Shown: positions 1 through 64,000 of the stretch, one piece after another
Numbering within the stretch: the stretch's first letter is position 1
How the letters are laid out: each line of letters starts with the position of its first letter
From: Flavobacteriales bacterium
Lineage (GTDB): Bacteria > Bacteroidota > Bacteroidia > Flavobacteriales_D > Crocinitomicaceae
Length of the DNA: 64,000 bases
Reading direction: 5' to 3'
NCBI GenBank assembly: GCA_009885545.1
Contig: VFKM01000012.1
Location: 23,667 to 87,666 of the forward strand
Notes under the pieces: model-generated
What the model was told of the DNA's origin: nothing
Seen by the model: only the letters and a program-made list of their open reading frames with translations
The model's database searches: none
Position numbers and translations under genes: made by a program

Positions 1-183
1 ATCAAATCTCTCAACTGACTCACCATTAATGATGGCAATACGAGGTTTTGATTGACGATCCCTCCAAAACTCAATTGAATTACTTGAAGGAATCTTTTGA
101 TAAAATTTGCCATCAGTCAAATACTCAACTAATTCCATCTGATCGGTGAGCCGCACGATCCTGCCAGGACTCTCGCTCCTCAA
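1..183 (-). CDS. hypothetical protein (N-terminal part; 3' end runs off window)
   Basis: Frame open from stop at 190-192 down to position 1. Candidate starts are TTG 183 (GAGG 4 nt upstream), GTG 156 and ATG 138. Lies downstream of promoter 222-250. Confidence 0.35.
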   Translation of the reverse strand, partial: MRSESPGRIVRLTDQMELVEYLTDGKFYQKIPSSNSIEFWRDRQSKPRIAIINGESVERFD

Positions 184-221
184 GAAACCTCATCCGAGAT
201 TTCTTTTGTCCTGCACCACTT

Positions 222-250
222 ATCCTACTCTATCTTTGTGCTATTATCAA
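222..250 (-). promoter_or_regulatory. sigma70-like promoter (window consensus), leadered
   Basis: -35 TTGATA 245-250, N17, -10 TAGGAT 222-227. Upstream extension is AATCAGTTGATAAT. Confidence 0.6.
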
Positions 251-257
251 CTGATTA

Positions 258-449
258 TTAACTGCACCAGTAAAGAGTCGTCTTTGACTGGGTGTTGGCG
301 ATCTTGACAACAGGGCTCTTGTCAATTCCATATTGCCATTCTCTGCGAAAGAACGCAGATAGTCTATCACTCGGAACCACCTCAGACCTCTGAGCCTGAA
401 ACTGCCCATTCTCATCGTGAAATCCACCAGTTACTAGAACATTATGCAT
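258..449 (-). CDS. hypothetical protein (63 aa)
   Basis: ATG 447-449 is preceded by an AAGGAG SD and promoter 487-515. The competing frame 230..427 has neither. Confidence 0.6.
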   Translation of the reverse strand: MHNVLVTGGFHDENGQFQAQRSEVVPSDRLSAFFRREWQYGIDKSPVVKIANTQSKTTLYWCS

Positions 450-486
450 TTTTGTTATTCTCCTTTGTTTCCCTGTTGACTTACTG

Positions 487-515
487 ATCTTAGTTCATTC
501 GGATTCGATTATCAA
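487..515 (-). promoter_or_regulatory. sigma70-like promoter, leadered
   Basis: -35 TTGATA 510-515, N17, -10 TAAGAT 487-492. The 37-nt leader carries the conserved box CAGTAAGTCAACAGG and an AAGGAG SD. Confidence 0.7.
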
Positions 516-697
516 CTAATTGATTCTGAATCGGTTTCATCTTCGCTGAGAATTTTTAAATCAAAGTTCTTTCTGCATTCAGGAATCTCGCATGAAAAGA
601 AAGTATGCTTAAAATTTCCTGAGCGCATCGCTTTTACAATATTTACTCCTGAGCTGTTTGCTTCTTTACCGCAAGTATCACAAATTTTATTATCCAT
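512..697 (-). CDS. small Cys-rich (putative zinc-binding) protein (61 aa)
   Basis: Contains CDTC...C...C. Its TGA stop lies inside the next promoter's TTGATA. Confidence 0.6.
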   Translation of the reverse strand: MDNKICDTCGKEANSSGVNIVKAMRSGNFKHTFFSCEIPECRKNFDLKILSEDETDSESIS

Positions 698-717
698 AAT
701 TCCTTTTTTAAACTCTG

Positions 718-746
718 ATATTATCTGTTTGTTGTTTAGATATCAA
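718..746 (-). promoter_or_regulatory. sigma70-like promoter, leadered
   Basis: -35 TTGATA 741-746, N17, -10 TAATAT 718-723. The 20-nt leader contains AAAGGAA. Confidence 0.6.
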
Positions 747-803
747 GCAATTTGTTGGTGTGCTATTACGCTAAAGTCGGACCAGAGGTACTTGGTCCGG
801 TAA

Positions 804-1007
804 TTAATCGCTACTGTGATCCAGCGTTTCAGAGAGCTTATCCATTTTTGGGCCAGTTGTACTCTGGTTTCTCTTCAACTCTGTTACGCCAAGGCCAAAT
901 AATTTTATATATTTGGGTCTTACAACCGTTCCAGGTTGCTTTTGATTCATCAAGTCACAGTCTTGTCTCACTCTTATCATGGCTGCTGCTAGGCCCAGTA
1001 CCAACAA
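804..1007 (-). CDS. hypothetical protein (67 aa)
   Basis: TTG start lies 11 nt after an AAGGAA SD; ATG 980 is an alternative start. Downstream of promoter 1026-1054. Confidence 0.45.
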   Translation of the reverse strand: MLVLGLAAAMIRVRQDCDLMNQKQPGTVVRPKYIKLFGLGVTELKRNQSTTGPKMDKLSETLDHSSD

Positions 1008-1025
1008 AATTTCTCTTATTCCTTT

Positions 1026-1054
1026 ATCTTACTCCATCTACTTCCGATTATCAA
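1026..1054 (-). promoter_or_regulatory. sigma70-like promoter, leadered
   Basis: -35 TTGATA 1049-1054, N17, -10 TAAGAT 1026-1031. Confidence 0.65.
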
Positions 1055-1083
1055 CTGAATTATTTCTTTATTTTGAATTCACC

Positions 1084-1104
1084 AGGAGGCTATTGCAGCC
1101 TCCT
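1084..1104 (-). terminator. GC-rich hairpin after 1171..1404
   Basis: 8-bp stem AGGAGGCT/AGCCTCCT with a 5-nt loop. The U-tract is weak. Confidence 0.35.
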
Positions 1105-1170
1105 AAATTCGTGGCAACCACCCAGGTCATTCGTCTCTTTTGGAGAGCTAGATGAGCCGCCTGTACAATT

Positions 1171-1404
1171 CTAAATGATGGTTCCTTTATCTTGTGACAT
1201 GATCTCAAGAATGCGATCCATTGATGCAGCATCAAATCCAATAAGCAGTTTTCGTGCCATCGAAATAAACTTGATTGGAGGAGTACTAGTTGCTGCCTCA
1301 TCAGCATAATAGTTGCATTCGTCTAAAAGACAATATAGTTTCCTTGAAAGTCTCAATTCATTTCTAAATTGTGGAGAATCAGTTTCTGACTGATGGTGGC
1401 GCAT
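1171..1404 (-). CDS. hypothetical protein (77 aa)
   Basis: ATG has an AAGGAA SD 7 nt upstream and follows the stop of 1419..1682. The overlapping frame 1068..1307 lacks an RBS. Confidence 0.6.
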   Translation of the reverse strand: MRHHQSETDSPQFRNELRLSRKLYCLLDECNYYADEAATSTPPIKFISMARKLLIGFDAASMDRILEIMSQDKGTII

Positions 1405-1418
1405 GATATAATTCCTTG

Positions 1419-1682
1419 TTAATAATACATTACTGAATCCATTACCAGAATGAACTCTTCTGCGGTCAGAAGACCTCTCCTGCGATCTCTATTTGCATGA
1501 ATTAGAACTCCTACAACAAAGTTGCTTGCAGTGATTTGATTAGAATTTGCCTTTGTATATTGTTCTAATAGAAGTTTTGCTCTGTGAAAGAGTCTAGCAA
1601 CATCCTCTTTAATTCCAAATTCTTTACAAGAATTATAATAAACAAAGTTTTTATCAGTGCAAAACTCTTTCGGATTGAACAT
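1419..1682 (-). CDS. hypothetical protein (87 aa)
   Basis: Start trimmed to ATG 1680-1682, 7 nt after the -10 of promoter 1690-1718. The track start is the TTG of TTGATA. Confidence 0.65.
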   Translation of the reverse strand: MFNPKEFCTDKNFVYYNSCKEFGIKEDVARLFHRAKLLLEQYTKANSNQITASNFVVGVLIHANRDRRRGLLTAEEFILVMDSVMYY

Positions 1683-1689
1683 GAAATAA

Positions 1690-1718
1690 ACTTTATCAGT
1701 TATCGTATCGATTATCAA
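1690..1718 (-). promoter_or_regulatory. sigma70-like promoter, leaderless configuration
   Basis: -35 TTGATA 1713-1718, N17, -10 TAAAGT 1690-1695, N7, ATG. Confidence 0.65.
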
Positions 1719-1735
1719 CTAATAATATCAACAGT

Positions 1736-2206
1736 TCAGAAGGAGTGTTGTTCCTCTTTGACTGCCTTCAATAGATTATTGATTTGCTCAGTAGTTGCCG
1801 ATAGAAGCCTACCAGCTATATTGATAAAACCAGACTCTAACATGGCTTTCAGACAATCGTACCGATAGCCACAAGAATCTTCCCCATCATCATAGAATCC
1901 AGTGTCAACAAGAATCCTTCCATCAGGAAGCCTTAACATAAAGAAGGTTCCTTCTTTCAGTCTTTGAGTAGCAATTTGATAAGGACCAAATGTCTTAAAC
2001 TCTATTCCTGTAGGAATGTGCAAGTCAAAAGATGGAAATTCGATAATATCAATTCTCTTGCCAGAATCTGTTTCTTTTGTCTCAAGATATAACCATGTTT
2101 TGTATGTATATACCTTGTATGTTACAAAGGATTCTTTGGATTCCTCTCTGATCCAAAAGTGCCCACCATTGTCATCAAAACCAGCACTACTATAACAATA
2201 GCTCAT
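1736..2206 (-). CDS. hypothetical protein (156 aa)
   Basis: ORF track. ATG lies 5 nt after the -10 of promoter 2212-2240. Confidence 0.7.
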   Translation of the reverse strand: MSYCYSSAGFDDNGGHFWIREESKESFVTYKVYTYKTWLYLETKETDSGKRIDIIEFPSFDLHIPTGIEFKTFGPYQIATQRLKEGTFFMLRLPDGRILVDTGFYDDGEDSCGYRYDCLKAMLESGFINIAGRLLSATTEQINNLLKAVKEEQHSF

Positions 2207-2211
2207 GCCCT

Positions 2212-2240
2212 ACTGTATCCTTTCTTGAACTGATTATCAA
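2212..2240 (-). promoter_or_regulatory. sigma70-like promoter, leaderless configuration
   Basis: -35 TTGATA 2235-2240, N17, -10 TACAGT 2212-2217, N5, ATG 2204-2206. Confidence 0.7.
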
Positions 2241-2245
2241 CTGAT

Positions 2246-2539
2246 TCATACCAGTTCTGTTGGCATTGTCATTTCCTTCGTCCAGTATTGCATAAATACT
2301 GAATCATTCTCTGCTTGCATCTTGAGGGCAAGCTCGCACGATTTTTCACTTTGGTCATTGAATGTCCAACCATTGTCCCCCAAAGTTGCATAATCCATAA
2401 TAATAAGACTAGACATCTCTCCAAATAGAATATCAGAAATGTTTGCCAAAGCATCAAATTCTAATTGAGAAATCCAACGAACTTTGGCACAGATCATCAG
2501 AGAAATGAATGAATCGTGCAACCGCTTGTAGTGTTCCAT
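2246..2539 (-). CDS. hypothetical protein (97 aa)
   Basis: ORF track. ATG lies 7 nt after the -10 TAGGAT. Confidence 0.7.
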   Translation of the reverse strand: MEHYKRLHDSFISLMICAKVRWISQLEFDALANISDILFGEMSSLIIMDYATLGDNGWTFNDQSEKSCELALKMQAENDSVFMQYWTKEMTMPTELV

Positions 2540-2546
2540 GAATTAG

Positions 2547-2575
2547 ATCCTAACAGGTTGAAGATTGAATATCAA
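2547..2575 (-). promoter_or_regulatory. sigma70-like promoter, leaderless configuration
   Basis: -35 TTGATA 2570-2575, N17, -10 TAGGAT 2547-2552, N7, ATG 2537-2539. Confidence 0.75.
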
Positions 2576-2581
2576 GTGAAT

Positions 2582-2929
2582 TTAGAACGAATGGAGAACT
2601 TTTGCGGCTGCTTCATGATCTTCTTCAGTTCTACTAGCGATTTCATCAGCAACATAATTTGTAATATGCATATCAAAACTACGAAAAGAATTAATCATTT
2701 CATGATGGACATAAAGCTCTTCCAGTGTAACAGACTCCAATGCTTCTTTGTAAGCGTTTTCTATTGACAGTCCATTTTTGTAAGCATTTATTTTTTTCTC
2801 TGTATCGCGTTCTTGTTGAGCCTCTTTTTGTCTCCACCAATTTAATTGTGCAACCAAATTTAAAAGCTGATTTTCTACTTTCATACTTACGGTTTCTGTA
2901 GATTCAAAGAAAATTTCAATTAAGTTCAT
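2582..2929 (-). CDS. hypothetical protein (115 aa)
   Basis: ORF track. It has no promoter of its own and is probably co-transcribed with the HNH gene upstream. Confidence 0.65.
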   Translation of the reverse strand: MNLIEIFFESTETVSMKVENQLLNLVAQLNWWRQKEAQQERDTEKKINAYKNGLSIENAYKEALESVTLEELYVHHEMINSFRSFDMHITNYVADEIASRTEEDHEAAAKVLHSF

Positions 2930-3020
2930 TAATTTAATTATTGACAGCTCTTCTTTTGTAGGCCATACAAAAATCGAATTTGTACCTGGAGCTTATAAGG
3001 CCCCTGCTCTTACCAATGAG

Positions 3021-3407
3021 CTAATGGCCCAAACTATCAAGAATCTCGTGTTGTTCAGCATGACAATTACAACACAATAATTGGCACTTATCAAGTTCTT
3101 TTTTCACACTATTAAAGTTTCTTGTCAAAAAACCAGAAATCGTAAATTCTTTTTCTAAAGGATTCAAATGGTGAAACACTAAAGCTTTTGGTGATTTATT
3201 GTAGCCACATATTTCACATTTTCCACCTTTATATTCTAGGAATTTTAATTTTGCTGCTCGCCTAGCATGACGATTCATACAAACTTGACAGCAATCAATT
3301 CTATCATTTTTGTGCTTATAAACAAACTGTTTTTTACAAAAATTACAATTTGTTAAAGTTCCAAGTTTTGAAGTTCCAGTTTTTCCGAATTTCAGTCCAC
3401 AAATCAT
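3021..3407 (-). CDS. HNH homing endonuclease
   Basis: Has CxxC pairs plus the HNH core FHHLNP...N...CCNCHAEQH. Confidence 0.85.
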   Translation of the reverse strand: MICGLKFGKTGTSKLGTLTNCNFCKKQFVYKHKNDRIDCCQVCMNRHARRAAKLKFLEYKGGKCEICGYNKSPKALVFHHLNPLEKEFTISGFLTRNFNSVKKELDKCQLLCCNCHAEQHEILDSLGH

Positions 3408-3413
3408 ATTTAG

Positions 3414-3442
3414 ATCCTATCATATTTAGAGTTGATTATCAA
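3414..3442 (-). promoter_or_regulatory. sigma70-like promoter, leaderless configuration
   Basis: -35 TTGATA 3437-3442, N17, -10 TAGGAT 3414-3419, N6, ATG 3405-3407. Confidence 0.75.
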
Positions 3443-3447
3443 CTGAT

Positions 3448-3666
3448 TTATAGTTCAAGAATGCCCTGGAACAATTCTTGCATTTTGGATCGATCAACTG
3501 AATACATTTCACCATATCCATTAAAACGCAAATTGCGAATCCATCCCTTGTGAATAAGGGAGTCCAAATCAGTAAGATTACTCTGAAATTTTCTCCTCAT
3601 AATGGAGGAAAGGAGAAAATCTGAACTAACAAGGTCCATCATCATTTCTACCTGAACTTTATTCAT
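3448..3666 (-). CDS. hypothetical protein (72 aa)
   Basis: ORF track. ATG lies 7 nt after the -10. Confidence 0.65.
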   Translation of the reverse strand: MNKVQVEMMMDLVSSDFLLSSIMRRKFQSNLTDLDSLIHKGWIRNLRFNGYGEMYSVDRSKMQELFQGILEL

Positions 3667-3673
3667 GTTTCAC

Positions 3674-3702
3674 ACCCTATCATGTTCTGAGTTGATTATC
3701 AA
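3674..3702 (-). promoter_or_regulatory. sigma70-like promoter, leaderless configuration
   Basis: -35 TTGATA 3697-3702, N17, -10 TAGGGT 3674-3679, N7, ATG 3664-3666. Confidence 0.7.
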
Positions 3703-4015
3703 TGAATTCCTTGATATATTCGGACGAAGTGACATCTGTATCATACCTAGCAAAATTGTACAAAGCAAAACAATTTTTGCTAGTTTTACCTCCAAACAAA
3801 CTCAAATAATGAGAATGATTTTTTAACAAATCATGCTTTGGATTCTCTTCAACAAGAATACGGATTTCTTTTCGGTATTTATCCGTAGTATCAACTGCAT
3901 CCTGCAAGTACCCAGGAAGCGACTCTGAAGAATACTTGTCTTCAATAACTTTTGAATAATCCTCGATTACAGAATAAGCATCAAGAGCCAAGATTAGCAG
4001 TTCGCCTTTATTCAT
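3680..4015 (-). CDS. hypothetical protein (111 aa)
   Basis: ORF track. Lies 4 nt after the stop of 4020..4316, suggesting an operon. Confidence 0.65.
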   Translation of the reverse strand: MNKGELLILALDAYSVIEDYSKVIEDKYSSESLPGYLQDAVDTTDKYRKEIRILVEENPKHDLLKNHSHYLSLFGGKTSKNCFALYNFARYDTDVTSSEYIKEFIDNQLRT

Positions 4016-4019
4016 GGAT

Positions 4020-4316
4020 TTATCTTTGTTCTTTTTTATGATTACAAAATTGGGGTTTCAGAAGAGCAATTGCTGGAGCCACTGTCGAAGATGTGGTATC
4101 CAGCAATTCCTTGCCGTCATTCTGAATTGAATATGCTATGGTCCTATCCACAAAAAATCCATGAGCCTCACTGAGTTTGTCTGTTACGAAAAACCCAGCA
4201 TGAATTACAAATTCAGATTCTTCATAATGGCAATCAAACCCATGAGCACCTGCCACTACCACTTCTGTATTTGGAGGATATTTTCTAAGTGCCTTTAACA
4301 AATCTTTAAGTTTCAT
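4020..4316 (-). CDS. hypothetical protein (98 aa)
   Basis: Start trimmed to ATG 4314-4316 (MKLKDLL), 6 nt after the -10 TATACT. The track's N-terminal extension reads through the promoter and inverted repeat. Confidence 0.6.
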   Translation of the reverse strand: MKLKDLLKALRKYPPNTEVVVAGAHGFDCHYEESEFVIHAGFFVTDKLSEAHGFFVDRTIAYSIQNDGKELLDTTSSTVAPAIALLKPQFCNHKKEQR

Positions 4317-4322
4317 ACAAAG

Positions 4323-4351
4323 AGTATAACAGATCGATTCTTGAATATCAA
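4323..4351 (-). promoter_or_regulatory. sigma70-like promoter, leaderless configuration
   Basis: -35 TTGATA 4346-4351, N17, -10 TATACT 4323-4328, N6, ATG. No SD-like sequence is present. Confidence 0.7.
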
Positions 4352-4466
4352 CTGATTTGAATGCTTCGACCAGCATCTGAGGTCTTATGGCTTTTTTATA
4401 GTTTATGCCATGACTTGAGCTAGCCTCGTTGGCTACTAAATTCAAATCAGTTGATATTCAAGAATC
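4336..4466. repeat. 27-bp perfect inverted repeat containing the promoter -35 region
   Basis: Arm 4336-4362 is the exact reverse complement of arm 4440-4466, with a 77-nt spacer. The mirrored plus-strand copy has TTGATA 4451-4456 but only a poor -10 (CAGGAC). Confidence 0.9.
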
Positions 4467-5271
4467 AACAATGCAGGACTCTTACGCGATCCTGCTTACG
4501 CTAGCAACCACTAGGACAATTTCCATCCTTTCCTCTGTTGGTTGTCAAAGGAACCTATCTCGTGGAATATAGACGATCAACAGCCACAAGAGGAATCATG
4601 CTCTGTTTCAAGTCTTAGCATGGCCAGAGGTACATATACTTGACTCTACAATATTCTAGTATTGCCCAAGCAAATAGCGTGATCTTCAGGGCTTTGGTTT
4701 AGCCAGCAGCACCGCCACCAAAAGGGGCCTGATTCTTTGGTCGCATGAATATCAGGAATCATCATGCGATCTTTACATTCTGATTGATTTTCTAATTATT
4801 GACTATATTGCAACTGGCCACGTTATAGTAATTTTGATCATCAGAAGCCAAATCTGTGTGGTTCGCCAGCAATCCTCCACCACAAGGGCGCAGTTTTAGT
4901 CGGATCACATGAAAGGAGTCTGCCTATCGCATCCATGTGATTTAACATTCTATCAGAATGATGTTGCACGATTTTCCCTAATGACTGGCCTTGACAGGAA
5001 AAAGATACAACCTGACAGAAGTCCTAGAGGCACCTTACCGATGCCCCATATAGGCGAGCCACACCTATTTGCCGCAGAAATCTCGCTTCCAATTCTTGCA
5101 TGGTGCGATTGAGACACTCAATCACTAGCAAGAACCATTCTGCCGCCCTGTAAAACACAATCAATTTATAAAAAACTCAATTATTTAGTGTTAGAGGTCT
5201 TAGGGGCCAGCACGAATTGGATTTGACATTTTTTATTATTCCTTTTTTGCTATCGCCCATCTGACTTACTG

Positions 5272-5300
5272 ATCTTACTCTATCCTGAACTGATTATCAA
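5272..5300 (-). promoter_or_regulatory. sigma70-like promoter facing an ORF-poor region
   Basis: -35 TTGATA 5295-5300, N17, -10 TAAGAT 5272-5277, followed by CAGTAAGTCAG. No ORF of 60 aa or more lies downstream on the minus strand until 4316. Confidence 0.6.
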
Positions 5301-5324
5301 CTGATTGATTTGGCATCCTATTTG

Positions 5325-5405
5325 CTAGGCAAGAGTTGCCGCCAGAACAGTTCCGACTCCATACCAAGACGCGAAGGCGATTGATAGATAAAACATTGCT
5401 ACCAT
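5325..5405 (-). CDS. hydrophobic micropeptide (26 aa, MVAMFYLSIAFASWYGVGTVLAATLA)
   Basis: Below the ORF-track cutoff. An AAGGAG SD lies 6 nt upstream, and the gene starts 22 nt after the stop of 5428..5508. Confidence 0.35.
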   Translation of the reverse strand: MVAMFYLSIAFASWYGVGTVLAATLA

Positions 5406-5427
5406 GTTTGACTCCTTTTCATCAGAA

Positions 5428-5508
5428 CTATACGAGAGCGATCTTTGCAACTGCAAAGAACAGAGTAACAAATGCCGATGAGATCCACATACTTGCGAAA
5501 ATATCCAT
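5428..5508 (-). CDS. hydrophobic micropeptide (26 aa, MDIFASMWISSAFVTLFFAVAKIALV)
   Basis: Promoter 5533-5561 is followed by a 24-nt leader with an AAGGAG SD. Confidence 0.4.
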   Translation of the reverse strand: MDIFASMWISSAFVTLFFAVAKIALV

Positions 5509-5532
5509 TTTGCGTCTCCTTATCTGTGAGTG

Positions 5533-5561
5533 ATCTTACAGGAACCAAGAAGGAATATCAA
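5533..5561 (-). promoter_or_regulatory. sigma70-like promoter, leadered
   Basis: -35 TTGATA 5556-5561, N17, -10 TAAGAT 5533-5538. Confidence 0.7.
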
Positions 5562-5573
5562 GTGAATTATTTG

Positions 5574-5643
5574 CCTCCCATACAGGAGTTGAACCTGTCG
5601 TGGCTGGTTTAGAAGACCTGCCTGTGCATCCGGCACATGGGAG
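5574..5643 (-). ncRNA. tRNA-like RNA (possible tRNA-Arg UCU with non-canonical D-arm)
   Basis: - Acceptor stem is 7 bp (CTCCCAT/ATGGGAG).
- T-arm is ACAGG-TTCAACT-CCTGT.
- Anticodon loop is CTTCTAA on a 5-bp stem with one A.A mismatch.
- Variable loop is 5 nt.
- The D region is 3 nt short (GTGC-CGGAT-GCAC).
- No encoded CCA.
- Own promoter lies about 46 nt upstream. Confidence 0.4.
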
Positions 5644-5689
5644 TTAAAGAAAGTTATTCTAAACCACAGCATTTATGGTTTATTTCCCA

Positions 5690-5718
5690 ACTATACTTTA
5701 TTGTTCCTGTGATATCAA
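5690..5718 (-). promoter_or_regulatory. sigma70-like promoter upstream of the tRNA-like gene
   Basis: -35 TTGATA 5713-5718, N17, -10 TATAGT 5690-5695. Confidence 0.65.
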
Positions 5719-5730
5719 GTAAATATTCTA

Positions 5731-5841
5731 TTACAGTCCAACAATTGTATAAACAGCCATTGTTCCTGTTCCAATCGCAATTGCTGCAACAGAACAGAAG
5801 AACAAAAACAACAAAAAACTGACTGCTGCTGGTCCGGTCAT
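5731..5841 (-). CDS. hydrophobic micropeptide (36 aa, MTGPAAVSFLLFLFFCSVAAIAIGTGTMAVYTIVGL)
   Basis: Below the track cutoff. ATG lies 6 nt after the -10 of promoter 5848-5876. Confidence 0.4.
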   Translation of the reverse strand: MTGPAAVSFLLFLFFCSVAAIAIGTGTMAVYTIVGL

Positions 5842-5847
5842 GTATTC

Positions 5848-5876
5848 ACTATTACATAACTAGATACCAATATCAA
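5848..5876 (-). promoter_or_regulatory. sigma70-like promoter, leaderless configuration
   Basis: -35 TTGATA 5871-5876, N17, -10 AATAGT 5848-5853 (or TAATAG at N16), N6, ATG 5839-5841. Confidence 0.55.
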
Positions 5877-6014
5877 TTGAATTGTTGACGACTCCTAATA
5901 TCCATCTATTTGTTTTAACATTGCACTGGAGCCCGTTTAAGCCCCGCAAACTCTCCAGATGGACCAGAGCACCAACAAACAATTTGGAAGTCTTGGCGGG
6001 TCTCCTGGTGATTC

Positions 6015-6830
6015 CTAAATGGCATCTTTGAGGACAGGTGCCGCACCATCAAACAAACAATCAATGATATTTGCAATGGTTGACAACTGAGGAACCTGTA
6101 TATTACTGATTCTGGAACGCTCAACAATCAATTCAGGATTCTTCCTGGCATTGTGCCCTAAAGGCAAGGTTTCAATTTCTTCTTTAGAAAAAAGAGTTGA
6201 AACCTTAACTCTTTGGAAGTAAGAGCCTCGTTTGAATGATACAGGATAATCATTCCAATCAATCCCTGCCTCCAAAAGCATCTTACTCTTCAGTTGTTCA
6301 CCATTTAAATCCTGTAATGACCTATGAGAAAACAGTGATCTTGCTGCCATCTGAATAGAATTTTTAGAGGCATCAAGCTCCCTCCAAATGAGGGTGTTAC
6401 AAGCCTCCATTTTAGAAGGCACGTTCCATGCCCTACAATCAAATGTAGGAAACCTGTTGATTCTTTCTGGAAAGAACTCAGGAAGCCTTGAATTAAAATA
6501 CACAGAGGCATCAGCGGCTAGTGAAGAACAGATTTTCTGGACTCTTCCACCAAAATAGGATTGAGACTCTGGATTACAATGTAAAATCAAAGAAATTTCA
6601 TCTGATTGAGTGTATCCAATAATAGCATTGGATACTTTAACAAGTTGCAAGGTAGTTTCCTTCATCAAATTTTGCATTTTGACATCAAAAGGACGATCCA
6701 TTCCTTTTGTAAAAGAACTAAATCCTCTCCCATCTAGACGAATGCAAATTGGCAAGGTTTGGTCAAGGAGTCTGTGGGCCTCAACTCCTTCTAGTTCCTT
6801 CATTCTATCACCAAGAGCGTCTTTGTCCAT
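6015..6830 (-). CDS. Thg1-like protein (tRNA-His guanylyltransferase family, 3'-5' nucleotidyltransferase)
   Basis: Collinear Thg1 motifs: CIRLDGRGFSSF (cf. VRLDGRNFHRF), GYTQSDEISLIL (cf. AYGQSDEYSF) and FDCRAW...IWRELDASKNS (cf. FDGRV...WRQADCHINN). Confidence 0.9.
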   Translation of the reverse strand: MDKDALGDRMKELEGVEAHRLLDQTLPICIRLDGRGFSSFTKGMDRPFDVKMQNLMKETTLQLVKVSNAIIGYTQSDEISLILHCNPESQSYFGGRVQKICSSLAADASVYFNSRLPEFFPERINRFPTFDCRAWNVPSKMEACNTLIWRELDASKNSIQMAARSLFSHRSLQDLNGEQLKSKMLLEAGIDWNDYPVSFKRGSYFQRVKVSTLFSKEEIETLPLGHNARKNPELIVERSRISNIQVPQLSTIANIIDCLFDGAAPVLKDAI

Positions 6831-6835
6831 GACTC

Positions 6836-6864
6836 ATTATAACAAATTTTTGAGACAAACCAAG
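6836..6864 (-). promoter_or_regulatory. extended -10 promoter, leaderless configuration
   Basis: TGT-TATAAT (6836-6844), N5, ATG 6828-6830. The -35 is weak (CTTGGT 6859-6864). Confidence 0.55.
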
Positions 6865-6876
6865 AGAATTCTTGAA

Positions 6877-7047
6877 CTATTCTGTCATCTCTTGGAGCCT
6901 ACTTGCTGCCTCCTCTTCGCTACACCATGTTGAATAACAAAAGCCAGATTCACATCCAAATACTCCCCAACATTCTGTTTGAGTATCAAAATCAACTTCA
7001 AAAGAGAAATCTTTGATCTCGCCCCGGAGTCTGTATTGTGTTTCCAT
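6877..7047 (-). CDS. hypothetical Cys-rich protein (56 aa)
   Basis: Below the track cutoff. ATG 7045-7047 lies 7 nt after the -10 of promoter 7055-7083. Confidence 0.5.
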   Translation of the reverse strand: METQYRLRGEIKDFSFEVDFDTQTECWGVFGCESGFCYSTWCSEEEAASRLQEMTE

Positions 7048-7054
7048 GAGTCAG

Positions 7055-7083
7055 ACTATATCAGTTCAAAGAGGGAATATCAA
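7055..7083 (-). promoter_or_regulatory. sigma70-like promoter, leaderless configuration
   Basis: -35 TTGATA 7078-7083, N17, -10 TATAGT 7055-7060, N7, ATG. Confidence 0.7.
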
Positions 7084-7107
7084 TGAATTATCGGTGCTTT
7101 ATGAGTT

Positions 7108-7347
7108 TCAAATTTTGTGGCTGTTCAGTGCCATGCGAAGACATGAATCAAAGTTGATTCCTAGTTTATCCGATAGATGAAGAACATCTGTAAGAAAATA
7201 GGATAAAATGGTTTCTATATCCTCTCCAGTCATCCCTTCCCGATGACTATAGTCTCCCAAATGAGATGCTGCGAGTCGCACGCTTCTCTCAGTGTTAGTT
7301 TCGATGTCAGAATGTTTCCATTTAGACAATTCAAGAAGTTGATTCAT
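7108..7347 (-). CDS. small helical protein with a MazG-like C-terminal helix motif (79 aa)
   Basis: Start trimmed to the ATG that overlaps the upstream stop (ATGA). Carries the motif DVLHLSDKLGINFD. Confidence 0.55.
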   Translation of the reverse strand: MNQLLELSKWKHSDIETNTERSVRLAASHLGDYSHREGMTGEDIETILSYFLTDVLHLSDKLGINFDSCLRMALNSHKI

Positions 7348-7634
7348 GATGACGCCCAACCAAAAAACAACCATTTTCCATCAGAAACCTTGATGCAACC
7401 TGCTGGCCCCCATTTATCATCAATACGTCTGTCATCTGATGACAAAAGCCTGCGAGCGCATTGAGATGGAGTTTCACCCTCATTTGGTTGAATCATAATA
7501 AAACTGCTTTTTTCTGCGATGGTGCCAGTATATCCTCTGTGACCATACTCAAATAAAGCATCATCAACTAAATCTGAAAAGGCTTCTTTCGCTGTCAGAC
7601 CAGACCCATTGTTACAAAACTGATTTGCTCCCAT
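7344..7634 (-). CDS. hypothetical protein (96 aa)
   Basis: ORF track. An AAGGAAG SD lies in the 21-nt leader of promoter 7656-7684. Confidence 0.7.
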   Translation of the reverse strand: MGANQFCNNGSGLTAKEAFSDLVDDALFEYGHRGYTGTIAEKSSFIMIQPNEGETPSQCARRLLSSDDRRIDDKWGPAGCIKVSDGKWLFFGWASS

Positions 7635-7655
7635 ATGCTTCCTTTGCTGTTTGTG

Positions 7656-7684
7656 ATCTTACTAGAATTACTCTTGAATATCAA
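7656..7684 (-). promoter_or_regulatory. sigma70-like promoter, leadered
   Basis: -35 TTGATA 7679-7684, N17, -10 TAAGAT 7656-7661. Confidence 0.7.
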
Positions 7685-7695
7685 CTGATTTATGG

Positions 7696-8136
7696 TTATT
7701 TCTTGCAACCTCGCTCATCAATTTCAACAAAAGTAAAATTCCAATCGCCTTCGCAAGATTTGGCTCTTTGTTGCCATTCTTTGACTTCTTCAAGAGAGGC
7801 AGGAGGCTCTGCACAGCCACCACCAGGACAGGTATGGCATGATCCATCCTCTGATTGGAAATCAACTTCAACAACAATCCAATCAGAGTGATTGTCAAGA
7901 TCATTTGTTTTGATATGTTTATTAAAACAAGGACCGTAAACTTCTCCAGTTTCGTCATCAGTCTCCATGGCAACAATACCATAGTAAATTTCTGATTTAG
8001 ATACTACATGGTTATAGGCATCGCAGCCATGATACAAATCCCCTGGTTTTACATTAACAGCCCATTCCATCAGAGCGCGACGACCTGGTTTATCAAACCA
8101 CTGTTCGCCTAGAGGGCCTTTATATAATTGATTCAT
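7696..8136 (-). CDS. hypothetical protein (146 aa) with a KPGDLYHG motif and a Cys cluster
   Basis: ORF track. It carries the same GDLY motif as the AT-rich-arm family. ATG lies 7 nt after the -10. Confidence 0.7.
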   Translation of the reverse strand: MNQLYKGPLGEQWFDKPGRRALMEWAVNVKPGDLYHGCDAYNHVVSKSEIYYGIVAMETDDETGEVYGPCFNKHIKTNDLDNHSDWIVVEVDFQSEDGSCHTCPGGGCAEPPASLEEVKEWQQRAKSCEGDWNFTFVEIDERGCKK

Positions 8137-8143
8137 GTGTTAG

Positions 8144-8172
8144 ATCCTATCAGGTTATGAGTCGAATATCAA
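8144..8172 (-). promoter_or_regulatory. sigma70-like promoter, leaderless configuration
   Basis: -35 TTGATA 8167-8172, N17, -10 TAGGAT 8144-8149, N7, ATG 8134-8136. Confidence 0.75.
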
Positions 8173-8399
8173 TCGAATTGCCTAGAGGTTTTCTCAAGGA
8201 AACCTTCATCATCTGAGAAAAATCCATCTTCTTCGTCTTCGTCTTGTTCTTCATCTGCAATTTCTTCAAGAAAACCATCAAGCTCTGGAGCTAAATCCTT
8301 TGAATCAATGAAATTGTATAATAGCTTTAGGATCGTCTTGTCAGTCCAAGAATTTGAATGAGTAAGGACAGCATTCTCTGCATCTAGATTTTTAGTCAT
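8169..8399 (-). CDS. acidic hypothetical protein (76 aa)
   Basis: ORF track. Has a D/E-rich tail, and its TGA stop lies inside the next TTGATA. Confidence 0.65.
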   Translation of the reverse strand: MTKNLDAENAVLTHSNSWTDKTILKLLYNFIDSKDLAPELDGFLEEIADEEQDEDEEDGFFSDDEGFLEKTSRQFD

Positions 8400-8407
8400 G
8401 GTGTTGT

Positions 8408-8436
8408 TACATAGCCTCTCTAATTTCAGATTGCAA
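8408..8436 (-). promoter_or_regulatory. variant promoter, leaderless configuration
   Basis: -35 TTGCAA 8431-8436, N17, -10 TATGTA 8408-8413, N8, ATG 8397-8399. Confidence 0.45.
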
Positions 8437-8441
8437 CAGAA

Positions 8442-8867
8442 TTAAGCTAACAGGTCCAAAAGGTCTTTGCCTCCCTGATAGATTTTATGAATATGATTAG
8501 TAATTTCCTCTTGTAAAAGAAGAACAACACTCGACAAAGTACCTTCATTGCTTTCCAGTATGCCAAAATTACTATCAATTACATATCCTCTTGCGAAGGA
8601 AACATAACGAATTGTTGTAACAGAATGGTCGCCAAATAATTTAGTATTAAATTCAATAAGCCTATCAAGGGGCATGATTTTCGGGCTTGATAGACATCCA
8701 ATCTTTTCCATTTGTGATCTCCATTTTTCTACATTAGGTTGATAGGGGATATCAAGAAGAACTACTGAGTATTTCATTTGTGCCCCTGTCGAGTAACGAT
8801 CTCGCTTCGCGAAATTAAAAGTTTCGTGCTCATCCACTAAAGCTTCAGAGGCTGGATGGGAACCCAT
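8442..8867 (-). CDS. hypothetical protein (141 aa)
   Basis: Start trimmed to ATG 8865-8867, 19 nt after the -10, with an AAAGGGAA SD. Confidence 0.6.
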   Translation of the reverse strand: MGSHPASEALVDEHETFNFAKRDRYSTGAQMKYSVVLLDIPYQPNVEKWRSQMEKIGCLSSPKIMPLDRLIEFNTKLFGDHSVTTIRYVSFARGYVIDSNFGILESNEGTLSSVVLLLQEEITNHIHKIYQGGKDLLDLLA

Positions 8868-8886
8868 GTTCCCTTTTGATGTCCTA

Positions 8887-8915
8887 AGTATACTTGATTC
8901 CCCCCAAAATATCAA
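8887..8915 (-). promoter_or_regulatory. sigma70-like promoter, leadered
   Basis: -35 TTGATA 8910-8915, N17, -10 TATACT 8887-8892. Confidence 0.65.
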
Positions 8916-8925
8916 GTATTATTTA

Positions 8926-9117
8926 TCAGCTAGCAGATACCATCTGCCGTCCACCCTTTCGGTTCTTCTTCTTGATTCTTCGATTGATCCTCCTTGACAT
9001 TTTTTCAGCATAGGCAGCAAGAGCGCCAGGATTGTCATTCCGAAACTTCTTTTGACTTCCCGACTTGAGATGCTTTGAAACCTTGCCACGTTGAGTTGAA
9101 CACTTTGGTCCTGCCAT
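8926..9117 (-). CDS. highly basic small protein (63 aa)
   Basis: ORF track. K/R-rich (RRINRRIKKKNRKGGR). Confidence 0.6.
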   Translation of the reverse strand: MAGPKCSTQRGKVSKHLKSGSQKKFRNDNPGALAAYAEKMSRRINRRIKKKNRKGGRQMVSAS

Positions 9118-9158
9118 TTTATTATCCTAACCTTTCTTAGTGACCTGTTGACTTATTG

Positions 9159-9187
9159 ATCTTACTTGGTTTCTGTCTGATTATCAA
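9159..9187 (-). promoter_or_regulatory. sigma70-like promoter, leadered
   Basis: -35 TTGATA 9182-9187, N17, -10 TAAGAT 9159-9164. The 41-nt leader carries the conserved box CAATAAGTCAACAGG. Confidence 0.7.
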
Positions 9188-9407
9188 CTAATTGTTCTGG
9201 AGAAAATAAATCTATCATTTTTCCTCCAACATAATCATGAAGATAGTACTCGGCATCCATAACAAATGCAAGCTCTTCTCCCTCGACTTTATCGATTTCT
9301 CCTTCGCCACCAAAAATTGCTTTTGCAGCTTCTTCCGGTGAGTCTGCTTCTACTACAACTCTTCCTGATGACATGATAGGAACCCACATGAAGTATTTCT
9401 TTTTCAT
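9162..9407 (-). CDS. hypothetical protein (81 aa)
   Basis: ORF track. Abuts the stop of 9408..9659 with a 0-nt gap. Confidence 0.65.
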   Translation of the reverse strand: MKKKYFMWVPIMSSGRVVVEADSPEEAAKAIFGGEGEIDKVEGEELAFVMDAEYYLHDYVGGKMIDLFSPEQLVDNQTETK

Positions 9408-9659
9408 TTATGATACTCCATTTGAAAAATGGAGTTCAATCATCTTCCTACAGAATTCCTCGAGTGCTCCATCTTGAAAATAGAAATTATTGTCAGTTGC
9501 ATCCACAAATCTTCCAAGATAGGATGCAGCTTCCTTGCCATGTAGATATTCACAAAGCTCATAACAGGCTTCATAGACTTCTGATTGAACTCCCTCTTCG
9601 TTCGCTAGTGCAGCCAGAAGATGTTGAAATACTGACTCAAGTGCTGCTCGGTTCTTCAT
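9408..9659 (-). CDS. hypothetical protein (83 aa)
   Basis: ORF track. ATG lies 7 nt after the -10. Confidence 0.65.
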   Translation of the reverse strand: MKNRAALESVFQHLLAALANEEGVQSEVYEACYELCEYLHGKEAASYLGRFVDATDNNFYFQDGALEEFCRKMIELHFSNGVS

Positions 9660-9666
9660 GTGATTG

Positions 9667-9695
9667 ATCCTATCAGGTTATTGGGCGATTATCAA
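9667..9695 (-). promoter_or_regulatory. sigma70-like promoter, leaderless configuration
   Basis: -35 TTGATA 9690-9695, N17, -10 TAGGAT 9667-9672, N7, ATG 9657-9659. Confidence 0.75.
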
Positions 9696-9937
9696 TCAAT
9701 TTGCGATGATTCTTTTAGAATGAGAGCCTCAGAATAAACATTCTGAAATTCTATTCCAAGCTCATCCGACATAAGCATCATATTTGCAAGGAAATTCGCC
9801 ATGGAATCTCCTATGAATGCATTTTCCATACCCTCTTCTCGCACAAATGAATCCATGTGCTTTGCTGCGGATTTAACAAAATCCATTGCACCAGGGTAAG
9901 AAGGTTGTTCAGATGCTAGTTTGGCAAACTTATTCAT
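9692..9937 (-). CDS. small helical protein, MazG-like helix motif (81 aa)
   Basis: Motif MMLMSDELGIEFQ. Overlaps the upstream gene by 8 nt. Confidence 0.6.
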   Translation of the reverse strand: MNKFAKLASEQPSYPGAMDFVKSAAKHMDSFVREEGMENAFIGDSMANFLANMMLMSDELGIEFQNVYSEALILKESSQID

Positions 9938-10127
9938 TTTCTAATTCTTTCTCCGTATAGAAAACTTCTTTGGCATCTTCTAGTCGATCATCAATGTTGA
10001 TTTGCAACTTATGTGCCAAATGAAGACAATCTGTCAGGATGTCTCTCAAGGCGAACATATCATCATATGAGCAACCATTATCTAATTGGTTGCGCAAATA
10101 CATCTGAAACTCCTTCGACATTGACAT
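9930..10127 (-). CDS. small helical protein, MazG-like helix motif (65 aa)
   Basis: Motif DCLHLAHKLQINID. Start set at ATG 10125-10127, 8 nt after AAGAAAGG; ATG 10148 is an alternative. Confidence 0.5.
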   Translation of the reverse strand: MSMSKEFQMYLRNQLDNGCSYDDMFALRDILTDCLHLAHKLQINIDDRLEDAKEVFYTEKELENE

Positions 10128-10150
10128 TTCAATAGCCTTTCTTACCATGA

Positions 10151-10179
10151 CAAATATCACATTACAGTTTGATTATCAA
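10151..10179 (-). promoter_or_regulatory. sigma70-like promoter (weak -10)
   Basis: -35 TTGATA 10174-10179, N17, -10 TATTTG 10151-10156. Confidence 0.45.
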
Positions 10180-10185
10180 GTAAAT

Positions 10186-10488
10186 TCATTCTGTTTCTTG
10201 CTTCAACCCTATTAAACAACAATCATGTCTTGGAATGTGGCCATATTCATCACAAGATCTAGTCTCATCACCGAATAGAAAACTAGGATCAGAGCCTTGA
10301 GCATACAGAAGATCGCTCATTTCTTTTTTCGTCACTTCCATTGAGCCATCTGTAGTAACAACTCCAGAACAGTGCCCTTCTGTAATTTCATAATTGATCT
10401 CTTCTAATCCCATTCCATCAGCCTGTAAAGGCTCATCAGAAAGAACTTCAATTGTAAAAACTGTGCGATAAAATTTGTTGTTTTCCAT
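10186..10488 (-). CDS. hypothetical protein (100 aa)
   Basis: ORF track. Has an AAGGAGA SD, and its leader contains a GTCAACAG box. Confidence 0.65.
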   Translation of the reverse strand: MENNKFYRTVFTIEVLSDEPLQADGMGLEEINYEITEGHCSGVVTTDGSMEVTKKEMSDLLYAQGSDPSFLFGDETRSCDEYGHIPRHDCCLIGLKQETE

Positions 10489-10542
10489 TTTGTCTCCTTA
10501 TCATTTGAGCGGACTGTTGACCCCTGCACAATCCTAAAAACA

Positions 10543-10725
10543 CTATCTACGCACCGCATACATGATTTTTTCACAAACAGGACAAATTACATTTTCTCTT
10601 GTATCTCGCTGGTCAGGTGATGTCACAAGTTCACCTGCTTTCGCCTGTGCAGTTGTGCCACAATTATAACATTGAAGATAAACAATTATATCTTCTGGTT
10701 TTGTGCCTCTGTGAATAATTTCCAT
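10543..10725 (-). CDS. zinc-ribbon protein (60 aa)
   Basis: Contains CYNC...CPVC. Confidence 0.6.
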   Translation of the reverse strand: MEIIHRGTKPEDIIVYLQCYNCGTTAQAKAGELVTSPDQRDTRENVICPVCEKIMYAVRR

Positions 10726-10734
10726 TTTACTCTT

Positions 10735-10932
10735 TCAATCCCAACAGTCCATCTCTCTGTCATCAATCTGATCCTCGGACCATTCAGAAATAAGGTTGCG
10801 TTCGTCATTGACGGCACCACCGCGAGGAATCCTAGAATCCTTCATAGGGCCTCCCTTGCAGCTAAGAATAGCTGAAAGAGTTTGAGCCCACCGCATTGCC
10901 TTAACTGAAGCCCTGAGAGTTGAGTTCTTCAT
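10735..10932 (-). CDS. hypothetical protein (65 aa)
   Basis: ORF track. ATG lies 7 nt after the -10. Confidence 0.55.
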   Translation of the reverse strand: MKNSTLRASVKAMRWAQTLSAILSCKGGPMKDSRIPRGGAVNDERNLISEWSEDQIDDREMDCWD

Positions 10933-10939
10933 GTGATTG

Positions 10940-10968
10940 ATCCTATATTAGTTATGGATTGGTTTCAA
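10940..10968 (-). promoter_or_regulatory. sigma70-like promoter, leaderless configuration
   Basis: -35 TTGAAA 10963-10968, N17, -10 TAGGAT 10940-10945, N7, ATG 10930-10932. Confidence 0.65.
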
Positions 10969-10977
10969 CAGATTGTT

Positions 10978-11145
10978 TCAATAATCGTTTAGCTCTGGCT
11001 CCCAAGCGACTAAATTGCCTTCGCAATCAGTTGATACTCCTGTATCAATTACTAGTTCACCATTTTCATATGAAAATGCAGGCTCTAATCCAGATTCTCT
11101 TAGAAGAATAAGCAACTCTTCCAGAGTAGAAAGCGGCTTTGTCAT
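10978..11145 (-). CDS. hypothetical protein (55 aa)
   Basis: Start trimmed to ATG 11143-11145 (MTKPLSTLEE), 7 nt after the -10. Confidence 0.55.
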   Translation of the reverse strand: MTKPLSTLEELLILLRESGLEPAFSYENGELVIDTGVSTDCEGNLVAWEPELNDY

Positions 11146-11152
11146 GTAATTG

Positions 11153-11181
11153 ATCCTATCAGGTTTCAGATTGAATATCAA
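11153..11181 (-). promoter_or_regulatory. sigma70-like promoter, leaderless configuration
   Basis: -35 TTGATA 11176-11181, N17, -10 TAGGAT 11153-11158, N7, ATG. Confidence 0.75.
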
Positions 11182-11411
11182 GCAATTCGCTTGTAGGGAT
11201 AGAGGTGCTCATTCTTTTTGATAATTGCATGAAATGCCTTTCCGAGAGAGGCAGAGTCGAGAAGGACTCGCATAGTCTCCCATGTCACTCCAGCATATTC
11301 ATAAATGCCACCGCTCTTGTAGGTTGCGGTCAGCACCTCTCCCTTGGGATTGAATCCAAGAGAAGAAATCATTGTAGACTCGGGAAGTTGAATCGTCATT
11401 GTCTGTTCCAT
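11178..11411 (-). CDS. KTSC-domain protein (77 aa)
   Basis: Pattern ISSLGF...L.ATYKSGGIYEYAGV...SLGKAF...IKK..YPY matches the KTSC domain. Confidence 0.7.
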   Translation of the reverse strand: MEQTMTIQLPESTMISSLGFNPKGEVLTATYKSGGIYEYAGVTWETMRVLLDSASLGKAFHAIIKKNEHLYPYKRIA

Positions 11412-11418
11412 GAATCAG

Positions 11419-11447
11419 AGTTTAGCCGATACAGGAACGAATAACAA
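11419..11447 (-). promoter_or_regulatory. sigma70-like promoter, leaderless configuration
   Basis: AATCAG-TTGTTA 11442-11447, N17, -10 TAAACT 11419-11424, N7, ATG 11409-11411. Confidence 0.6.
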
Positions 11448-11605
11448 CTGATTAATTTGGCATCAATGTTGCATCATAGGATTTCTTCTATTTTGATTCA
11501 ACTCTATAATGCAACAACTGTGCCAAGATAAAATTAAAAATAGAAACACCAAAAGCCAAGAATCCATTTTTGGACCTCGGCTTTGGCATGGTTGTTGATA
11601 TTCGG

Positions 11606-11632
11606 ATTGGGCCAGCATTGCACTGGCCCAAT
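11606..11632 (-). terminator. 10-bp GC-rich hairpin after 11641..12399
   Basis: ATTGGGCCAG-cattgca-CTGGCCCAAT lies 9 nt after the stop. There is no clear U-tract. Confidence 0.4.
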
Positions 11633-11640
11633 CCCTGCTT

Positions 11641-12399
11641 TCAGTTGCTCTCGCTAGCGTCTTCTACATCCTGAGCAGCATACTTCGCCAGGAGATCAGC
11701 AATGCTGCGAGTCTCTCCTTCTCCCTCTTCGCTCACAGGAGCCTCTGTAGCGGGCTCTGATGCCTCTACCTCAACAGAATCCATCGAAACCTCTAGAGCC
11801 TCCAGAACAGCCTCCTGTGCAATCTCAGGTGCCTCTACAGCGGGTTCTGATGGCTCCATCTCTGCAACTGTCTGATCGGATGGCTCCTCGGTCACTTCGA
11901 CGACATCGGACTCCATTGCAGCCTCTACCACCGCTGCGGCAGGAACCGGAGGGCCTTCGACCCTCGTTGGAGAAACAGCCTTGACTGCCTTGCGAGCAAC
12001 CTTATCTGCCTCCTTCTTCGCAGCAATCTCCGCTACCTCTGCCTCAGTGCGAGGCTTGATTCCGCGGGTTCCTACGGGAACCGGCGTAGCCGATGGCTGA
12101 AAGAAGACCTCCTCTCCGAATGCCTGGAGAAGCTCCATGGCTCCGACCTTCAAGGGTTCCTTACCCTCTCCTGCATTGAGGGTAAGGATCGTGCGGCCAG
12201 TGCGCCCTCGGTGAGCAAACCGAGACATCACTACGAAGGTCTTGGTCTTGCCGCTCTTGGAAACCCGAATGCGAGTTCCCTCAGTTGCGTTGCGAACAAA
12301 AGTTGCCATATTGGCGAGAAGATCAGCGTTCATTTCGGTTCCCTTTCCTACGTTGACAGTTGCGGTTGACTTGACTTCAGATGCGTTCTTGTTTGCCAT
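11641..12399 (-). CDS. GC-rich protein with a G(R/K)xG-loop beta domain and a long acidic Pro/Glu/Ala/Val tail (252 aa)
   Basis: ORF track. One 60-nt line sampled by hand gives 55% GC. The N-terminal segment FVVMSRFAHRGRTGRTILTL is paralogous to 34152..34595. Confidence 0.75.
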   Translation of the reverse strand: MANKNASEVKSTATVNVGKGTEMNADLLANMATFVRNATEGTRIRVSKSGKTKTFVVMSRFAHRGRTGRTILTLNAGEGKEPLKVGAMELLQAFGEEVFFQPSATPVPVGTRGIKPRTEAEVAEIAAKKEADKVARKAVKAVSPTRVEGPPVPAAAVVEAAMESDVVEVTEEPSDQTVAEMEPSEPAVEAPEIAQEAVLEALEVSMDSVEVEASEPATEAPVSEEGEGETRSIADLLAKYAAQDVEDASESN

Positions 12400-12405
12400 G
12401 TTCTT

Positions 12406-12434
12406 GTTATACTTCTTTCTGTTTCAATTATCAA
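12406..12434 (-). promoter_or_regulatory. sigma70-like promoter, leaderless configuration
   Basis: -35 TTGATA 12429-12434, N17, -10 TATAAC 12406-12411, N6, ATG 12397-12399. Confidence 0.7.
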
Positions 12435-12486
12435 CTGATTATTTATTGCTTCCCTAGAGCCAACATGGCACAGGGATTGCTAGAGT

Positions 12487-12663
12487 TCAAATATACCCAA
12501 GCTCCAAAAGCCACGAAGGATTCCCGTGGATACATCGCCCGTCAGGCTCTACAGTACATCCATCAGTAGCCTTTGCGATGCCATCAAAGGACCATCGCTC
12601 TAGCGTCTTGAGGCTCGGCTGCTTGGTTGTTCTCGGTGCCCTGGTTCCTGCGCTTGTCTTCAT
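12487..12663 (-). CDS. small protein with a C-terminal ATDGC-VEPDG-C-HG-PSWLL motif (58 aa)
   Basis: Start set at the second ATG (12661-12663), 6 nt after the -10. I recall the motif from many small phage and bacterial proteins but cannot name the family. Confidence 0.55.
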   Translation of the reverse strand: MKTSAGTRAPRTTKQPSLKTLERWSFDGIAKATDGCTVEPDGRCIHGNPSWLLELGYI

Positions 12664-12669
12664 ACCCAT

Positions 12670-12698
12670 GTTGTACCTCAATGGCTTTGGTTTATCAA
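12670..12698 (-). promoter_or_regulatory. sigma70-like promoter, leaderless configuration
   Basis: -35 TTGATA 12693-12698, N17, -10 TACAAC 12670-12675. Confidence 0.55.
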
Positions 12699-12929
12699 CC
12701 GATTGTTTTTGATTAGGTTGGCATAGAAGTTGCAACGCGATTCCTTATGCATTCTCAGGCTCCATGGCATCGGACAATTTTGAGATAATTCAGTTGAGAA
12801 TGCCGACAGAATCTGTTAAAATCAGTATGTAGTCGCCAAGGGGGAAGAATTGGCTGTGACACTACACTATACTATAATACGTTATGATAAATGACGTTTT
12901 ATATAATGTATGCGTTCTCATCTAATAGA

Positions 12930-12950
12930 AAGGATACTTTTTTTATCCTT
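12930..12950. other. hairpin in the divergent intergenic region
   Basis: AAGGATA-ctttttt-TATCCTT. Confidence 0.6.
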
Positions 12951-12964
12951 AAATACAACAGATA

Positions 12965-12984
12965 TTCCCAAAAAAAATTGGGAA
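12965..12984. other. hairpin in the divergent intergenic region
   Basis: TTCCCAA-aaaaaa-TTGGGAA. Confidence 0.6.
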
Positions 12985-12996
12985 ATAAAATTAATG

Positions 12997-13019
12997 ATAT
13001 TAGTTTATTAAACTAATAT
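12997..13019. promoter_or_regulatory. 23-nt perfect palindrome immediately upstream of ATG 13023
   Basis: ATATTAGTTTA-t-TAAACTAATAT. It could be an operator or a structure occluding the RBS. Confidence 0.5.
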
Positions 13020-13022
13020 TAA

Positions 13023-13328
13023 ATGTACATGAAAAATTGCATTATAATTGGAGAGCTTTATTGGTTAAAAAATAGAAAATGTTTGTTCCAACAAGGTTCA
13101 GGTAAAGCAACTGAATTTGAATTGAGTGATAAATGCAATGCAATTAAGCTTGATTGGGTAATACCTCTTTTTATTAAATCATTTTATAAAATAGACGTTG
13201 AGAAAACAACTATTTTATGCAAATATGGAATATATGATATATTTTATCAAAATAATCAAATAAAATATTTGTTTTATGACAATATTCAATACCAGAAAAA
13301 AATTAATGAAAATAAACAAATTACATAA
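13023..13328 (+). CDS. GxLY-family small protein
   Basis: Motifs IGELYWL ... DWVIPL ... LCKYGIYDI. Confidence 0.65.
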   Translation: MYMKNCIIIGELYWLKNRKCLFQQGSGKATEFELSDKCNAIKLDWVIPLFIKSFYKIDVEKTTILCKYGIYDIFYQNNQIKYLFYDNIQYQKKINENKQIT

Positions 13329-13374
13329 GCAGATATGTCTGAATCAGTAGTATTTTGTTATGTAATCCAAAAAC

Positions 13375-13662
13375 ATGAAACATAAAAATATACCCAAAAT
13401 CGGTGAGTTATACTGGCTGCGCCTTACTGTGCTTACCTATCCCCTAAACACTATTCAGAGTACAGGAAAAGAATTGATGGGAAAACGGGATGAAGAATCA
13501 GATTGGATTATTCCTGTTATTGTTATGGAAAGAAATGCTTTTTGTAGTTGGAAAATGACTGTTTTATGCAGGCATGGACTTGTTGATATTTATCCAAACT
13601 CATCCGAAATTGAAACATTAACTTATCCATTATATGATTTGATAAATTTGAATGAAACATAG
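13375..13662 (+). CDS. GxLY-family small protein
   Basis: Motifs IGELYWL ... DWIIPV ... LCRHGLVDI. Confidence 0.65.
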   Translation: MKHKNIPKIGELYWLRLTVLTYPLNTIQSTGKELMGKRDEESDWIIPVIVMERNAFCSWKMTVLCRHGLVDIYPNSSEIETLTYPLYDLINLNET

Positions 13663-13722
13663 ATATTATTGACGTGAAACAACGATATTTGAATCAAACC
13701 AACGCCCCTCCCACCTACGATC

Positions 13723-13965
13723 ATGGCAAAAAATGATAATAAACAATTTCATGTCGGTGATTTAATCACTTATGAAGGAGCAATGTCAGAACCATTATGG
13801 GATTCTTTAGAGGAATTTTCATTTGGCAATGAAATCAAAAAAAATGATTGGCTTCTAGTATTAGAAATTTTAAATGATAAAATAGATTATACTTGGTTTA
13901 AAACACTAACAAAACATGGAGTAGGTTATATAGACTCTTATCTTGAATATGAATTTGTTTCCTAG
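13723..13965 (+). CDS. GxLY-family small protein
   Basis: Motifs VGDLITY ... DWLLVLE ... LTKHGVGYI ... EFVS stop. Confidence 0.65.
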   Translation: MAKNDNKQFHVGDLITYEGAMSEPLWDSLEEFSFGNEIKKNDWLLVLEILNDKIDYTWFKTLTKHGVGYIDSYLEYEFVS

Positions 13966-13969
13966 AAGG

Positions 13970-14200
13970 TCAACTTATTCTTTCAAGACCATAGAAACCT
14001 AACCCAGTACTTTCATAATAATCAATAGTTACAATAATATTTGCACCAGTTACAAACATTGTTAATGTGCCATATTCGTTAGGTTTAGCAAGTTTATTAG
14101 CAACCATTATTAATAATGAACCTTTTTTAACAATAAAGCCAAAATAAAGATCTATTATAGTACAATAAAGGCCGCCAGGAGATTCTAATTTAATTAACAT
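13970..14200 (-). CDS. GxLY-family-like small protein
   Basis: Motifs PGGLYCT ... ERIS stop. A weaker match to the family. Confidence 0.5.
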   Translation of the reverse strand: MLIKLESPGGLYCTIIDLYFGFIVKKGSLLIMVANKLAKPNEYGTLTMFVTGANIIVTIDYYESTGLGFYGLERIS

Positions 14201-14204
14201 ATTT

Positions 14205-14549
14205 TTATTTATTCACTAACTGAAATAATTCATTAAATCTAAATCCTTGTATCTTAAGATGATTCTGACCCATCGACCAAGCATACCAAAATGTAGTTCC
14301 ATTTGTAATGTCCCACACTCTGTAACAATATGCCGTGATCTCTCCACTGCTGTCTGGAAAAATAACAATATCTTTATCTAATAAGATATATGAATTTCCT
14401 ATAATAGTTTCGCAATATTTAAATTTACTAGCCCAGTTTCTCATGATAGACATTGAGGTTCTGCATGCTTGATTCTTATCATTATGGATGTTCAAAAATA
14501 CACGTATTTTACATTCATAGAGAGAGCCAATGGTCGGTTGGGGTTCCAT
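14205..14549 (-). CDS. GxLY-family protein (114 aa)
   Basis: Motifs IGSLYEC ... DKDIVIF. Confidence 0.6.
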   Translation of the reverse strand: MEPQPTIGSLYECKIRVFLNIHNDKNQACRTSMSIMRNWASKFKYCETIIGNSYILLDKDIVIFPDSSGEITAYCYRVWDITNGTTFWYAWSMGQNHLKIQGFRFNELFQLVNK

Positions 14550-14550
14550 T

Positions 14551-14715
14551 TTAATTACTTGATTTATCTTCAGTTGAATTCATTTCTAGAATAGCTTCAA
14601 TTACTGGTTCCCAACCAACTTGTGTCAACCATTGCTGAAACATAATAAACGTATGGATGTTTAATTCAAGAGCCGTTGTGGAAATGAAGTTTAATTCTAA
14701 CCTTTGAAAATCCAT
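14551..14715 (-). CDS. hypothetical protein (54 aa)
   Basis: Below the track cutoff. An AAGGA SD lies in the 19-nt leader of promoter 14735-14762. The stop is 1 nt before the next ATG. Confidence 0.5.
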   Translation of the reverse strand: MDFQRLELNFISTTALELNIHTFIMFQQWLTQVGWEPVIEAILEMNSTEDKSSN

Positions 14716-14734
14716 GTTTGTTTATCCTTGAATC

Positions 14735-14762
14735 ATCTTACTGGTTTCAGAGAGAATATCAA
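14735..14762 (-). promoter_or_regulatory. sigma70-like promoter, leadered
   Basis: -35 TTGATA 14757-14762, N16, -10 TAAGAT 14735-14740. Confidence 0.6.
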
Positions 14763-14771
14763 CCAAATTAG

Positions 14772-15668
14772 TTACTTGTTGTTTTCTACAATAGAAACAC
14801 CTAATCTAGGTTTTAAAAATCCATCAACAAACTCTACAGATAGCACCCCGGAAACGAATGACATCGGAATTTCATTTCCATAGTAATTCCATGTAAATGG
14901 AACACAAGAAAGATTAGAAGGAAAATTGTTTAGTTTCAATCCACCAAATCTTTTAGAATCATTAAGATAACGATGTTCTTTGTTTTTTAAATACGCTATC
15001 GACTTATTTGTTTCATGATCTATATCATAAAGATGAGCATAAAAAGCATTAAACCAACCATTTGAAAAAGGACCACCAGATCCTGTGTTAATTTTATAGA
15101 TCGAAGACCACCAATCTTCATCAATCTTGTTACCATCAACAGTGTTTCTAATCTCTCTAAGAACTGGTCTAAGATTATCAAAATATTCCTTCAATCCAGG
15201 CAATAAGCCTGATAACTTATCAGCAGAATTTAAAACCTTTTCCCAATCTTCTGCTGTTCCTTCAATTTGAAATTTTGGGATACCACAACAAGTTGTCATT
15301 CCATATGAATAATAATTTGATGCTGCATCCATAAAAGAAACCAAGTGTGCAACCTCTGTTTCGAGAGTTCCAGTTGATAGTTTTGGAAGCATATATTCTA
15401 AAATATCAGAAGGGATTTTTTCAATCAGCTTATTTCTGAACTTAATGACTCCTTCCAACCAATTATTCTCTTCACCATAAACAAAATGATCTATAGAAAC
15501 TGAGATATGCTGCTTTATCCCTGGTGTATTTGTAAATAAAGATTCAATTGTTTTATCAGTTGAATTGTTTTTGACATATTGAGCAATTTCTTGAGAGATG
15601 ATAGAGTGGATTACTTCTGGTGAAATACTAAATGGAATATGTTGATCAAATGCATCATGTAGAGACAT
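14772..15668 (-). CDS. hypothetical protein (298 aa), possibly DUF4419-like
   Basis: ORF track. The segment CCGIPKFQIEGTAEDWEKV resembles the DUF4419 core as I recall it. Confidence 0.65.
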   Translation of the reverse strand: MSLHDAFDQHIPFSISPEVIHSIISQEIAQYVKNNSTDKTIESLFTNTPGIKQHISVSIDHFVYGEENNWLEGVIKFRNKLIEKIPSDILEYMLPKLSTGTLETEVAHLVSFMDAASNYYSYGMTTCCGIPKFQIEGTAEDWEKVLNSADKLSGLLPGLKEYFDNLRPVLREIRNTVDGNKIDEDWWSSIYKINTGSGGPFSNGWFNAFYAHLYDIDHETNKSIAYLKNKEHRYLNDSKRFGGLKLNNFPSNLSCVPFTWNYYGNEIPMSFVSGVLSVEFVDGFLKPRLGVSIVENNK

Positions 15669-15709
15669 AACAAATTTGCTAACACTTGAAGTTGGTTGGG
15701 ATAATTCTT

Positions 15710-15946
15710 TTAGAAGTTTATTTTTTTCCCTTCATATTCTTCTGGTGTTTTTGATCGTTTCAAATATCCTTCATAAATTGAATCAGTTGTATATGATTGC
15801 TTTACAGAAACAATATCAGAGGTTCTACTCAGAAAATGGTTTTGTTTGATATTTGGTACAATATTGTTAACAAAATCAATGCTCTTCGTTGTTTCTAATT
15901 CTGGAATATTTTTGGCTTCAATCTTTGATATGTTAAAAATTCTCAT
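15710..15946 (-). CDS. hypothetical protein (78 aa)
   Basis: ORF track. ATG lies 6 nt after a perfect TATAAT. Confidence 0.65.
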   Translation of the reverse strand: MRIFNISKIEAKNIPELETTKSIDFVNNIVPNIKQNHFLSRTSDIVSVKQSYTTDSIYEGYLKRSKTPEEYEGKKINF

Positions 15947-15952
15947 AATTGT

Positions 15953-15981
15953 ATTATATAATCAACGCATTATTATATCAA
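15953..15981 (-). promoter_or_regulatory. sigma70-like promoter, leaderless configuration
   Basis: -35 TTGATA 15976-15981, N17, -10 TATAAT 15953-15958, N6, ATG 15944-15946. Confidence 0.7.
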
Positions 15982-16236
15982 TTATAATTCTTCTGATTTA
16001 AACAATATAATATAATCGTTATTACTGTGCTTGATCCAATTATGAAGAATCCCATGTTTAGAATACCATAAGTTTTGGACACTATTATAAATATAATTTG
16101 GATGTTTATTAACTCCAAGATAGATCAACCAATCTGTTGAACTAATAGGAAACCAAGATTCTTGCAAATAAAAACTCGGCATCCAAATTGGTTGGGTCGG
16201 TCTGTAAAGTTCATATCTCAGAAATTTTGTTTTCAT
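15982..16236 (-). CDS. GxLY-family small protein
   Basis: Motifs YELYRPT ... DWLIYLG ... YSKHGILHN. Confidence 0.6.
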   Translation of the reverse strand: MKTKFLRYELYRPTQPIWMPSFYLQESWFPISSTDWLIYLGVNKHPNYIYNSVQNLWYSKHGILHNWIKHSNNDYIILFKSEEL

Positions 16237-16273
16237 CTATAATTTTTGGAATTTTAAAAAGAAGTTGCTTGAT

Positions 16274-16312
16274 ATGGACTCTGTAATATTCCTTACTTAA
16301 AACAGAGTCCAT
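16274..16312 (-). other. 11-bp hairpin downstream of rIIB
   Basis: ATGGACTCTGT-17 nt-ACAGAGTCCAT. Confidence 0.5.
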
Positions 16313-16333
16313 TATCAATAATAAAGATTTTTA

Positions 16334-16358
16334 ATCTAATGTATGTTTTGCATTAGAT
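16334..16358 (-). terminator. intrinsic terminator after rIIB
   Basis: 8-bp stem ATCTAATG/CATTAGAT, followed on the minus strand by the U-rich run TAAAAATCTTTATTATT. Confidence 0.55.
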
Positions 16359-16375
16359 GGCAAAAATGTTTATAA

Positions 16376-17527
16376 TCATGCAGAATTAGCAGCTCTATTG
16401 ATTAGTAGACTGTCAATAGAAACTAAAGTAAGCATTAATGAATCCAAGTCTCTTCCATCCACACTAAGTTCCAAAGTCTCAAGTTTCTTTTGATAAGATT
16501 TTAGTCTGTCTGTTGACATTTTCTTCAATGAAACCTCAGAATGAAATGCCATTGGAACATAGGAATCTATTGCGACATCTGGCTCCACTTCCTCTGATTC
16601 CTCTTGATCTGGATTAAGACCAGATCCATCATAATAAGCACAAGTCTCCATTAAATATCCAGTACTATTACAGGAATAACAATCGCAATCATGACATTCT
16701 TTCTCCCATTCACCAGATCCACCACATTCCAGACAATCATCTTCCGACTCAGCTTCCTTAAAAGGAGTACAAGAAACTGGATCATTCTCTTTTGGCTCTT
16801 GGACCAGATGCTTGTTCGCATTTGGATTTGTAACAACTCCACGGACTTTGTAGCCAGCGCATCGCATTTTTGATTCATTATAATCAATTGGAATAGCCAC
16901 AACATCTGCTGGATTCACTTCAACCTCAAGCATGGTATCCGATGGACTTCCATATTTATTCGCAGCATAATCCCAATTGGCGACATGAAGACCAAAGGAG
17001 CAAGTTTGATTTGGGTCTTCATTCACTTGGTTCCTTGGCATTGAAAGAACCTTGCCAGGGCTGTTATCAAATTTGCCAGAGTGAATATCAAGAAAATCAT
17101 TCCTTACTTTCTTATAAGCAATAAACATTCCATCTTCTGTGATCGGATGTCGATTCCTTTCAAGGAAGGAGAATAATTGAGTAACTGCTCTCATCGAAGG
17201 ATTCTTTTGAAGATTCCTGAAGAAATTCACTAAAGGTTGGAATGGGAGTCCTTCATTTGAGAAATCCATAATCTGGCGACCAAGTTCACCTGGAACGGCA
17301 GCTCCATCAACCATTACTTGACCATCAACGACCTTGAAGGCTCCACCAGATGATTTCTCAATTTGTGCTGGTCTATTAACCAGAACCTTTACATCGTCCT
17401 CTCTCCCTTCTTTGAGGGCAAGTTTGACTGCCTCAAAGGTTCCTGTATCAGATACTAAAACAGTGTGCGTTTGCCCATCAAAGTTAACTGTGATGGATTG
17501 CTTTGATACCATATATGAAATTGTCAT
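16376..17527 (-). CDS. rIIB: rIIB-like protein with a C-terminal DnaJ-type zinc-finger extension
   Basis: - Collinear with T4 rIIB: FDNSPGKVLSMPRNQVNEDPNQTCSFGLHV and DVVAIPIDYNESKMR.
- Start trimmed to ATG 17525-17527, which has an AAAGGAAAA SD.
- About 150 extra C-terminal residues include CLECGGSG. Confidence 0.85.
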   Translation of the reverse strand: MTISYMVSKQSITVNFDGQTHTVLVSDTGTFEAVKLALKEGREDDVKVLVNRPAQIEKSSGGAFKVVDGQVMVDGAAVPGELGRQIMDFSNEGLPFQPLVNFFRNLQKNPSMRAVTQLFSFLERNRHPITEDGMFIAYKKVRNDFLDIHSGKFDNSPGKVLSMPRNQVNEDPNQTCSFGLHVANWDYAANKYGSPSDTMLEVEVNPADVVAIPIDYNESKMRCAGYKVRGVVTNPNANKHLVQEPKENDPVSCTPFKEAESEDDCLECGGSGEWEKECHDCDCYSCNSTGYLMETCAYYDGSGLNPDQEESEEVEPDVAIDSYVPMAFHSEVSLKKMSTDRLKSYQKKLETLELSVDGRDLDSLMLTLVSIDSLLINRAANSA

Positions 17528-17603
17528 GTTTTTTCCTTTTATTGACGACTGAATTTGAACTGGTTGTATTGTATTGGAGTCTGTTAGTGGTTTCAAGTAA
17601 TAA

Positions 17604-19691
17604 TCATGGATTCTTTTTTGATTTCTCAAATGTTGTATCAATTAGATTAATATAATCAAAAAGGTCTTCATCAATGATCTCGCAATCTCTATTTCTACAA
17701 TAATAATAATCCTGAGCATTTTCTTTGTTTGCAAAATATTTTAACAAAGGATAATGATTTCTTAAAACCTTAACCATAATTTTCAATTCTTTAAGAAAAG
17801 AAGAATGTGGTGTGTTTCTCTCTACAAATACTTGATAAACAAGCAAACTTTTTCTCTTTGTAATAAATTTTACAGCTTCTTCCAGATAACTTATCATTGG
17901 AGAGTTTTTATATTTTAACAAATTAGTTTTAGCAATCATTTTTATTTCTTCATCATCAAATAAAGTTTGATGATGAGCCGCTGTAGAACAAGCAAAAAGA
18001 ACTTCGCCAGGATCAATTTGACTTGTTTTCAGATCATTATCTAAATAATCATCAAATGATTGAATTTCTTCGACTGCATCCTCTAATTTGTCTTTTGGAA
18101 CATTATCGCAAAATCCATAAATACTATAATCTCCCATTTTACAATCCGAATATTTTGACAAACCATTAATATCAATCTCTATTCCTTTGTGCAAAGGAAT
18201 ATATGTTTGTGCTGATGAATATTGTTGATTAGATTTCTTTAAATGAATCCAGACTTTCTTTTTTGTATCCTCTTCAAACTTATCAAAAGATGTCCTCTGA
18301 AATCCTGTTGTGCCCTTACCGAGAACAAAAAACGTAAGTCTGCCAAGAGAAGCTTTTTTAGATTTTGGCTTATAATAATCTTCTGATTGTACTAATTCAA
18401 GAAGGTCTAATCGTTTATCTGTAATTTCTTTTAAATCAGAAAATTTCATTAAAATAACACAAGTCTTGCTAGGAAACTTTTCTAGCAACTTTATTGCAAA
18501 ATTTTGCGCTCTTGCATCAAAAGGAAGCATCTGTTGCATAACACAATAAATTGATTCTTTATTGATTGGTAAAGTGTGACTTGAATAGTGTTTTTGTTTT
18601 TTTACAAGATTACATCCAATAACTCGATCATATCTTACAATTTCTCCATGAGTTAGAGTCGTAGCTGCACCAAATAATTTTATTCCTTTCCACATGCAAT
18701 TATCAAAACGATCAAAGATTTTTGATAATTCATCAAATTGACAATTGGCTTCAATAAAAGTGGAAGCTCCTGAAATAGACTCTTCAACTTTTTTATCGAT
18801 TTCTTTTTCTAGAACCTGTAGTTTTTTAGTAATAGCAAATTTGTTTTTATCATCAATTTCTACTTGCTCCCTATTGGCCGAAACAGAAATTTCTCCTGTT
18901 TTAAACTTAAGATACAAAGAAACCCCGTAATTAAATCTAATTGGGACGCAAGAAAAATCAAATGTATATTCGATTCCATCAACAATCAAAAATAGTTCTC
19001 TGTTTCCATAATGATTTGATCCTTTGTTAATATACCAATCAGTTCCAGATAAAACAGTAACATTATTTTCAAAGACAACACCTCCACCTTTGATAACAGG
19101 TTTAACGTCCCACCATTTAGTAATGTGGTGAATTTCTTTGATAAATTCTGAAAAATCATTACTTCTGATTGGAATAACGATCTCTGTTCCAGTTTTAGCA
19201 ATTGTTGATTCTTCTGATAAAAGAACTAATTTACCACAGCGAGATTCATCAATAATTGCATTATAGGAACGATGAATACCATCAATGAATGTATTGATAA
19301 TAAAGGAATCAGAGTAACCAAAACTACTCTTTGCGCCAATTCCATATGTCCCAACCTGAACATCACTATTTCTTTTAGTTGAATTTCCATATTTGATGAA
19401 AATTTCTTTTATTCTTGTTGGACTGATTCCTGGCCCAAAATCTCTAATACGGAGATTCGGATCTAAAAATGTTGGAATTGTAATTTCAATTGGGACATCA
19501 TCTTTCCCAATTTCTCTGTGAGCATCTCTTGCATTACAGGAATATTCCCTCACAATTGCTCTTTTGATATTTGAATAGATTTTGTTCCTGAGAAGACTCA
19601 AAATGAATCCGACATTTCCAATTCCGAAAGAATCCTCATCAAGAACACCGGAGGATTCGATTTCGGGTGATTCAATATTCAGTTTTGCCAT
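17604..19691 (-). CDS. rIIA: rIIA-like GHKL ATPase
   Basis: 695 aa with N-box CNARDAH, G1 RDFGPGIS and G2 GTYGIGAKS. Sits directly upstream of rIIB, as in T4. Confidence 0.8.
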   Translation of the reverse strand: MAKLNIESPEIESSGVLDEDSFGIGNVGFILSLLRNKIYSNIKRAIVREYSCNARDAHREIGKDDVPIEITIPTFLDPNLRIRDFGPGISPTRIKEIFIKYGNSTKRNSDVQVGTYGIGAKSSFGYSDSFIINTFIDGIHRSYNAIIDESRCGKLVLLSEESTIAKTGTEIVIPIRSNDFSEFIKEIHHITKWWDVKPVIKGGGVVFENNVTVLSGTDWYINKGSNHYGNRELFLIVDGIEYTFDFSCVPIRFNYGVSLYLKFKTGEISVSANREQVEIDDKNKFAITKKLQVLEKEIDKKVEESISGASTFIEANCQFDELSKIFDRFDNCMWKGIKLFGAATTLTHGEIVRYDRVIGCNLVKKQKHYSSHTLPINKESIYCVMQQMLPFDARAQNFAIKLLEKFPSKTCVILMKFSDLKEITDKRLDLLELVQSEDYYKPKSKKASLGRLTFFVLGKGTTGFQRTSFDKFEEDTKKKVWIHLKKSNQQYSSAQTYIPLHKGIEIDINGLSKYSDCKMGDYSIYGFCDNVPKDKLEDAVEEIQSFDDYLDNDLKTSQIDPGEVLFACSTAAHHQTLFDDEEIKMIAKTNLLKYKNSPMISYLEEAVKFITKRKSLLVYQVFVERNTPHSSFLKELKIMVKVLRNHYPLLKYFANKENAQDYYYCRNRDCEIIDEDLFDYINLIDTTFEKSKKNP

Positions 19692-19699
19692 AGAAGAAT

Positions 19700-19728
19700 A
19701 GATTAGCAGAAGAGGAACGGATTATCAA
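19700..19728 (-). promoter_or_regulatory. sigma70-like promoter, leaderless configuration (rIIA)
   Basis: -35 TTGATA 19723-19728, N17, -10 TAATCT 19700-19705, N8, ATG 19689-19691. Confidence 0.6.
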
Positions 19729-19806
19729 GCAATTATTCGTTTGTTAAATGACTCTGTTTGTTATTTATTTAATAATTTCAGCCATTATATTAATATAATA
19801 ATGCCT

Positions 19807-20061
19807 TCAGCTTATCAGTTGGAACCATTTAGGATCCTTAAAACATCTATAGAAATGACTTTCCAAAAGAAAAACACAACCTTGTTTGCTAAAAAAACTT
19901 AAGTTGCCATTTTTAGTAATTCCTAAAAATATATAAAGTTCACCTTTTTCTCCCTCAACAGAATAAGGTGGTGATCCAAGTTCATAGCTTGGTGCATCAT
20001 TTGACCTAAAACTAAGACGTTCTTTTAACTTATAAAGATTTCCAATATTAGAGTAAATCAT
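19807..20061 (-). CDS. GxLY-family small protein
   Basis: Motifs IGNLYKL ... LYIFLGI ... QLIS stop. Confidence 0.65.
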   Translation of the reverse strand: MIYSNIGNLYKLKERLSFRSNDAPSYELGSPPYSVEGEKGELYIFLGITKNGNLSFFSKQGCVFLLESHFYRCFKDPKWFQLIS

Positions 20062-20064
20062 TTA

Positions 20065-20295
20065 TTATATCTTTTTAAATAAAAAAGCATTCTTACTAAT
20101 GCCAATAGTAGGAAGAATATATGTTCCTCCCTTGAAAAGTATAGTGATATCATTATCTATTCTTGTATCAATTATCAAAACAATATCATTTGGTATTATT
20201 TTTTTTAATCGAAAAGACTTAAAATAAAGAGCCGGATAATATGAAAAAAGATCATCTCCGATAAACTGATAAAGTTCTCCAGTTTCAAGTAACAT
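20065..20295 (-). CDS. GxLY-family small protein
   Basis: Motifs TGELYQF ... NDIVLIID ... ILFKGGTY. Confidence 0.65.
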   Translation of the reverse strand: MLLETGELYQFIGDDLFSYYPALYFKSFRLKKIIPNDIVLIIDTRIDNDITILFKGGTYILPTIGISKNAFLFKKI

Positions 20296-20299
20296 AATT

Positions 20300-20557
20300 T
20301 CAACTCATACTTTCAAATTGAGATCTATTTCCTTCTATATGTGTTCCAAATATAAAATACGTTTTTCCTTTAAATAAGATTCCTGCAATGGGATCAGATG
20401 TATCATCTCTCCAAATTACTAGAATAATATCATTAGATTCTAATTTAACAAAATTAATAATATCAATTGGTTCACCATATATTGGATAAAAATTATTTAT
20501 ACTATTCATATGAGGAATAAATTGGTACAACTCTCCAATCTCTAAATCTGTATTCAT
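20300..20557 (-). CDS. GxLY-family small protein
   Basis: Motifs IGELYQF ... NDIILVIW ... ILFKGKTY. Confidence 0.65.
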   Translation of the reverse strand: MNTDLEIGELYQFIPHMNSINNFYPIYGEPIDIINFVKLESNDIILVIWRDDTSDPIAGILFKGKTYFIFGTHIEGNRSQFESMS

Positions 20558-20931
20558 TTAGATTCTCCATGCTGGCTTCTTGCAATCAAATACATTCCAA
20601 TGAATTCTTTTAACCTATCTCCATCAAGATACCTATGTGCCCAAACAAGAGGATCTTTATTTCCTTTTTCATTATTGCATTTCCAACATAAAACCATATA
20701 GTTTTCTCTAATATTTTTTCCTCCTTGTGCCCTCGGGATGATATGATCAATAGTCAAATAGTTTCTTGTATTTGGGAATCCATTTCTTCTGCAAACAAGA
20801 AGTTTACCATCCTCTCCCATGTATTTGATTTTACCAGAAACAGGACAAAGAACTGATGCTCCACACCTGAAGCAAGAATGGTTAAAGTGTTTAAGAACTT
20901 TTTGTCCCTCGCCATGAGAAAGATAACCCAT
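20554..20931 (-). CDS. HNH homing endonuclease
   Basis: Core DHIIPRAQGGKN...N...LCWKCNNEKG, with an N-terminal CxxC...C. Confidence 0.85.
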   Translation of the reverse strand: MGYLSHGEGQKVLKHFNHSCFRCGASVLCPVSGKIKYMGEDGKLLVCRRNGFPNTRNYLTIDHIIPRAQGGKNIRENYMVLCWKCNNEKGNKDPLVWAHRYLDGDRLKEFIGMYLIARSQHGESK

Positions 20932-20937
20932 AAAAGG

Positions 20938-20965
20938 ATCATAGCAGAACCAGTTAGAATATCAA
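20938..20965 (-). promoter_or_regulatory. sigma70-like promoter, leaderless configuration
   Basis: -35 TTGATA 20960-20965, N16, -10 TATGAT 20938-20943, N6, ATG 20929-20931. Confidence 0.6.
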
Positions 20966-20970
20966 CTGAA

Positions 20971-21258
20971 CTATGTTATTAATTTTGACAGACTTGGGAG
21001 GATATGTCTATTGGTTATTGACGCTGACATTAATCCATACTTTGTATAAAAAATATATGGTTCATAACAGAACGTATCCGAAATTTCAGCAATCCCAAGA
21101 TAAATTAACCATTCCTTTTGATGAAATCTTTGATAGCCATCAAAATTAGTTCCTATATTGCAACTCAACCAAAAATAGTTTTTATCAGGATCTTCTGCGG
21201 CTCCATCTTGATCTACAATATACATTTTTCCTATTATTAATTCTTCTCTTGTTATCAT
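20971..21258 (-). CDS. GxLY-family small protein
   Basis: Motifs IGKMYIV ... EWLIYLG ... YTKYGLM. Start trimmed to the ATGA overlap with the upstream stop. Confidence 0.6.
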   Translation of the reverse strand: MITREELIIGKMYIVDQDGAAEDPDKNYFWLSCNIGTNFDGYQRFHQKEWLIYLGIAEISDTFCYEPYIFYTKYGLMSASITNRHILPSLSKLIT

Positions 21259-21494
21259 GATATTTTCTTCCAACGACTTTGAAGAAGATTCAAAGAATAG
21301 CCAACATATACTAATTTCACTGTTCCTAGATGTAAAACTTCTATGTTGTTGTTTTTATTTATTTCTTTTGTTACAATAATAACATCATTAACTTGTATAA
21401 AACATGACGTGGTTCCATCATAAGCCACCCAACCATAATTATTACTATTGATATGACGATACATTTCTCCTATATTAAAGAATAAATAAAACAT
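21255..21494 (-). CDS. GxLY-family small protein
   Basis: Motifs IGEMYRH ... NDVIIVT ... KKIS stop. Confidence 0.65.
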   Translation of the reverse strand: MFYLFFNIGEMYRHINSNNYGWVAYDGTTSCFIQVNDVIIVTKEINKNNNIEVLHLGTVKLVYVGYSLNLLQSRWKKIS

Positions 21495-21527
21495 TTTTTC
21501 AAAAAAAATCTGTAAATAAAAACGATT

Positions 21528-21818
21528 TTATATTATCTCTTCAAAACAAGACTTATTAGAGTAAGATTCTAAACCAAAAATAATTTTAATTTGTCCTTTG
21601 TGTAAGATTTTTACAGCTATTTCCTTTTTCATATGTTTCACTGCGGCAATAATAAAAATAATATCATTTATTAACAATGCTTCTCGGATATCTACAGTGT
21701 TTACATCATATGTTGTATAATGTGTATAACGTTTTCCATGATCTCCATGTATAAATCTATACAAATTTCCACATTTGAAACCAAATACTGTTTCATCCGT
21801 GATGACTTCAATCTTCAT
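21528..21818 (-). CDS. GxLY-family small protein
   Basis: Motifs CGNLYRF ... NDIIFIIA ... ILHKGQIKI. Confidence 0.65.
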   Translation of the reverse strand: MKIEVITDETVFGFKCGNLYRFIHGDHGKRYTHYTTYDVNTVDIREALLINDIIFIIAAVKHMKKEIAVKILHKGQIKIIFGLESYSNKSCFEEII

Positions 21819-22184
21819 TTAGACATCTACAGATGTTGTTAGAAGTGTCCAACGGTATGGAAGCTTTTGGCTTTCTTCTTTTTTATAAAAGATCTTTTGG
21901 ATTTTGTTGGCTGCATTTTCAAGAGATGACGCCCTAACAGTATAATCTGTTTTAGATACTGCCCTAACCTTTACTTCATAAGTAAATGGTCCCTCTTTTG
22001 GCTCCAGTTTATTTAAATAAAGAAAAGTCCATCGAACAAGTTTGCTTGTATTTCCATAAACTGGTTTAATTGTAAAGCCGAGCATAAGTTCCTCGGCTTT
22101 TGATCTTGCATCTGATTCAGATTCAGCAAATGCAATTCTCAGATTGACTGTTTCGACCTCAAGAACTTTAGAAATATAATTCAT
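21819..22184 (-). CDS. hypothetical protein (121 aa)
   Basis: ORF track. ATG lies 6 nt after the -10. Confidence 0.65.
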   Translation of the reverse strand: MNYISKVLEVETVNLRIAFAESESDARSKAEELMLGFTIKPVYGNTSKLVRWTFLYLNKLEPKEGPFTYEVKVRAVSKTDYTVRASSLENAANKIQKIFYKKEESQKLPYRWTLLTTSVDV

Positions 22185-22190
22185 AGAACA

Positions 22191-22218
22191 ATCATAACAG
22201 AAACAAGAAGAATATCAA
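22191..22218 (-). promoter_or_regulatory. sigma70-like promoter, leaderless configuration
   Basis: -35 TTGATA 22213-22218, N16, -10 TATGAT 22191-22196, N6, ATG 22182-22184. Confidence 0.6.
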
Positions 22219-22219
22219 C

Positions 22220-22537
22220 CTATTTCAGTATTTTTTTTAATTCTGGCTCACTTAGCTCATATCCAAGTTTTTTGGCTGCTGCAATAAGTTCTTTTGAAAC
22301 ATAATTCAATCTTTGCTTATCAAATTTCGAATGAACTTTATACCACTCTTCTGTTTCTTGTGTTAAACACAATGGTGAATTATGCTTGGAATCTTCGCAT
22401 ACTTGACATAAAAGCCTTATAACTTTGTCTAATTCTTGCTTCAAAGTTCTTGCTTGAGATTCTAAGATACGGCACTTCTCTTTCAATTCAGAATTATAGT
22501 ACTCTTGCTCACTGGATTCAGGACCACGACATGGCAT
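22220..22537 (-). CDS. hypothetical protein (105 aa)
   Basis: ORF track. Has an AAAGGAAA SD. Confidence 0.65.
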   Translation of the reverse strand: MPCRGPESSEQEYYNSELKEKCRILESQARTLKQELDKVIRLLCQVCEDSKHNSPLCLTQETEEWYKVHSKFDKQRLNYVSKELIAAAKKLGYELSEPELKKILK

Positions 22538-22578
22538 AACTTAATTTCCTTTAATATCATTATTAAGCGAACAAAATA

Positions 22579-23202
22579 TCAAAGCAATTGTTTTTCTAGA
22601 TCAACATTCCCTTTACAAAATTCTTTAACTTTTTGAATCCATGCTATGTTTTTCACTTTCCACATCGAACAAGGATATCCGTTTTTAATTGGTTTAATTG
22701 TTTTGCAAACACATCCTTCAAATGTCATACCATCCAAAGAGCCATTTTTAACTTGTTCTTCAATTTGTTTTGTAAAATTACCAACATGAAGAATATGTGG
22801 TGTTTCAACATTTATATGAAGTTTGGTGAATTCATTTGGAGGCATCATCCCATGTTTATAAACATTTATATCAAATAAAGTTACTGTTTGTTCGTCATTT
22901 AGATCATGTTGGCCTGCGAATGAATTCTTTCCATAATATTCAAAAAAACAAACAACCTCTTCAAATTGTTCTTTTCGATAAAGATCAGTTAAACTTTTTT
23001 CATATTTCTCTATTAATAAAGGAATTGATCTTCCCAGGATTGGATCATCTTCTGCTATTAAAACATTTCTTGAACCAAACTTGATGAATCTCTTATGCTT
23101 CCTGGACCATTCAGCACGAATATTATTTCCATCTAGTTTGTCAAAAACATAGACGGGAACACCTTTTAAGAATTCTCCGTTAATTGAAGGATATGATTTC
23201 AT
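22579..23202 (-). CDS. minimal ATP-dependent polynucleotide ligase (nucleotidyltransferase domain only)
   Basis: Motifs I KLDGNN, III FFEYYG, IV FEGCVCK and V MWKVKN. ATG lies 6 nt after a TAAGAT at 23209-23214. Confidence 0.7.
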   Translation of the reverse strand: MKSYPSINGEFLKGVPVYVFDKLDGNNIRAEWSRKHKRFIKFGSRNVLIAEDDPILGRSIPLLIEKYEKSLTDLYRKEQFEEVVCFFEYYGKNSFAGQHDLNDEQTVTLFDINVYKHGMMPPNEFTKLHINVETPHILHVGNFTKQIEEQVKNGSLDGMTFEGCVCKTIKPIKNGYPCSMWKVKNIAWIQKVKEFCKGNVDLEKQLL

Positions 23203-23248
23203 ATTAACATCTTACTTTCATACTCAATCAAAAGATCACATAAAAAAA

Positions 23249-23647
23249 TTATTTTCCATTAAGATAAAAGCATCCATTTATAATCAACACTTCTTTATCA
23301 AGATACGAACAATCACAATTTATAGCAAAATCATGAATTATATGATAACATTTATTGCATATGAAAACTTGTTTTATAGCAATCTCAGGCATACTGCCTG
23401 TTTTTAAACATGGTGGAATAACTTCATGCGTTGATAAAATTTGATTTGGATGCTCGTAATAGAAATAATGATAGCTTCCAGGGCTTGCATAAGCACCATA
23501 TCGTTTCACACCACAATCTCCGCATTTCATAAAATGCTTATGACTCTCTTTATAAGGTGAATATTTGGAGATAGGGCACTCTTCCTCATCTAATGTCCAA
23601 TTATGGATTTCTATTCTATCTTCATTTAGTAATGGGAATGTTTTCAT
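23249..23647 (-). CDS. Cys/His-rich hypothetical protein (132 aa)
   Basis: Start trimmed to ATG 23645-23647, 4 nt after the upstream stop. Confidence 0.6.
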   Translation of the reverse strand: MKTFPLLNEDRIEIHNWTLDEEECPISKYSPYKESHKHFMKCGDCGVKRYGAYASPGSYHYFYYEHPNQILSTHEVIPPCLKTGSMPEIAIKQVFICNKCYHIIHDFAINCDCSYLDKEVLIINGCFYLNGK

Positions 23648-23651
23648 ATTT

Positions 23652-23921
23652 TCAACTAATAAAATCAATATAAGAAAATAAATTTTCTATAAAAGCTATA
23701 TGATAAGAAACAATTTTATCTTTTAGCATAAAAAGTTCTCTATTATCCTTTGAAGTACCAATATATAATATGAAATCTGTGGGCAATATTACAGCATCAT
23801 GATAATGACTTTTACCATTGGTACTCTCAGATAACATCCAAAATTTACCAGGGACTCCATATGGACTTTGTTTCATATCTGACTTATACAAAGAACCAAT
23901 TTCCAAAAATTTAACACTCAT
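23652..23921 (-). CDS. GxLY-family small protein
   Basis: Motifs IGSLYKS ... DFILYIGT ... DFIS stop. Start sits at the ATGA overlap. Confidence 0.6.
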   Translation of the reverse strand: MSVKFLEIGSLYKSDMKQSPYGVPGKFWMLSESTNGKSHYHDAVILPTDFILYIGTSKDNRELFMLKDKIVSYHIAFIENLFSYIDFIS

Positions 23922-24388
23922 GAAACAAGTTCCAGGCAACTTAAGAAAGAATTGCTAGGATGATCAAATACAATTTCCCCTTTAAAAATGTAGGTGGCTG
24001 TTTGGTTATAACCATCATAAGAACAGCAAATGAATATATCCCCTATTTCCATAAATCTGTCCCAGATAACAGCTTCATTGGCAGCCAGAGACAGACCCAC
24101 AGATGAGACTGCATAAGATTTAACCCGCCCTGAGTTTTTGTAATCTGTTATTCTATATAAATTACCTGGAATTAATTCTTTCATGATATTTTTTCCTGTT
24201 GCATTTCCTGGAAGAAGATGGAATATTCTACTTTTTCTGAAATTAAAGCATACAAGGCATCTTAATCTTCTATTAAAACCAGAATATTTTGAATCTATGG
24301 TTTCATATCCAAGAACGATGTGCCATTTCCCATTCCATTGAGCTAAATCTCCAATGTTAAAATCTGTTAGTTCAAATGGCTTTATCAT
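23918..24388 (-). CDS. tandem two-domain GxLY-family protein (156 aa)
   Basis: Contains both IGDLAQW and PGNLYRI, then YIFKGEIVF, with an ELVS stop. Confidence 0.6.
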   Translation of the reverse strand: MIKPFELTDFNIGDLAQWNGKWHIVLGYETIDSKYSGFNRRLRCLVCFNFRKSRIFHLLPGNATGKNIMKELIPGNLYRITDYKNSGRVKSYAVSSVGLSLAANEAVIWDRFMEIGDIFICCSYDGYNQTATYIFKGEIVFDHPSNSFLSCLELVS

Positions 24389-24564
24389 TAATCAGCTTCT
24401 TCAACATTCCAAAGGTTTTCATCACCCATATCACAAAATTCGAATTCATTATCCAGTGCTGTGCCTAGACCACAATGAACCTTTAATTTTGCCTCCTCTT
24501 CCGAAGATGCCTCAACTTCATATGTCTGAATCCAATCTTCATGAGCAAAAACTTTGTATTTCAT
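24388..24564 (-). CDS. acidic hypothetical protein (58 aa)
   Basis: Below the track cutoff. An AAGGAAGGG SD lies in the 23-nt leader of promoter 24588-24616. Its stop overlaps the next ATG (TAATG). Confidence 0.5.
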   Translation of the reverse strand: MKYKVFAHEDWIQTYEVEASSEEEAKLKVHCGLGTALDNEFEFCDMGDENLWNVEEAD

Positions 24565-24587
24565 ACCAATTCCCTTCCTTGTATGAA

Positions 24588-24616
24588 AGAATACAACATC
24601 TCACATTCAATTTCAA
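24588..24616 (-). promoter_or_regulatory. sigma70-like promoter, leadered
   Basis: -35 TTGAAA 24611-24616, N17, -10 TATTCT 24588-24593. Confidence 0.55.
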
Positions 24617-24749
24617 GTGAATTCATCAAGGATTTTCACAAGTCTTTTAAATGAATCCAAAATAATAAAACATACAGAAGGCCACATATAAAATTCTAAT
24701 CGATTCTAGGGCCATCACGAGTTGTTCTAGAAGGATATTTGATTAGTCG

Positions 24750-25157
24750 TTATCCATATTTTTTCTTTAGACGTTCATACAGATTTTCTTCTTCTTTTTC
24801 ACGGATAGAACTAATTTTTATATGTTCTTCTTCTTGTCTAAGACGGAGATCAATCATCGTTTGTACTTCTTTAAGAAGTGCTGGTTTTAGTTTGTCTGTT
24901 TTATGAGCATAATACAAAGAGCCATCTGCATTTTCGTATTCAAGTTCACAATCAGTCTCACCAACTGAATCAAGAATATTCTTGATTCTTTGTATTAATT
25001 CACTTGCTTGATTGTAAGAATGTAATTCTATGCGATGATCTTTAATTGTATAAAGTCGCACAACAAGTTTGTCACATATCATCTTCAACTCATCATCAGA
25101 AAGAGTTGTAAGATCAGTTTTTTGTAATATTTTTAATTGTTCAAACGACAAAGTCAT
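24750..25157 (-). CDS. hypothetical coiled-coil protein (135 aa)
   Basis: ORF track. Has an AAAGGAAA SD. Confidence 0.65.
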   Translation of the reverse strand: MTLSFEQLKILQKTDLTTLSDDELKMICDKLVVRLYTIKDHRIELHSYNQASELIQRIKNILDSVGETDCELEYENADGSLYYAHKTDKLKPALLKEVQTMIDLRLRQEEEHIKISSIREKEEENLYERLKKKYG

Positions 25158-25168
25158 TTTTGTTTCCT

Positions 25169-25351
25169 TTAATAAGACCGATGGACAATTTGCATAATAT
25201 CATTTGTCACATCTTTAATTTCTTCTATTGTTAGACCCTTAAGATGTAGTTTCATAAGAGCTTCTGTTAGATTTGTACCAGCATATTTCGGTAATTGCCA
25301 AGTTGCAGAAATCTCATATGCAAGATCAGTTATTTCAGTTCTTGTCGTCAT
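25169..25351 (-). CDS. hypothetical protein (60 aa)
   Basis: ORF track; tightly packed with neighbours. Confidence 0.55.
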   Translation of the reverse strand: MTTRTEITDLAYEISATWQLPKYAGTNLTEALMKLHLKGLTIEEIKDVTNDIMQIVHRSY

Positions 25352-25354
25352 AAT

Positions 25355-25621
25355 TTAATAACTTCTTTCAATTATTGGGTTCTCAAATGATTCTAAAAAA
25401 TCATATGATTGATAAACTATACCAAACCTACTAAGAAAATAACAACATTCCAACGGAAAATCATCTGGAATTCTTGATTCAATATAAATCAACCAATCAT
25501 TTTCTAATAAACGGCATCCATTTTCATTGCCAATAATTGAAAAATTAGCAATTGATTTAATTCTAAAATTAGAAAAATTTTTCCCGACAAAATAAAGATT
25601 TCCTTGTTTTAATTTAATCAT
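25355..25621 (-). CDS. GxLY-family small protein
   Basis: Motifs QGNLYFV ... DWLIYIES ... LSRFGIVYQ. Confidence 0.65.
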   Translation of the reverse strand: MIKLKQGNLYFVGKNFSNFRIKSIANFSIIGNENGCRLLENDWLIYIESRIPDDFPLECCYFLSRFGIVYQSYDFLESFENPIIERSY

Positions 25622-25622
25622 T

Positions 25623-25850
25623 TTAGCTTATTTTCACAAGCCAGTGTTGGAATATTCCAGTTGTAATTTTTTGAGAACCGCAAAACCATAACTTATATCT
25701 AATATCTGGTGGACTAAATGGGAAAACAGGAAAAACAACCTTTTCTATAATAATTCCTAATTCATTATAATAATGGTTATCTTTATTTTCACTTATACAT
25801 CTTACAAGATCACCAAGTTTAAAAAGACAATTAGATTCATATAAACTCAT
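25623..25850 (-). CDS. GxLY-family-like small protein
   Basis: Motifs LGDLVRC ... VKIS stop. Confidence 0.55.
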   Translation of the reverse strand: MSLYESNCLFKLGDLVRCISENKDNHYYNELGIIIEKVVFPVFPFSPPDIRYKLWFCGSQKITTGIFQHWLVKIS

Positions 25851-25856
25851 AAATTT

Positions 25857-26842
25857 CTATGATTTCTTAAGATACCATGCCCTTGCTCTCTCAGCCAAAA
25901 CCTTAGCTATAGGTTTCCATTCAAAACCAGAAACCTTAAGTTCCTCTTTGCTTTCTTTTTCAATATCCTTTGAAATCCATCCAAGAAACAATCCAATGTT
26001 CTTCTTTTCAAATTCTAAAGAACCATTGTTGACTGACACTGCACCCTGATTCATTCTTCCTTCAGTTAAAAACAAATCAACAAATTCATTAATTGAATTA
26101 ACAGTTTCAGAATCTACTTGAACTGGAACCTTTGTTTTGACAACTTGATGTTTTTCTCCTTTTGCCTTAAATGCTAAATCAGAAAAACATTTCCTTCCTT
26201 GATGTAGTTTTGAAACCGGGTAAAAAACTAATCCTTCCCCTACACCTTCAATGCCAAATGTTTCTTTTATCCAAGGATCACAAGCTTCAACTTCTAATAC
26301 TTTTTCATTTAATTTAGAAGCAACCCTTTCAAGTTCCTCTGCTGATTTAGACCAATCAATTTCAATTTCGAGATTTTGATGCCATGGAAGAACATACGTC
26401 TTTTGAATCCCCTTAACAACTTTATTAAGGACCACAGGATCCACAGTTAAATAATTTGAATCACTAAGAGGACTTGTTGCAAATACAAAAATGATTTTTG
26501 TGGTACTAAACAAGCTGCGGCCCCACTATTGATTCCTTTTCCAATCCACTCTCCATAAACAAGAATGATTCCATGATCTCTTGATAGTGATTTCCACTGA
26601 ACAGACGTTTCTTCAACCCATTTCGCAAATCCAGCATTATCATGCCCAGCCAAAAGATTTTTTGTGCGACTTTGTGCAACTAATGTTCCATCAGCATGAC
26701 ATTGAATACCCGAATTTGTACCATGTAGTTTTAGTTTTGCTTTATATGTAACTTTGTTGGAGCCATTTAACAATTCAGGATATCTGGCAACTGTTTTTCT
26801 TACATTATAAAATGATTCAATCGATGGCCATGGAATAAACAT
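25857..26842 (-). pseudogene. rnlB: Rnl2-type RNA ligase split by a frameshift near 26500-26515
   Basis: - N-terminal ORF 26447..26842 has motif I KLHGTN (T4 Rnl2 KIHGTN) and GEWIGKGI (T4 GEFAGPGI).
- The continuation KIIFVFA... and the C-terminal domain lie in the -1 frame, in ORF 25857..26513. Confidence 0.7.
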
Positions 26843-26847
26843 GAAAT

Positions 26848-26876
26848 CTTATAGCATATTTTCGAGATGGAAGCAA
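26848..26876 (-). promoter_or_regulatory. variant promoter, leaderless configuration (Rnl2)
   Basis: -35 TTGCTT 26871-26876, N17, -10 TATAAG 26848-26853, N5, ATG 26840-26842. Confidence 0.5.
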
Positions 26877-26906
26877 CAGAAAAATGTTAGAAAATTTATA
26901 ATGCAA

Positions 26907-27257
26907 TTAAGATTTGTTTAACTGGAATACTCCAACTCTATCTTCAAGATATCCATTGTAAAGATAAAGATTTTGAAACTGCTTAGTTAGCACTAGCTTA
27001 GCTGAATAACTAACCCATTCTGGGTTTCTTGGATCATCTAAAAACAGCCAATCTTTGTGATTTTCGACTAGAATCTCTAGAACTTTTGCAATGGCATCGG
27101 TTTTATTGCTTTTGAATTTACCTAGAATCCTTAGTCGTTTTGCAATACGAAAACATTCTTGTGAAAACGAAATGAGATTTTTATGAAATCCATCCATCGT
27201 CATTCCAATGATATTTTCTTTGTATCCATCAATTACCAATACTGCTTTTGTTCCCAT
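26907..27257 (-). CDS. hypothetical protein (116 aa)
   Basis: ORF track. An AGGAGA SD lies in the 18-nt leader. Confidence 0.65.
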   Translation of the reverse strand: MGTKAVLVIDGYKENIIGMTMDGFHKNLISFSQECFRIAKRLRILGKFKSNKTDAIAKVLEILVENHKDWLFLDDPRNPEWVSYSAKLVLTKQFQNLYLYNGYLEDRVGVFQLNKS

Positions 27258-27275
27258 TTGTATCTCCTGCGAATG

Positions 27276-27303
27276 ACTATACCAAACTTGCGAGAAATAT
27301 CAA
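27276..27303 (-). promoter_or_regulatory. sigma70-like promoter, leadered
   Basis: -35 TTGATA 27298-27303, N16, -10 TATAGT 27276-27281. Confidence 0.6.
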
Positions 27304-27308
27304 GTGAA

Positions 27309-27557
27309 TTATTCCTCGACTGGTAAAAACAATTCTTGCACCTGCATGTCATTGAGCTCTGTAAGTTTGCATACAATAATTCCTTTAAAAAAAAATTTAT
27401 AAATTGACATAATCGCAGGAGTAGACAACTCTTCTTTTCCTAGGAAAATCAAATAATCATTGGATCTTATATAAATAACATTTGCAAAAAAATTATTAAA
27501 AGGATAATAAGGATCACAAGAATTTGGCAGTTGTTTAACTAAATCTCCAGGTTTCAT
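27309..27557 (-). CDS. GxLY-family small protein
   Basis: Motifs KPGDLVK ... NDYLIFLG ... FFFKGIIV. Confidence 0.65.
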   Translation of the reverse strand: MKPGDLVKQLPNSCDPYYPFNNFFANVIYIRSNDYLIFLGKEELSTPAIMSIYKFFFKGIIVCKLTELNDMQVQELFLPVEE

Positions 27558-27558
27558 T

Positions 27559-27818
27559 TTAAACAACAACCTTGAATTCTTTTTTTAGTTCATCATTTGT
27601 AAATGTCGTTATTCTGTAAACAATCATTTGTTTATAAAGAAATCCATAAATTATTACATCATACCAACCTAAAGAATTTTGTATTCTTGAGCTTTTTTAC
27701 TAACAACAATCATTTTAGTATTTACTGGCACATAAATTTCATCTCCAAATGATACTGGTGTGTTTGCAAGAAATTGACTATCGACCATTTCTACAAGATC
27801 ACCAATCTCAATTGACAT
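27559..27818 (-). pseudogene. GxLY-family member interrupted at an A6 run
   Basis: The frame MSIEIGDLVEM... ends at TAG 27669-27671. The conserved C-terminal half (GWYDVIIYGFLYKQMIVY...) continues in the -1 frame from the A6 run within 27690-27700. Confidence 0.6.
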
Positions 27819-27828
27819 AATAAACCCT

Positions 27829-28062
27829 TCAACCAACTATGTTAAATTCTTCTTCAATTGTTTCTCTGTTGTATCTTGTGCTCCGGTATATTAACTTGCC
27901 ATTGTATAGAAACGTGTAGATATTATAACAATAGTCAGGATTATTAGTACATCCAATAAAAATCATATAACCTATAACAATAAACCCATTAGTATTATTA
28001 TTAGTATCTTTGAAAAAGCGTATATTAGGCTCTTTGCAGATAACTAAGTCTCCAAGATTCAT
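27829..28062 (-). CDS. GxLY-family small protein
   Basis: Motifs LGDLVIC ... GYMIFIG ... FLYNGKLIY. Confidence 0.65.
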   Translation of the reverse strand: MNLGDLVICKEPNIRFFKDTNNNTNGFIVIGYMIFIGCTNNPDYCYNIYTFLYNGKLIYRSTRYNRETIEEEFNIVG

Positions 28063-28063
28063 A

Positions 28064-28402
28064 TTATTTAAACTTGTTACTCATATGTGCGTCATAACAG
28101 ATTGTGCAGACTGTTCTAATCCATCCACCGCAACTTACAGTAGAGCCTTTAGCGCCACAATCCTCACAAATCTTTGAAGATTCAGCCTCAGCCTCATATA
28201 TCCTTTCATACATAGCCGATGTACTTTCCTCTATATACCAACGCAAAACTCCAAATTTTTCTTTTATTTGTCCAATATTACCATCCCATCCAATGGATTT
28301 TAAATCTATAATAAGATTCTCTGCAAGAGGAACCCAACCATTGCCAATGCAATTTCCATGATCTGCTAAACCATATTTCTTACATAGTTCCTGAAATGTC
28401 AT
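28064..28402 (-). CDS. hypothetical protein with a QIKEKFG.LRWY motif and a C-terminal zinc ribbon (112 aa)
   Basis: ORF track. Contains CEDCG...C..IC. I recall the IKEKFGGLR motif from many phage proteins. Confidence 0.65.
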   Translation of the reverse strand: MTFQELCKKYGLADHGNCIGNGWVPLAENLIIDLKSIGWDGNIGQIKEKFGVLRWYIEESTSAMYERIYEAEAESSKICEDCGAKGSTVSCGGWIRTVCTICYDAHMSNKFK

Positions 28403-28825
28403 TCATACCTTCCTTTGGTATCGTGTAAAGCAATGTTGATATGGCTCAGATACGAATACTCTTTCCCATGCTGTTTCATCATATGAAGAATAGATTCCAA
28501 TAAGAGAAACATAAAGATTGTATGGCGTAAAAAGAATTGTTGTTCTTGCCTCTCGACCATCACCATCATTGGTTTCTTCTGGGATTTGTACTAATCCACG
28601 AAGGATTTCATCTTCGGATAAAACATATCTCCAGATAGATTGATATTTTTGAGCGTATAATTTCTGCTTGTTATATCCATCTCTAGTAATAGATTTAGCG
28701 GTTTGTCTATTTATAAAGACTCCAGGTTCAAAAATTCCCTGAAAATATCCGTCTTGACGAAACCAAACATACCTTTTTTGGTCAACTTGTTTTAAGATTT
28801 CTTCTTTTGTTGCAAGCGTTTGCAT
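28403..28825 (-). CDS. GDGN/YVSLxGxYSS-family protein (paralog 1 of 4)
   Basis: Motifs NDGDGRE ... YNLYVSLIGIYSSYDETAWERVFVSEPY. Confidence 0.65.
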   Translation of the reverse strand: MQTLATKEEILKQVDQKRYVWFRQDGYFQGIFEPGVFINRQTAKSITRDGYNKQKLYAQKYQSIWRYVLSEDEILRGLVQIPEETNDGDGREARTTILFTPYNLYVSLIGIYSSYDETAWERVFVSEPYQHCFTRYQRKV

Positions 28826-28829
28826 TTAT

Positions 28830-29135
28830 TTATTTCTGTATCGGACTATATCTTGTTTCATAATAGGTGAAAGGTTCAGAAACAAATATATCAGTCCATT
28901 CTGGTGGGCCGTAACTAGAAAACCATCCTGTTAAACTAACATATAATTCATATTCTGAAAAGAATAAAGTTCGATACATTTCATTTCCGTCCCCCATATT
29001 TCTTTCCTCAACAACAGAATATGACCCTATATTGAGAGTGCAATCATCTATATTAAAATCAAACCAGTTATAGTCTTTGTTTTTAATATGTTCTAAAATA
29101 GATTCTTTTGTTGGAGCAAGTGTTATTGTAGACAT
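28830..29135 (-). CDS. GDGN/YVSLxGxYSS-family protein (paralog 2 of 4)
   Basis: Motifs ERNMGDGNE ... YELYVSLTGWFSSYGPPEW. Start trimmed to ATG 29133-29135. Confidence 0.65.
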   Translation of the reverse strand: MSTITLAPTKESILEHIKNKDYNWFDFNIDDCTLNIGSYSVVEERNMGDGNEMYRTLFFSEYELYVSLTGWFSSYGPPEWTDIFVSEPFTYYETRYSPIQK

Positions 29136-29136
29136 C

Positions 29137-29478
29137 TTAAATTTCTTCATACCTTGTTTCAGTATACTGGTACGGTTTTGAAAGGAAAATAGAAGTCCAT
29201 TCATAACCATTATAAGATGAATAATAACCAGTCATGGAAATATAAAGATCATAATCTTTGAAGTAAAAAGTCTTAAAGGCATCATTGCCATCTCCAAAAT
29301 TCCTATCCTCAACAACCTTTATGTTTTTTAAGGCAGAAGCAAATATAACCCAATTTTCTTCATCATTATCAGATGGCTCACCAGAAAGCCAATCATATTC
29401 ATCTTCATAATTTCTAAGCATCATCTTTCCAAGTCTAACTGTTTCAATCAATTCTTCTTTTGTTGGCATCCTTAACAT
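29137..29478 (-). CDS. GDGN/YVSLxGxYSS-family protein (paralog 3 of 4)
   Basis: Motifs EDRNFGDGND ... YDLYISMTGYYSSYNGYEW. Confidence 0.65.
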   Translation of the reverse strand: MLRMPTKEELIETVRLGKMMLRNYEDEYDWLSGEPSDNDEENWVIFASALKNIKVVEDRNFGDGNDAFKTFYFKDYDLYISMTGYYSSYNGYEWTSIFLSKPYQYTETRYEEI

Positions 29479-29479
29479 T

Positions 29480-30223
29480 TCACAATTCCTTTCTTAAATC
29501 ACAATATTTTTCAAATAGAAAAGTTGCATTTCCAGCATTCCAAAATACAGAATTCCAATTCTCAATTACAAAGTCTGCAAGCCACATTGGATGTAGCCTT
29601 GTAACAAGATCACGTTGAGCAAAATGATAAGCTTTGCGTTCTGGATAGTTTCTGTATCTTTCCAATCCTATCACAAGAGCCTCCTCAAATGCAACATTAA
29701 TCTTCTCCTGTTTTGTTAAATCCAGAAACTTATCCTCCAGTGGAGTTACTCCGTTTTCTGGATCAACAATTTTCAAATAGCTCGGAGCAGAATTTAAAAG
29801 GCAGTGCAGACCATCATGAGATATTTTTCTTTTTACGTTATCTTTAAAAAAATCTTCCTTGGTTTTTACATCAAAAGAACCTCTTTTATTCTTCCCATGG
29901 AACTCATTCCAAAATTCTCTTAAATCAAAAAGAAACCCTGGAACAATTTGACAGTTCTTCATTTGAAGAAATCTAATATCGCTCATTGTTTTTGCCCAAT
30001 GGATGTCTCTAATGGCATGAGAAACCTTTAAAGTATAAATCTCATCGGCATTCATTTCTCTATCTCTTGGAGCCAATGGCAGGTAATGAAATTCCTCTAT
30101 TGATCCATTATCATGTCGAATTGATCTAGATTCAGATTTGTTAAAAACAATCCAGTCAATATCATTTGGTTTCCTGAAATCAGGAAACATTGATTTTATC
30201 AAAACTGATCCAAACTTAATCAT
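29480..30223 (-). CDS. putative Pol-beta-superfamily nucleotidyltransferase (247 aa)
   Basis: N-terminal GS-x17-DID signature (FGSVLIKSMFPDFRKPNDIDWIV). Start trimmed to ATG 30221-30223. Confidence 0.45.
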   Translation of the reverse strand: MIKFGSVLIKSMFPDFRKPNDIDWIVFNKSESRSIRHDNGSIEEFHYLPLAPRDREMNADEIYTLKVSHAIRDIHWAKTMSDIRFLQMKNCQIVPGFLFDLREFWNEFHGKNKRGSFDVKTKEDFFKDNVKRKISHDGLHCLLNSAPSYLKIVDPENGVTPLEDKFLDLTKQEKINVAFEEALVIGLERYRNYPERKAYHFAQRDLVTRLHPMWLADFVIENWNSVFWNAGNATFLFEKYCDLRKEL

Positions 30224-30422
30224 AATACAACTCAAACACATGATTCGATTGTTGAAGAAACGGAATTATTTTTACCCTTCCTTTATGGAGGAAGGAATAA
30301 TAGTACAGCTCATCTACTGTTCTAAAATCTATTAAAATGCATAATTCATCTTTTGGAATTATGCTTTTAAGGTCTCTTTCATGTAATTCAAATTTTGCTC
30401 TATACATTTCACCTATAATCAT
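30216..30422 (-). CDS. GxLY-family small protein
   Basis: Motifs IGEMYRA ... ELCILIDF ... FLHKGRVKI. Confidence 0.65.
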   Translation of the reverse strand: MIIGEMYRAKFELHERDLKSIIPKDELCILIDFRTVDELYYYSFLHKGRVKIIPFLQQSNHVFELYYD

Positions 30423-30841
30423 GATACTGCTTTAAATCTTGTTTCCTGATATACATAAGGAGTTGAAATAAATACTTCAACCCAATAGGGATCATTCCAA
30501 GAAGAATAAGTCCCAATAAGAGAAACATAAAGATTATATTGTTCAAAATGAAGAGTGAAAAAACATTCATTCCCATCTCCTTCATTACGATCTTCTATAG
30601 TTTTGACACTATCAAAAAGGATATCATCTGGAGATGGAACAAGTTCAAATTTATTTTCCTCTTTATACTCTAAATTTAGAGCAATGAGATCGTCATAAGT
30701 ATCCGCTACTTGACCTGTTTCTTGATTTTTATATGGACCACCTTCATGAACTCCAGTAATATACAGTTTCTCACTAAACCAAGCATGATGTTTTTCTTTT
30801 ACTTTTTCAAGAATTTCTTTTTTTGAAGCTAGAACTAGCAT
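30419..30841 (-). CDS. GDGN/YVSLxGxYSS-family protein (paralog 4 of 4)
   Basis: Motifs EDRNEGDGNE ... YNLYVSLIGTYSSWNDPYW. Start trimmed to ATG 30839-30841, which has an AAAGGAAAA SD. Confidence 0.65.
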   Translation of the reverse strand: MLVLASKKEILEKVKEKHHAWFSEKLYITGVHEGGPYKNQETGQVADTYDDLIALNLEYKEENKFELVPSPDDILFDSVKTIEDRNEGDGNECFFTLHFEQYNLYVSLIGTYSSWNDPYWVEVFISTPYVYQETRFKAVS

Positions 30842-30863
30842 ATTTTTTCCTTTTGTATCGAAC

Positions 30864-30892
30864 ATGGTAGTAAAAACATAACAAATCTTCAA
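30864..30892 (-). promoter_or_regulatory. variant promoter, leadered
   Basis: -35 TTGAAG 30887-30892, N17, -10 TACCAT 30864-30869, then a 22-nt leader. Confidence 0.45.
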
Positions 30893-30917
30893 CTATAAAA
30901 AACAGAAACACTACCCT

Positions 30918-31223
30918 TCAATCACGAATAGTTGCCTCTGGCTCGGAAGATTTTCCATTTAATATTTTAATTTTCTGGACAAGATTACTAACATTGATTC
31001 TATATCCAATTCCATCTTTTGTCAAAAAAGAGTAATCAATCATATCATTATAAACTTTGCTTCCAACAAATATAATAAAATCACCAGGATTTAAACCAAA
31101 AACCTCTGTTTGTTGTTTTCTAGTTCTACTCCTATTGTTTTCTACAGGAAGTACTTTGTAAAAAGATACATAATCTGTCAATAAATACAATTCTCCATAT
31201 ATTAGGCAGTTTGATTCACTCAT
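30918..31223 (-). CDS. GxLY-family small protein
   Basis: Motifs YGELYLL ... GDFIIFVG ... LTKDGIGYR. Confidence 0.65.
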   Translation of the reverse strand: MSESNCLIYGELYLLTDYVSFYKVLPVENNRSRTRKQQTEVFGLNPGDFIIFVGSKVYNDMIDYSFLTKDGIGYRINVSNLVQKIKILNGKSSEPEATIRD

Positions 31224-31226
31224 GGT

Positions 31227-31490
31227 TTATTTCCCAATAGGAACTTTAATAACTTGAAAGAAATCAATGTCATTCAAATCAATATCTCTATTATAGCATT
31301 CAAAATCTTCTGGAGAATACTCTTTTCTTGCAACTAGATTTAGTTCCTGGCATTTTTTATTGGCATCATCAACAGATGAAAAATAACATACTGGAGAGCC
31401 ACTATTTTCTTCTGTTGCATAGTAATATTCGTCATTATATTGATAATCAATAGATGTAATTACAAAGACTTCATTTGGTATCTTTTTCAT
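31227..31490 (-). CDS. hypothetical protein (87 aa)
   Basis: Start trimmed to ATG 31488-31490, 1 nt after the upstream stop. Confidence 0.6.
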   Translation of the reverse strand: MKKIPNEVFVITSIDYQYNDEYYYATEENSGSPVCYFSSVDDANKKCQELNLVARKEYSPEDFECYNRDIDLNDIDFFQVIKVPIGK

Positions 31491-31491
31491 A

Positions 31492-31917
31492 TTATTCTTT
31501 TTCTCCTTCTTTATTTGCAAAATCTCTTTTTACTTTTTTGATGAGAGGACCAAACAATCCTAACTTATGTCCGAACAATTCAACAGTAATATCCTCGAAT
31601 AAATCACTCATAAAAGGAATGACTCCATGCATATCTTCCAAAACATGATCTTGAGCAATATCTCTGATAAAAACCTTCTTACCATCAGAATTTGTTATAA
31701 ACGGTTGTCTAACAAATTTTCCTGTTCCAGTTTGAACAATATCTCCAAATAGCTTTTCTGCCAAAGCAATACCAAAAGTATTATGAAGAACAATTCTATG
31801 AACAATAGTTCCAAGATGTTCCTTAGCCGAGTCCATAAACAAGTGTACCTCCAAAAAATCTTCTGGTATCCCACCGTATCTTTTCGCAGAATTTTTTGCG
31901 TGAATCCACGGGTTCAT
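31492..31917 (-). CDS. hypothetical protein (141 aa)
   Basis: ORF track. An AAGGAG SD lies in the 22-nt leader. Confidence 0.65.
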   Translation of the reverse strand: MNPWIHAKNSAKRYGGIPEDFLEVHLFMDSAKEHLGTIVHRIVLHNTFGIALAEKLFGDIVQTGTGKFVRQPFITNSDGKKVFIRDIAQDHVLEDMHGVIPFMSDLFEDITVELFGHKLGLFGPLIKKVKRDFANKEGEKE

Positions 31918-31939
31918 TTATTTCTGGCTCCTTAAAGAA

Positions 31940-31968
31940 ACAATATCAGATTCTTGTATGAATATCAA
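31940..31968 (-). promoter_or_regulatory. sigma70-like promoter, leadered
   Basis: -35 TTGATA 31963-31968, N17, -10 TATTGT 31940-31945. Confidence 0.6.
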
Positions 31969-31974
31969 CAGAAT

Positions 31975-32178
31975 TCATTTGTTGGCCCACCATATCCATA
32001 ACTTTGGAAATTTTTTGAAGATCCATTGACTAATCAATATTTTATAAACATTTTCCCATGATCCAGAGTTGCAAATATCACAAGTAACGTCATCATAATA
32101 ATGTCGGGAGCAAAATGAATACCATTCTTGCTTAAATAAACCCCAATAACGACTCCTAAGTCTGTTAGTATAACTCAT
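31975..32178 (-). CDS. hypothetical protein (67 aa)
   Basis: ORF track. Overlaps the upstream gene by 4 nt. Confidence 0.6.
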   Translation of the reverse strand: MSYTNRLRSRYWGLFKQEWYSFCSRHYYDDVTCDICNSGSWENVYKILISQWIFKKFPKLWIWWANK

Positions 32179-32792
32179 TCAAATGCTTCACTGAAAACAG
32201 ACATAGTGAACATTTTTTCTAATTCTGCTTGTGATACCTCTGTTCGATTAGTAGGAACTATTGAATTAATTTTCCTTGTGAAGGTGCCACATACTCTACT
32301 TCCTTTGTTCAAAGTAAACCAGTTATTTCCATGTCTAACAGCTATAAGCATATTTTTATATCCATGAAACTCAAATTGCTTTGTAAAAAATGACCCATTG
32401 AATTGAAAATCAGATTTCATTGCCTTTAACATGGCTTTTTCATCATTTTTTGAATCCAGAATTATTGCTTCCCAAGCCTTTTTTGTTTTTACATATCCAA
32501 AAAGATAAAATATTATCGTGTAAGCATTTTCAATCCCCAAAGAACATAAGGATGAATCACTAAGACCATTTGGAAGCTGCTGAATATAAACATAGGCAGG
32601 TTCGGTTGTTGAATGAAGCTTACCATTCTTGTATATTTGTTTTATGCAAAAAGCTTGACTATTATAGTATTGAGATTTATAACAGTTCTGCGATTCAGTA
32701 TAATCAAATATGATTCCAGTAAAATCTTCTCCTTGTTTTGTTTTAAGAAAATCAGAACATCCTGTGCCGCCTCTAAAAAATTTGATTTCCAT
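32175..32792 (-). CDS. hypothetical protein (205 aa)
   Basis: ORF track. ATG lies 6 nt after the -10. Confidence 0.65.
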   Translation of the reverse strand: MEIKFFRGGTGCSDFLKTKQGEDFTGIIFDYTESQNCYKSQYYNSQAFCIKQIYKNGKLHSTTEPAYVYIQQLPNGLSDSSLCSLGIENAYTIIFYLFGYVKTKKAWEAIILDSKNDEKAMLKAMKSDFQFNGSFFTKQFEFHGYKNMLIAVRHGNNWFTLNKGSRVCGTFTRKINSIVPTNRTEVSQAELEKMFTMSVFSEAFE

Positions 32793-32798
32793 TGGTTG

Positions 32799-32827
32799 AA
32801 TATACCATATAACCAGAATTATATCAA
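32799..32827 (-). promoter_or_regulatory. sigma70-like promoter, leaderless configuration
   Basis: -35 TTGATA 32822-32827, N17, -10 TATATT 32799-32804, N6, ATG 32790-32792. Confidence 0.6.
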
Positions 32828-32844
32828 GATATTATCAGAGAACT

Positions 32845-33153
32845 CTATGATAATTTTATAAAAGATGTTAAGAAGTCCCAATTTTCTATACGCAATTCAC
32901 AAGTTCTTCCTTCATATAAGACAGAAACAATATAATCAAGATCTTTTGTTCTTGTAATCGAGAGTATTAGAATTGTTTTTCCAGGTTTTACTTCTCTGTT
33001 ATCCCATACAAACATTCGTTCTTGTTTATAAAACCTTATAGACCTTCTTACAAGACAAAGATCACCGGGTTTAACTTTAATGTAAAAAATCTCAACAATA
33101 TTAAAAAAACCAATAATTGCTTTATCTAAAAAAGAATCTAAGAGAAGCCACAT
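32845..33153 (-). CDS. GxLY-family small protein
   Basis: Motifs KPGDLCL ... TILILSI ... VLYEGRTCEL ... IKLS stop. Confidence 0.6.
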   Translation of the reverse strand: MWLLLDSFLDKAIIGFFNIVEIFYIKVKPGDLCLVRRSIRFYKQERMFVWDNREVKPGKTILILSITRTKDLDYIVSVLYEGRTCELRIENWDFLTSFIKLS

Positions 33154-33161
33154 GAAAATAA

Positions 33162-33428
33162 CTATCCATTTTTTTCATACCACTCCTGCTTATCTTCATA
33201 CATAAAATAAATGGTATCCCAACCCCTATAAACTAAAATATAATTCATTTTAGCATAAAACTTTGCAAATGCATTTCTGGCAACATCCTCATCAGTGCAA
33301 CATAATTCAACTTTATAAATTATTTTTTGTTTAAGGCCATCATAATAACAACAAAGAATATGATAACAGCTTCTACCCAAAATTGAAGAAAGCTCTTCAG
33401 ATGTGGCATATTCAGAGAAATCAATCAT
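33162..33428 (-). CDS. hypothetical protein (88 aa)
   Basis: ORF track. Confidence 0.6.
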   Translation of the reverse strand: MIDFSEYATSEELSSILGRSCYHILCCYYDGLKQKIIYKVELCCTDEDVARNAFAKFYAKMNYILVYRGWDTIYFMYEDKQEWYEKNG

Positions 33429-33537
33429 AATAATGTTAAAAAATAATTACAGGAATAACCCACGGATGTAATGCAAAAACATATTCCAAAACATAAGACA
33501 TACTATCAAATTGTTTCATAATATATTTCATGAGTTA

Positions 33538-33711
33538 TTAACCATTTTCGTAATAATCATAGGAACGAATGCTTTTATTCGATACAATAAAAGTATTACC
33601 ATTTTTAGAATCTTCAACTAGCATTCTTTGATCTGGTAAATCTGATATAAGCTCAACATCAAGAGAGTCTTGAAATTCTTCATTTTCGTCAACAAGAATA
33701 TATTTTATCAT
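33538..33711 (-). CDS. hypothetical acidic protein (57 aa)
   Basis: Below the track cutoff. A GGAG SD lies 5 nt before ATG 33709-33711. Confidence 0.5.
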   Translation of the reverse strand: MIKYILVDENEEFQDSLDVELISDLPDQRMLVEDSKNGNTFIVSNKSIRSYDYYENG

Positions 33712-33747
33712 ATTAGCTCCTATGAACTTTAACTATATTCAACGCAT

Positions 33748-33783
33748 CATGCAAACAGCCAATTATTTTCAGTTGTTTGCATG
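33748..33783 (-). terminator. 10-bp hairpin after 33808..34089
   Basis: CATGCAAACA-16 nt-TGTTTGCATG. No clear U-tract. Confidence 0.35.
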
Positions 33784-33807
33784 AAATAACTTTATAATTG
33801 TTTTAGA

Positions 33808-34089
33808 TCAGTGTCGGGTTCCATATGACCGCATAAATACAGGCCATAGACGTTTGCCAATTGCCCTGTATTTTGGATTCCAGACATCATCAGGATGTGG
33901 CTGAACTTGTTGTGCATTATACTCTTCCGCTGCTCTCTCCTTAACCTCTTCTGGAGAGAAGTCAATAGGTTCATCTGAGTTAAGATCAACTTCATCCATC
34001 ATCCGGTCATAGATGAGCCAGTATTGCTCATCATTCATATCGGCACCGGATAACGAAAGAGCCTTTGAAAATTCACGATTATTTGACAT
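33808..34089 (-). CDS. hypothetical acidic protein (93 aa)
   Basis: ORF track. Has an AAAGGAAA SD. The overlapping frame 33792..33995 is rejected. Confidence 0.65.
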   Translation of the reverse strand: MSNNREFSKALSLSGADMNDEQYWLIYDRMMDEVDLNSDEPIDFSPEEVKERAAEEYNAQQVQPHPDDVWNPKYRAIGKRLWPVFMRSYGTRH

Positions 34090-34151
34090 TAGTTTCCTTT
34101 GGATTTAAAAACTTTAATTGATTTAATTTGAAATAAACCCCCCATACAACC

Positions 34152-34595
34152 TCAGATACTCTCAACAAGCTCCGCCGCAGTAGTAACAGATGTAGACTCG
34201 CTCTTTTGTGGTGCAACCTTTGGTGCCTTTACTGCCTTCACAGGTGTCTCAACGCGACCTGCGCGAGCATTGGTCCCCTCACTAACCCTACGAACATAAA
34301 CCCAGGTTTTCGGTAGCTTTCCACGGCTCCTTACAGTAACCTTTTGGCGTTCATCTACGATATCACGAAGCGTGAAGATAGTCCCTCCAGTTGCACGACC
34401 GACCTTTCCAACTCGCTCCGATACTCTGAATAGTCGAGTAACCATTTCAGTTTTTGCCTCGACGTGTCGATCCAGGCGCAGATCGTGAACCTCTTGCGCG
34501 ACCTCCATTACAACTGCAATTGTGTCTCCCTTTTGTGAACGCTGGAGGGATGCAAGCGAAATAGAGTCGTTATCTGTAATTGTCTTAATTGCCAT
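34152..34595 (-). CDS. GC-rich protein with a G(R/K)xG-loop beta domain and a basic KAVKAPK tail (147 aa)
   Basis: The segment LFRVSERVGKVGRATGGTIFTL is paralogous to 11641..12399. ATG lies 6 nt after TAGGAA. Confidence 0.7.
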   Translation of the reverse strand: MAIKTITDNDSISLASLQRSQKGDTIAVVMEVAQEVHDLRLDRHVEAKTEMVTRLFRVSERVGKVGRATGGTIFTLRDIVDERQKVTVRSRGKLPKTWVYVRRVSEGTNARAGRVETPVKAVKAPKVAPQKSESTSVTTAAELVESI

Positions 34596-34708
34596 TTTGT
34601 ATTCCTATTGTTTCTTTCTGTATTCCGAACTTTGGTTTGCCACCATGGCTCCGTTTGTTCGTTTCCTTGATGCTTATGATCCTAACTCAACTCTAAGAAC
34701 TTTGCAAG

Positions 34709-34984
34709 TTATTTATCTTGTCTCTGGTTTCCAGCCACTACCGAAAAAACAAAAGAAAGTCCTCTTCTTGTTGTATTAAACAAATTATTCCTGCTTGTAA
34801 CTGCCAAAAAGCATTCTTCCCCTATGTCAAGCCCTCGACTATAGCAACGCCCAGTCACAGTCATCTCATCGTCTTCTGTGCTATCACTTTCATGTTTGTA
34901 ATCACAATAGGCACCTAATCCATTTATACCATCCCTGACACCAAAACTAAACATCTTCACTGCATCAATTTTATATTTAATCAT
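34709..34984 (-). CDS. hypothetical protein (91 aa)
   Basis: ORF track. Overlaps the upstream gene by 4 nt. Confidence 0.55.
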   Translation of the reverse strand: MIKYKIDAVKMFSFGVRDGINGLGAYCDYKHESDSTEDDEMTVTGRCYSRGLDIGEECFLAVTSRNNLFNTTRRGLSFVFSVVAGNQRQDK

Positions 34985-35259
34985 AGATCCTGCAATACTT
35001 TGATAGTTTTATCAATATCTGATCTCTGAATCATTTCAAATGATAGTAGAGATGATACAAGTTCCTTTAGGTTATATTCCTTTGAAAAAGAATATGCTTC
35101 TGAACCATTTACTTTTCTTTCTGGTCCGTTTCCATTTGAAATGGATTTTAGAAGAATATGCACTTCCATTGGTGCATCAGAACGAAGCCAAAGACGATAG
35201 TTGTTTGCGTCAGCTCTTTGAATACAAAAAAGCCTTTGAAGTCTCCAGTTAGTTTTCAT
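34981..35259 (-). CDS. hypothetical protein (92 aa)
   Basis: Start trimmed to the ATGA overlap at 35256-35259. Confidence 0.55.
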   Translation of the reverse strand: MKTNWRLQRLFCIQRADANNYRLWLRSDAPMEVHILLKSISNGNGPERKVNGSEAYSFSKEYNLKELVSSLLSFEMIQRSDIDKTIKVLQDL

Positions 35260-35720
35260 ATTTTTGAATAATCCCTTGCTCGTGAATGGGTTACAATATC
35301 TTCCAAGCATTTTGCACGGAAGAAGGACATATTCCTTATATCTGGATTCTCTAAGATAATCAACTGAATTGATTCCCTCATTGCCTGCTCTAATTTTAAA
35401 CTAAATACATAAAGATCATTGCAGGTATGATTGTGGGGAGTTATATTATAACGATTTTTAAGATATGATAAATCAAGTTTAAATTCTTCTTGACATTTAA
35501 TAAAATACGGGACTTTATTCATTGAAACAATTTTTGAAATATTCCTTTGATAATTTGCCAAGAAAACATTTAATATTCTAAAGAACAGAGTGCGACTATT
35601 TTTTCTCTTCCAATCTTCGGTTGATTTAAAAGGATAAAATTGTTTGGGGCGTTCTTTAGGAGAGTACACGATATGAATATCCAGCTTTTTTAATATTATC
35701 TGATAAAAACCTGCCAGCAC
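35256..35720 (-). CDS. hypothetical protein (start uncertain)
   Basis: ORF track. The first ATG is at 35522, and the upstream part may use a GTG start. Confidence 0.45.
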   Translation of the reverse strand: MLAGFYQIILKKLDIHIVYSPKERPKQFYPFKSTEDWKRKNSRTLFFRILNVFLANYQRNISKIVSMNKVPYFIKCQEEFKLDLSYLKNRYNITPHNHTCNDLYVFSLKLEQAMRESIQLIILENPDIRNMSFFRAKCLEDIVTHSRARDYSKI

Positions 35721-35916
35721 TGGTAGCAGAGATCAATTCTGTAACAACCTCCTCTGGAATTGCTTTGTATTCATATTTTAATTGAGGATTCCTAAATTCC
35801 ACAATTAAATTTTGGGTAACCTTATTGTAAGCAATTTTTCTAATCGAAGTAGAATTTGGAAATTCATGATCAAAGACTGTAGTGCCACCAAGAAACATTT
35901 CATCTGAATTTGTCAT
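35656..35916 (-). CDS. KTSC-domain protein (86 aa)
   Basis: Pattern IRKIAYNK..QNLIVEFRN...YEYKAIPEE....SAGRF....IKKAGYSY. Start set at ATG 35914-35916, 5 nt after the -10. Confidence 0.65.
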   Translation of the reverse strand: MTNSDEMFLGGTTVFDHEFPNSTSIRKIAYNKVTQNLIVEFRNPQLKYEYKAIPEEVVTELISATSAGRFLSDNIKKAGYSYRVLS

Positions 35917-35921
35917 ACCTA

Positions 35922-35950
35922 ATTTTATCATAAAATCCACCAAAAGTAAA
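35922..35950 (-). promoter_or_regulatory. degenerate promoter, leaderless configuration
   Basis: AATCAG-TTTACT 35945-35950, N17, -10 TAAAAT 35922-35927, N5, ATG. Confidence 0.45.
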
Positions 35951-36001
35951 CTGATTTTGCAAGTCTTTGATTTCACATAAGAATCATTTAACAAATATTA
36001 T

Positions 36002-36403
36002 ATGGAAGCTTACCACAGAAGGAGGATTGAGACCATAACCAAAGTATTTCATAGTGATCTTATGGTGATCAAGGCATTTCTTATTTTTTCCGTCGCTTCT
36101 TTGATCGTATCTGGTATTATACATTTAGTTCAAAATCTACTGTCAACAATAATGCTACTAATTGATCCATATGTTACAGAGAGAGTAAAAACTCAATATA
36201 ATTTAGCAAATAGTTCTGATGTTAAATCAGAAGAATATAAAAAAGAAAAGGATCGGATAAATGAAGAAATCACAGAATATGCTAAAACTAAATTTACCAA
36301 TGGCAGTTTAGTATTTACAATACCAATATTTTTTAAATCTATTGCATTTGGTTTGTCTGTAGGCTCTCTTACTATATGCTGCATCCTATGGTTGTTTACC
36401 TAA
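36002..36403 (+). CDS. membrane protein (133 aa)
   Basis: ORF track. Hydrophobic segments lie near the N and C termini. Confidence 0.6.
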   Translation: MEAYHRRRIETITKVFHSDLMVIKAFLIFSVASLIVSGIIHLVQNLLSTIMLLIDPYVTERVKTQYNLANSSDVKSEEYKKEKDRINEEITEYAKTKFTNGSLVFTIPIFFKSIAFGLSVGSLTICCILWLFT

Positions 36404-36454
36404 TATAATTTTAGTAACCAAACAACTTTCCATGTTACATACTAAATTACTAAT

Positions 36455-36715
36455 ATGAAAATAATAATTGACAAAATAACATTAAATAAAATCTTAGATC
36501 ATTATAGAAATAAGGCAATGGAGAAGTTCCCAGATAGAATTTTTACTCATGCTGCACAGTTTGAAATAAACACTTTTATAAAACAATATCAAGAACATAT
36601 CATCAAAAGAGAAACTCATCCTGGTTGGTCTCTTCCGATTAGGTTGATATTTGATCCAAGAGGTTGTAATATGGATGTGGAATTAGATCCGCAAGCCGAT
36701 GTTGAAATATTCTAA
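36455..36715 (+). CDS. hypothetical protein (86 aa)
   Basis: ORF track. Confidence 0.6.
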   Translation: MKIIIDKITLNKILDHYRNKAMEKFPDRIFTHAAQFEINTFIKQYQEHIIKRETHPGWSLPIRLIFDPRGCNMDVELDPQADVEIF

Positions 36716-37001
36716 TAAAAAAATTTTAAAGATAAAACGGAATGCCAACTCAGGTGACTTGTTTGCAGTACCTTGCAATTATTCAATATTTTTTTATAGA
36801 ATCGATGGAACATTTGTTCATATAGAAAAAACTGATCCAATATTTTTGTTGTTGCAGTATAATCATTTTACATGGAATCCGCATCAAAGATGTCATGTTG
36901 CTGAAGTCTCTGTTTTATATAATGGCATAGTAGGTAATATTACTGTTTTTGATAGGGATATTAAAAGAATATGGAAAAAAAAATCAAACCTGGCGACTTA
37001 G
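36699..37001 (+). CDS. GxLY-family small protein
   Basis: Motifs SGDLFAV ... DPIFLLLQ ... VLYNGIVGNI. Confidence 0.6.
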   Translation: MLKYSNKKILKIKRNANSGDLFAVPCNYSIFFYRIDGTFVHIEKTDPIFLLLQYNHFTWNPHQRCHVAEVSVLYNGIVGNITVFDRDIKRIWKKKSNLAT

Positions 37002-37177
37002 TAAAAGCCAAAACTAATCATTTATCTTATGTAAGAAAGAATGATATTTTTGTAGTTTTAAGCTCTGTAAAAACTGATTCAAATACAACATATGAAATTC
37101 TTTTTTCCGGTAAAATTTTAAAATTTTGGATTAATAATTTTTTTAAAGAAAAAGAACTATTTGAAGTTATCAGTTGA
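36971..37177 (+). CDS. GxLY-family small protein
   Basis: Motifs KPGDLVK ... NDIFVVLS ... ILFSGKILKF ... EVIS stop. Confidence 0.65.
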   Translation: MEKKIKPGDLVKAKTNHLSYVRKNDIFVVLSSVKTDSNTTYEILFSGKILKFWINNFFKEKELFEVIS

Positions 37178-37202
37178 AAATCCAAGATACACACACTAGG
37201 AT
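37174..37202 (+). promoter_or_regulatory. sigma70-like promoter, leaderless configuration (Rnl1)
   Basis: ATCAG-TTGAAA 37174-37179, N17, -10 TAGGAT 37197-37202, N6, ATG 37209. Confidence 0.65.
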
Positions 37203-37208
37203 GTCACC

Positions 37209-38402
37209 ATGTTACTAGTTCAAGAATATCTAAGGGACCATTCTCTCGAAGAGCTTGTTACAGATCATGGAGTGGAAGCTCGTGTATTTGGGCATAAAGC
37301 TTCATTCAATTATAACCAAATAGAGGCAAAAGATAATGATCCTATTGTTTGTGAATGTAGAGGTTTAATTTTATCTAAAGCTGATGGAACTGTGTTTTCG
37401 TCAGGAACTACTGTTGGGGATACGAAAGTATTGGCACAGCCATTTTTTAGATTTTTTAATTTCGGACAAGGAGCCGCTGCTCCTGTTGATTTTGATGATA
37501 AAAAACTTAAAATTTATGATAAGAAAGATGGAAGTCTTATCATTGTTTATTTTGATGAATTATCTGGAGACTATCCAGAAGCTTGCATTGCAACCAGATC
37601 AGTCTCAGAAGCTGATCTTCCAATGTCGGATGGAAGAACCTTCGCAGAGTTAGTAAAATCAACTATTTTGAAACAAACTGGGAAATACTGGGAAGAATTC
37701 TCAAATCTTTTAAGAAATCGTTGCTCATGGGGAGCAACAACTTGGTGTTTTGAATTATGCACTCCATATAATTCAGTGGTCGTTCAACACAATGAATCCA
37801 AAATGTTTTTGTTATACGCAATGAGCCAAGTGTTGCTTTCCGAATATCCAAAAGAAACATTGGATTCTATTGCGCTAACTTTAGGAGTGCAAACTGCTCC
37901 TTTATTGCATGAAGGTCCACTAACAATTGAAACTTGTATGGCAATTGTGAATTCAAGATCAGGAAAGGATTTTGAGGGTGTAGTAGCATGTGATTCTAAA
38001 TTCAGAAGAATCAAAATTAAGAATGCAGAATATCTTGCTCTTCACAAAATTACATCTTCACTTGTAACTTCTTGTAGAAGCATGGCAACTTTAATTCTAA
38101 ACGGATCAGAGGATGATATTCTCCCACTTCTTGCAAAGGAATTACAAAAAGATGTTTTAGATATGAAAGAACAAATTGTAACAACTTGTAAAGAGCATGA
38201 GTATTTTTTCCACAAAACATTTATACCAAATATAACAAGAAAAGATTTTGCAATTGCTTGTCAGCAAAACAAAGAGATGTCTATGGGATATATGATGGAC
38301 TGTTACACAAAAGGATATAAAAGTTTTATTGATTGGATGAGGAGCAAGAAAACTCTAGAAGGAGAATATCCAAAAGGATTATTAGATTATTGGTGTAAAT
38401 AA
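37209..38402 (+). CDS. rnlA: Rnl1-type RNA ligase (T4 gp63-like)
   Basis: 397 aa with motif I KKDGSL (T4 Rnl1 KEDGSL) and an upstream FFRFFNFGQ. Size is similar to T4 Rnl1. Confidence 0.75.
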   Translation: MLLVQEYLRDHSLEELVTDHGVEARVFGHKASFNYNQIEAKDNDPIVCECRGLILSKADGTVFSSGTTVGDTKVLAQPFFRFFNFGQGAAAPVDFDDKKLKIYDKKDGSLIIVYFDELSGDYPEACIATRSVSEADLPMSDGRTFAELVKSTILKQTGKYWEEFSNLLRNRCSWGATTWCFELCTPYNSVVVQHNESKMFLLYAMSQVLLSEYPKETLDSIALTLGVQTAPLLHEGPLTIETCMAIVNSRSGKDFEGVVACDSKFRRIKIKNAEYLALHKITSSLVTSCRSMATLILNGSEDDILPLLAKELQKDVLDMKEQIVTTCKEHEYFFHKTFIPNITRKDFAIACQQNKEMSMGYMMDCYTKGYKSFIDWMRSKKTLEGEYPKGLLDYWCK

Positions 38403-38422
38403 TTCAAACCGCATGGTTTGAA
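38403..38422 (+). terminator. hairpin immediately after the Rnl1 stop
   Basis: TTCAAACC-gcat-GGTTTGAA followed by an A/T-rich stretch. Confidence 0.45.
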
Positions 38423-38435
38423 TATAGTTAAATTA

Positions 38436-38783
38436 ATGGAGCCAACAATCAGGGAACTTTATCGTTACAGATTAGCTGATCCTGATTATGGTATATGGGC
38501 TTCTCCTACAAAAGAAAAATGTATTTGGTCACTATTATGTACTTGTAGAGCATGGACACAAATAGAATTTCCAAAATCAGTATATCCACGACCTAATGAT
38601 ATCTTTCTTATATTAGATTCTGAAGTTGTTTCAAACACCGATCCAGATACTATTTTTATAAGCTGTTACAATTTAATGGAATGTCGAACCAGCAATATAT
38701 TTTGGATTGGGTATGCTAATATAATTTCAAAACAAACTTTACAAACTTCTTTTTTTGACATATTTGAAAAGGTCGAACTATGA
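38436..38783 (+). CDS. GxLY-family small protein
   Basis: Motifs IRELYRY ... NDIFLILDS. Start moved to the ATG because the track's TTG lies inside the hairpin. Confidence 0.55.
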   Translation: MEPTIRELYRYRLADPDYGIWASPTKEKCIWSLLCTCRAWTQIEFPKSVYPRPNDIFLILDSEVVSNTDPDTIFISCYNLMECRTSNIFWIGYANIISKQTLQTSFFDIFEKVEL

Positions 38784-38923
38784 TTAAAATACTGTTTAAT
38801 AAAATTAAAAAATATCAAATTTCATTGGATAAAGAAGTTTATAGGTTAAGATATGTTTTCAACAATTCTAAAACTATAAAAATTTATAGAGAATTCATTA
38901 AGAGCATTATTCCAACTCAATGA
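38780..38923 (+). CDS. hypothetical protein (47 aa)
   Basis: Below the track cutoff. ATGA overlap with the upstream stop. Confidence 0.3.
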   Translation: MIKILFNKIKKYQISLDKEVYRLRYVFNNSKTIKIYREFIKSIIPTQ

Positions 38924-38988
38924 TAAAGAATACCTTTTGATGGTTTTGAGCGATTCTAGAGTCTTCTAGGCAGGTTGTAGTGCGCTTA

Positions 38989-39702
38989 TTATTTTGGAAG
39001 TTTACTGATTACGAATAATTTGTTTGGGAAAAATTTCTGAACAGATGAATCATCACATCTTAACACTTTAAAAACTTTTGAAGACCAGGATCCGGTTTTA
39101 TAGAAACTTGGTTTGTTTGGTGTATTCACAGCAATAACGAGATGAGCTTTTGTTTTTGTTACAATAAGATCTCCAATTTCAATTGATTCAAACAAGATTA
39201 GATGTTTAAGTGGAAGTAGATGTTGACGACAATAAAACCATATATGATTTTTACTATTTTCCCATAAATCTATTAAGTCAATCGAACCATCTTTTGAAAT
39301 TTTAAAACCTTTGTAAATTTTTACAGCAGCAGAAACAATATATAATTCATTTTGTTGATTATTACGAGAAGCCAGAGCTTCAAATTTTTCTTTAGAATCA
39401 ATATAAAAATATTGATTCTTTAATAAAACCATAAAACCAACAATTTGCGTAACATATGATTCTTTGTATGAAGAATCATTTAATAAATCTCCAAAAGATA
39501 AATCTTCAAATATTTTTTCTAAAGGTTTATCGAAAGTTTCTACGACTTGTTCTGCTTGAAATATTGAACGATATTTGAATGTATAATGAACATTTTGCCA
39601 CCATGTTTCTATATCTGTTGGCGAATCAATCTGAAATACAAATGTATGAGTGAGTACTCTTGGTCTAACAAGAGATCCAATATGTTGGACTCCTAGCTTC
39701 AT
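38989..39702 (-). CDS. hypothetical protein (237 aa) with a C-terminal GxLY-like domain
   Basis: ORF track. The C-terminal part carries IEIGDLIVT ... VISKLPK. Confidence 0.65.
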   Translation of the reverse strand: MKLGVQHIGSLVRPRVLTHTFVFQIDSPTDIETWWQNVHYTFKYRSIFQAEQVVETFDKPLEKIFEDLSFGDLLNDSSYKESYVTQIVGFMVLLKNQYFYIDSKEKFEALASRNNQQNELYIVSAAVKIYKGFKISKDGSIDLIDLWENSKNHIWFYCRQHLLPLKHLILFESIEIGDLIVTKTKAHLVIAVNTPNKPSFYKTGSWSSKVFKVLRCDDSSVQKFFPNKLFVISKLPK

Positions 39703-39742
39703 TTTTATTTAATTAGACGAAGCTAGGAATCTAATTTCCTAG
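39692..39742 (-). promoter_or_regulatory. two mutually exclusive hairpins around the start codon of 38989..39702
   Basis: - H2 is CCTAGCTTC (39692-39700) paired with GAAGCTAGG (39719-39727) and encloses ATG 39700-39702.
- H1 is CTAGGAA (39723-39729) paired with TTCCTAG (39736-39742).
- The two share 39723-39727. Confidence 0.45.
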
Positions 39743-39763
39743 AACTGTATTCGTTTGAAATTA

Positions 39764-40045
39764 CTATACATTTCCAGCTTCAACTTGAGCTGAATAGAAT
39801 TTGCTGAGTGTCTCGTAAAGTTCTCTCATTTGAGATCCATTTAATTGAACTTGTGCGACTCTACGAGTTCCTAATTCTGATCTTGAAATTGGAATTGTCA
39901 TTTTAAGATGAGATGCTTTTTTAGCACCAGATTGGGAAATTGTTGCACCAACAGCAGATACATCTGCTGATCTTAATTCAATTTTATTTGTTGGATTCAA
40001 GGCTCCAATATACTCTAATTTACCATTTGTAACTTCTATAAACAT
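39764..40045 (-). CDS. hypothetical protein (93 aa)
   Basis: ORF track. Confidence 0.6.
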   Translation of the reverse strand: MFIEVTNGKLEYIGALNPTNKIELRSADVSAVGATISQSGAKKASHLKMTIPISRSELGTRRVAQVQLNGSQMRELYETLSKFYSAQVEAGNV

Positions 40046-40083
40046 TTTAAACTCCTGAAACAGAGTTTAACCTATTTGTTTTA

Positions 40084-40383
40084 TCATTCAATTTCCTTTT
40101 GTTTCTTTGATAATTTTTTTTGATCTTTTTTATCATCTACTTGTTTTTCTGATTCTAATGATAATTCTGCTGTTGTAGTTTCAATAGAAAAAAATCCTAG
40201 CGGAGCAGGTAAAGGCAATAAACTATCTATTTCACTTTTATCAATAGCTGTTAATAAAAGATTATCGTTAAGTAATGCTTGCTCAAGATCCAGTTGCGTT
40301 AAAATCGAATTATCTTCTATCCATTGCTGAACTGTTTTTCTTCTTCTATCAAGAAATTTTCTGAATTCAAACATTTGTTTCAT
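40084..40383 (-). CDS. hypothetical protein (99 aa)
   Basis: ORF track. Overlaps the 3' end of the sigma-factor gene. Confidence 0.6.
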   Translation of the reverse strand: MKQMFEFRKFLDRRRKTVQQWIEDNSILTQLDLEQALLNDNLLLTAIDKSEIDSLLPLPAPLGFFSIETTTAELSLESEKQVDDKKDQKKLSKKQKEIE

Positions 40384-41440
40384 CTTTCATATTTAATTTT
40401 TCAAATGGTTTATAGTGGCATAATATATCTGGAAGCATATCATGAACTGATTGATTTTTTATAAGATCACAAATTTCAGATTTCGTTAAAGATGGAAGTC
40501 CTATCTCTGATAAAAATGAAATAAAAAATTTAGTATATGCTGAAACTAATACATTTCTTGCTGTCGCATGATTCATTGGCCACCCATATTGATGCATGAT
40601 TTTTGCTATTGTTCTATAATCCAATCCATCTGTCATCGTAACATATTTTCCTTTTTTAGTTGTAGAAGCATATTTTTTGGCTGTGTTTTCACTTTTTGGT
40701 AAAGAATATCTAAGGAGCAGAACATTCATTTCTCTATCATCTAACGAAGTCAAAGCAGTAGCAGCAGCTTTTTTTATTTGCCAAGAATATAACGAAGGTT
40801 CCTGATCTGGAAGAACAGTGGTGGCTTTTATAACTCTTTCATCTTGTATTAAATTACCACATTCTATACCAAGCATTGCAGTATCCAAAGATATAGAACT
40901 GTAATGAACTCCTCGCATCATTGATAAACAGTGATGCATTTTATTTGTTATTCCCAATTCATCTGCGGTGAATTCACTAATGTTGTCTGTTACAGTTTTG
41001 CCAAGTGACTTTAACTGAGTACTGCTTTTACAGAATTGATTAAGAATGTGAGAAGGAACATGCGTTAAATGCTTGTTAACTTTCAAATAATTTATAATAG
41101 ATTGTTTTATCCACCAACTTGAATAAGTTGAGAATCTAAAACCCATACTCGGCTCAAACTTGTCAATAGCCTCTAATAATCCTAACATGCCCTCTTGAAA
41201 TAAATCATCTTTATTTGACTCAGTTACTTGTTTTGAATATGATCGATCTATAATATAAGACACTAGTTTTGCATTACTGGTAGCAATTTTATTCTTTAAT
41301 ACATTGTTGCTATCTATAAGTTTTTTCTCTGGTCCTATAGAATAAATTCTACTATTAGCATATTCAATAAAAAGAGCATCTTGATTATACTCTTTATTAA
41401 TTGTTGTTTTTGTATGCTGTTTTCCTATTTCCTGTTTCAT
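40367..41440 (-). CDS. sigma-70-family RNA polymerase sigma factor (357 aa)
   Basis: - Region 2: DLFQEGMLGLLEAIDKFEPSMGFRFSTYSSWWIKQSIINYL.
- Region 4-like: LDDREMNVLLLRY ... YRTIAKIM. Confidence 0.8.
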   Translation of the reverse strand: MKQEIGKQHTKTTINKEYNQDALFIEYANSRIYSIGPEKKLIDSNNVLKNKIATSNAKLVSYIIDRSYSKQVTESNKDDLFQEGMLGLLEAIDKFEPSMGFRFSTYSSWWIKQSIINYLKVNKHLTHVPSHILNQFCKSSTQLKSLGKTVTDNISEFTADELGITNKMHHCLSMMRGVHYSSISLDTAMLGIECGNLIQDERVIKATTVLPDQEPSLYSWQIKKAAATALTSLDDREMNVLLLRYSLPKSENTAKKYASTTKKGKYVTMTDGLDYRTIAKIMHQYGWPMNHATARNVLVSAYTKFFISFLSEIGLPSLTKSEICDLIKNQSVHDMLPDILCHYKPFEKLNMKDETNV

Positions 41441-41511
41441 CTATTACCAATCTTTCGGATTTGATTCCAAAATAAGAATAATACATTTATTAATCATAAC
41501 AAACAGTTTTT

Positions 41512-41982
41512 TTAATTTTCTTCATCATCAATAAATGGAAGAATTTTTTCTTTAATTTCTTTGGTTGTTTGTCTCACAACAACCCAATTCATATAGGAAG
41601 CTAGTTGTTTAGCTTTTAAGAATTGATAGGATGGACCTAGAGACCATCCTTGCTTTACAGCAAGTCTTTCACCCTCATGCCAAGCAAGAACTTCTTCTTC
41701 AACCATCAAAACTTTATAAGCTAATGTTGAATGTTTTTTTTGATTATTATAACGTTGAAAATACTCTTCGTAATTTGGCCTAAGAAATAATCTGGTATGA
41801 CCTATTTCATGAAGAAGAATATAAAATCTATGTTCTAATTTCCTTCTTCGTGAAATAAAAATCGTACTAGTTTCTGGATCTGCTAGTTCTTCATCTTTTT
41901 TTTGACAATAAACAATAGACCAACAATTAGAGTTACACCATTGTATGGCTTCATTTAATTGATAATTCCAATCAATATTCAT
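41512..41982 (-). CDS. ImmA/IrrE-like zinc metallopeptidase (156 aa)
   Basis: HExxH motif LLHEIGHT in a small helical protein. Confidence 0.55.
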   Translation of the reverse strand: MNIDWNYQLNEAIQWCNSNCWSIVYCQKKDEELADPETSTIFISRRRKLEHRFYILLHEIGHTRLFLRPNYEEYFQRYNNQKKHSTLAYKVLMVEEEVLAWHEGERLAVKQGWSLGPSYQFLKAKQLASYMNWVVVRQTTKEIKEKILPFIDDEEN

Positions 41983-42025
41983 TGGTTGCCATTAGTATAT
42001 ACTGAATAATAAAGAATTTTTCAGA

Positions 42026-42292
42026 TTAAAGAACAGTTGCTCCCATACAACGCTTGATTTTTTGTTTTACCTCAAATGATGGTTCAAAACAATTAAAATT
42101 AAACATACGAGTTAGTCCACATCCCTCGGATAAGTAAGCCTCATGGGTAAAACCATCCCAAACAGGTTCAATAACTCCATATTGTTTTAATAAATCTTTT
42201 ACTGATTCAAGATAAAATGGTGCTCCATAAGAACTAATTGAATGATCCCTGACATGAACCATAATCGAACATCTGTTAACTGTGTTTGACAT
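42026..42292 (-). CDS. hypothetical protein (88 aa)
   Basis: ORF track. Has an AAGAGGAAA SD. Confidence 0.6.
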   Translation of the reverse strand: MSNTVNRCSIMVHVRDHSISSYGAPFYLESVKDLLKQYGVIEPVWDGFTHEAYLSEGCGLTRMFNFNCFEPSFEVKQKIKRCMGATVL

Positions 42293-42373
42293 TTAATTTC
42301 CTCTTATTGATAAGATGGCAGGATAATATTTTCGTTTAAATTGATTTCAGGATAATTAATCTCTTTAAATATT

Positions 42374-42402
42374 TTGTTTGATTTTTTTGGTTGTTATATA
42401 AT
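42374..42402 (+). promoter_or_regulatory. sigma70-like promoter, short leader
   Basis: -35 TTGTTT 42374-42379, N17, -10 TATAAT 42397-42402, N10, ATG 42413. Confidence 0.45.
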
Positions 42403-42412
42403 AGATCATATT

Positions 42413-42976
42413 ATGGTGACAATTGCTTTTGATATGGATAATGTATTGTGTAACTGGGAACAAGGATTTATTGATGCTTGGATGAAAGATCCTGTCCAAA
42501 AACTTAAACCCTATATCAAAATTGAAGATAGGAACACCTTCTATGCCTCAGATCAATATACCGATCTAAAAGATCAAGTCTTTGCTAAAAAAGCTCCAAG
42601 GCAACCAGGATTTTATGAGAATTTACTTCCAATGGATGGAGCAGTAAATGGAATGCGAGAAATAATAAAACTACCAAATGTTGAAATTATTATTCTAACA
42701 TCTCCAATGTCTAACCACCCAACATGTGCTCAAGAAAAACTATCTTGGATTAAAACTCATTTTGGAAGATATTTGGTAGATAAAGTTATAATAGCGAAAG
42801 ATAAAACAAGGATAAAAGCAAATTTTCTTATTGACGATAAACCAATTATTACAGGATCAGAGAAACCAGAATGGGAACATATTATGTTTGATATGCCATA
42901 TAATAGGCAGATGCCAAATAAAAGAATGACTTGGGTAAACTGTTCTAGTTTATTAAACAAATTATTATTTAGTTAA
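42413..42976 (+). CDS. 5'(3')-deoxyribonucleotidase (NT5C/HAD family)
   Basis: HAD motif I FDMDNVLC at the N terminus; about 187 aa. Start trimmed to the ATG. Confidence 0.65.
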   Translation: MVTIAFDMDNVLCNWEQGFIDAWMKDPVQKLKPYIKIEDRNTFYASDQYTDLKDQVFAKKAPRQPGFYENLLPMDGAVNGMREIIKLPNVEIIILTSPMSNHPTCAQEKLSWIKTHFGRYLVDKVIIAKDKTRIKANFLIDDKPIITGSEKPEWEHIMFDMPYNRQMPNKRMTWVNCSSLLNKLLFS

Positions 42977-43100
42977 AGAAATAGGAAACAATGTACCAAC
43001 TTATTAAGCAGACCATAAAACAAAAGATTTTATATATTTCAACACAGAAGAAGAAGCATTGTTTTATACCATAGGATTAATTTTACATGAGCAATCCAAT

Positions 43101-43292
43101 ATGAATACAAAACATAACAATAAAGTTCTAAGCTTAATAAGAACAAAATTTTTTAAGGAAGCTATAACAGAATGGAATAATGATTATAATGCTTTATCTG
43201 TGCGATTTCTAATACGGGAATACCAGAAGCCTAAAATTGCATCCGAACAAACTTTAGTTACATGGGCTGAAAATATTATGGAAGGATTCTAA
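43101..43292 (+). CDS. hypothetical protein (63 aa)
   Basis: Start trimmed to ATG 43101. Confidence 0.5.
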   Translation: MNTKHNNKVLSLIRTKFFKEAITEWNNDYNALSVRFLIREYQKPKIASEQTLVTWAENIMEGF

Positions 43293-43293
43293 A

Positions 43294-43617
43294 ATGTTAG
43301 AAAGAAGAAAATCATTTTCTGTTGTAGAAAAATTGATTGGAATATCAATAGTTTTGATAATATTTGCCACATTATTAGTGGCGTCAGTCGGTAAAGGAGT
43401 CGCTTTTGACTCAAGACAATCTGCAAGAAGCTGGGCATCACAAATGTATCCAAATGAAAGAACTACATCAGTAATGTGTCAAACTTTTGATACAGATGGA
43501 GATGGATATCTTTCTTGCTCAATTAGAATTAACGAATATCAACCAATCGCACTTGATTGTCCAGTTATCATGTCGTTTAATAAAGAATGCAGAATGTCAC
43601 GAACAACTAACCGATAG
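43294..43617 (+). CDS. pilin-like (class III signal-like) small secreted or membrane protein
   Basis: N terminus RRKSFSVVEKLIGISIVLIIFATLL resembles the prepilin motif (K/R)G-F(T/S)L(I/V)E plus a hydrophobic helix. Also has a DTDGDGYLSC Ca-binding-like loop. Confidence 0.45.
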   Translation: MLERRKSFSVVEKLIGISIVLIIFATLLVASVGKGVAFDSRQSARSWASQMYPNERTTSVMCQTFDTDGDGYLSCSIRINEYQPIALDCPVIMSFNKECRMSRTTNR

Positions 43618-44511
43618 AGATGAAGCATTGCTTCCCTCTAGCATTTTATCAATAATTTTGATATAATTTACTCCATAGTTGCTATTCTCCATTTGATGAA
43701 TTAAATAATTAAAACTCGAATCTTTTGGAGTAATATCATCTTTTATATCTTTACTTTGGGATGCTATGGCAGATGCTATACTAGCAACTGTATCAGTGTC
43801 GCCACCTAGTCCGATAGCTGTTTTAATGACATCAGACAATATTCCATTTGACATTATAACAGATGTTATAGCTGCCCTTACAGTAATCAAACCAAGATCA
43901 TTGGATACTTTTACTCTTTCCATCCATGGTTGATCTAATTTCAAACTGGAATCAAAATATGTTTTAATATATTCTAACATCTCATTTAAAGATGAATTTT
44001 TATATTTAAGTGCCCAACAACAAACAAGAACGCATCTAGCTGCCTCAATAGCAGTCCCTTCATGAGTAATACCTGAAACAATTTCATTGATCCTGAATAA
44101 CTCATCGAGATTATCTGTAAGATACACTAATGGTGCAATTCTCATTGCAGCACCATTTTTATCAGTTCTACCATGCTCATTAATCCTAGAAAGGAGTTCT
44201 GATCCATTTCTTACTTCCTCTAAAAGAGTTTGTAAGCCTCTACTATAACCTTTTCTTGGATCTCTTTTAAATCCGGAAACAAATCTGTTCGCAACATCTA
44301 GCTCCGTGAATACAAATGATCCCATACGAGCATCAATAACCATTTCAGCAATTATTAATGACATCTGTGTGTCATCACTATACATTCCTGGTTTAAGACC
44401 AGTATGTATAGGATGTTGATAAAATCCTAAATCATTGGGAGGAGCATTTAAACCAGATGTATATTCATGACCAACACCGATACTATCACCAATTTCAATT
44501 TGTAATAACAT
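43597..44511 (-). CDS. ADP-ribosylglycohydrolase family protein
   Basis: N-terminal GDSIGVGHEY and C-terminal GLGGDTDTVASIASAIA, both typical of the ARH family. Confidence 0.8.
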   Translation of the reverse strand: MLLQIEIGDSIGVGHEYTSGLNAPPNDLGFYQHPIHTGLKPGMYSDDTQMSLIIAEMVIDARMGSFVFTELDVANRFVSGFKRDPRKGYSRGLQTLLEEVRNGSELLSRINEHGRTDKNGAAMRIAPLVYLTDNLDELFRINEIVSGITHEGTAIEAARCVLVCCWALKYKNSSLNEMLEYIKTYFDSSLKLDQPWMERVKVSNDLGLITVRAAITSVIMSNGILSDVIKTAIGLGGDTDTVASIASAIASQSKDIKDDITPKDSSFNYLIHQMENSNYGVNYIKIIDKMLEGSNASSLSVSCS

Positions 44512-44622
44512 TTTTATGCTCCATTAATTTCGCCATACCAAGTCCAAAATTTACTGCTGGATCCTACTACACATTTCTGAGGACATCCATAGGATTACGT
44601 ATGTAAATTTCTCAAATTATGG

Positions 44623-44838
44623 TTAGTCTAATTCATTTGAATAGATTTTGTCTATTTCATTATTTACTAATGCATTCGCTATAACCCAAGGACAGTACAA
44701 AGAGTGCTGGTTAACCATACTACAAACTGAACAACATTTTAATCCCTTCCCGACCTCAAATGTTGTATCAGAGGATGCAAGACTGTTCAACAATATTTCT
44801 ATTAAGACAGTTTTTAGGTCATGATTATCATTTTTCAT
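44623..44838 (-). CDS. hypothetical protein (71 aa)
   Basis: ORF track. Confidence 0.55.
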   Translation of the reverse strand: MKNDNHDLKTVLIEILLNSLASSDTTFEVGKGLKCCSVCSMVNQHSLYCPWVIANALVNNEIDKIYSNELD

Positions 44839-45535
44839 CGTGATTATAATAATGTATTAAACTAGATAACTTTTTTGTTTTCTCAAGGTCTAATGTGCCA
44901 AATGATTTTTCTATAGAAGAAGCAACGAAAAACACATCAACATAAGGCAATATTAGTTTAACATTTTCAATCGCCACTCCAGAGGCAACCCCTAACGGAT
45001 ATTCTCCTAATCCTTTTCTGAATGTCATTGCCTTCTCTGGATCTATAGGACAGCCAGTTTCATTTCCAGAAGTCATAACAACATCCATATGTTTTGCTGC
45101 TTCTGTTGCCAGGGATTGCCAATCCTCTTTTTTAATTATTGGATATTGATATTTGAAAGCAACTCCACCAAACCATAAACTATCTCCTCTATATTTTGAT
45201 GGCGGCAGTACAGGAAAGTTTTGTACTTTAGGATTTAATATTCCAGAACTATCAGTCCAAACAATATCTGGTTGTGCTTCAAGAGCCGTCCAATGATCCC
45301 CAAGTATATTAAGGCCAATAAATAAATCATTATAGTTTTTGCGAGTATATGGAATAATATCTTCTATAATTTCTCTTGCCGATAAATCTCCTTGATCGAT
45401 AAAAATGACACCATCAGCAGAAGCTTCATATGCCACCTTCAAAGAATGATCGATACAATCTCCAGATACGCAATGAATAACAGGGAAAAATAGTTTTTTT
45501 TTATTGTTTAATTGTTCTTTTAATTTTAATGACAT
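44828..45535 (-). CDS. TIM-barrel protein (phosphate-binding barrel, BtpA/TrpF-like)
   Basis: Alternating beta-alpha pattern. The C-terminal GVASGVAIENV...VDVFFVASSIE resembles the phosphate-binding end of ribulose-phosphate-binding barrels. Confidence 0.4.
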   Translation of the reverse strand: MSLKLKEQLNNKKKLFFPVIHCVSGDCIDHSLKVAYEASADGVIFIDQGDLSAREIIEDIIPYTRKNYNDLFIGLNILGDHWTALEAQPDIVWTDSSGILNPKVQNFPVLPPSKYRGDSLWFGGVAFKYQYPIIKKEDWQSLATEAAKHMDVVMTSGNETGCPIDPEKAMTFRKGLGEYPLGVASGVAIENVKLILPYVDVFFVASSIEKSFGTLDLEKTKKLSSLIHYYNHDEK

Positions 45536-45615
45536 TGATTTATATGATATTTGATCATTGATCGAATAACTTTAAAACTAAATTTTTGGCACAAGTTTTG
45601 CGTGACGTAAACTGG

Positions 45616-45644
45616 TTGTTGTGAACGTTATTTCGTGATACATA
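45616..45644 (+). promoter_or_regulatory. variant promoter, leaderless configuration
   Basis: -35 TTGTTG 45616-45621, N17, TGA-TACATA 45639-45644, N7, ATG 45652. Confidence 0.5.
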
Positions 45645-45651
45645 ACATCGT

Positions 45652-45849
45652 ATGACACAATTATCTTTGCAAGAAAAACTTGAACTAGAAAAAGACACAC
45701 TAATATCTGGAGGATTCAACTCCGACTCACGTTTTGAAGAATGGCACAGTATGAATTCTAATTTGCTTCATAATCTGAGTCTGATTAGATCAGATTATGG
45801 AAAAGCATTAAAACAACGCAAACATCAATTAAATGATCTCATAGGATGA
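45652..45849 (+). CDS. hypothetical protein (65 aa)
   Basis: ORF track. Confidence 0.6.
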   Translation: MTQLSLQEKLELEKDTLISGGFNSDSRFEEWHSMNSNLLHNLSLIRSDYGKALKQRKHQLNDLIG

Positions 45850-46160
45850 GATACTTTGGACCACATATTGAAAGCTCCTTACTTCCAATATCAAAAATAT
45901 CTGATGGCTGTCGTAAAGAAGTAGGTTATGCTGTAATAGAGTCATATGCAGGTTGGTCTGGATTTAAAATGTCCTACTACCATCAAGCACCTGAGTTTAA
46001 CCACAAACTATATGGAACACTTTATTTAGACTACGACAGCAATTCCTATAAATGGATTAGAAATAATGGAATTTATAGTGGATGTTCTTTTCTTAATATA
46101 GTTGATGCAGCACAACAAATTTACCATTTTATGAACTGTTTGTCAAATACACGAATTTAA
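45846..46160 (+). CDS. hypothetical protein (104 aa)
   Basis: ORF track; 4-nt overlap coupling. Confidence 0.6.
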   Translation: MRYFGPHIESSLLPISKISDGCRKEVGYAVIESYAGWSGFKMSYYHQAPEFNHKLYGTLYLDYDSNSYKWIRNNGIYSGCSFLNIVDAAQQIYHFMNCLSNTRI

Positions 46161-46188
46161 TAAATCTTCAAAAATAGTTTGGTTGGTA

Positions 46189-46395
46189 ATGCACTCAAGC
46201 CATGATTCAGTCATGGATAAAATTATTGAAACGATGGCTTGCAACTGGTCAAGAACTTTGTTGTTAACAACTGCTTTTGTTCCACCAAAGAATCAAAATC
46301 AATTATCGGAAGAGCAGAAACAATTAATGATGGTACCAGAATTTGCAATGGCTATATCAGTAGCTATCATTCCGGCAACAGTACAAATGAATTAA
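46189..46395 (+). CDS. hypothetical protein (68 aa)
   Basis: Start trimmed to the ATG. Confidence 0.5.
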   Translation: MHSSHDSVMDKIIETMACNWSRTLLLTTAFVPPKNQNQLSEEQKQLMMVPEFAMAISVAIIPATVQMN

Positions 46396-46411
46396 TTTAA
46401 AAGATATTACT

Positions 46412-46603
46412 GTGATAATTAAACATATGCATGTTAAATCTTGGAAGATTTTGGATGGTCTTCGTTGGTTTAACATACAATGCACATTATATAATAATCA
46501 AGAGATATTAATCTCATCATTTGCATCAAAAGAATCTGCACTTGATTTTGCAAAACGTGAAGGATTTCTTTTGAAAGATCAACAAGTTGTTGTGACGAAA
46601 TAA
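46412..46603 (+). CDS. hypothetical protein (63 aa)
   Basis: ORF track; GTG start. Confidence 0.5.
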   Translation: MIIKHMHVKSWKILDGLRWFNIQCTLYNNQEILISSFASKESALDFAKREGFLLKDQQVVVTK

Positions 46604-46624
46604 ATAGTGTGCCAAAATAGTGCC

Positions 46625-46915
46625 ATGTTTTTAGTCAAAGATCTTTCCAAACAAATTGCGGGATATGTAGAAACAGAGGAAGATGCATGTAAATTCATTT
46701 GCTCCTTAATAGCCAAGAAATGGACGCAAGGTAGATGGGATAATTTATCCTATTCTGATTCTCTTCGTATTGCAATCAATTCTGGAAGGTACAAACTTGC
46801 AATTCAAATTGGCGATCTCTATGATTTTATAGAAGAAATTACAGTTTTACAAGAATTAAAGAAGCCAAATCACATATTGGCATCTCCAAGAAAAAAAAGA
46901 AAGATTAATAAATGA
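46625..46915 (+). CDS. hypothetical protein (96 aa)
   Basis: Start trimmed to the ATG. Confidence 0.55.
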   Translation: MFLVKDLSKQIAGYVETEEDACKFICSLIAKKWTQGRWDNLSYSDSLRIAINSGRYKLAIQIGDLYDFIEEITVLQELKKPNHILASPRKKRKINK

Positions 46916-47673
46916 GCAAATTACAAGTAGGAAATCCGCAAGTAAATAATAAAACAAATATTCTTGATATAGAGGTGCCACTACAAATGAGGGACTCCAT
47001 TTCTACAGGAATGCCTCATGTTGATCTTTTATGTACTGGAAGCGGAATGCTTGCATCAACTGTTCTTCTCTTAACTGGCTTACCTGCTATGGGTAAAACA
47101 ACACTCGCTCTTCAGTTATCTGATTCAATTACCAAAACAGGTAATATAGCTCTTTTCAATACATGTGAAGAATCATTGTATCAGATTAGAAGAACAGTTT
47201 CTAGATTAAATCTCAAAAATGGTTTCATACCATCATATGAATCAGAAGTAGATGGCCTTATGGCAAAAGGAGATGAATTATTAGAAGAATATCCAGACAA
47301 AAAAGTTTTTTTGTTCGTAGATTCTTTGCAAACAATAGAAGTTACAAGAGAAGCAGGACAAAGAGGAAGAGGAGCTTCTTCACAGACACAGGCTGTTGAT
47401 GCTGTATGGAAATTAGCAGCATGGGCTAAAAGAACATATGGGATTGTTGTTTTAATTGGACAAGTTACTAAAGATGGAGTTTTTGCTGGAAAACAAGAAA
47501 TAAAGCATGCTATTGATTGTCATTTGCATCTATCTCAAGAAAGGGATAGAACATCACAGCATTACGGAGAAAGAATCGCTGAGATGGAAAAGAATAGATT
47601 CGGAATAGCAAATGTATTCTATCCATTTGAGATTAAATCAGATGGAGTTATTTTTCAACACTCTAAACCTTGA
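46912..47673 (+). CDS. RecA-superfamily ATPase (RadA/Sms-, Sak4- or KaiC-like core)
   Basis: Walker A GLPAMGKTT and Walker B VFLFVDSLQ; 253 aa. Confidence 0.65.
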   Translation: MSKLQVGNPQVNNKTNILDIEVPLQMRDSISTGMPHVDLLCTGSGMLASTVLLLTGLPAMGKTTLALQLSDSITKTGNIALFNTCEESLYQIRRTVSRLNLKNGFIPSYESEVDGLMAKGDELLEEYPDKKVFLFVDSLQTIEVTREAGQRGRGASSQTQAVDAVWKLAAWAKRTYGIVVLIGQVTKDGVFAGKQEIKHAIDCHLHLSQERDRTSQHYGERIAEMEKNRFGIANVFYPFEIKSDGVIFQHSKP

Positions 47674-47720
47674 TTTTCAATCAAACCAGCCTCTATAATT
47701 AAATTGTCAATCAAACTATT

Positions 47721-48128
47721 ATGCCAGATGCAACTAAACTATCATTTATTGATATTCTTAAACTTTCAAGAGGTGATTTAATCCGTGGTATATCATCTGA
47801 TCCAAACTTAAATAAAAATAAAGTTATAAAGAAAATTGATATTCTTTATGGTTCGACACCAAAAGATATTATTGTAGGAGCATTGCTTAATCCAAAAAAC
47901 TTCTCTTTATCAGATCAAAAATATATAACAACAAAATCTGATACTAGAATAATCCTGTTGCCACAAAACTACTCACCAACAATTTATTATTGGCCACATG
48001 CTTTAGTTGCATTTAAAGAAAATTGTTGTGTTGGATTGTTTATTGGAAACATAATTCGAGACTCAGAATTTGGAACAAGAATAAATATAATGACATTTAA
48101 CGGCTTAAACATTTGGTTAGAATGCTAA
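47721..48128 (+). CDS. hypothetical protein (135 aa)
   Basis: ORF track. Has a weak GxL motif, RGDLIRG. Confidence 0.6.
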   Translation: MPDATKLSFIDILKLSRGDLIRGISSDPNLNKNKVIKKIDILYGSTPKDIIVGALLNPKNFSLSDQKYITTKSDTRIILLPQNYSPTIYYWPHALVAFKENCCVGLFIGNIIRDSEFGTRINIMTFNGLNIWLEC

Positions 48129-48146
48129 CAATATTAATAACAAAAG

Positions 48147-48518
48147 ATGACTATTCCAAAAATTGTTATAAGTGATGAATACAAAGAATTATTTGAGTTA
48201 TTTGGTTTAAACATAAGTGAAGAGGAATATTCTTCTATTGAAACAGAAGAATCAAATTTCCCTCTTCGTAATAAAGATGCAAGAGAAGATAGGAATTCTA
48301 TTGAAAATTTATTATTGATAGAATCAGAGTTTTTACCAAAAACAGAATATCGTATTATACTAGAGAAATCTCTCAAATCTTCTCTCTTTAAAGAGGATTT
48401 TACACGAACATACAAACAACTTATACACAAAAAATTTAGAGATTCTAAAGTATATTGGCTGGATGAATTAAGTTGCATACTTGAAAAAATGATTCAAGAT
48501 AAATCTTTAAAACTATAA
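48147..48518 (+). CDS. hypothetical charged helical protein (123 aa)
   Basis: Preferred over the antisense Ser-rich ORF 48134..48478. Continues the plus-strand block. Confidence 0.55.
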   Translation: MTIPKIVISDEYKELFELFGLNISEEEYSSIETEESNFPLRNKDAREDRNSIENLLLIESEFLPKTEYRIILEKSLKSSLFKEDFTRTYKQLIHKKFRDSKVYWLDELSCILEKMIQDKSLKL

Positions 48519-49162
48519 AATTTTTCATAAACTTCTTGGGTTAATCCGTAATCTATTATAACTGGAATCTTCTGTCCATTTCTTTCAACAATGCCCCAAG
48601 AGCTTTTCCTAACCAGATCTTGCCATGGTAAATTATAGTTGTTGATTAAATCAGTAGCATGAGAAAAGAGATCAGTTCCAGCAATTTGATCATTTTTTCT
48701 TTTAAAAGAAGTTGTTGACCAATTCTGGATCTGTAATGCGAACTCATCAAATCTAAAACCCATTATTTCTTTAAAAATACTTGCATGCTCTGTTAAAGGT
48801 GATGCGAACTCTGCCTCTAGCCAACTTCCATTTATATCATGATCAAATACTTTGGCAATTATTTCATTTGAAAATCCATCACCAGATATGTCAATCTCAG
48901 CTTTATTTTGGGCCATTCCTTTAAGATTTCTAGCAATTTTAATAACTTTATTGGCTGGTAATTTAAATACTATTCTAGATGAACCACGACCAACTTTACC
49001 TAGTCTATTAGTAACATAACTTAATCTATTCTTTATTGAAGTGATTGACTTAAATTCATTTAAATCGAACTTAGGTTCTAATTTATTCTCTTCTTCTTCT
49101 GAAAGAAGATAAGGTTCATGGAAAGAATACACAAGAGAATTAAACAAAGAACTTTCGTTCAT
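48494..49162 (-). CDS. protein-kinase-like fold protein (222 aa)
   Basis: - Gly-rich loop GRGSSRIVF.
- VIKIAR (VAIK-like Lys).
- QDLVRKSSWG (catalytic-loop-like).
- IIDYG (DFG-like).
- Start trimmed to ATG 49160-49162. Confidence 0.4.
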   Translation of the reverse strand: MNESSLFNSLVYSFHEPYLLSEEEENKLEPKFDLNEFKSITSIKNRLSYVTNRLGKVGRGSSRIVFKLPANKVIKIARNLKGMAQNKAEIDISGDGFSNEIIAKVFDHDINGSWLEAEFASPLTEHASIFKEIMGFRFDEFALQIQNWSTTSFKRKNDQIAGTDLFSHATDLINNYNLPWQDLVRKSSWGIVERNGQKIPVIIDYGLTQEVYEKFYSFKDLS

Positions 49163-49163
49163 A

Positions 49164-49658
49164 TTAAACCAACAAATCCCTTTTATCTTCAATATCATGA
49201 ATTAAATCAATCACTCTATCAAGATATTCTTTTTTCTCTTCCAAAGAAACTTCAACTTCTTCAAACAATAGCATCTTTAATGAATCATCGTTACCATAAC
49301 ATATTTCCATGATAGAAATATTTCCGCCCTTATACTTCAGGTAAGAATCAATGATTGATCTAAACAATCTTCTTCCAGCTACAGCATCTTTGGTATCTGG
49401 TGCCAATAGCGCCATTGTCTGCTCAATTCCATATGAGTCGATAGCCAATGTTGGATCAAGCTCAGGATATTGCTTCAAAAGCTTATTTGCAATTCTTGCT
49501 TTTTCTGCTGGAGTCAATTCTCTATGAATATAAGATAAAATTTCTCTAGCTTGGGATACTAACTTTTTTTTAAGATCTAAAGATTCTATATTACCATAGA
49601 ATCTTTCAGCTCTTTGTTTGACTCTTGTTTTTTTTGGTTTGAATGGGGAATCAATCAT
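49164..49658 (-). CDS. hypothetical helical protein (164 aa)
   Basis: ORF track. Confidence 0.65.
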   Translation of the reverse strand: MIDSPFKPKKTRVKQRAERFYGNIESLDLKKKLVSQAREILSYIHRELTPAEKARIANKLLKQYPELDPTLAIDSYGIEQTMALLAPDTKDAVAGRRLFRSIIDSYLKYKGGNISIMEICYGNDDSLKMLLFEEVEVSLEEKKEYLDRVIDLIHDIEDKRDLLV

Positions 49659-49702
49659 TTGATAGTTTTAAATATGATCAAAAACTATCAAATAACTTTA
49701 AA

Positions 49703-50347
49703 TTATTGTAACCCTGAAGTATTGACTCCAGGCAAAAATCCAGCAGAACCTCCACCAGAACCATTTTGTGGTCTATTGCTAATTGGGCTGTTAAAAGCCA
49801 GTTTTGCAAACAAAGAAGGATAACCGGCATGTGCTGCTTGTTGCTGGTTGTATCCGTTTCCATATACCATTTGTCGCTGCTGTGGTTGTTGTGGTTGATA
49901 ACCTCCATATCCTTGTTGTCCATAACCATTATTCATCGTTGGTTGTTGTTGAGGATATTGACCAGTCATTATTTGATTTAGTTGAGGAACCTGAACAACA
50001 GAAGAATTATTTCCGTTCATTCCTTGAAGACCATTCATCGTATCTTGATTCCAAAATTGCGGATCTACTTCTCCTGACTGTTGTTCAATGGCAGTTTCAA
50101 GAGTATCAGATAAAATTGATTCAAACATAGCTCTTTCTTTTGGTGTTTTACCAACAGATGCTGCAACTGATTTCACTCTTGGATCAAGTTGTTTTGGTTG
50201 ATTGTGAACTTGGTTTGAATGTAACATCTGCGGATTGGTATTGAATGATAAACGCTGTAGAGTTTCATTCAAGGAGCCGTCAGATACGAGCTCCATAATG
50301 CATTCTTTAATTATTTCTTTTAACTGAGATCTTTGAATTTTTGCCAT
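49703..50347 (-). CDS. head-module protein with a Q/N/G/Y-rich low-complexity C-terminal half (214 aa)
   Basis: ORF track. Lies directly downstream of the prohead protease, which is the position of a scaffold or core protein in T4. Confidence 0.65.
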   Translation of the reverse strand: MAKIQRSQLKEIIKECIMELVSDGSLNETLQRLSFNTNPQMLHSNQVHNQPKQLDPRVKSVAASVGKTPKERAMFESILSDTLETAIEQQSGEVDPQFWNQDTMNGLQGMNGNNSSVVQVPQLNQIMTGQYPQQQPTMNNGYGQQGYGGYQPQQPQQRQMVYGNGYNQQQAAHAGYPSLFAKLAFNSPISNRPQNGSGGGSAGFLPGVNTSGLQ

Positions 50348-50401
50348 GTTATTCTTTAATTATTAATTAAACTTTATTGGTTGTATCTGAAAATATAAAA
50401 A

Positions 50402-51034
50402 TCATTTGCTCGATTTAATCGATAGTATTTCATTTAAAATTCTATCAAGTCTATCTGGTTTAGATAAATTAGATTTATAATCTCTATAATCAACTAATTT
50501 AGCTTCTGCAAGAGACATAAAACTATTTTTTGTAGATGGTTCGCTAACAAAATCAAAGCAAACTAATTGTAAATCGTCTTGAACAATTTTTGCATTGTCT
50601 CTTTCTTCAAGAGAACCCAAGGCTCTTGAAGAAATCCCAGGTTTTCCACCAGCTCTAATCAATGCTTTTACAATTTCTCCACAAGGAGTATCAATGATTT
50701 GAACTTTCCCCATCACAGTATCTCCATCCATCCAAATTTCTTTGACTAGATGAGAAGCATTTTTTAGGTTAATAATAGGATTATCAGCATGATCTAATTC
50801 TCCCCATGCCCTGTTTTCACTAATAAGTTTTTGATAATTCTTAAGCTCTCTTACAAGAATATCTCGTGGATAAATCCTGCCATTTTGATTCAACGTATTG
50901 CATCTTTGTAAAATGCCTTTAAGAATCATGGGTTTTTTTGGATCATCTAATGAATTTTTAGCATCTTGCTCATCATAATCAAAGGTTGCATATTCCTTTA
51001 AAAGATAAATTGGCTTTTTTGTTTCTTCTTTCAT
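50402..51034 (-). CDS. gp21: prohead core protease (T4 gp21-like)
   Basis: RIYPRDIL...AWGELDH...GISSRALGS is collinear with T4 gp21 RLYPKRIL...ALGELNHP...GVSSRGLGS. Confidence 0.8.
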   Translation of the reverse strand: MKEETKKPIYLLKEYATFDYDEQDAKNSLDDPKKPMILKGILQRCNTLNQNGRIYPRDILVRELKNYQKLISENRAWGELDHADNPIINLKNASHLVKEIWMDGDTVMGKVQIIDTPCGEIVKALIRAGGKPGISSRALGSLEERDNAKIVQDDLQLVCFDFVSEPSTKNSFMSLAEAKLVDYRDYKSNLSKPDRLDRILNEILSIKSSK

Positions 51035-51894
51035 TTTGAATCTAACTCAGTTTCTAAGTTTGGTAAACTTAAATAAAACGCTATAACTTCATCATTTAAA
51101 TCAACACAAAATTTATATTCATTTAAAATCGATTTAACTGACTCTAATTTCTCTGAGAGTACTTTGTCCATCTGGAATTCTTTAAGCCCTAGATCGACCT
51201 TGTACGCAATCCTAGAGCCAAGTTTCTTGAGAGATTCAACAAGGGTTTTCCTAGCATCTTGGTTATCTTCAATAAAAACATAATTTTGCACTATGTGACG
51301 TTGCTCATCAGACAAATCAGAAAATTTTTTATTTACTTTTTCTGTCATGATAGAAACAGTCATCTTATCAACATCATCAACCTTCATCTCTAAAACATCA
51401 TTTAGTTTCATTGGAGATTCTCCTGAACAGAGATGCTCAATTAGTTTCTCTTCAAGCTCAACAATTTCAGTAATTGATTCAACAAGATTTTTTGATCTCC
51501 ATTCATTTAACAATACTTGTATTGTTGCATAAGACTTATAATCTTCTATTGAACGATTAAAGAACTGATCGTCACCAAGAGTTATATTAATTTCATGAAT
51601 CAACGATGTTTTTTCTAGATCAAGTCTTGTTTGAGATTGTGTCCTTAAACCTTCTCTTACTCTATTAAGAAGATGGATCGCTCTATCTCTTGTTGGAGTT
51701 TTTGTAGAATGGAGAGAACGAAAAAGCTTTAACTCTTCATGAAGATCAGTTTTTTTATTAAAATGTTTTTGAATAATAGTTTTTGCTTTTGTAATTTTGT
51801 CGTCTTGTCCCTCAATGATCGCTTGTCCAATATATCTGGCAAGAAACTCATAGACTAGTCCAACATTTCTTTTCTTGTTGTGCTTTAATGGCAT
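51031..51894 (-). CDS. helical scaffold-like protein (287 aa)
   Basis: Lies between portal and protease. Charged and helical. Start trimmed to ATG 51892-51894, and its stop overlaps the protease start (ATGA). Confidence 0.55.
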   Translation of the reverse strand: MPLKHNKKRNVGLVYEFLARYIGQAIIEGQDDKITKAKTIIQKHFNKKTDLHEELKLFRSLHSTKTPTRDRAIHLLNRVREGLRTQSQTRLDLEKTSLIHEINITLGDDQFFNRSIEDYKSYATIQVLLNEWRSKNLVESITEIVELEEKLIEHLCSGESPMKLNDVLEMKVDDVDKMTVSIMTEKVNKKFSDLSDEQRHIVQNYVFIEDNQDARKTLVESLKKLGSRIAYKVDLGLKEFQMDKVLSEKLESVKSILNEYKFCVDLNDEVIAFYLSLPNLETELDSK

Positions 51895-51935
51895 TGTGTT
51901 TCTGTAGCTTAAATATAAAGCAGATTTAAATAAAA

Positions 51936-54900
51936 TCAACTATCTTCAAAAAGTTGATCCTCAAGCAACAACATTTCATCATCACTATCATCAAGAATCC
52001 TGCTGTCACTCAAAATATCTAAATCAATAACTTCCTTACTCTTTCTTGTTACTTCATCAAATCTTCTTAGAGCAGAAGCAACATCCCTAGGAACACCAAG
52101 CGGAATAATCTTTTTACTTTCATTTAAATCATCAGCGAAAAGTTCTTCATTGATTTGATTTTTTATATATTCATAATCATATGGATCTTTTGTCTGTCTG
52201 TTGTTGGCACTATTAATTTGATTAATGTCAGGAGAAACCAAAGCACCTCTTCCAGTAAATTCCTTACTTCTCCTTGTCTGTCTTCTAAGTCTTTGTATAT
52301 TTGGATTAGGATTTGCAGATATTGGAAGTTTGTTTGTTTTCATTACTTTACTTAACAAAGAATCAGAGGATGGCTCTGGTATCTTGATCTTTGTTCTTTG
52401 TTGAACAGCATCATTACTTGAAGCCTGTAGTTGTTGCGGCATAGATGCTGCTGGAATTTTGTTATAGTTCTCTGGGTCAAATGGATCAATAATAGCCTCT
52501 CCATCCTTATCTTCTTTTGGAGCAGCCTCAGCAAGTTGTCTTAATTGAGCAACCCTGATTTGATCTTGTTGAGCTCCAATCCTCATTTTTACTATTTGTT
52601 CCATACGAAAACCAAGAATTTCTTTCTGGATATATTCCATGTCCATCAATCCAGTTTCTTTGGAGAGCTCCCATGCTTTTGTTGCAATATCAATTTTAGA
52701 ACCAACAAGAGCTAGTTTTTGCTGTAGAGCAACTGTGCTAGGATTGGAAAACTTAAGCTCAAAATCAAGAAGTGATTCCCCTGTAAATCCTTTAGCATAT
52801 AAATGAATAATAGCAAGTTTATTAAACTCAGCCACCATAATCTTTTGAAGAACTGAAATGGTGCGGGAAAATCTTATGTCCAACTGGCTAAGTGTAGCTT
52901 TGGATCCAGTACCCTCAGAATAAGATATATAAGCTTTAGGAACCTTTAAAGCAGCAATGAGTTTGTTTCTCATATATTCGACATCTTCCACTGCTGCTGC
53001 ATTGGTTCCGCCTGGAAGAGAATCAATTTTTGTTAAACTGTTAGTTTTTGTTGGAAGAAAGATATCATCTTCAATGCTCAAAGCATTATATCTATGATCT
53101 TGTCTCCCTGTCAAACGATCCATTACAGAATTACCTTTTATGGTTTCTTTTATTGCTTCCATATATTGTGGAATATCGTTTGGATTCATTCCACTTACAT
53201 CAATATAAAAAGCTCTGCGCTCTGGAGCTCTTACAATCCTGTAGATAAGCATTGCATCCTCTAACATAGAATTGTGACCAACAACACCATTAGCAATAAA
53301 ATTATGAGTTGGATGATCTACTTCTAGATCATAAGTTTCATCCTCTTCTATTTCTTTAATACCTGTTACCGCCTCTAAACTAAAACTATTTGTATTAATA
53401 TATTTTAAATCGACAAGAAGCCTGTAAGATGTTTGTCTTTTTATAATTTTATTAAAGGCAGGATAATATCCTTCTACATGGCCAATTACGGATGACTTAC
53501 CGACATTTACCCCGGATTGTTGGCAAAGTATCTTCACATCTTCAATTAAACCTTTGTTGGAAAGCGAGAGTGTTTTACCTTTCCTGCTGCCATCAGCATC
53601 ATAAATTCCTTGGACAAATCCAATTCTAGATGCTTGAGGCAAAGAATAAATCCATTCTGGAACCCTTTTTTTGGCGAATCCAGTAATAAATCCTGCTTTC
53701 CTAAAAATATCACAAATTTCTGTTGAATCAAAATTAACTTGTCCACCACGACCAATAGATGGAATGGAAATACGATATTTTATATTTGGGAATATTTTTT
53801 TAATCAATCCAAGATAATATTGATTCATTTCTTCGTATATACCAAGAGCGAATCCAAACTTATGCTCATTAACCCATCCATCTCCAAGCATAAATCCAAA
53901 AAATTTTACAAAATCATCTGTAATATCAAACTTAAAATCATTGAGAAATGATTTGTTTTTTGATTGTTTTTGGTAAAAATCCACATTCGTATTTTTTTCT
54001 GTAATGACATGACGTAATTTTTTATAATCAGAAAATGATATTTTTCTTTTTGCATTTAGGAAACCATGAGCATTTTTATATTTGCAACTAAGATTTAAAT
54101 CTTTTAATACTTTTACGATACCAAGAGCAATATATTTGGTTTTCTTTTGAAGTTTAACTGAGTATGTTTCCGGATCTAATTCTATTATTTTTAATGAATT
54201 ATTTGGAAAATTTATTGCAGGCAAGATTAATTTATCTGCTAATTCATATTCATTTTTACTTGTACTCTTAGCAATAATTAAGTCTTTTGCTTGTTTATAA
54301 TGATAGGCACCACTTTTATCAAAAACTAACATTCCATGATTAGGGGTTACATCAATCTGTCTATGGGTTGTAAAAACTCTAACAAGCTTTTGTTTCCCCA
54401 TACTAATATTATGTTTTACTTGCGTCTCAATTAGAGAAGACTCATTTGTATCAAATGAGTAAACAGTATCATTTTTTTGAACATTTTGAATTTCTTTATA
54501 GCCATGATCCTTCACCCATACTTGAGTTCCTGTTCTATAACACAATTGTCTATGTGGGCGCACAGCAGATTCTAGAATGCTTTGACCGTAAGGTAAGAAT
54601 TCATCGTTTCCAAGAATTCTGAAATGGAGCATTTGCCAATTCTCCAAATATTTTCCTCCTCTTGACAAAAGCTTAAATCTTACTGCGTAAGGATCATTTG
54701 GATTATATCCATCTTCTCTCTCAACTTCATTAACAGGAATCGGTTCAACATTAACAACTCCTTCTCCTGGAGCTACTTCAATATAACGAAAAAAGTCTCC
54801 ATTTTTGATAAGGTTTCTTATATCTCTTATTGCTTCAAATTCAATGTTATAAACATCATTAAAAAGTTCTTCTAAAGCTTTTTGAATTTGTGGATTATCA

Positions 54901-55292
54901 CTGAATACATGGAAAGATTTCCCATGCTCATCTCCTGAACATACCTCATGAGATATGACATCCAAAGCTGTATTAACTTCTGCTGTCTGCTCCATGCTGG
55001 AGAATTCTTGATATCTTGTCATACGATTTAGAAGACCATATGCTCCTTGAATCGAGAATGGAGAATTCTCTCTTTTGAATGCTGAGCCTCCGTAATAGCC
55101 GAGATTGCTATGGACAACAGAATTATCATAGAAATTTTTAGGATCTTTTCCTTTAATTTTTCTTCTTAGGGCTGGCCCTGAAGAGAACAATCTTCCTAGC
55201 CTTTTATAGAAATTTTCATCGCGAGGTTGAGCCATGTTATTAACGAATAAGTATTGTTCCTTTATTTGTGGATTGATGAACTCTAAAAGCAT
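51936..55292 (-). CDS. gp20: portal protein (T4 gp20-like) interrupted by an intein
   Basis: The C-extein LEDAMLIYRIVRAPERRAFYIDVSGM...DSLPGG is collinear with T4 gp20 [26 protein letters not shown]...DTLPGA. The extein total is about 694 aa. Confidence 0.85.
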   Translation of the reverse strand: MLLEFINPQIKEQYLFVNNMAQPRDENFYKRLGRLFSSGPALRRKIKGKDPKNFYDNSVVHSNLGYYGGSAFKRENSPFSIQGAYGLLNRMTRYQEFSSMEQTAEVNTALDVISHEVCSGDEHGKSFHVFSDNPQIQKALEELFNDVYNIEFEAIRDIRNLIKNGDFFRYIEVAPGEGVVNVEPIPVNEVEREDGYNPNDPYAVRFKLLSRGGKYLENWQMLHFRILGNDEFLPYGQSILESAVRPHRQLCYRTGTQVWVKDHGYKEIQNVQKNDTVYSFDTNESSLIETQVKHNISMGKQKLVRVFTTHRQIDVTPNHGMLVFDKSGAYHYKQAKDLIIAKSTSKNEYELADKLILPAINFPNNSLKIIELDPETYSVKLQKKTKYIALGIVKVLKDLNLSCKYKNAHGFLNAKRKISFSDYKKLRHVITEKNTNVDFYQKQSKNKSFLNDFKFDITDDFVKFFGFMLGDGWVNEHKFGFALGIYEEMNQYYLGLIKKIFPNIKYRISIPSIGRGGQVNFDSTEICDIFRKAGFITGFAKKRVPEWIYSLPQASRIGFVQGIYDADGSRKGKTLSLSNKGLIEDVKILCQQSGVNVGKSSVIGHVEGYYPAFNKIIKRQTSYRLLVDLKYINTNSFSLEAVTGIKEIEEDETYDLEVDHPTHNFIANGVVGHNSMLEDAMLIYRIVRAPERRAFYIDVSGMNPNDIPQYMEAIKETIKGNSVMDRLTGRQDHRYNALSIEDDIFLPTKTNSLTKIDSLPGGTNAAAVEDVEYMRNKLIAALKVPKAYISYSEGTGSKATLSQLDIRFSRTISVLQKIMVAEFNKLAIIHLYAKGFTGESLLDFELKFSNPSTVALQQKLALVGSKIDIATKAWELSKETGLMDMEYIQKEILGFRMEQIVKMRIGAQQDQIRVAQLRQLAEAAPKEDKDGEAIIDPFDPENYNKIPAASMPQQLQASSNDAVQQRTKIKIPEPSSDSLLSKVMKTNKLPISANPNPNIQRLRRQTRRSKEFTGRGALVSPDINQINSANNRQTKDPYDYEYIKNQINEELFADDLNESKKIIPLGVPRDVASALRRFDEVTRKSKEVIDLDILSDSRILDDSDDEMLLLEDQLFEDS
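53271..54542 (-). mobile_element. class 1 intein with a LAGLIDADG homing endonuclease (424 aa)
   Basis: - Cys1 is TGT 54540-54542, after RQL.
- Block B is TPNHGM.
- LAGLIDADG motifs are FFGFMLGDGWV and FVQGIYDADGS.
- The C terminus is NGVVGHN followed by Ser+1 (53268-53270). Confidence 0.85.
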
Positions 55293-55312
55293 TACAATCT
55301 ATTTAATTCAAT

Positions 55313-56392
55313 ATGGCAAAGAAAGAACTTACAAAGCGACAATTACAAGAATTCATAGATGCCACAACAAAAAAAGCTTTTTTATCCGAGGATTACGATG
55401 GCGGTTATGGTGACTATGGTGATTACGGAGGTGGCGGTGGAGGATATGGAGGAGGTCATGATGCTGGTAATATAAGAGGATTAGGTGGTATTGCCGGGAT
55501 GTTTCTCAATCCATTACTTGATGTAGGTAGAACAGCTATGAAAACAGTTAAAGGAACAGCCATAAAACTAAAGAATTTTGGTGCTGGTGTTGTTAGCAGT
55601 ATTATCGCTGGAGCCTTACCATCTTTCATGACAGCAGATAAAAATAATAAAGGCGGCAAAACTGTTTCTGGTGAATTCAATAAATTTAGAACGAAAGATC
55701 AAAGAGAGTTAGCTGCTCTTGAAGGACAATATAAAGATGTTATTGAAAGAACAAGATCCGCATTAGCAAATGATGATGTTTGGGGAATAACATTCTTGTT
55801 AGATCCTGTCAGTGTAATCGCTGCTAGTCTTGTATCAAAAGCCCCAGGAGTTGCATTCGGTGTTTTGGATGCTGCATCAGCAGGAATGGCAACTAATATT
55901 CTTAATAGAATAAGAAGACCGACCAGTGTAAATCCTTACAATTATTATGATCATGATGATCATGGAGGATGGAAAAAACATGTTGGTTATCTTGGAGAAG
56001 AAACAGAAGAGCAAATAAAAGCTGATCCTAAAGAAGTTGCTAAAGTTGCAAATGATCCTAGAATAATTCATGCATTAGAAGGCAGTAAAATGATTCAAGA
56101 TATGAAGGCGGCAGGAGCAAGGATACTTGCTGACAGGGCCAATTCTATATTAAATGCAAAAACTGTTGAAGAGATGTCGAGAGCTTTAGGTAAAAATATT
56201 CAACAAGATATTGAAACTGCGATCAAAAAAGATAATATTAAACAATCAGATCACAATAAGTTTATTCAGGATTTTTTGTTAAGTTTGAAACAAGAATTCA
56301 AAACAAAATACATACAGCAATTGAATGCAATGGCAGCTTCTAATCCTGGAATGAGTGAAGCTATTGAAATGGCTTTAAAACAAATAAAATGA
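55313..56392 (+). CDS. hypothetical protein with a G/Y/D-rich N-terminal tract (359 aa)
   Basis: ORF track. Divergent from the portal gene. Confidence 0.65.
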   Translation: MAKKELTKRQLQEFIDATTKKAFLSEDYDGGYGDYGDYGGGGGGYGGGHDAGNIRGLGGIAGMFLNPLLDVGRTAMKTVKGTAIKLKNFGAGVVSSIIAGALPSFMTADKNNKGGKTVSGEFNKFRTKDQRELAALEGQYKDVIERTRSALANDDVWGITFLLDPVSVIAASLVSKAPGVAFGVLDAASAGMATNILNRIRRPTSVNPYNYYDHDDHGGWKKHVGYLGEETEEQIKADPKEVAKVANDPRIIHALEGSKMIQDMKAAGARILADRANSILNAKTVEEMSRALGKNIQQDIETAIKKDNIKQSDHNKFIQDFLLSLKQEFKTKYIQQLNAMAASNPGMSEAIEMALKQIK

Positions 56393-56602
56393 TTATGAGA
56401 CAAATTTACAGCAGATAAACCATGCCTCCGCGTCTTTTGTTTTAAATCTGCTAAAAGATTTTAAATGAAGATAAGTCAAGATAAAAGGTGACACTTCTAT
56501 TACCAACAAACAATCTCCTTTAAGGACCAAATCATGACCATCAGGCTCAAATTGTCATAAACTGCCAACTTCAATTTGTGAAAGACAATTATATAGTTTC
56601 AT
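56393..56602 (-). pseudogene. GxLY-family member with an in-frame TGA
   Basis: MKLYNCLSQIEVGSL-TGA(56555-56557)-QFEPDGHDLVLKGDCLLVIEV...CKFVS stop. The stop falls where the family has Y. Confidence 0.5.
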
Positions 56603-56608
56603 GTTTTC

Positions 56609-56812
56609 TTAACTGACAAATTCATAAAAATATGAAAAGTCACTCTTTGATATTACCAAAAAACAAACTACTCTTCTATTGCAATGATATGCCTTTATTT
56701 CATACATGTTATTTATATCGATTTTAACAGAGCAAATTAGAAAAAACAAGGGAAGGCGACCCACCTCATATTTGTATAAACTACCGACCTGTGGTATCAT
56801 ACTTGGTTCCAT
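56609..56812 (-). CDS. GxLY-family small protein
   Basis: Motifs VGSLYKY ... EFVS stop. Start trimmed to ATG 56810-56812. Confidence 0.65.
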   Translation of the reverse strand: MEPSMIPQVGSLYKYEVGRLPLFFLICSVKIDINNMYEIKAYHCNRRVVCFLVISKSDFSYFYEFVS

Positions 56813-56813
56813 A

Positions 56814-57014
56814 TTAACTGATAAAATCAAAATATCGCGATAGATCTTTTTTCATAAGTTCATACCAATAAAATTTTTTAGTTTTAAAGCAATAAAAATA
56901 AATTTTATAGTATGATCCTTGAATGTGTCTTACCGAATAAACTAAAGAATAGTCAGATATAGTAAACTTTTTTCTATATAAATCACCAGGATTACATGTA
57001 AATTCATCACTCAT
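56814..57014 (-). CDS. GxLY-family small protein
   Basis: Motifs PGDLYRK ... DFIS stop. Confidence 0.65.
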   Translation of the reverse strand: MSDEFTCNPGDLYRKKFTISDYSLVYSVRHIQGSYYKIYFYCFKTKKFYWYELMKKDLSRYFDFIS

Positions 57015-57019
57015 ATTTG

Positions 57020-57238
57020 TTAGCTAATAAATTTAAATAACTTAGGGATCTCATCGGAAAAGTATGCATGATAAATAATTTTTCCTATTTTAGGAAACCA
57101 CATTTTAACACGATATGAAGTTTGTTTTCTATCTATTTCAAGAATAAGAAACAGTAAATTTTTATCACCATTAATAGAATTAATAGAGATAGCACCAGTA
57201 TACTGGTAGAGATCACCAACTGATAGCTTTTTTTTCAT
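57020..57238 (-). CDS. GxLY-family small protein
   Basis: Motifs VGDLYQY ... LLFLILEI ... KFIS stop. Confidence 0.65.
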   Translation of the reverse strand: MKKKLSVGDLYQYTGAISINSINGDKNLLFLILEIDRKQTSYRVKMWFPKIGKIIYHAYFSDEIPKLFKFIS

Positions 57239-57477
57239 CGGCTTAAAAGACCAAATAAATAATGAAAAGATTCAATTCGATATTCATTATTAGAAACAAC
57301 TCCAGAGCGTAGCCAAAATATTTTAGCTTTTATTATTTCTGTACGATATACAAAGTCCCCTATATCAGATCTTTTTACCTCCAATATAATACATAACTTA
57401 TCATCATCATGAAATCGTAAATCATGCAATTTATACAAATCGCCTACTTCTGGTATTTTAAATCCAATATTTTCCAT
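57235..57477 (-). CDS. GxLY-family small protein
   Basis: Motifs VGDLYKL ... KLCIILEV. Confidence 0.65.
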   Translation of the reverse strand: MENIGFKIPEVGDLYKLHDLRFHDDDKLCIILEVKRSDIGDFVYRTEIIKAKIFWLRSGVVSNNEYRIESFHYLFGLLSR

Positions 57478-57482
57478 GATTA

Positions 57483-57695
57483 TCAGCTAACAAACTTACA
57501 ATATTTCTGGAATTCGTCTTCAAAAGATAATAAACTCCCTATACTCTTATCATTTGGATAATATGCTTCGATCTCTATGATTCGTCTATTATCTTCATAT
57601 TCATATTTTTTTATGAAAAGAACAATAAAAAATGAATGCGTAGAGTCAACACAAGAATATAAATCACCTATTTTTGGTTTGTGATTATTTGTCAT
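57483..57695 (-). CDS. GxLY-family small protein
   Basis: Motifs IGDLYSC ... FFIVLFI ... KFVS stop. Confidence 0.65.
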   Translation of the reverse strand: MTNNHKPKIGDLYSCVDSTHSFFIVLFIKKYEYEDNRRIIEIEAYYPNDKSIGSLLSFEDEFQKYCKFVS

Positions 57696-57752
57696 GATTT
57701 AATCTGATTAAATTTCAAACTTGTCTAGGAAATGGAATCAAACTTTGCATTA

Positions 57753-57788
57753 TTGATTCTTTAAAACAAAGTTATTTTAAAGAATCAA
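57753..57788. terminator. 14-bp perfect hairpin
   Basis: TTGATTCTTTAAAA-caaagtta-TTTTAAAGAATCAA in an ORF-poor intergenic region. Confidence 0.45.
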
Positions 57789-57840
57789 CAGCGAAACCTT
57801 ATCTTGAAATAATAAAAAACTATTGTTAACGATTATCTAT

Positions 57841-57864
57841 AGGACTGCTGGGTATCGAACCCAG
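57841..57864 (-). other. tRNA 3'-fragment-like sequence (T-arm plus 3' acceptor strand)
   Basis: The minus strand reads CTGGG-TTCGATA-CCCAG-CAGTCCT. No matching 5' acceptor strand, D-arm or anticodon arm lies upstream. Confidence 0.4.
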
Positions 57865-58370
57865 GTCTTGAAATATATTTGAAGGACATTTACGTGGCCT
57901 ATTCTAGATTAATAAATTAAACAACTTCTAGACAAATCATTTAAAGTTTCTTTTATAATCTTAATGTTTTTTATCAAAAGAATTTTAAAAACATCCAGTC
58001 CGATTGTTTTCACCTTTCACAAACTACGAACAGAAATCCATGAAAGATGTGTTCTTAACTATGCCGCAACGGCATAGGGAGCAGATGTTGCATTATCATT
58101 TGCAATTATGTTTGCTTGTTTTTTTATGTGGCCACAGCACCACAACCACGTATTCATTTCTCTTATATCCCAATCGAATCCTTTCAGCCCTAAAACTAAG
58201 TATGATACTTTCCCTCACAAATATCAACCAAATAATAATTTATCTTTACGAACAATCTTCCATGAGATTTATCATGAGAATTCAAGTGCTTGCTAGCAGG
58301 CACAAACAAAATCTCTTGCAAACCAAAAAAATATATGGCAAGGTATGTTTACCGATAAGGAAAGAAGTAA

Positions 58371-58931
58371 ATGTTAAAACCAATATTAAAAACAGCACTC
58401 CAGAATTCTACTGGGAAAGAAATGTCATTCACATTCAGATCACCTCTTGAATCTCTAAATGGCTCCTATAAAGTCACATCTGTAAAAACGGGAAGAGGAA
58501 AAGGTGGAAGCCTTTTGGTTACAATGCAGAATCTTGCAACAGGTGAATCTCTATCACAAGTCACAGTTGATGGAAAGCAATTAAATTTCGGAACATCCGT
58601 ATCTGAGCACATTGTCAATCTCACAGTTGATGGCACTCTTTTTGGACCTAATTCTGCCGAAGAAGATATGGACAACCTTCCAAAGGATGCAGAGATGGCA
58701 GTCAAACTAAGAGAAGCAATGACGCCTTATCTCGGCAAAGAAGGAACAAAAATTACAATTACATCCAAACTTCCTTCACTAAATGGCGAATGGTCCATTT
58801 TGAGTGGGGTTAGATCGCCTGGAGTATTTGGTCAGCTTCGATTCAGTCTTCTTGGAAAAAATGGTGAAAAACAGGACTTTTGGACATATAGACACTCGGG
58901 AGTTATTTCAGATATTTTGATTTCAGATTAA
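58371..58931 (+). CDS. protein with two internal G(R/K)xG-loop beta repeats (186 aa)
   Basis: The internal repeat pairs SLNGSYKVTSVKTGRGKGGSLLVTMQNLATGE with SLNGEWSILSGVRSPGVFGQLRFSLLGKNGE. Has an AAGGAAAGAAG SD and looks richer in G/C than the flanking sequence by eye. Confidence 0.7.
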   Translation: MLKPILKTALQNSTGKEMSFTFRSPLESLNGSYKVTSVKTGRGKGGSLLVTMQNLATGESLSQVTVDGKQLNFGTSVSEHIVNLTVDGTLFGPNSAEEDMDNLPKDAEMAVKLREAMTPYLGKEGTKITITSKLPSLNGEWSILSGVRSPGVFGQLRFSLLGKNGEKQDFWTYRHSGVISDILISD

Positions 58932-59870
58932 AGATCCTATCGTCCAACCTTTATATTTTTTCTGGTGTCCATTAACAAGAGATCTTAATCTTTTAGCAAC
59001 TAATCCATGATCTTTTGCAAATTTGGATAGATTCTTTATATTTTGAAATTTGTCTCCAATTGGAGAATTTAAAATAAATCCAGAAAAAATCTTGCCATCT
59101 TTAATTACTTTCCACTTGTCTGCTTCTTTTAATTTATTATTAATATCGGCTTCAGACAACAAGTTATTAACAGAATAAGCAGTCCAACCACGGGTTGTTT
59201 TTTGCCTTCCGACTACTGTTGCGTGCAGCTTACTTGGACATAAGTCATGATCTCTAGCAAACTGTGCTAAATTTTTTATATTATAAAATTTTTCACCTTC
59301 TGGTGAAACTATAATAAACTCTGAAAAAGTTTTTGCGCATGCTTCTATACCTTTTTTGAAATTTTTCATGATATTTTCTGCAAATAGAATATCAATTTTC
59401 ATTTTTTCTTTTACAAGAACTGATTTTTTTCGACTCATTTCTGGGTTTTCAAGATTAAATTTTATTAATGCTTTTGACATACGTTTTCTTGTTTCTTCTG
59501 GAGTGTGAGAAAAACAAGATTTATCTCCAGTCGCTGGATGTTTTTCTATATTATAAATTTTATCTTGGATATCAAACTTGGCAATCCATTTTTCTTCATA
59601 TGGATTTCTTTGAAATTTTGTGGTTCCAGGTAACAACTCTAAAATATAAAATTCAAGGAAATCATCATTTCCTAATTCTAGAAAACATTTGTTAAAATCT
59701 CTTTGAAAAAATTTATTTCTATGCTTATTTCTTTTTAAACAAGTTCCATGCCCAGTTTCCCATCTTGTTTTGAACTGTTTTGCTCCTCCAATATAAACTC
59801 TTCCAGAATGAGTATTAACAATTTTATAGATTCCAGAATTTAGTTCTTCACCATTATAAAAATATTTCAT
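58923..59870 (-). CDS. GIY-YIG homing endonuclease with two C-terminal HTH-like repeats
   Basis: GIYKIVNTHSGRVYIGGAKQF, followed by two copies of F..F.....G.K..NIKNL..FA.DH.L....L......K..+GW. Start trimmed to ATG 59868-59870. Confidence 0.8.
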   Translation of the reverse strand: MKYFYNGEELNSGIYKIVNTHSGRVYIGGAKQFKTRWETGHGTCLKRNKHRNKFFQRDFNKCFLELGNDDFLEFYILELLPGTTKFQRNPYEEKWIAKFDIQDKIYNIEKHPATGDKSCFSHTPEETRKRMSKALIKFNLENPEMSRKKSVLVKEKMKIDILFAENIMKNFKKGIEACAKTFSEFIIVSPEGEKFYNIKNLAQFARDHDLCPSKLHATVVGRQKTTRGWTAYSVNNLLSEADINNKLKEADKWKVIKDGKIFSGFILNSPIGDKFQNIKNLSKFAKDHGLVAKRLRSLVNGHQKKYKGWTIGSLI

Positions 59871-59874
59871 TTCT

Positions 59875-60852
59875 TTATCCCAGAAGCATTTTCTTTCCAA
59901 GAGGTTGATTTGCCAATGTTTTTGGGGGTCCATTCTGCGGTTGATTTTGTTGCCTTCTCAAACCATCTGTTAATAATTGATATCCCATAGGATTTTGTGA
60001 TTGTTGCCCACGAGCGATGGCTTCTTTTGGAACAAAGATAGTTCTAACTTGTCCCATTGGAGGACAGATCAATTCAACAAGCTCAGTTAACATATTTGGA
60101 TTTCTCTGAAGAACCTCCATATTCACTGCTTGTTGTTGTGGAGGAACAACATAAGCTTTTATTATTCCTTTGAATGTATATTGCCTAGAAGCTAAATCAG
60201 AACCAATCTGTCCAAGACCTCTAACAAGAGGAATAACTCCTCCAAAACTACCATACTGAATTCCAACAAAACAAGGATGTCCTTCTAGTAACCTACATTC
60301 TTGTGAATTTTGCTGTTGTGGTTGATTAAAGTTATTATTACTGTTTCCCATTAACGCTGTTGTCCTTTGGTTTCCGACTTCATGAAGTCTTGTCAAACTA
60401 TGTTGCGGGAATGGAGATTGACCTTTTTCTAGAGATTGTTGTATTTGAGATACTTGTCCTCTAAGATTTGCAGGAACATGACTATATTGATCTTCTACGG
60501 ATATTGCTTCTCCTGATTGAGATCTCATCTGAGCAAACCTCGACTGAATTGCTTGAGACATACCATCCAAATCTGCATTTATTTCAAAGTTTCCAGCAGA
60601 TTCTCTATCCATTACTTTTCCTCCAAGATGGGCTGGACCAAAATAACGAGCATTTGTATATTTTTCTACAACTATTTTAGTATAAGGATCATTTATAATA
60701 TATCCTCCTTGTTGGTTTGTGGAAGTATTGATTTTTTTATCAAGATAAGAATCATTTCTTGCCACTGGTCGAGAATCATTGCTTCTTATTCTTTGATGGA
60801 TTCTTTTATCCATCCACTCAGATGAACCATCGTCCCAATTATTTATTGCCAT
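59875..60852 (-). CDS. hypothetical (probably structural) protein (325 aa)
   Basis: ORF track. Start trimmed to ATG 60850-60852, which has an AAGGA SD. Confidence 0.6.
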   Translation of the reverse strand: MAINNWDDGSSEWMDKRIHQRIRSNDSRPVARNDSYLDKKINTSTNQQGGYIINDPYTKIVVEKYTNARYFGPAHLGGKVMDRESAGNFEINADLDGMSQAIQSRFAQMRSQSGEAISVEDQYSHVPANLRGQVSQIQQSLEKGQSPFPQHSLTRLHEVGNQRTTALMGNSNNNFNQPQQQNSQECRLLEGHPCFVGIQYGSFGGVIPLVRGLGQIGSDLASRQYTFKGIIKAYVVPPQQQAVNMEVLQRNPNMLTELVELICPPMGQVRTIFVPKEAIARGQQSQNPMGYQLLTDGLRRQQNQPQNGPPKTLANQPLGKKMLLG

Positions 60853-60912
60853 TTTATGCAAAATCCTTTTATAGTAATTATTATAAGAAGTAGAAAGATT
60901 GGGCAAGCAAAT

Positions 60913-61095
60913 ATGGAAGTTGATCTATTAAATTCTGAAAACCTTAAAAAACTATTTGATTCAATTGATAAAGATTGTGCCCAAAGGCTCGCAATGAGTG
61001 CTGTTGCAGGAAGAAGAAAATTTCTAATTCAACTTAATATTGAATGTGGAATTCAGGTTCTAAGAGATGAGGCAAAAGAGAAGAAAGTAAAATGA
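60913..61095 (+). CDS. hypothetical protein (60 aa)
   Basis: Start trimmed to ATG 60913. Confidence 0.45.
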   Translation: MEVDLLNSENLKKLFDSIDKDCAQRLAMSAVAGRRKFLIQLNIECGIQVLRDEAKEKKVK

Positions 61096-61122
61096 TATTT
61101 TTGTTATTCGCCACTTGGGCTA

Positions 61123-61965
61123 TTATTTTGATTTACTGCGTTTTTTTGTTGAAGAAGCCTTAAAAGTTTTTCCAACAACTGTAGCTACTCCACCAGAGCC
61201 AGGATGTCTCCATGGATTTAATTTATCCATCAATGTTTCAACATCATCTTTTTTTGATTCATTCATAGAGATATTTCCATCTGGAGCAAATGCAACTGGA
61301 TTTACTATTGTTCCCATTATCCCTGGTCTTGTTTCGACTCCATCTTCCATATCAGTCAAATATAAATCATCATTTGATGTTTCTTCATTTGGGACATATT
61401 CTTTATGTGCTGCCAGTTGATTAAATCTAAAATCTTTAGGTTCTTTTCCTCTGCCAAGACTTTTATATGGGTTCGCTTTATTGGATTGTGATTTTTTCAT
61501 ATTGTTAACTATTTTACTCTCTTCCATCGAGCCATTACCAAACCATTGAACATCTGTATCTCTATTCATATTATCCCCAGCATCTTCTGGTTCTCTTCTA
61601 TCTTGATCTCTATCAAGAGGAACTTGGTCTACTGGATCTATAAGAGCATTAATTCGATTAAGACCTGGTAAATCTCTATAACCAGATCTCATAGCATCAT
61701 TAACAGCCAACTGAGTCTCATATATCGGCCTGTTATCCATAGCAACCGGAAACTTTAAACCAATATTTGATTGTTCTTCTTCATTATCCTTTAAACCATC
61801 CCATTCTGTCGGCATAGCAAGTTGTCTTCTATTTGAATGACCAAATGCATCACCATATAATAGTTTTTTAATGCTAGTATCGCCAGTTGTTCCATAAGAT
61901 TGATATTGATCAACATCAGGTTCAAACCATTTATTTTTTTCGAAAGAACTCATTTGTTTTGTCAT
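61123..61965 (-). CDS. hypothetical protein (280 aa)
   Basis: ORF track. The antisense ORF 61115..61420 is rejected. Confidence 0.65.
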   Translation of the reverse strand: MTKQMSSFEKNKWFEPDVDQYQSYGTTGDTSIKKLLYGDAFGHSNRRQLAMPTEWDGLKDNEEEQSNIGLKFPVAMDNRPIYETQLAVNDAMRSGYRDLPGLNRINALIDPVDQVPLDRDQDRREPEDAGDNMNRDTDVQWFGNGSMEESKIVNNMKKSQSNKANPYKSLGRGKEPKDFRFNQLAAHKEYVPNEETSNDDLYLTDMEDGVETRPGIMGTIVNPVAFAPDGNISMNESKKDDVETLMDKLNPWRHPGSGGVATVVGKTFKASSTKKRSKSK

Positions 61966-62048
61966 GGATTTATAACTTGTTAAAATTTTAAAAAGTAAAT
62001 TGAATTATTACATAATAGTTATTGCTGACAAAGGTAATATAAATACAA

Positions 62049-62507
62049 ATGCCAATAAAAACAACAGTAGGAGCCGCTCAAGGCGTTGTGGAAACAAACA
62101 ATGGATCTGGTCTCCAAATTGAAAGAGACCCAGGCCATAAAGGATTTGCCCCATTTCAAGTATATAGCATTAAAACAGTAACATCACAGGTATCAATGTC
62201 AGTAGATGATGCCGGAGTTATTATAGTATCAGGTTCAGCAGGAATCGTTCCTGTTTTGATGCCTTCCGCTAGTTTATGCCCAGGGTCTATGTGGACTTTT
62301 ATCAATAAAAGCCTTGATTCTCATTATTTAAGCTCTTCAACTTATGGATCAGCTAATGGATCGGCTACATTTAATAACGGAACCACGGGAGGCTCCAGGC
62401 TTCAACTAGCTAACGTTATCAACCAATCAATTACCTTGTTATCAGACGGAGTAAATTTTACGGTTTTAGGAGGCACGTCTAGCTCGATATCAATTTCTGG
62501 TACGTAA
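62049..62507 (+). CDS. hypothetical (possibly structural) protein (152 aa)
   Basis: ORF track. S/T/G-rich, with a beta-type composition. Confidence 0.6.
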   Translation: MPIKTTVGAAQGVVETNNGSGLQIERDPGHKGFAPFQVYSIKTVTSQVSMSVDDAGVIIVSGSAGIVPVLMPSASLCPGSMWTFINKSLDSHYLSSSTYGSANGSATFNNGTTGGSRLQLANVINQSITLLSDGVNFTVLGGTSSSISISGT

Positions 62508-62614
62508 AATATTACACGTACGTACCTCACCTTACTGAAAAGGAACCAAGATGAAAATTTTGGTTCCTTTTCTTTATCAAATAAATTGATTCCACTAGCA
62601 TATCACCTGTTAAT

Positions 62615-63463
62615 ATGAAATATTTTTATGATGGACACGAGAAAGATTCTGGAATATATAAAATTTTAAATACTCATACCGGAAGAGTATACATTGGACA
62701 AGCAAAGCAGTTTGATGATAGGTGGCCAAGGCATAGGCGCGATTTGTATAAAAAGAAAAAGAAAACTCCAATTCTACAAAATGACTTTAATAAATGCTTA
62801 AAGGAGCTTGGGCATGATGATTTCTTGGAATTCTATGTTCTGGAAGTTCTCCCAGGAACTACAAGGTTACAAAGAAATCCATTTGAAGAGAAATGGATTT
62901 CCATATTTGATATTCCTGATAAAATATATAATATAGAAAAACATCCAGCATCTGGTGATCCTTCTTGTTTCTCTCACACTCCAGAAGAAACAAAGGTAAA
63001 ATTATCCATCGCTGTCAAGAAGATGTGGGAAAATAAAGATATAAGAATTAAAATAACAGAATTATCTAAGCAAAGATGGCAAAATCCAAAATATAGAGAG
63101 TCAAGAACCAAACAGATACAAGAATATAGTTCGAAACCAGAAACAAAAGAAAAAAGAAGCAAGGTTGCAAAAGAAAGATATAACGACCCTGTTATCGGAG
63201 AAACAATTAAAACAACCTTGGCAGATGCAAGGTTAAAACAACTTGGAACAAAGGCAGCCATAGAAATAAATGCCAAAACATTTTCTGGTTTTATTTTAAC
63301 ATCTCCAACTGGAGAAAAATATCAAAATATAAAAAATCTTGCACAGTTTGCAAGAGATCACCAATTAAATGAAAGCGGACTAAGAGCATTTATATATTGC
63401 AAAAGAGAGTCCTATAATGGCTGGCGTCTTGTCCCAGTTGAATCGTCCGATAATATCTCTTGA
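62615..63463 (+). CDS. GIY-YIG homing endonuclease with one C-terminal HTH-like repeat
   Basis: GIYKILNTHTGRVYIGQAKQF. Paralog of 58923..59870, in inverted orientation. Confidence 0.8.
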   Translation: MKYFYDGHEKDSGIYKILNTHTGRVYIGQAKQFDDRWPRHRRDLYKKKKKTPILQNDFNKCLKELGHDDFLEFYVLEVLPGTTRLQRNPFEEKWISIFDIPDKIYNIEKHPASGDPSCFSHTPEETKVKLSIAVKKMWENKDIRIKITELSKQRWQNPKYRESRTKQIQEYSSKPETKEKRSKVAKERYNDPVIGETIKTTLADARLKQLGTKAAIEINAKTFSGFILTSPTGEKYQNIKNLAQFARDHQLNESGLRAFIYCKRESYNGWRLVPVESSDNIS

Positions 63464-63494
63464 TTCGGTCGCCAAAGTGTCCTAATCTCCATCC

Positions 63495-64000
63495 ATGGAA
63501 TCAGACACAAATACAGAAGTTATCGTCATCCAAGATACAACTCTAAAAATCCCAAAACCAAAACTTTTTATGAATCGCCTTAAGGCAAAAGAATTCTTTA
63601 AAACTTTTCCGGTTGAGAAAATTCAAGAATATAAAGATTATTGGGAAAAGGTATCGCCAAAAACAAATGAAGATATCTTCAGAAGATATCTATTTGCTTT
63701 TTGCTCTGTTCATACAACATGGGAAGGGAATATCAGAGGATATAATGCTATTAAAGATTTTAATCAATGGATTGATAATAAAGAACTTCTTTTAGAGAAA
63801 CTAAAGAATTCTGGTGTTGGATTGCATAATAACAGGACTAAATATATTTGGGCCTTCAAGGATCAATTTTGGAAGAATCCAAAAGAATTCTATTTTACAT
63901 CTAAAAAAGGTCATGTAAAGAAGCGAGATGAAATCGCTAGCAAAATCAAAGGACTTGGACTAGCAAAAGTCAGTTTTGCTCTAGAAATGATTCATCCAAA
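63495..64000 (+). CDS. HhH-type DNA glycosylase-like protein (N-terminal 168 aa; runs off window)
   Basis: Hand-translated open frame from ATG 63495 to the window end. It is absent from the track because it is truncated. Has the helix-hairpin-helix-like segment IKGLGLAKVSFALEM. Confidence 0.4.
   Translation, partial: MESDTNTEVIVIQDTTLKIPKPKLFMNRLKAKEFFKTFPVEKIQEYKDYWEKVSPKTNEDIFRRYLFAFCSVHTTWEGNIRGYNAIKDFNQWIDNKELLLEKLKNSGVGLHNNRTKYIWAFKDQFWKNPKEFYFTSKKGHVKKRDEIASKIKGLGLAKVSFALEMIHP

Follow-up and report, generated by a model that had tools for sequence, protein, structure and literature searches.

The window, as we refer to the whole 64,000-nucleotide stretch of DNA analysed here, encodes a genuine paralogous family of small proteins with at least 27 copies, which are predicted to fold as five-strand SH3-like small beta-barrels. 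We searched all 307 window ORFs together with three composition-preserving shuffled decoys per ORF (approximately 1,200 sequences) by iterative profile search. At convergence, 27 ORFs were included at E<0.01 (15 joined at the stricter E<1e-3), while no shuffled decoy was admitted to the family profile in any round and the best decoy scored approximately 10 bits versus at least 29 bits for members. In leave-one-out searches, 24 of the 27 members ranked first among non-members within the approximately 1,200 sequences, and 21 reached E<0.01. A six-frame scan of the window found the same 27 and no others. Our data indicate that profiles do link the ORFs into one family, as the original prediction had proposed, and that its count of at least 30 was somewhat too high; likewise, it had placed at least 27 ORFs within 13023-39702, where profile searches support 22, the remaining five forming a tandem array at 56609-57695 (Table 1). 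Single-domain members span 66-121 amino acids, and one further family domain sits within a 156-aa protein. The family occupies 22.9% of the bases in 13023-39702, in agreement with the large share of coding capacity first suggested.

Pairwise phmmer connects only small groups, most member-member similarity is insignificant, and database-scale searches returned self-hits alone. Such results could arise from a composition artefact, in which AT-rich codon usage generates look-alike small ORFs with abundant K, N, I, F, and Y. We consider this extremely improbable because the decoy and leave-one-out tests contradict it. Furthermore, other AT-rich phage loci, one of them at 28.8% GC, gave no matches, two independent confident structure predictions agree, and the end motifs are strongly enriched in members. 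A C-terminal hydrophobic-x-x-(I/V/L/M)-(S/T) end is present in 13 of 27 members versus 5 of 280 other ORFs (p=5e-12), and an N-terminal motif of the G-x-L-Y type in 25 of 27 versus 12 of 280, a test that is partly circular.

Members and candidates

Family motifs without statistical support mark a further three to seven candidates, namely ORFs 7696, 13970, 14205, and 27669, the possible array copy at 56393-56602, the N-terminal part of 23918, and the C-terminal part of 38989. Two copies had been proposed within 23918..24388; the C-terminal half is a family domain, while the N-terminal half (24188-24388), with a GDL motif only and an hhalign probability of 2.7%, was not statistically confirmed. 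The same is true of the domain proposed in 7696..8136. No significant HMM hit to the family was found for 38989-39702 in domain and six-frame searches, leaving the copy claimed there unconfirmed, and from its sequence the C-terminal segment is possibly a candidate SH3-like domain. The tandem array proposed at 56393-57695 holds for five head-to-tail copies and lacks statistical confirmation for a sixth, whose HMM scores against the family profile are not significant. The frame of this possible sixth copy reads MKLYNCLSQIEVGSL, a stop, QFEPDGHDLVLKGDCLLVIEV, and further on CKFVS, so that the C-terminal motif is present. TGA is a genuine stop elsewhere in the window (e.g., terminating 20300), and 56393-56602 is probably a stop-interrupted pseudogene of the array.

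Table 1. Family members, candidates, and a promoter in the window. LOO, leave-one-out.
Feature	Positions	Strand	Evidence or remarks
Member, 101 aa, recent duplicate of 13375	13023..13328	+	phmmer E<1e-5 with 13375; LOO E=7e-7, rank 1
Member, 95 aa	13375..13662	+	LOO E=9e-4, rank 1
Member, 80 aa, first sequence of second model	13723..13965	+	LOO E=2.5e-6; AF2 pLDDT 76, five-strand barrel; SH3 and Tudor Foldseek matches
Candidate divergent member, 76 aa	13970..14200	-	GGLY and LERIS end motifs; HMM E=2.6; hhalign probability 0.6%
Candidate, 114 aa, top-scoring non-member	14205..14549	-	HMM E=0.05; hhalign 19.5 vs shuffle maximum 14.4, only 14 columns
Member, 84 aa, DWLIYLG type	15982..16236	-	LOO E=8e-4, rank 1
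Member, 84 aa, directly upstream of rIIA, co-directional	19807..20061	-	LOO E=6e-5
Member, 76 aa, tandem duplicate of 20300	20065..20295	-	pairwise E<1e-5 with 20300; LOO E=4.5e-11
Member, 85 aa	20300..20557	-	LOO E=5e-8; best window match of outside relative P0009
Sigma-70-like promoter, TTGATA, 16 nt, TG-extended TATGAT	20938..20966	-	precedes HNH gene and members 20300, 20065, 19807
Member, ~95 aa from ATG, ORF reaches 21273	20971..21258	-	LOO E=5e-5
Member, 79 aa	21255..21494	-	phmmer cluster E<1e-3 with 21528, 20300, 20065; LOO E=0.05, rank 1
Member, 96 aa	21528..21818	-	LOO E=8e-9
Member, ~89 aa from ATG, ORF reaches 23939	23652..23921	-	joins tandem-array subfamily E<1e-3; LOO E=1e-4
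156-aa protein, C-terminal half (aa 68-156, 23918-24187) is family domain	23918..24388	-	44.6-bit domain hit, aa 68-156 only; LOO E=1.5e-6
Member, 88 aa, DWLIYI type	25355..25621	-	LOO E=1.6e-4
Member, 75 aa, weakly supported	25623..25850	-	joined subfamily A E<1e-3; LOO vs whole family E=0.56
Member, 82 aa from ATG, NCBI call P0004	27309..27557	-	LOO E=1.5e-6
Member, 77 aa	27829..28062	-	LOO E=2e-3, rank 1
Member, 68 aa	30216..30422	-	LOO E=1.7e-4
Member, 101 aa	30918..31223	-	LOO E=3e-10
Member, 102 aa, hydrophobic N-terminal extension, weakly supported	32845..33153	-	E<0.01 in round 1; LOO E=0.06, rank 2
Member, 100 aa, weakest of 27	36699..37001	+	E<0.01 in round 2; LOO E=0.67
Minimal member, 68 aa, modelled first	36971..37177	+	LOO E=1.5e-7; AF2 pLDDT 93.9; KOW, Tudor, SH3-like Foldseek matches
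Member, 121-aa ORF, probable ATG 38436, longest beta1-beta2 loop (44 residues)	38418..38783	+	E<1e-3 inclusion; LOO E=3e-3
Candidate, C-terminal 68 aa of 237-aa ORF 38989-39702	38989..39195	-	hhalign 17.3 vs shuffle maximum 11.4, 40 columns, probability 8%
Array copy 1, 70 aa	57483..57695	-	LOO E=4.5e-3
Array copy 2, 80 aa	57235..57477	-	array subfamily E<1e-3; LOO E=0.03, rank 1
Array copy 3, 72 aa	57020..57238	-	LOO E=4e-9
Array copy 4, 66 aa	56814..57014	-	LOO E=9e-4
Array copy 5, probable ATG 56812	56609..56830	-	array subfamily E<1e-3; LOO E=8e-3
Possible sixth array copy	56393..56602	-	in-frame TGA at 56555-56557, conserved Tyr position of G-x-L-Y

Conserved scaffold and predicted fold

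Conserved positions comprise Gly-x-Leu-Tyr in strand 1, (N)D-hydrophobic in strand 2, an aromatic-x-hydrophobic-Leu-x-Lys-Gly hairpin of strands 3 and 4, and a C-terminal Phe-x-x-Ile-Ser in strand 5; judging from the alternating hydrophobic pattern, they appear to be scaffold residues. All motifs first quoted for the family are present in the translations, namely IGELYWL (13023 and 13375), IGELYQF (20300), CGNLYRF (21528), KPGDLVK (27309 and 36971), and VGDLYQY (57020). Median strand lengths are near-constant across members. Strands 1 and 2 are joined by a segment of 6-44 residues (median 24) with almost no conservation, located where classical SH3 domains have the RT loop that provides much of their ligand-binding surface.

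The AlphaFold2 model of 36971-37177, from a shallow 28-sequence alignment, has a pLDDT of 93.9 and a pTM of 0.78 and runs beta1, long loop, beta2, beta3, beta4, short helix, beta5. A second model, from an independent alignment of the 11 'DWLIYLG / KHG'-type members, has the same strand order (pLDDT 76). The two sub-alignments do not overlap, and they give one topology instead of unrelated folds. Both models give SH3, KOW, Tudor, or chromo barrel matches in Foldseek. The matches include Spt5/NusG KOW, 53BP1 Tudor, the MRG chromo barrel, KIN17 SH3-like, PsaE, NdhS, and Src/Fyn/Nck SH3 domains, all at fold level only (E of 0.05 or worse, not significant by E-value; TM 0.4-0.68). Models and matches agree with the all-beta barrel of SH3, KOW, or Tudor type that had been suspected, and Foldseek also finds this fold in numerous small phage proteins that are uncharacterised. 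No member had a significant match in sequence-profile searches of Pfam-A, PHROGs, NCBIfam, and PDB, which bears out the earlier failure to name the family and supports, at the level of sequence, a previously unclassified one.

NusG/Spt5 KOW domains and ribosomal proteins rank highest among the PDB fold matches (Foldseek), as would fit nucleic-acid-binding KOW-like or Sm-like modules acting on RNA or the transcription/translation machinery, possibly with the three RNA ligases interleaved among the copies and a Thg1 homologue present in the window. T4 MotB, which has a predicted KOW-like N-terminal domain and binds DNA, is a precedent (PMC7827196). We regard this reading as unlikely. KOW or any other Pfam profile was matched by no member even at E<=0.1, and the spread of net charge (-8 to +8) and pI (4.4-9.7; 10 members are basic and 10 acidic) speaks against a single nucleic-acid ligand common to all, the acidic members having a pI below 6 and net charges down to -8 with no common basic surface motif. 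Furthermore, rIIA-clade relatives have RNA ligases adjoining rIIA without the family, so the linkage is not obligate.

Duplication, divergence, and occurrence in other genomes

Similarity is highest between neighbouring genes (13023/13375 and 20065/20300), and no DNA-level repeats were found between copies, in line with the nucleotide-level divergence first noted; median pairwise identity among members is 17%. Our data show that repeated tandem duplications generated the family and that its copies then diverged deeply; one copy is probably decaying.

Among 1.84 billion representative proteins there is one outside relative and no other match. It sits in another large phage contig (L002), which has at least 10 copies packed into 10.5 kb and is otherwise dissimilar to the window; by best-hit analysis, these copies intermix with the window subfamilies. 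Across four rIIA neighbourhoods from the nearest relatives there was at most one match in total, and no family match was found in 50 kb searched of a Flavobacterium phage. By these searches, the family is lineage-restricted, and the closest rIIA relatives are almost without members.

This scarcity, the tandem arrays, the possibly stop-interrupted copy, and the extreme divergence would also fit largely functionless copies, the products of unchecked tandem duplication in a variable region prone to recombination, tolerated via spare capsid capacity. A conserved promoter repeat could drive such recombination, analogous to PeSL cassettes in T4-like phages (PMC4122927). We find this improbable: all 27 ORFs are intact at 30% GC, where chance ORFs of 70-120 codons are rare, and positions that probably determine the fold are kept despite the low identity, yielding a model of pLDDT 94. 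Moreover, the second, unrelated phage contig has the same subfamilies, which points to long retention under purifying selection.

Genomic setting and promoters

As originally described, the copies in 13023-39702 lie on both strands and are interleaved with RNA-repair and endonuclease genes, specifically the three RNA ligases and one HNH endonuclease; neighbours of members are rIIA, rIIB-like, RNA ligase, and HNH genes. The promoter at 20938..20966 belongs to a conserved GTTGATATTCN class of intergenic sigma-70-like promoters (15 sites versus 3 expected), and a 50-nt repeat at this promoter is shared with 22170-22219. Across 20 kb, consensus promoter matches, the basis for the proposed expression timing, are only approximately 2 sd above shuffled expectation. 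The phage also encodes a sigma-like protein (40367-41440), and its promoter logic could differ as a result.

SH3-like barrels are found in phage structural proteins, and no more than 1.1 kb separates the array (56393-57695) from the portal gene (51936-55292), as might be expected of accessory virion, decoration, or assembly proteins. Such a role is very improbable given that 22 of 27 copies are in the rIIA / RNA ligase region, not near recognisable structural genes, and that no PHROG structural family was matched. The late-promoter-like TATAAATA motif occurs only three times per strand in the window, and its minus-strand occurrences (20501, 28715, 56717) are within ORFs, not intergenic gaps.

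Proposed function

We propose, with a probability of roughly 45%, a birth-and-death family of binding modules, probably expressed early, that serve in host takeover or counter-defence. The genes would lie in a variable non-structural region, in operons shared with rIIA, RNA ligases, and the HNH endonuclease and preceded by sigma-70-type promoters whose -10 element is extended; because of this region, these operons, and these promoters, early expression by the host RNA polymerase is probable. As precedents, early T4 proteins encoded in non-essential regions act on proteins of the host; among them are MotB, with its predicted KOW-like N-terminal domain (PMC7827196), and the ORFan 55.2, a topoisomerase I inhibitor (PMC4396842). 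Each paralog would be a small soluble module that uses its own loop to hold a distinct macromolecule of the host or of its defences, and together the paralogs would constitute a diversified host-takeover or counter-defence repertoire maintained by gene birth and death. The variable loop may also reflect relaxed constraint instead of diversified binding. The family is unusually large for a phage, with most copies in the probable early-gene region of a distant T4-like phage.

One family of small proteins

Pairwise comparison of the small ORFs joins them in small groups only, namely 20065, 20300, 21255 and 21528 (members are named here by their start coordinates) and, separately, 13023 and 13375, and profile iteration was therefore used. 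The search covered all 307 ORFs of at least 45 aa in the window, with three shuffled versions of every ORF, matched in composition, as decoys. A profile seeded with the first group collected 8 members at E<1e-3 (subfamily A) and a profile seeded with the tandem array at 56609-57695 collected 7, with 36971 common to both sets; merging the two sets gave 15 members at E<1e-3. With inclusion at E<0.01, iteration converged on 27 ORFs after four rounds, no decoy was admitted in any round, and the weakest member scored 29.5 bits versus 10 for the best decoy. Because members score well against a profile that contains them, a leave-one-out run was added, in which 24 of the 27 ranked first among approximately 1,200 non-member sequences and 21 reached E<0.01. 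The weakest in this run were 36699, 25623, 32845 and 21255, of which 21255 and 25623 also have independent links to subfamily A. A six-frame scan of the window with stops masked recovered the same 27 and no further copies.

These data link the 27 ORFs above chance and bear out the original prediction of a single homologous family, whose quoted motif examples were all found where it had placed them. We consider the family and its fold nearly certain. That the resemblance is an artefact of composition is contradicted by the decoys and by negative-control loci, and we rejected this explanation as exceedingly improbable. The number of copies was set differently by our data: 22 ORFs are supported between 13023 and 39702, where at least 27 had been proposed, and five more lie in the array. 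Its members occupy 6,117 of the 26,680 bases of 13023-39702 (22.9%). Median protein identity between copies is 17%, and the only DNA repeat found between them is a match of 32 nt that spans the start codons of 19807 and 25355.

Several other ORFs have been put forward as copies or resemble them. Of the two copies proposed within 23918-24388, the C-terminal half is a clear family domain, but the N-terminal half went undetected (hhalign probability 2.7%). Profile and hhalign comparisons of 38989-39702 and 7696-8136, also proposed as family domains, gave little match outside a G-D-L motif and confirmed neither. The top-scoring non-member is 14205 (E=0.05), and both end motifs are present in 13970. 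The stretch 56393-56602 (minus strand), downstream of the array, reads MKLYNCLSQIEVGSL-TGA-QFEPDGHDLVLKGDCLLVIEV...CKFVS, with the TGA (56555-56557) on a conserved Tyr codon; it resembles the sixth array copy that had been proposed, although its profile scores are not significant. Recoding of this TGA was rejected, given that TGA terminates the conserved end of 20300. Since this genome uses TGA as an ordinary stop, the copy is most simply read as a pseudogene, which it probably is. With such candidates included, the total could reach 30-34.

Predicted fold and variable loop

We modelled two members with AlphaFold2. The minimal member (36971-37177; 28-sequence alignment) was predicted with a pLDDT of 93.9 and a pTM of 0.78, and DSSP assigned E10-13, E26-34, E38-45, E48-55, H60-63 and E64-66. 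The second model (13723-13965) was built from an independent alignment restricted to the "DWLIYLG ... K-H-G" type (11 members, all outside the strict A and D subfamilies); it gave E14-17, E43-51, E57-63, E66-71 and E76-78 with a pLDDT of 76, low only in the long first loop. Both models contain five antiparallel strands in the SH3-like order of beta1, RT loop, beta2, n-Src loop, beta3, distal hairpin, beta4, 3-10 turn and beta5. Foldseek searches of the PDB returned probabilities of 0.9-1.0 and TM scores of approximately 0.4-0.68, with best E-values of only 0.05 and 0.12 (usual for domains so small), values that would indicate a fold class and no specific family. Matches of the first model were Spt5/NusG KOW, NdhS, KIN17 SH3-like, MRG chromo barrel, 53BP1 Tudor and PsaE; those of the second were HspQ, Src/Fyn/Nck SH3, Tudor and eS4. 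Among predicted viral structures (BFVD), dozens of small uncharacterised phage proteins match with TM scores up to 0.74, in line with the published prominence of SH3/Tudor-like barrels among phage-specific structure clusters (PMC12487901). Overall, the same five-strand order in two models and the fold-level matches favor the SH3/KOW/Tudor-type barrel that had been guessed from sequence motifs.

Mapping the family alignment onto the AlphaFold2 model placed the conserved positions at a Gly-x-Leu-Tyr/Val entering strand 1, an Asn/Asp followed by hydrophobic strand 2, an aromatic-x-hydrophobic-Leu/Phe-x-Lys-Gly in the strand 3-4 hairpin, and a final Phe-x-x-Ile/Val-Ser that forms strand 5 and the end of the protein. 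A C-terminal end of this last type is present in 13 of the 27 members compared to 5 of the 280 other ORFs (p=5e-12). Strand segments have similar median lengths of 8-9 residues. The segment between strands 1 and 2, which occupies the position of the RT loop in classical SH3 domains, ranges from 6 to 44 residues (median 24) and is nearly unconserved. Isoelectric points span 4.4-9.7, with 10 basic and 10 acidic members. Only 32845 has a hydrophobic N-terminal extension, and we saw no catalytic motif in the family.

Two known barrel classes deserve comparison. The Src/Fyn/Nck SH3 domains, the leading PDB class for the second model, likewise form a barrel of five strands in which the RT loop follows strand 1, and the Leu-Tyr at the end of strand 1 recalls their ALYDY motif; however, the matches are weak (E>=0.1, TM 0.37-0.57), and the proline-peptide binding of eukaryote-type SH3 domains finds no support in the family. 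The KOW domains of NusG/Spt5 and ribosomal proteins (PF00467) include the best PDB fold matches (4zn1 and 1m1g, TM approximately 0.55) and start strand 1 with a similar "G-D-x-V". In KOW domains, however, the turn between strands 1 and 2 is short and Gly-rich whereas that of the family is long and variable, and the family proteins stand alone instead of being a module of a NusG-like protein. The family might consist of KOW-like nucleic-acid or ribosome binders tied to RNA repair, a reading that we consider unlikely. The wide charge range and the variable loop fit nucleic-acid binders with a shared ligand less well than binders with different targets.

Relatives and history

The family had been described as unassigned, and indeed no member has a significant match in Pfam-A, PHROGs v4, NCBIfam or PDB sequences. 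None of the 28 sequences matched the KOW profile PF00467 (hmmscan against Pfam-A, E<=0.1), and the sole hit to SH3, Tudor or chromo Pfam profiles was SH3_CYT4 (E=0.087, 12 residues, one member). In PHROGs, 36971 reached a borderline E=0.007 across most of phrog_25928 (function unknown) and 27309 reached E=0.19, while the remaining members matched nothing consistently. NCBIfam gave no E-value under 0.037 and no match common to members, and the PDB sequence-profile search gave no hits at E<=10. Word-indexed searching of 5.8 billion proteins with either profile (8 or 28 sequences) returned self-hits only, tblastn of 20065 against INPHARED phages returned no match, and a literature search for comparable families returned nothing specific.

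An exhaustive search of 1.84 billion representative proteins, made with the 8-sequence profile only, recovered the window's own proteins and one outside protein of 78 aa (P0009, E=2.7e-4). This relative is encoded on an 88-kb metagenomic phage contig (L002), alongside denV, dCMP deaminase and GIY-YIG genes. On this contig, ten ORFs join the family without a single decoy, all in the first 10.5 kb of a 20-kb locus that has almost nothing else in common with the window. The best matches of these ten are spread over the window subfamilies and not among themselves, which argues that diversification is old or that the genes move between phages. The nearest rIIA relatives are 37-43% identical, several on contigs of 300-470 kb, and the rIIA neighbourhoods of the four nearest gave one weak family hit in approximately 78 kb. 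That hit, at 20677-21015 (plus strand) of the locus L006 (E=0.002), reads KPGEIYKH and NDEFMVLQIF and ends in FERII-COOH. A scan of 50 kb of a Flavobacterium phage found no copies.

In the window, the genes of the most similar pairs are direct neighbours, and the five array copies lie head to tail. Together with the probable pseudogene, this gives a birth-and-death pattern that, as read from the sequence, is driven by tandem duplication. Copies with such a history might be largely inert duplication products, a possibility to which we assign little weight.

Genomic setting

The window derives from a large phage that is no more than a distant relative of T4. Its genes include rIIA with an adjoining rIIB-like gene, three RNA ligases, an HNH endonuclease, two GIY-YIG endonucleases, Thg1, an ADP-ribosylglycohydrolase and a sigma-70 region 2 protein. 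Megablast of 20 kb of the window against INPHARED found no nucleotide-level relative, and rIIA or Rnl1 queries found no close relatives in viral, metagenome and genome collections. The portal gene owes its length to an interrupting intein, and tblastn hits to other portals come in two or three pieces and span only approximately 41-44% of the query. GC content is 38-43% in the first approximately 12 kb and approximately 30% from 14 kb onward, and the family is restricted to the low-GC part.

Thg1, the ADP-ribosylglycohydrolase, the sigma-70 region 2 protein and two tRNA genes, taken with the three RNA ligases, make up a notable RNA and tRNA repair set. One RNA ligase is apparently split, which could reflect a frameshift, a pseudogene or a programmed shift. 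A gene related to the GIY-YIG paralogs is also present on L002. A second, unrelated paralog family of four proteins is marked by EDRN-x-GDGNE and Y-x-LYVSL-x-G-x-YSSY (pairwise E<1e-5) and still shows DNA-level repeats between its copies. Two smaller sets of paralogs also occur.

Features of the window that accompany the small-protein family
Feature	Coordinates	Strand	Remarks
tRNA-Ile(TAT) and tRNA-Arg(TCT)	2958-3030 and 5573-5643	-	
Thg1-like tRNA-His guanylyltransferase	6015-6830	-	
Small paralog trio	7108-7374, 9692-9937, 9930-10160	-	76-88 aa
Small paralog pair	11178-11411 and 35656-35994	-	one is a KTSC-domain protein
rIIA	17604-19691	-	24-34% identity to known rIIA genes (tblastn)
RNA ligase, apparently in two overlapping ORFs	25857-26513 and 26447-26842	-	upstream ORF has the N-terminal part of PF09414
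Second paralog family	28403-28825, 28830-29210, 29137-29478, 30419-30892	-	113-157 aa; 28403 without Pfam match
Protein with sigma-70 region 2	40367-41440	-	357 aa
ADP-ribosylglycohydrolase	43597-44511	-	
Portal, T4-type (Portal_T4, PF07230)	51936-55292	-	1,118 aa; Intein_splicing at aa 262-674
GIY-YIG homing endonuclease paralog	58923-59933	-	
GIY-YIG homing endonuclease paralog	62615-63463	+	

Promoters

The 22 copies of the main interval share operons and transcription direction with rIIA, RNA ligases and the HNH gene, and several intergenic gaps contain sigma-70-type promoters with a TG-extended -10. These promoters belong to a conserved GTTGATATTCN class, and we found 15 sites of this motif compared to 3 expected (20917-20966, 22170-22219, 14753-14763, 31959-31969 and 11 more), usually intergenic and 16 nt upstream of a TG-extended -10 box. 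One such promoter (20966-20938, minus strand) precedes the HNH gene and then 20300, 20065 and 19807. These sites probably constitute a class of early promoters, reminiscent of the T4-like promoter-stem-loop cassettes that mediate shuffling (PMC4122927). Regulation by late promoters was rejected, as each strand has only 3 TATAAATA sites and all those of the minus strand lie inside ORFs. For most genes of 13000-58000, the 15 nt before the start codon are rich in A and T, and inspection by eye revealed no Shine-Dalgarno sequence. This hints at a host with little Shine-Dalgarno usage, possibly a member of Bacteroidota, although clear -35/-10 type promoters are present.

By analogy, the layout appears to resemble the early, host-polymerase-dependent transcription of T4-type variable regions, where 55.2, MotB and other small ORFans have host proteins as their targets (PMC4396842, PMC7827196, PMC4122927). 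MotB of T4 is an early gene of a variable, non-essential region, with a predicted N-terminal KOW-like domain, and acts on host nucleoid proteins and DNA (PMC7827196). As a small-barrel module in a T4-type phage it may offer an analogy, drawn from its published description (PMC7827196), to a family whose early expression we infer.

Proposed function

We hypothesized that the family members are soluble binding modules expressed early in infection, in which a conserved scaffold would carry a variable loop of its own in each copy and different copies would bind different targets. A set of binders with different targets fits better than nucleic-acid binders of one ligand because the scaffold is conserved, the loop at the canonical binding face is variable and the charge range is wide; this reading also rests on the lack of a visible catalytic motif and on the restriction of a hydrophobic N-terminal extension to one member. 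For the combined statement of a genuine SH3-like family, early timing and a binder repertoire, in which timing and role are the conjectural parts, we put the probability at roughly 0.45. Such modules might alternatively serve as accessory proteins of the virion, which we regard as very unlikely.

Multigene families of large eukaryotic DNA viruses, such as MGF360/505 of African swine fever virus (ASFV) and the ankyrin families of poxviruses, comprise many diverged paralogs of one small binding domain that cluster in variable regions, expand in tandem and are thought to serve host range and immune evasion. To our knowledge, families this large are rarely reported in phages. Many paralogs, tandem clusters and a variable region are common to these families and to the one described here, for which a role in host interaction would follow by analogy, whereas the fold and the virus realm differ from those of ASFV and poxviruses. 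A bolder and rather doubtful extension is that the family is the phage counterpart of these systems: a genomic "accordion" of SH3-like binders, with a hypervariable RT loop on a conserved barrel, in which each copy would neutralise a different defence or takeover target and the repertoire would expand, diverge and decay as host defences change.

Significance

SH3/Tudor-like folds are reported to form the largest structural clusters specific to bacterial viruses, approximately 1.3% of proteins in bacterial-virus clusters of the Viral AlphaFold Database, and small proteins of this type are reported as the commonest phage-specific fold, essentially without assigned function (PMC12487901). Both this fold and a large number of small SH3-like proteins in phages were already known, and the family agrees with these proteins in fold class and size (60-100 aa). 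It differs from them in being a sequence family of which one genome has at least 27 copies and in having its own motifs (GxLY, DWLIYLG, FxKG and FxxIS-COOH) and a long variable RT-loop segment; furthermore, we found no sequence-level link to catalogued families (PHROGs, Pfam, NCBIfam). What is new is an amplified sequence family outside curated libraries, of which one phage has at least 27 diverged copies and another at least 10, and its architecture of a scaffold plus a variable loop.

Phage genomes are compact and usually hold few paralogs, so at least 27 diverged copies of one small domain are unusual. Approximately 23% of a 27-kb region is given over to this family, and a second phage has it again in an array of at least 10 copies. 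We regard it as out of the ordinary and deserving of experiments, with function as the more tentative part of our reading. The amplified family provides a natural panel, with a constant scaffold and variable loops, for asking what such barrels bind. If the copies are inert duplicates, the locus would still document gene birth and death in T4-type variable regions. If they are target-specific binders, they would amount to a strategy of host takeover or counter-defence that relies on a repertoire of proteins, and would also offer a compact natural scaffold for binder engineering.
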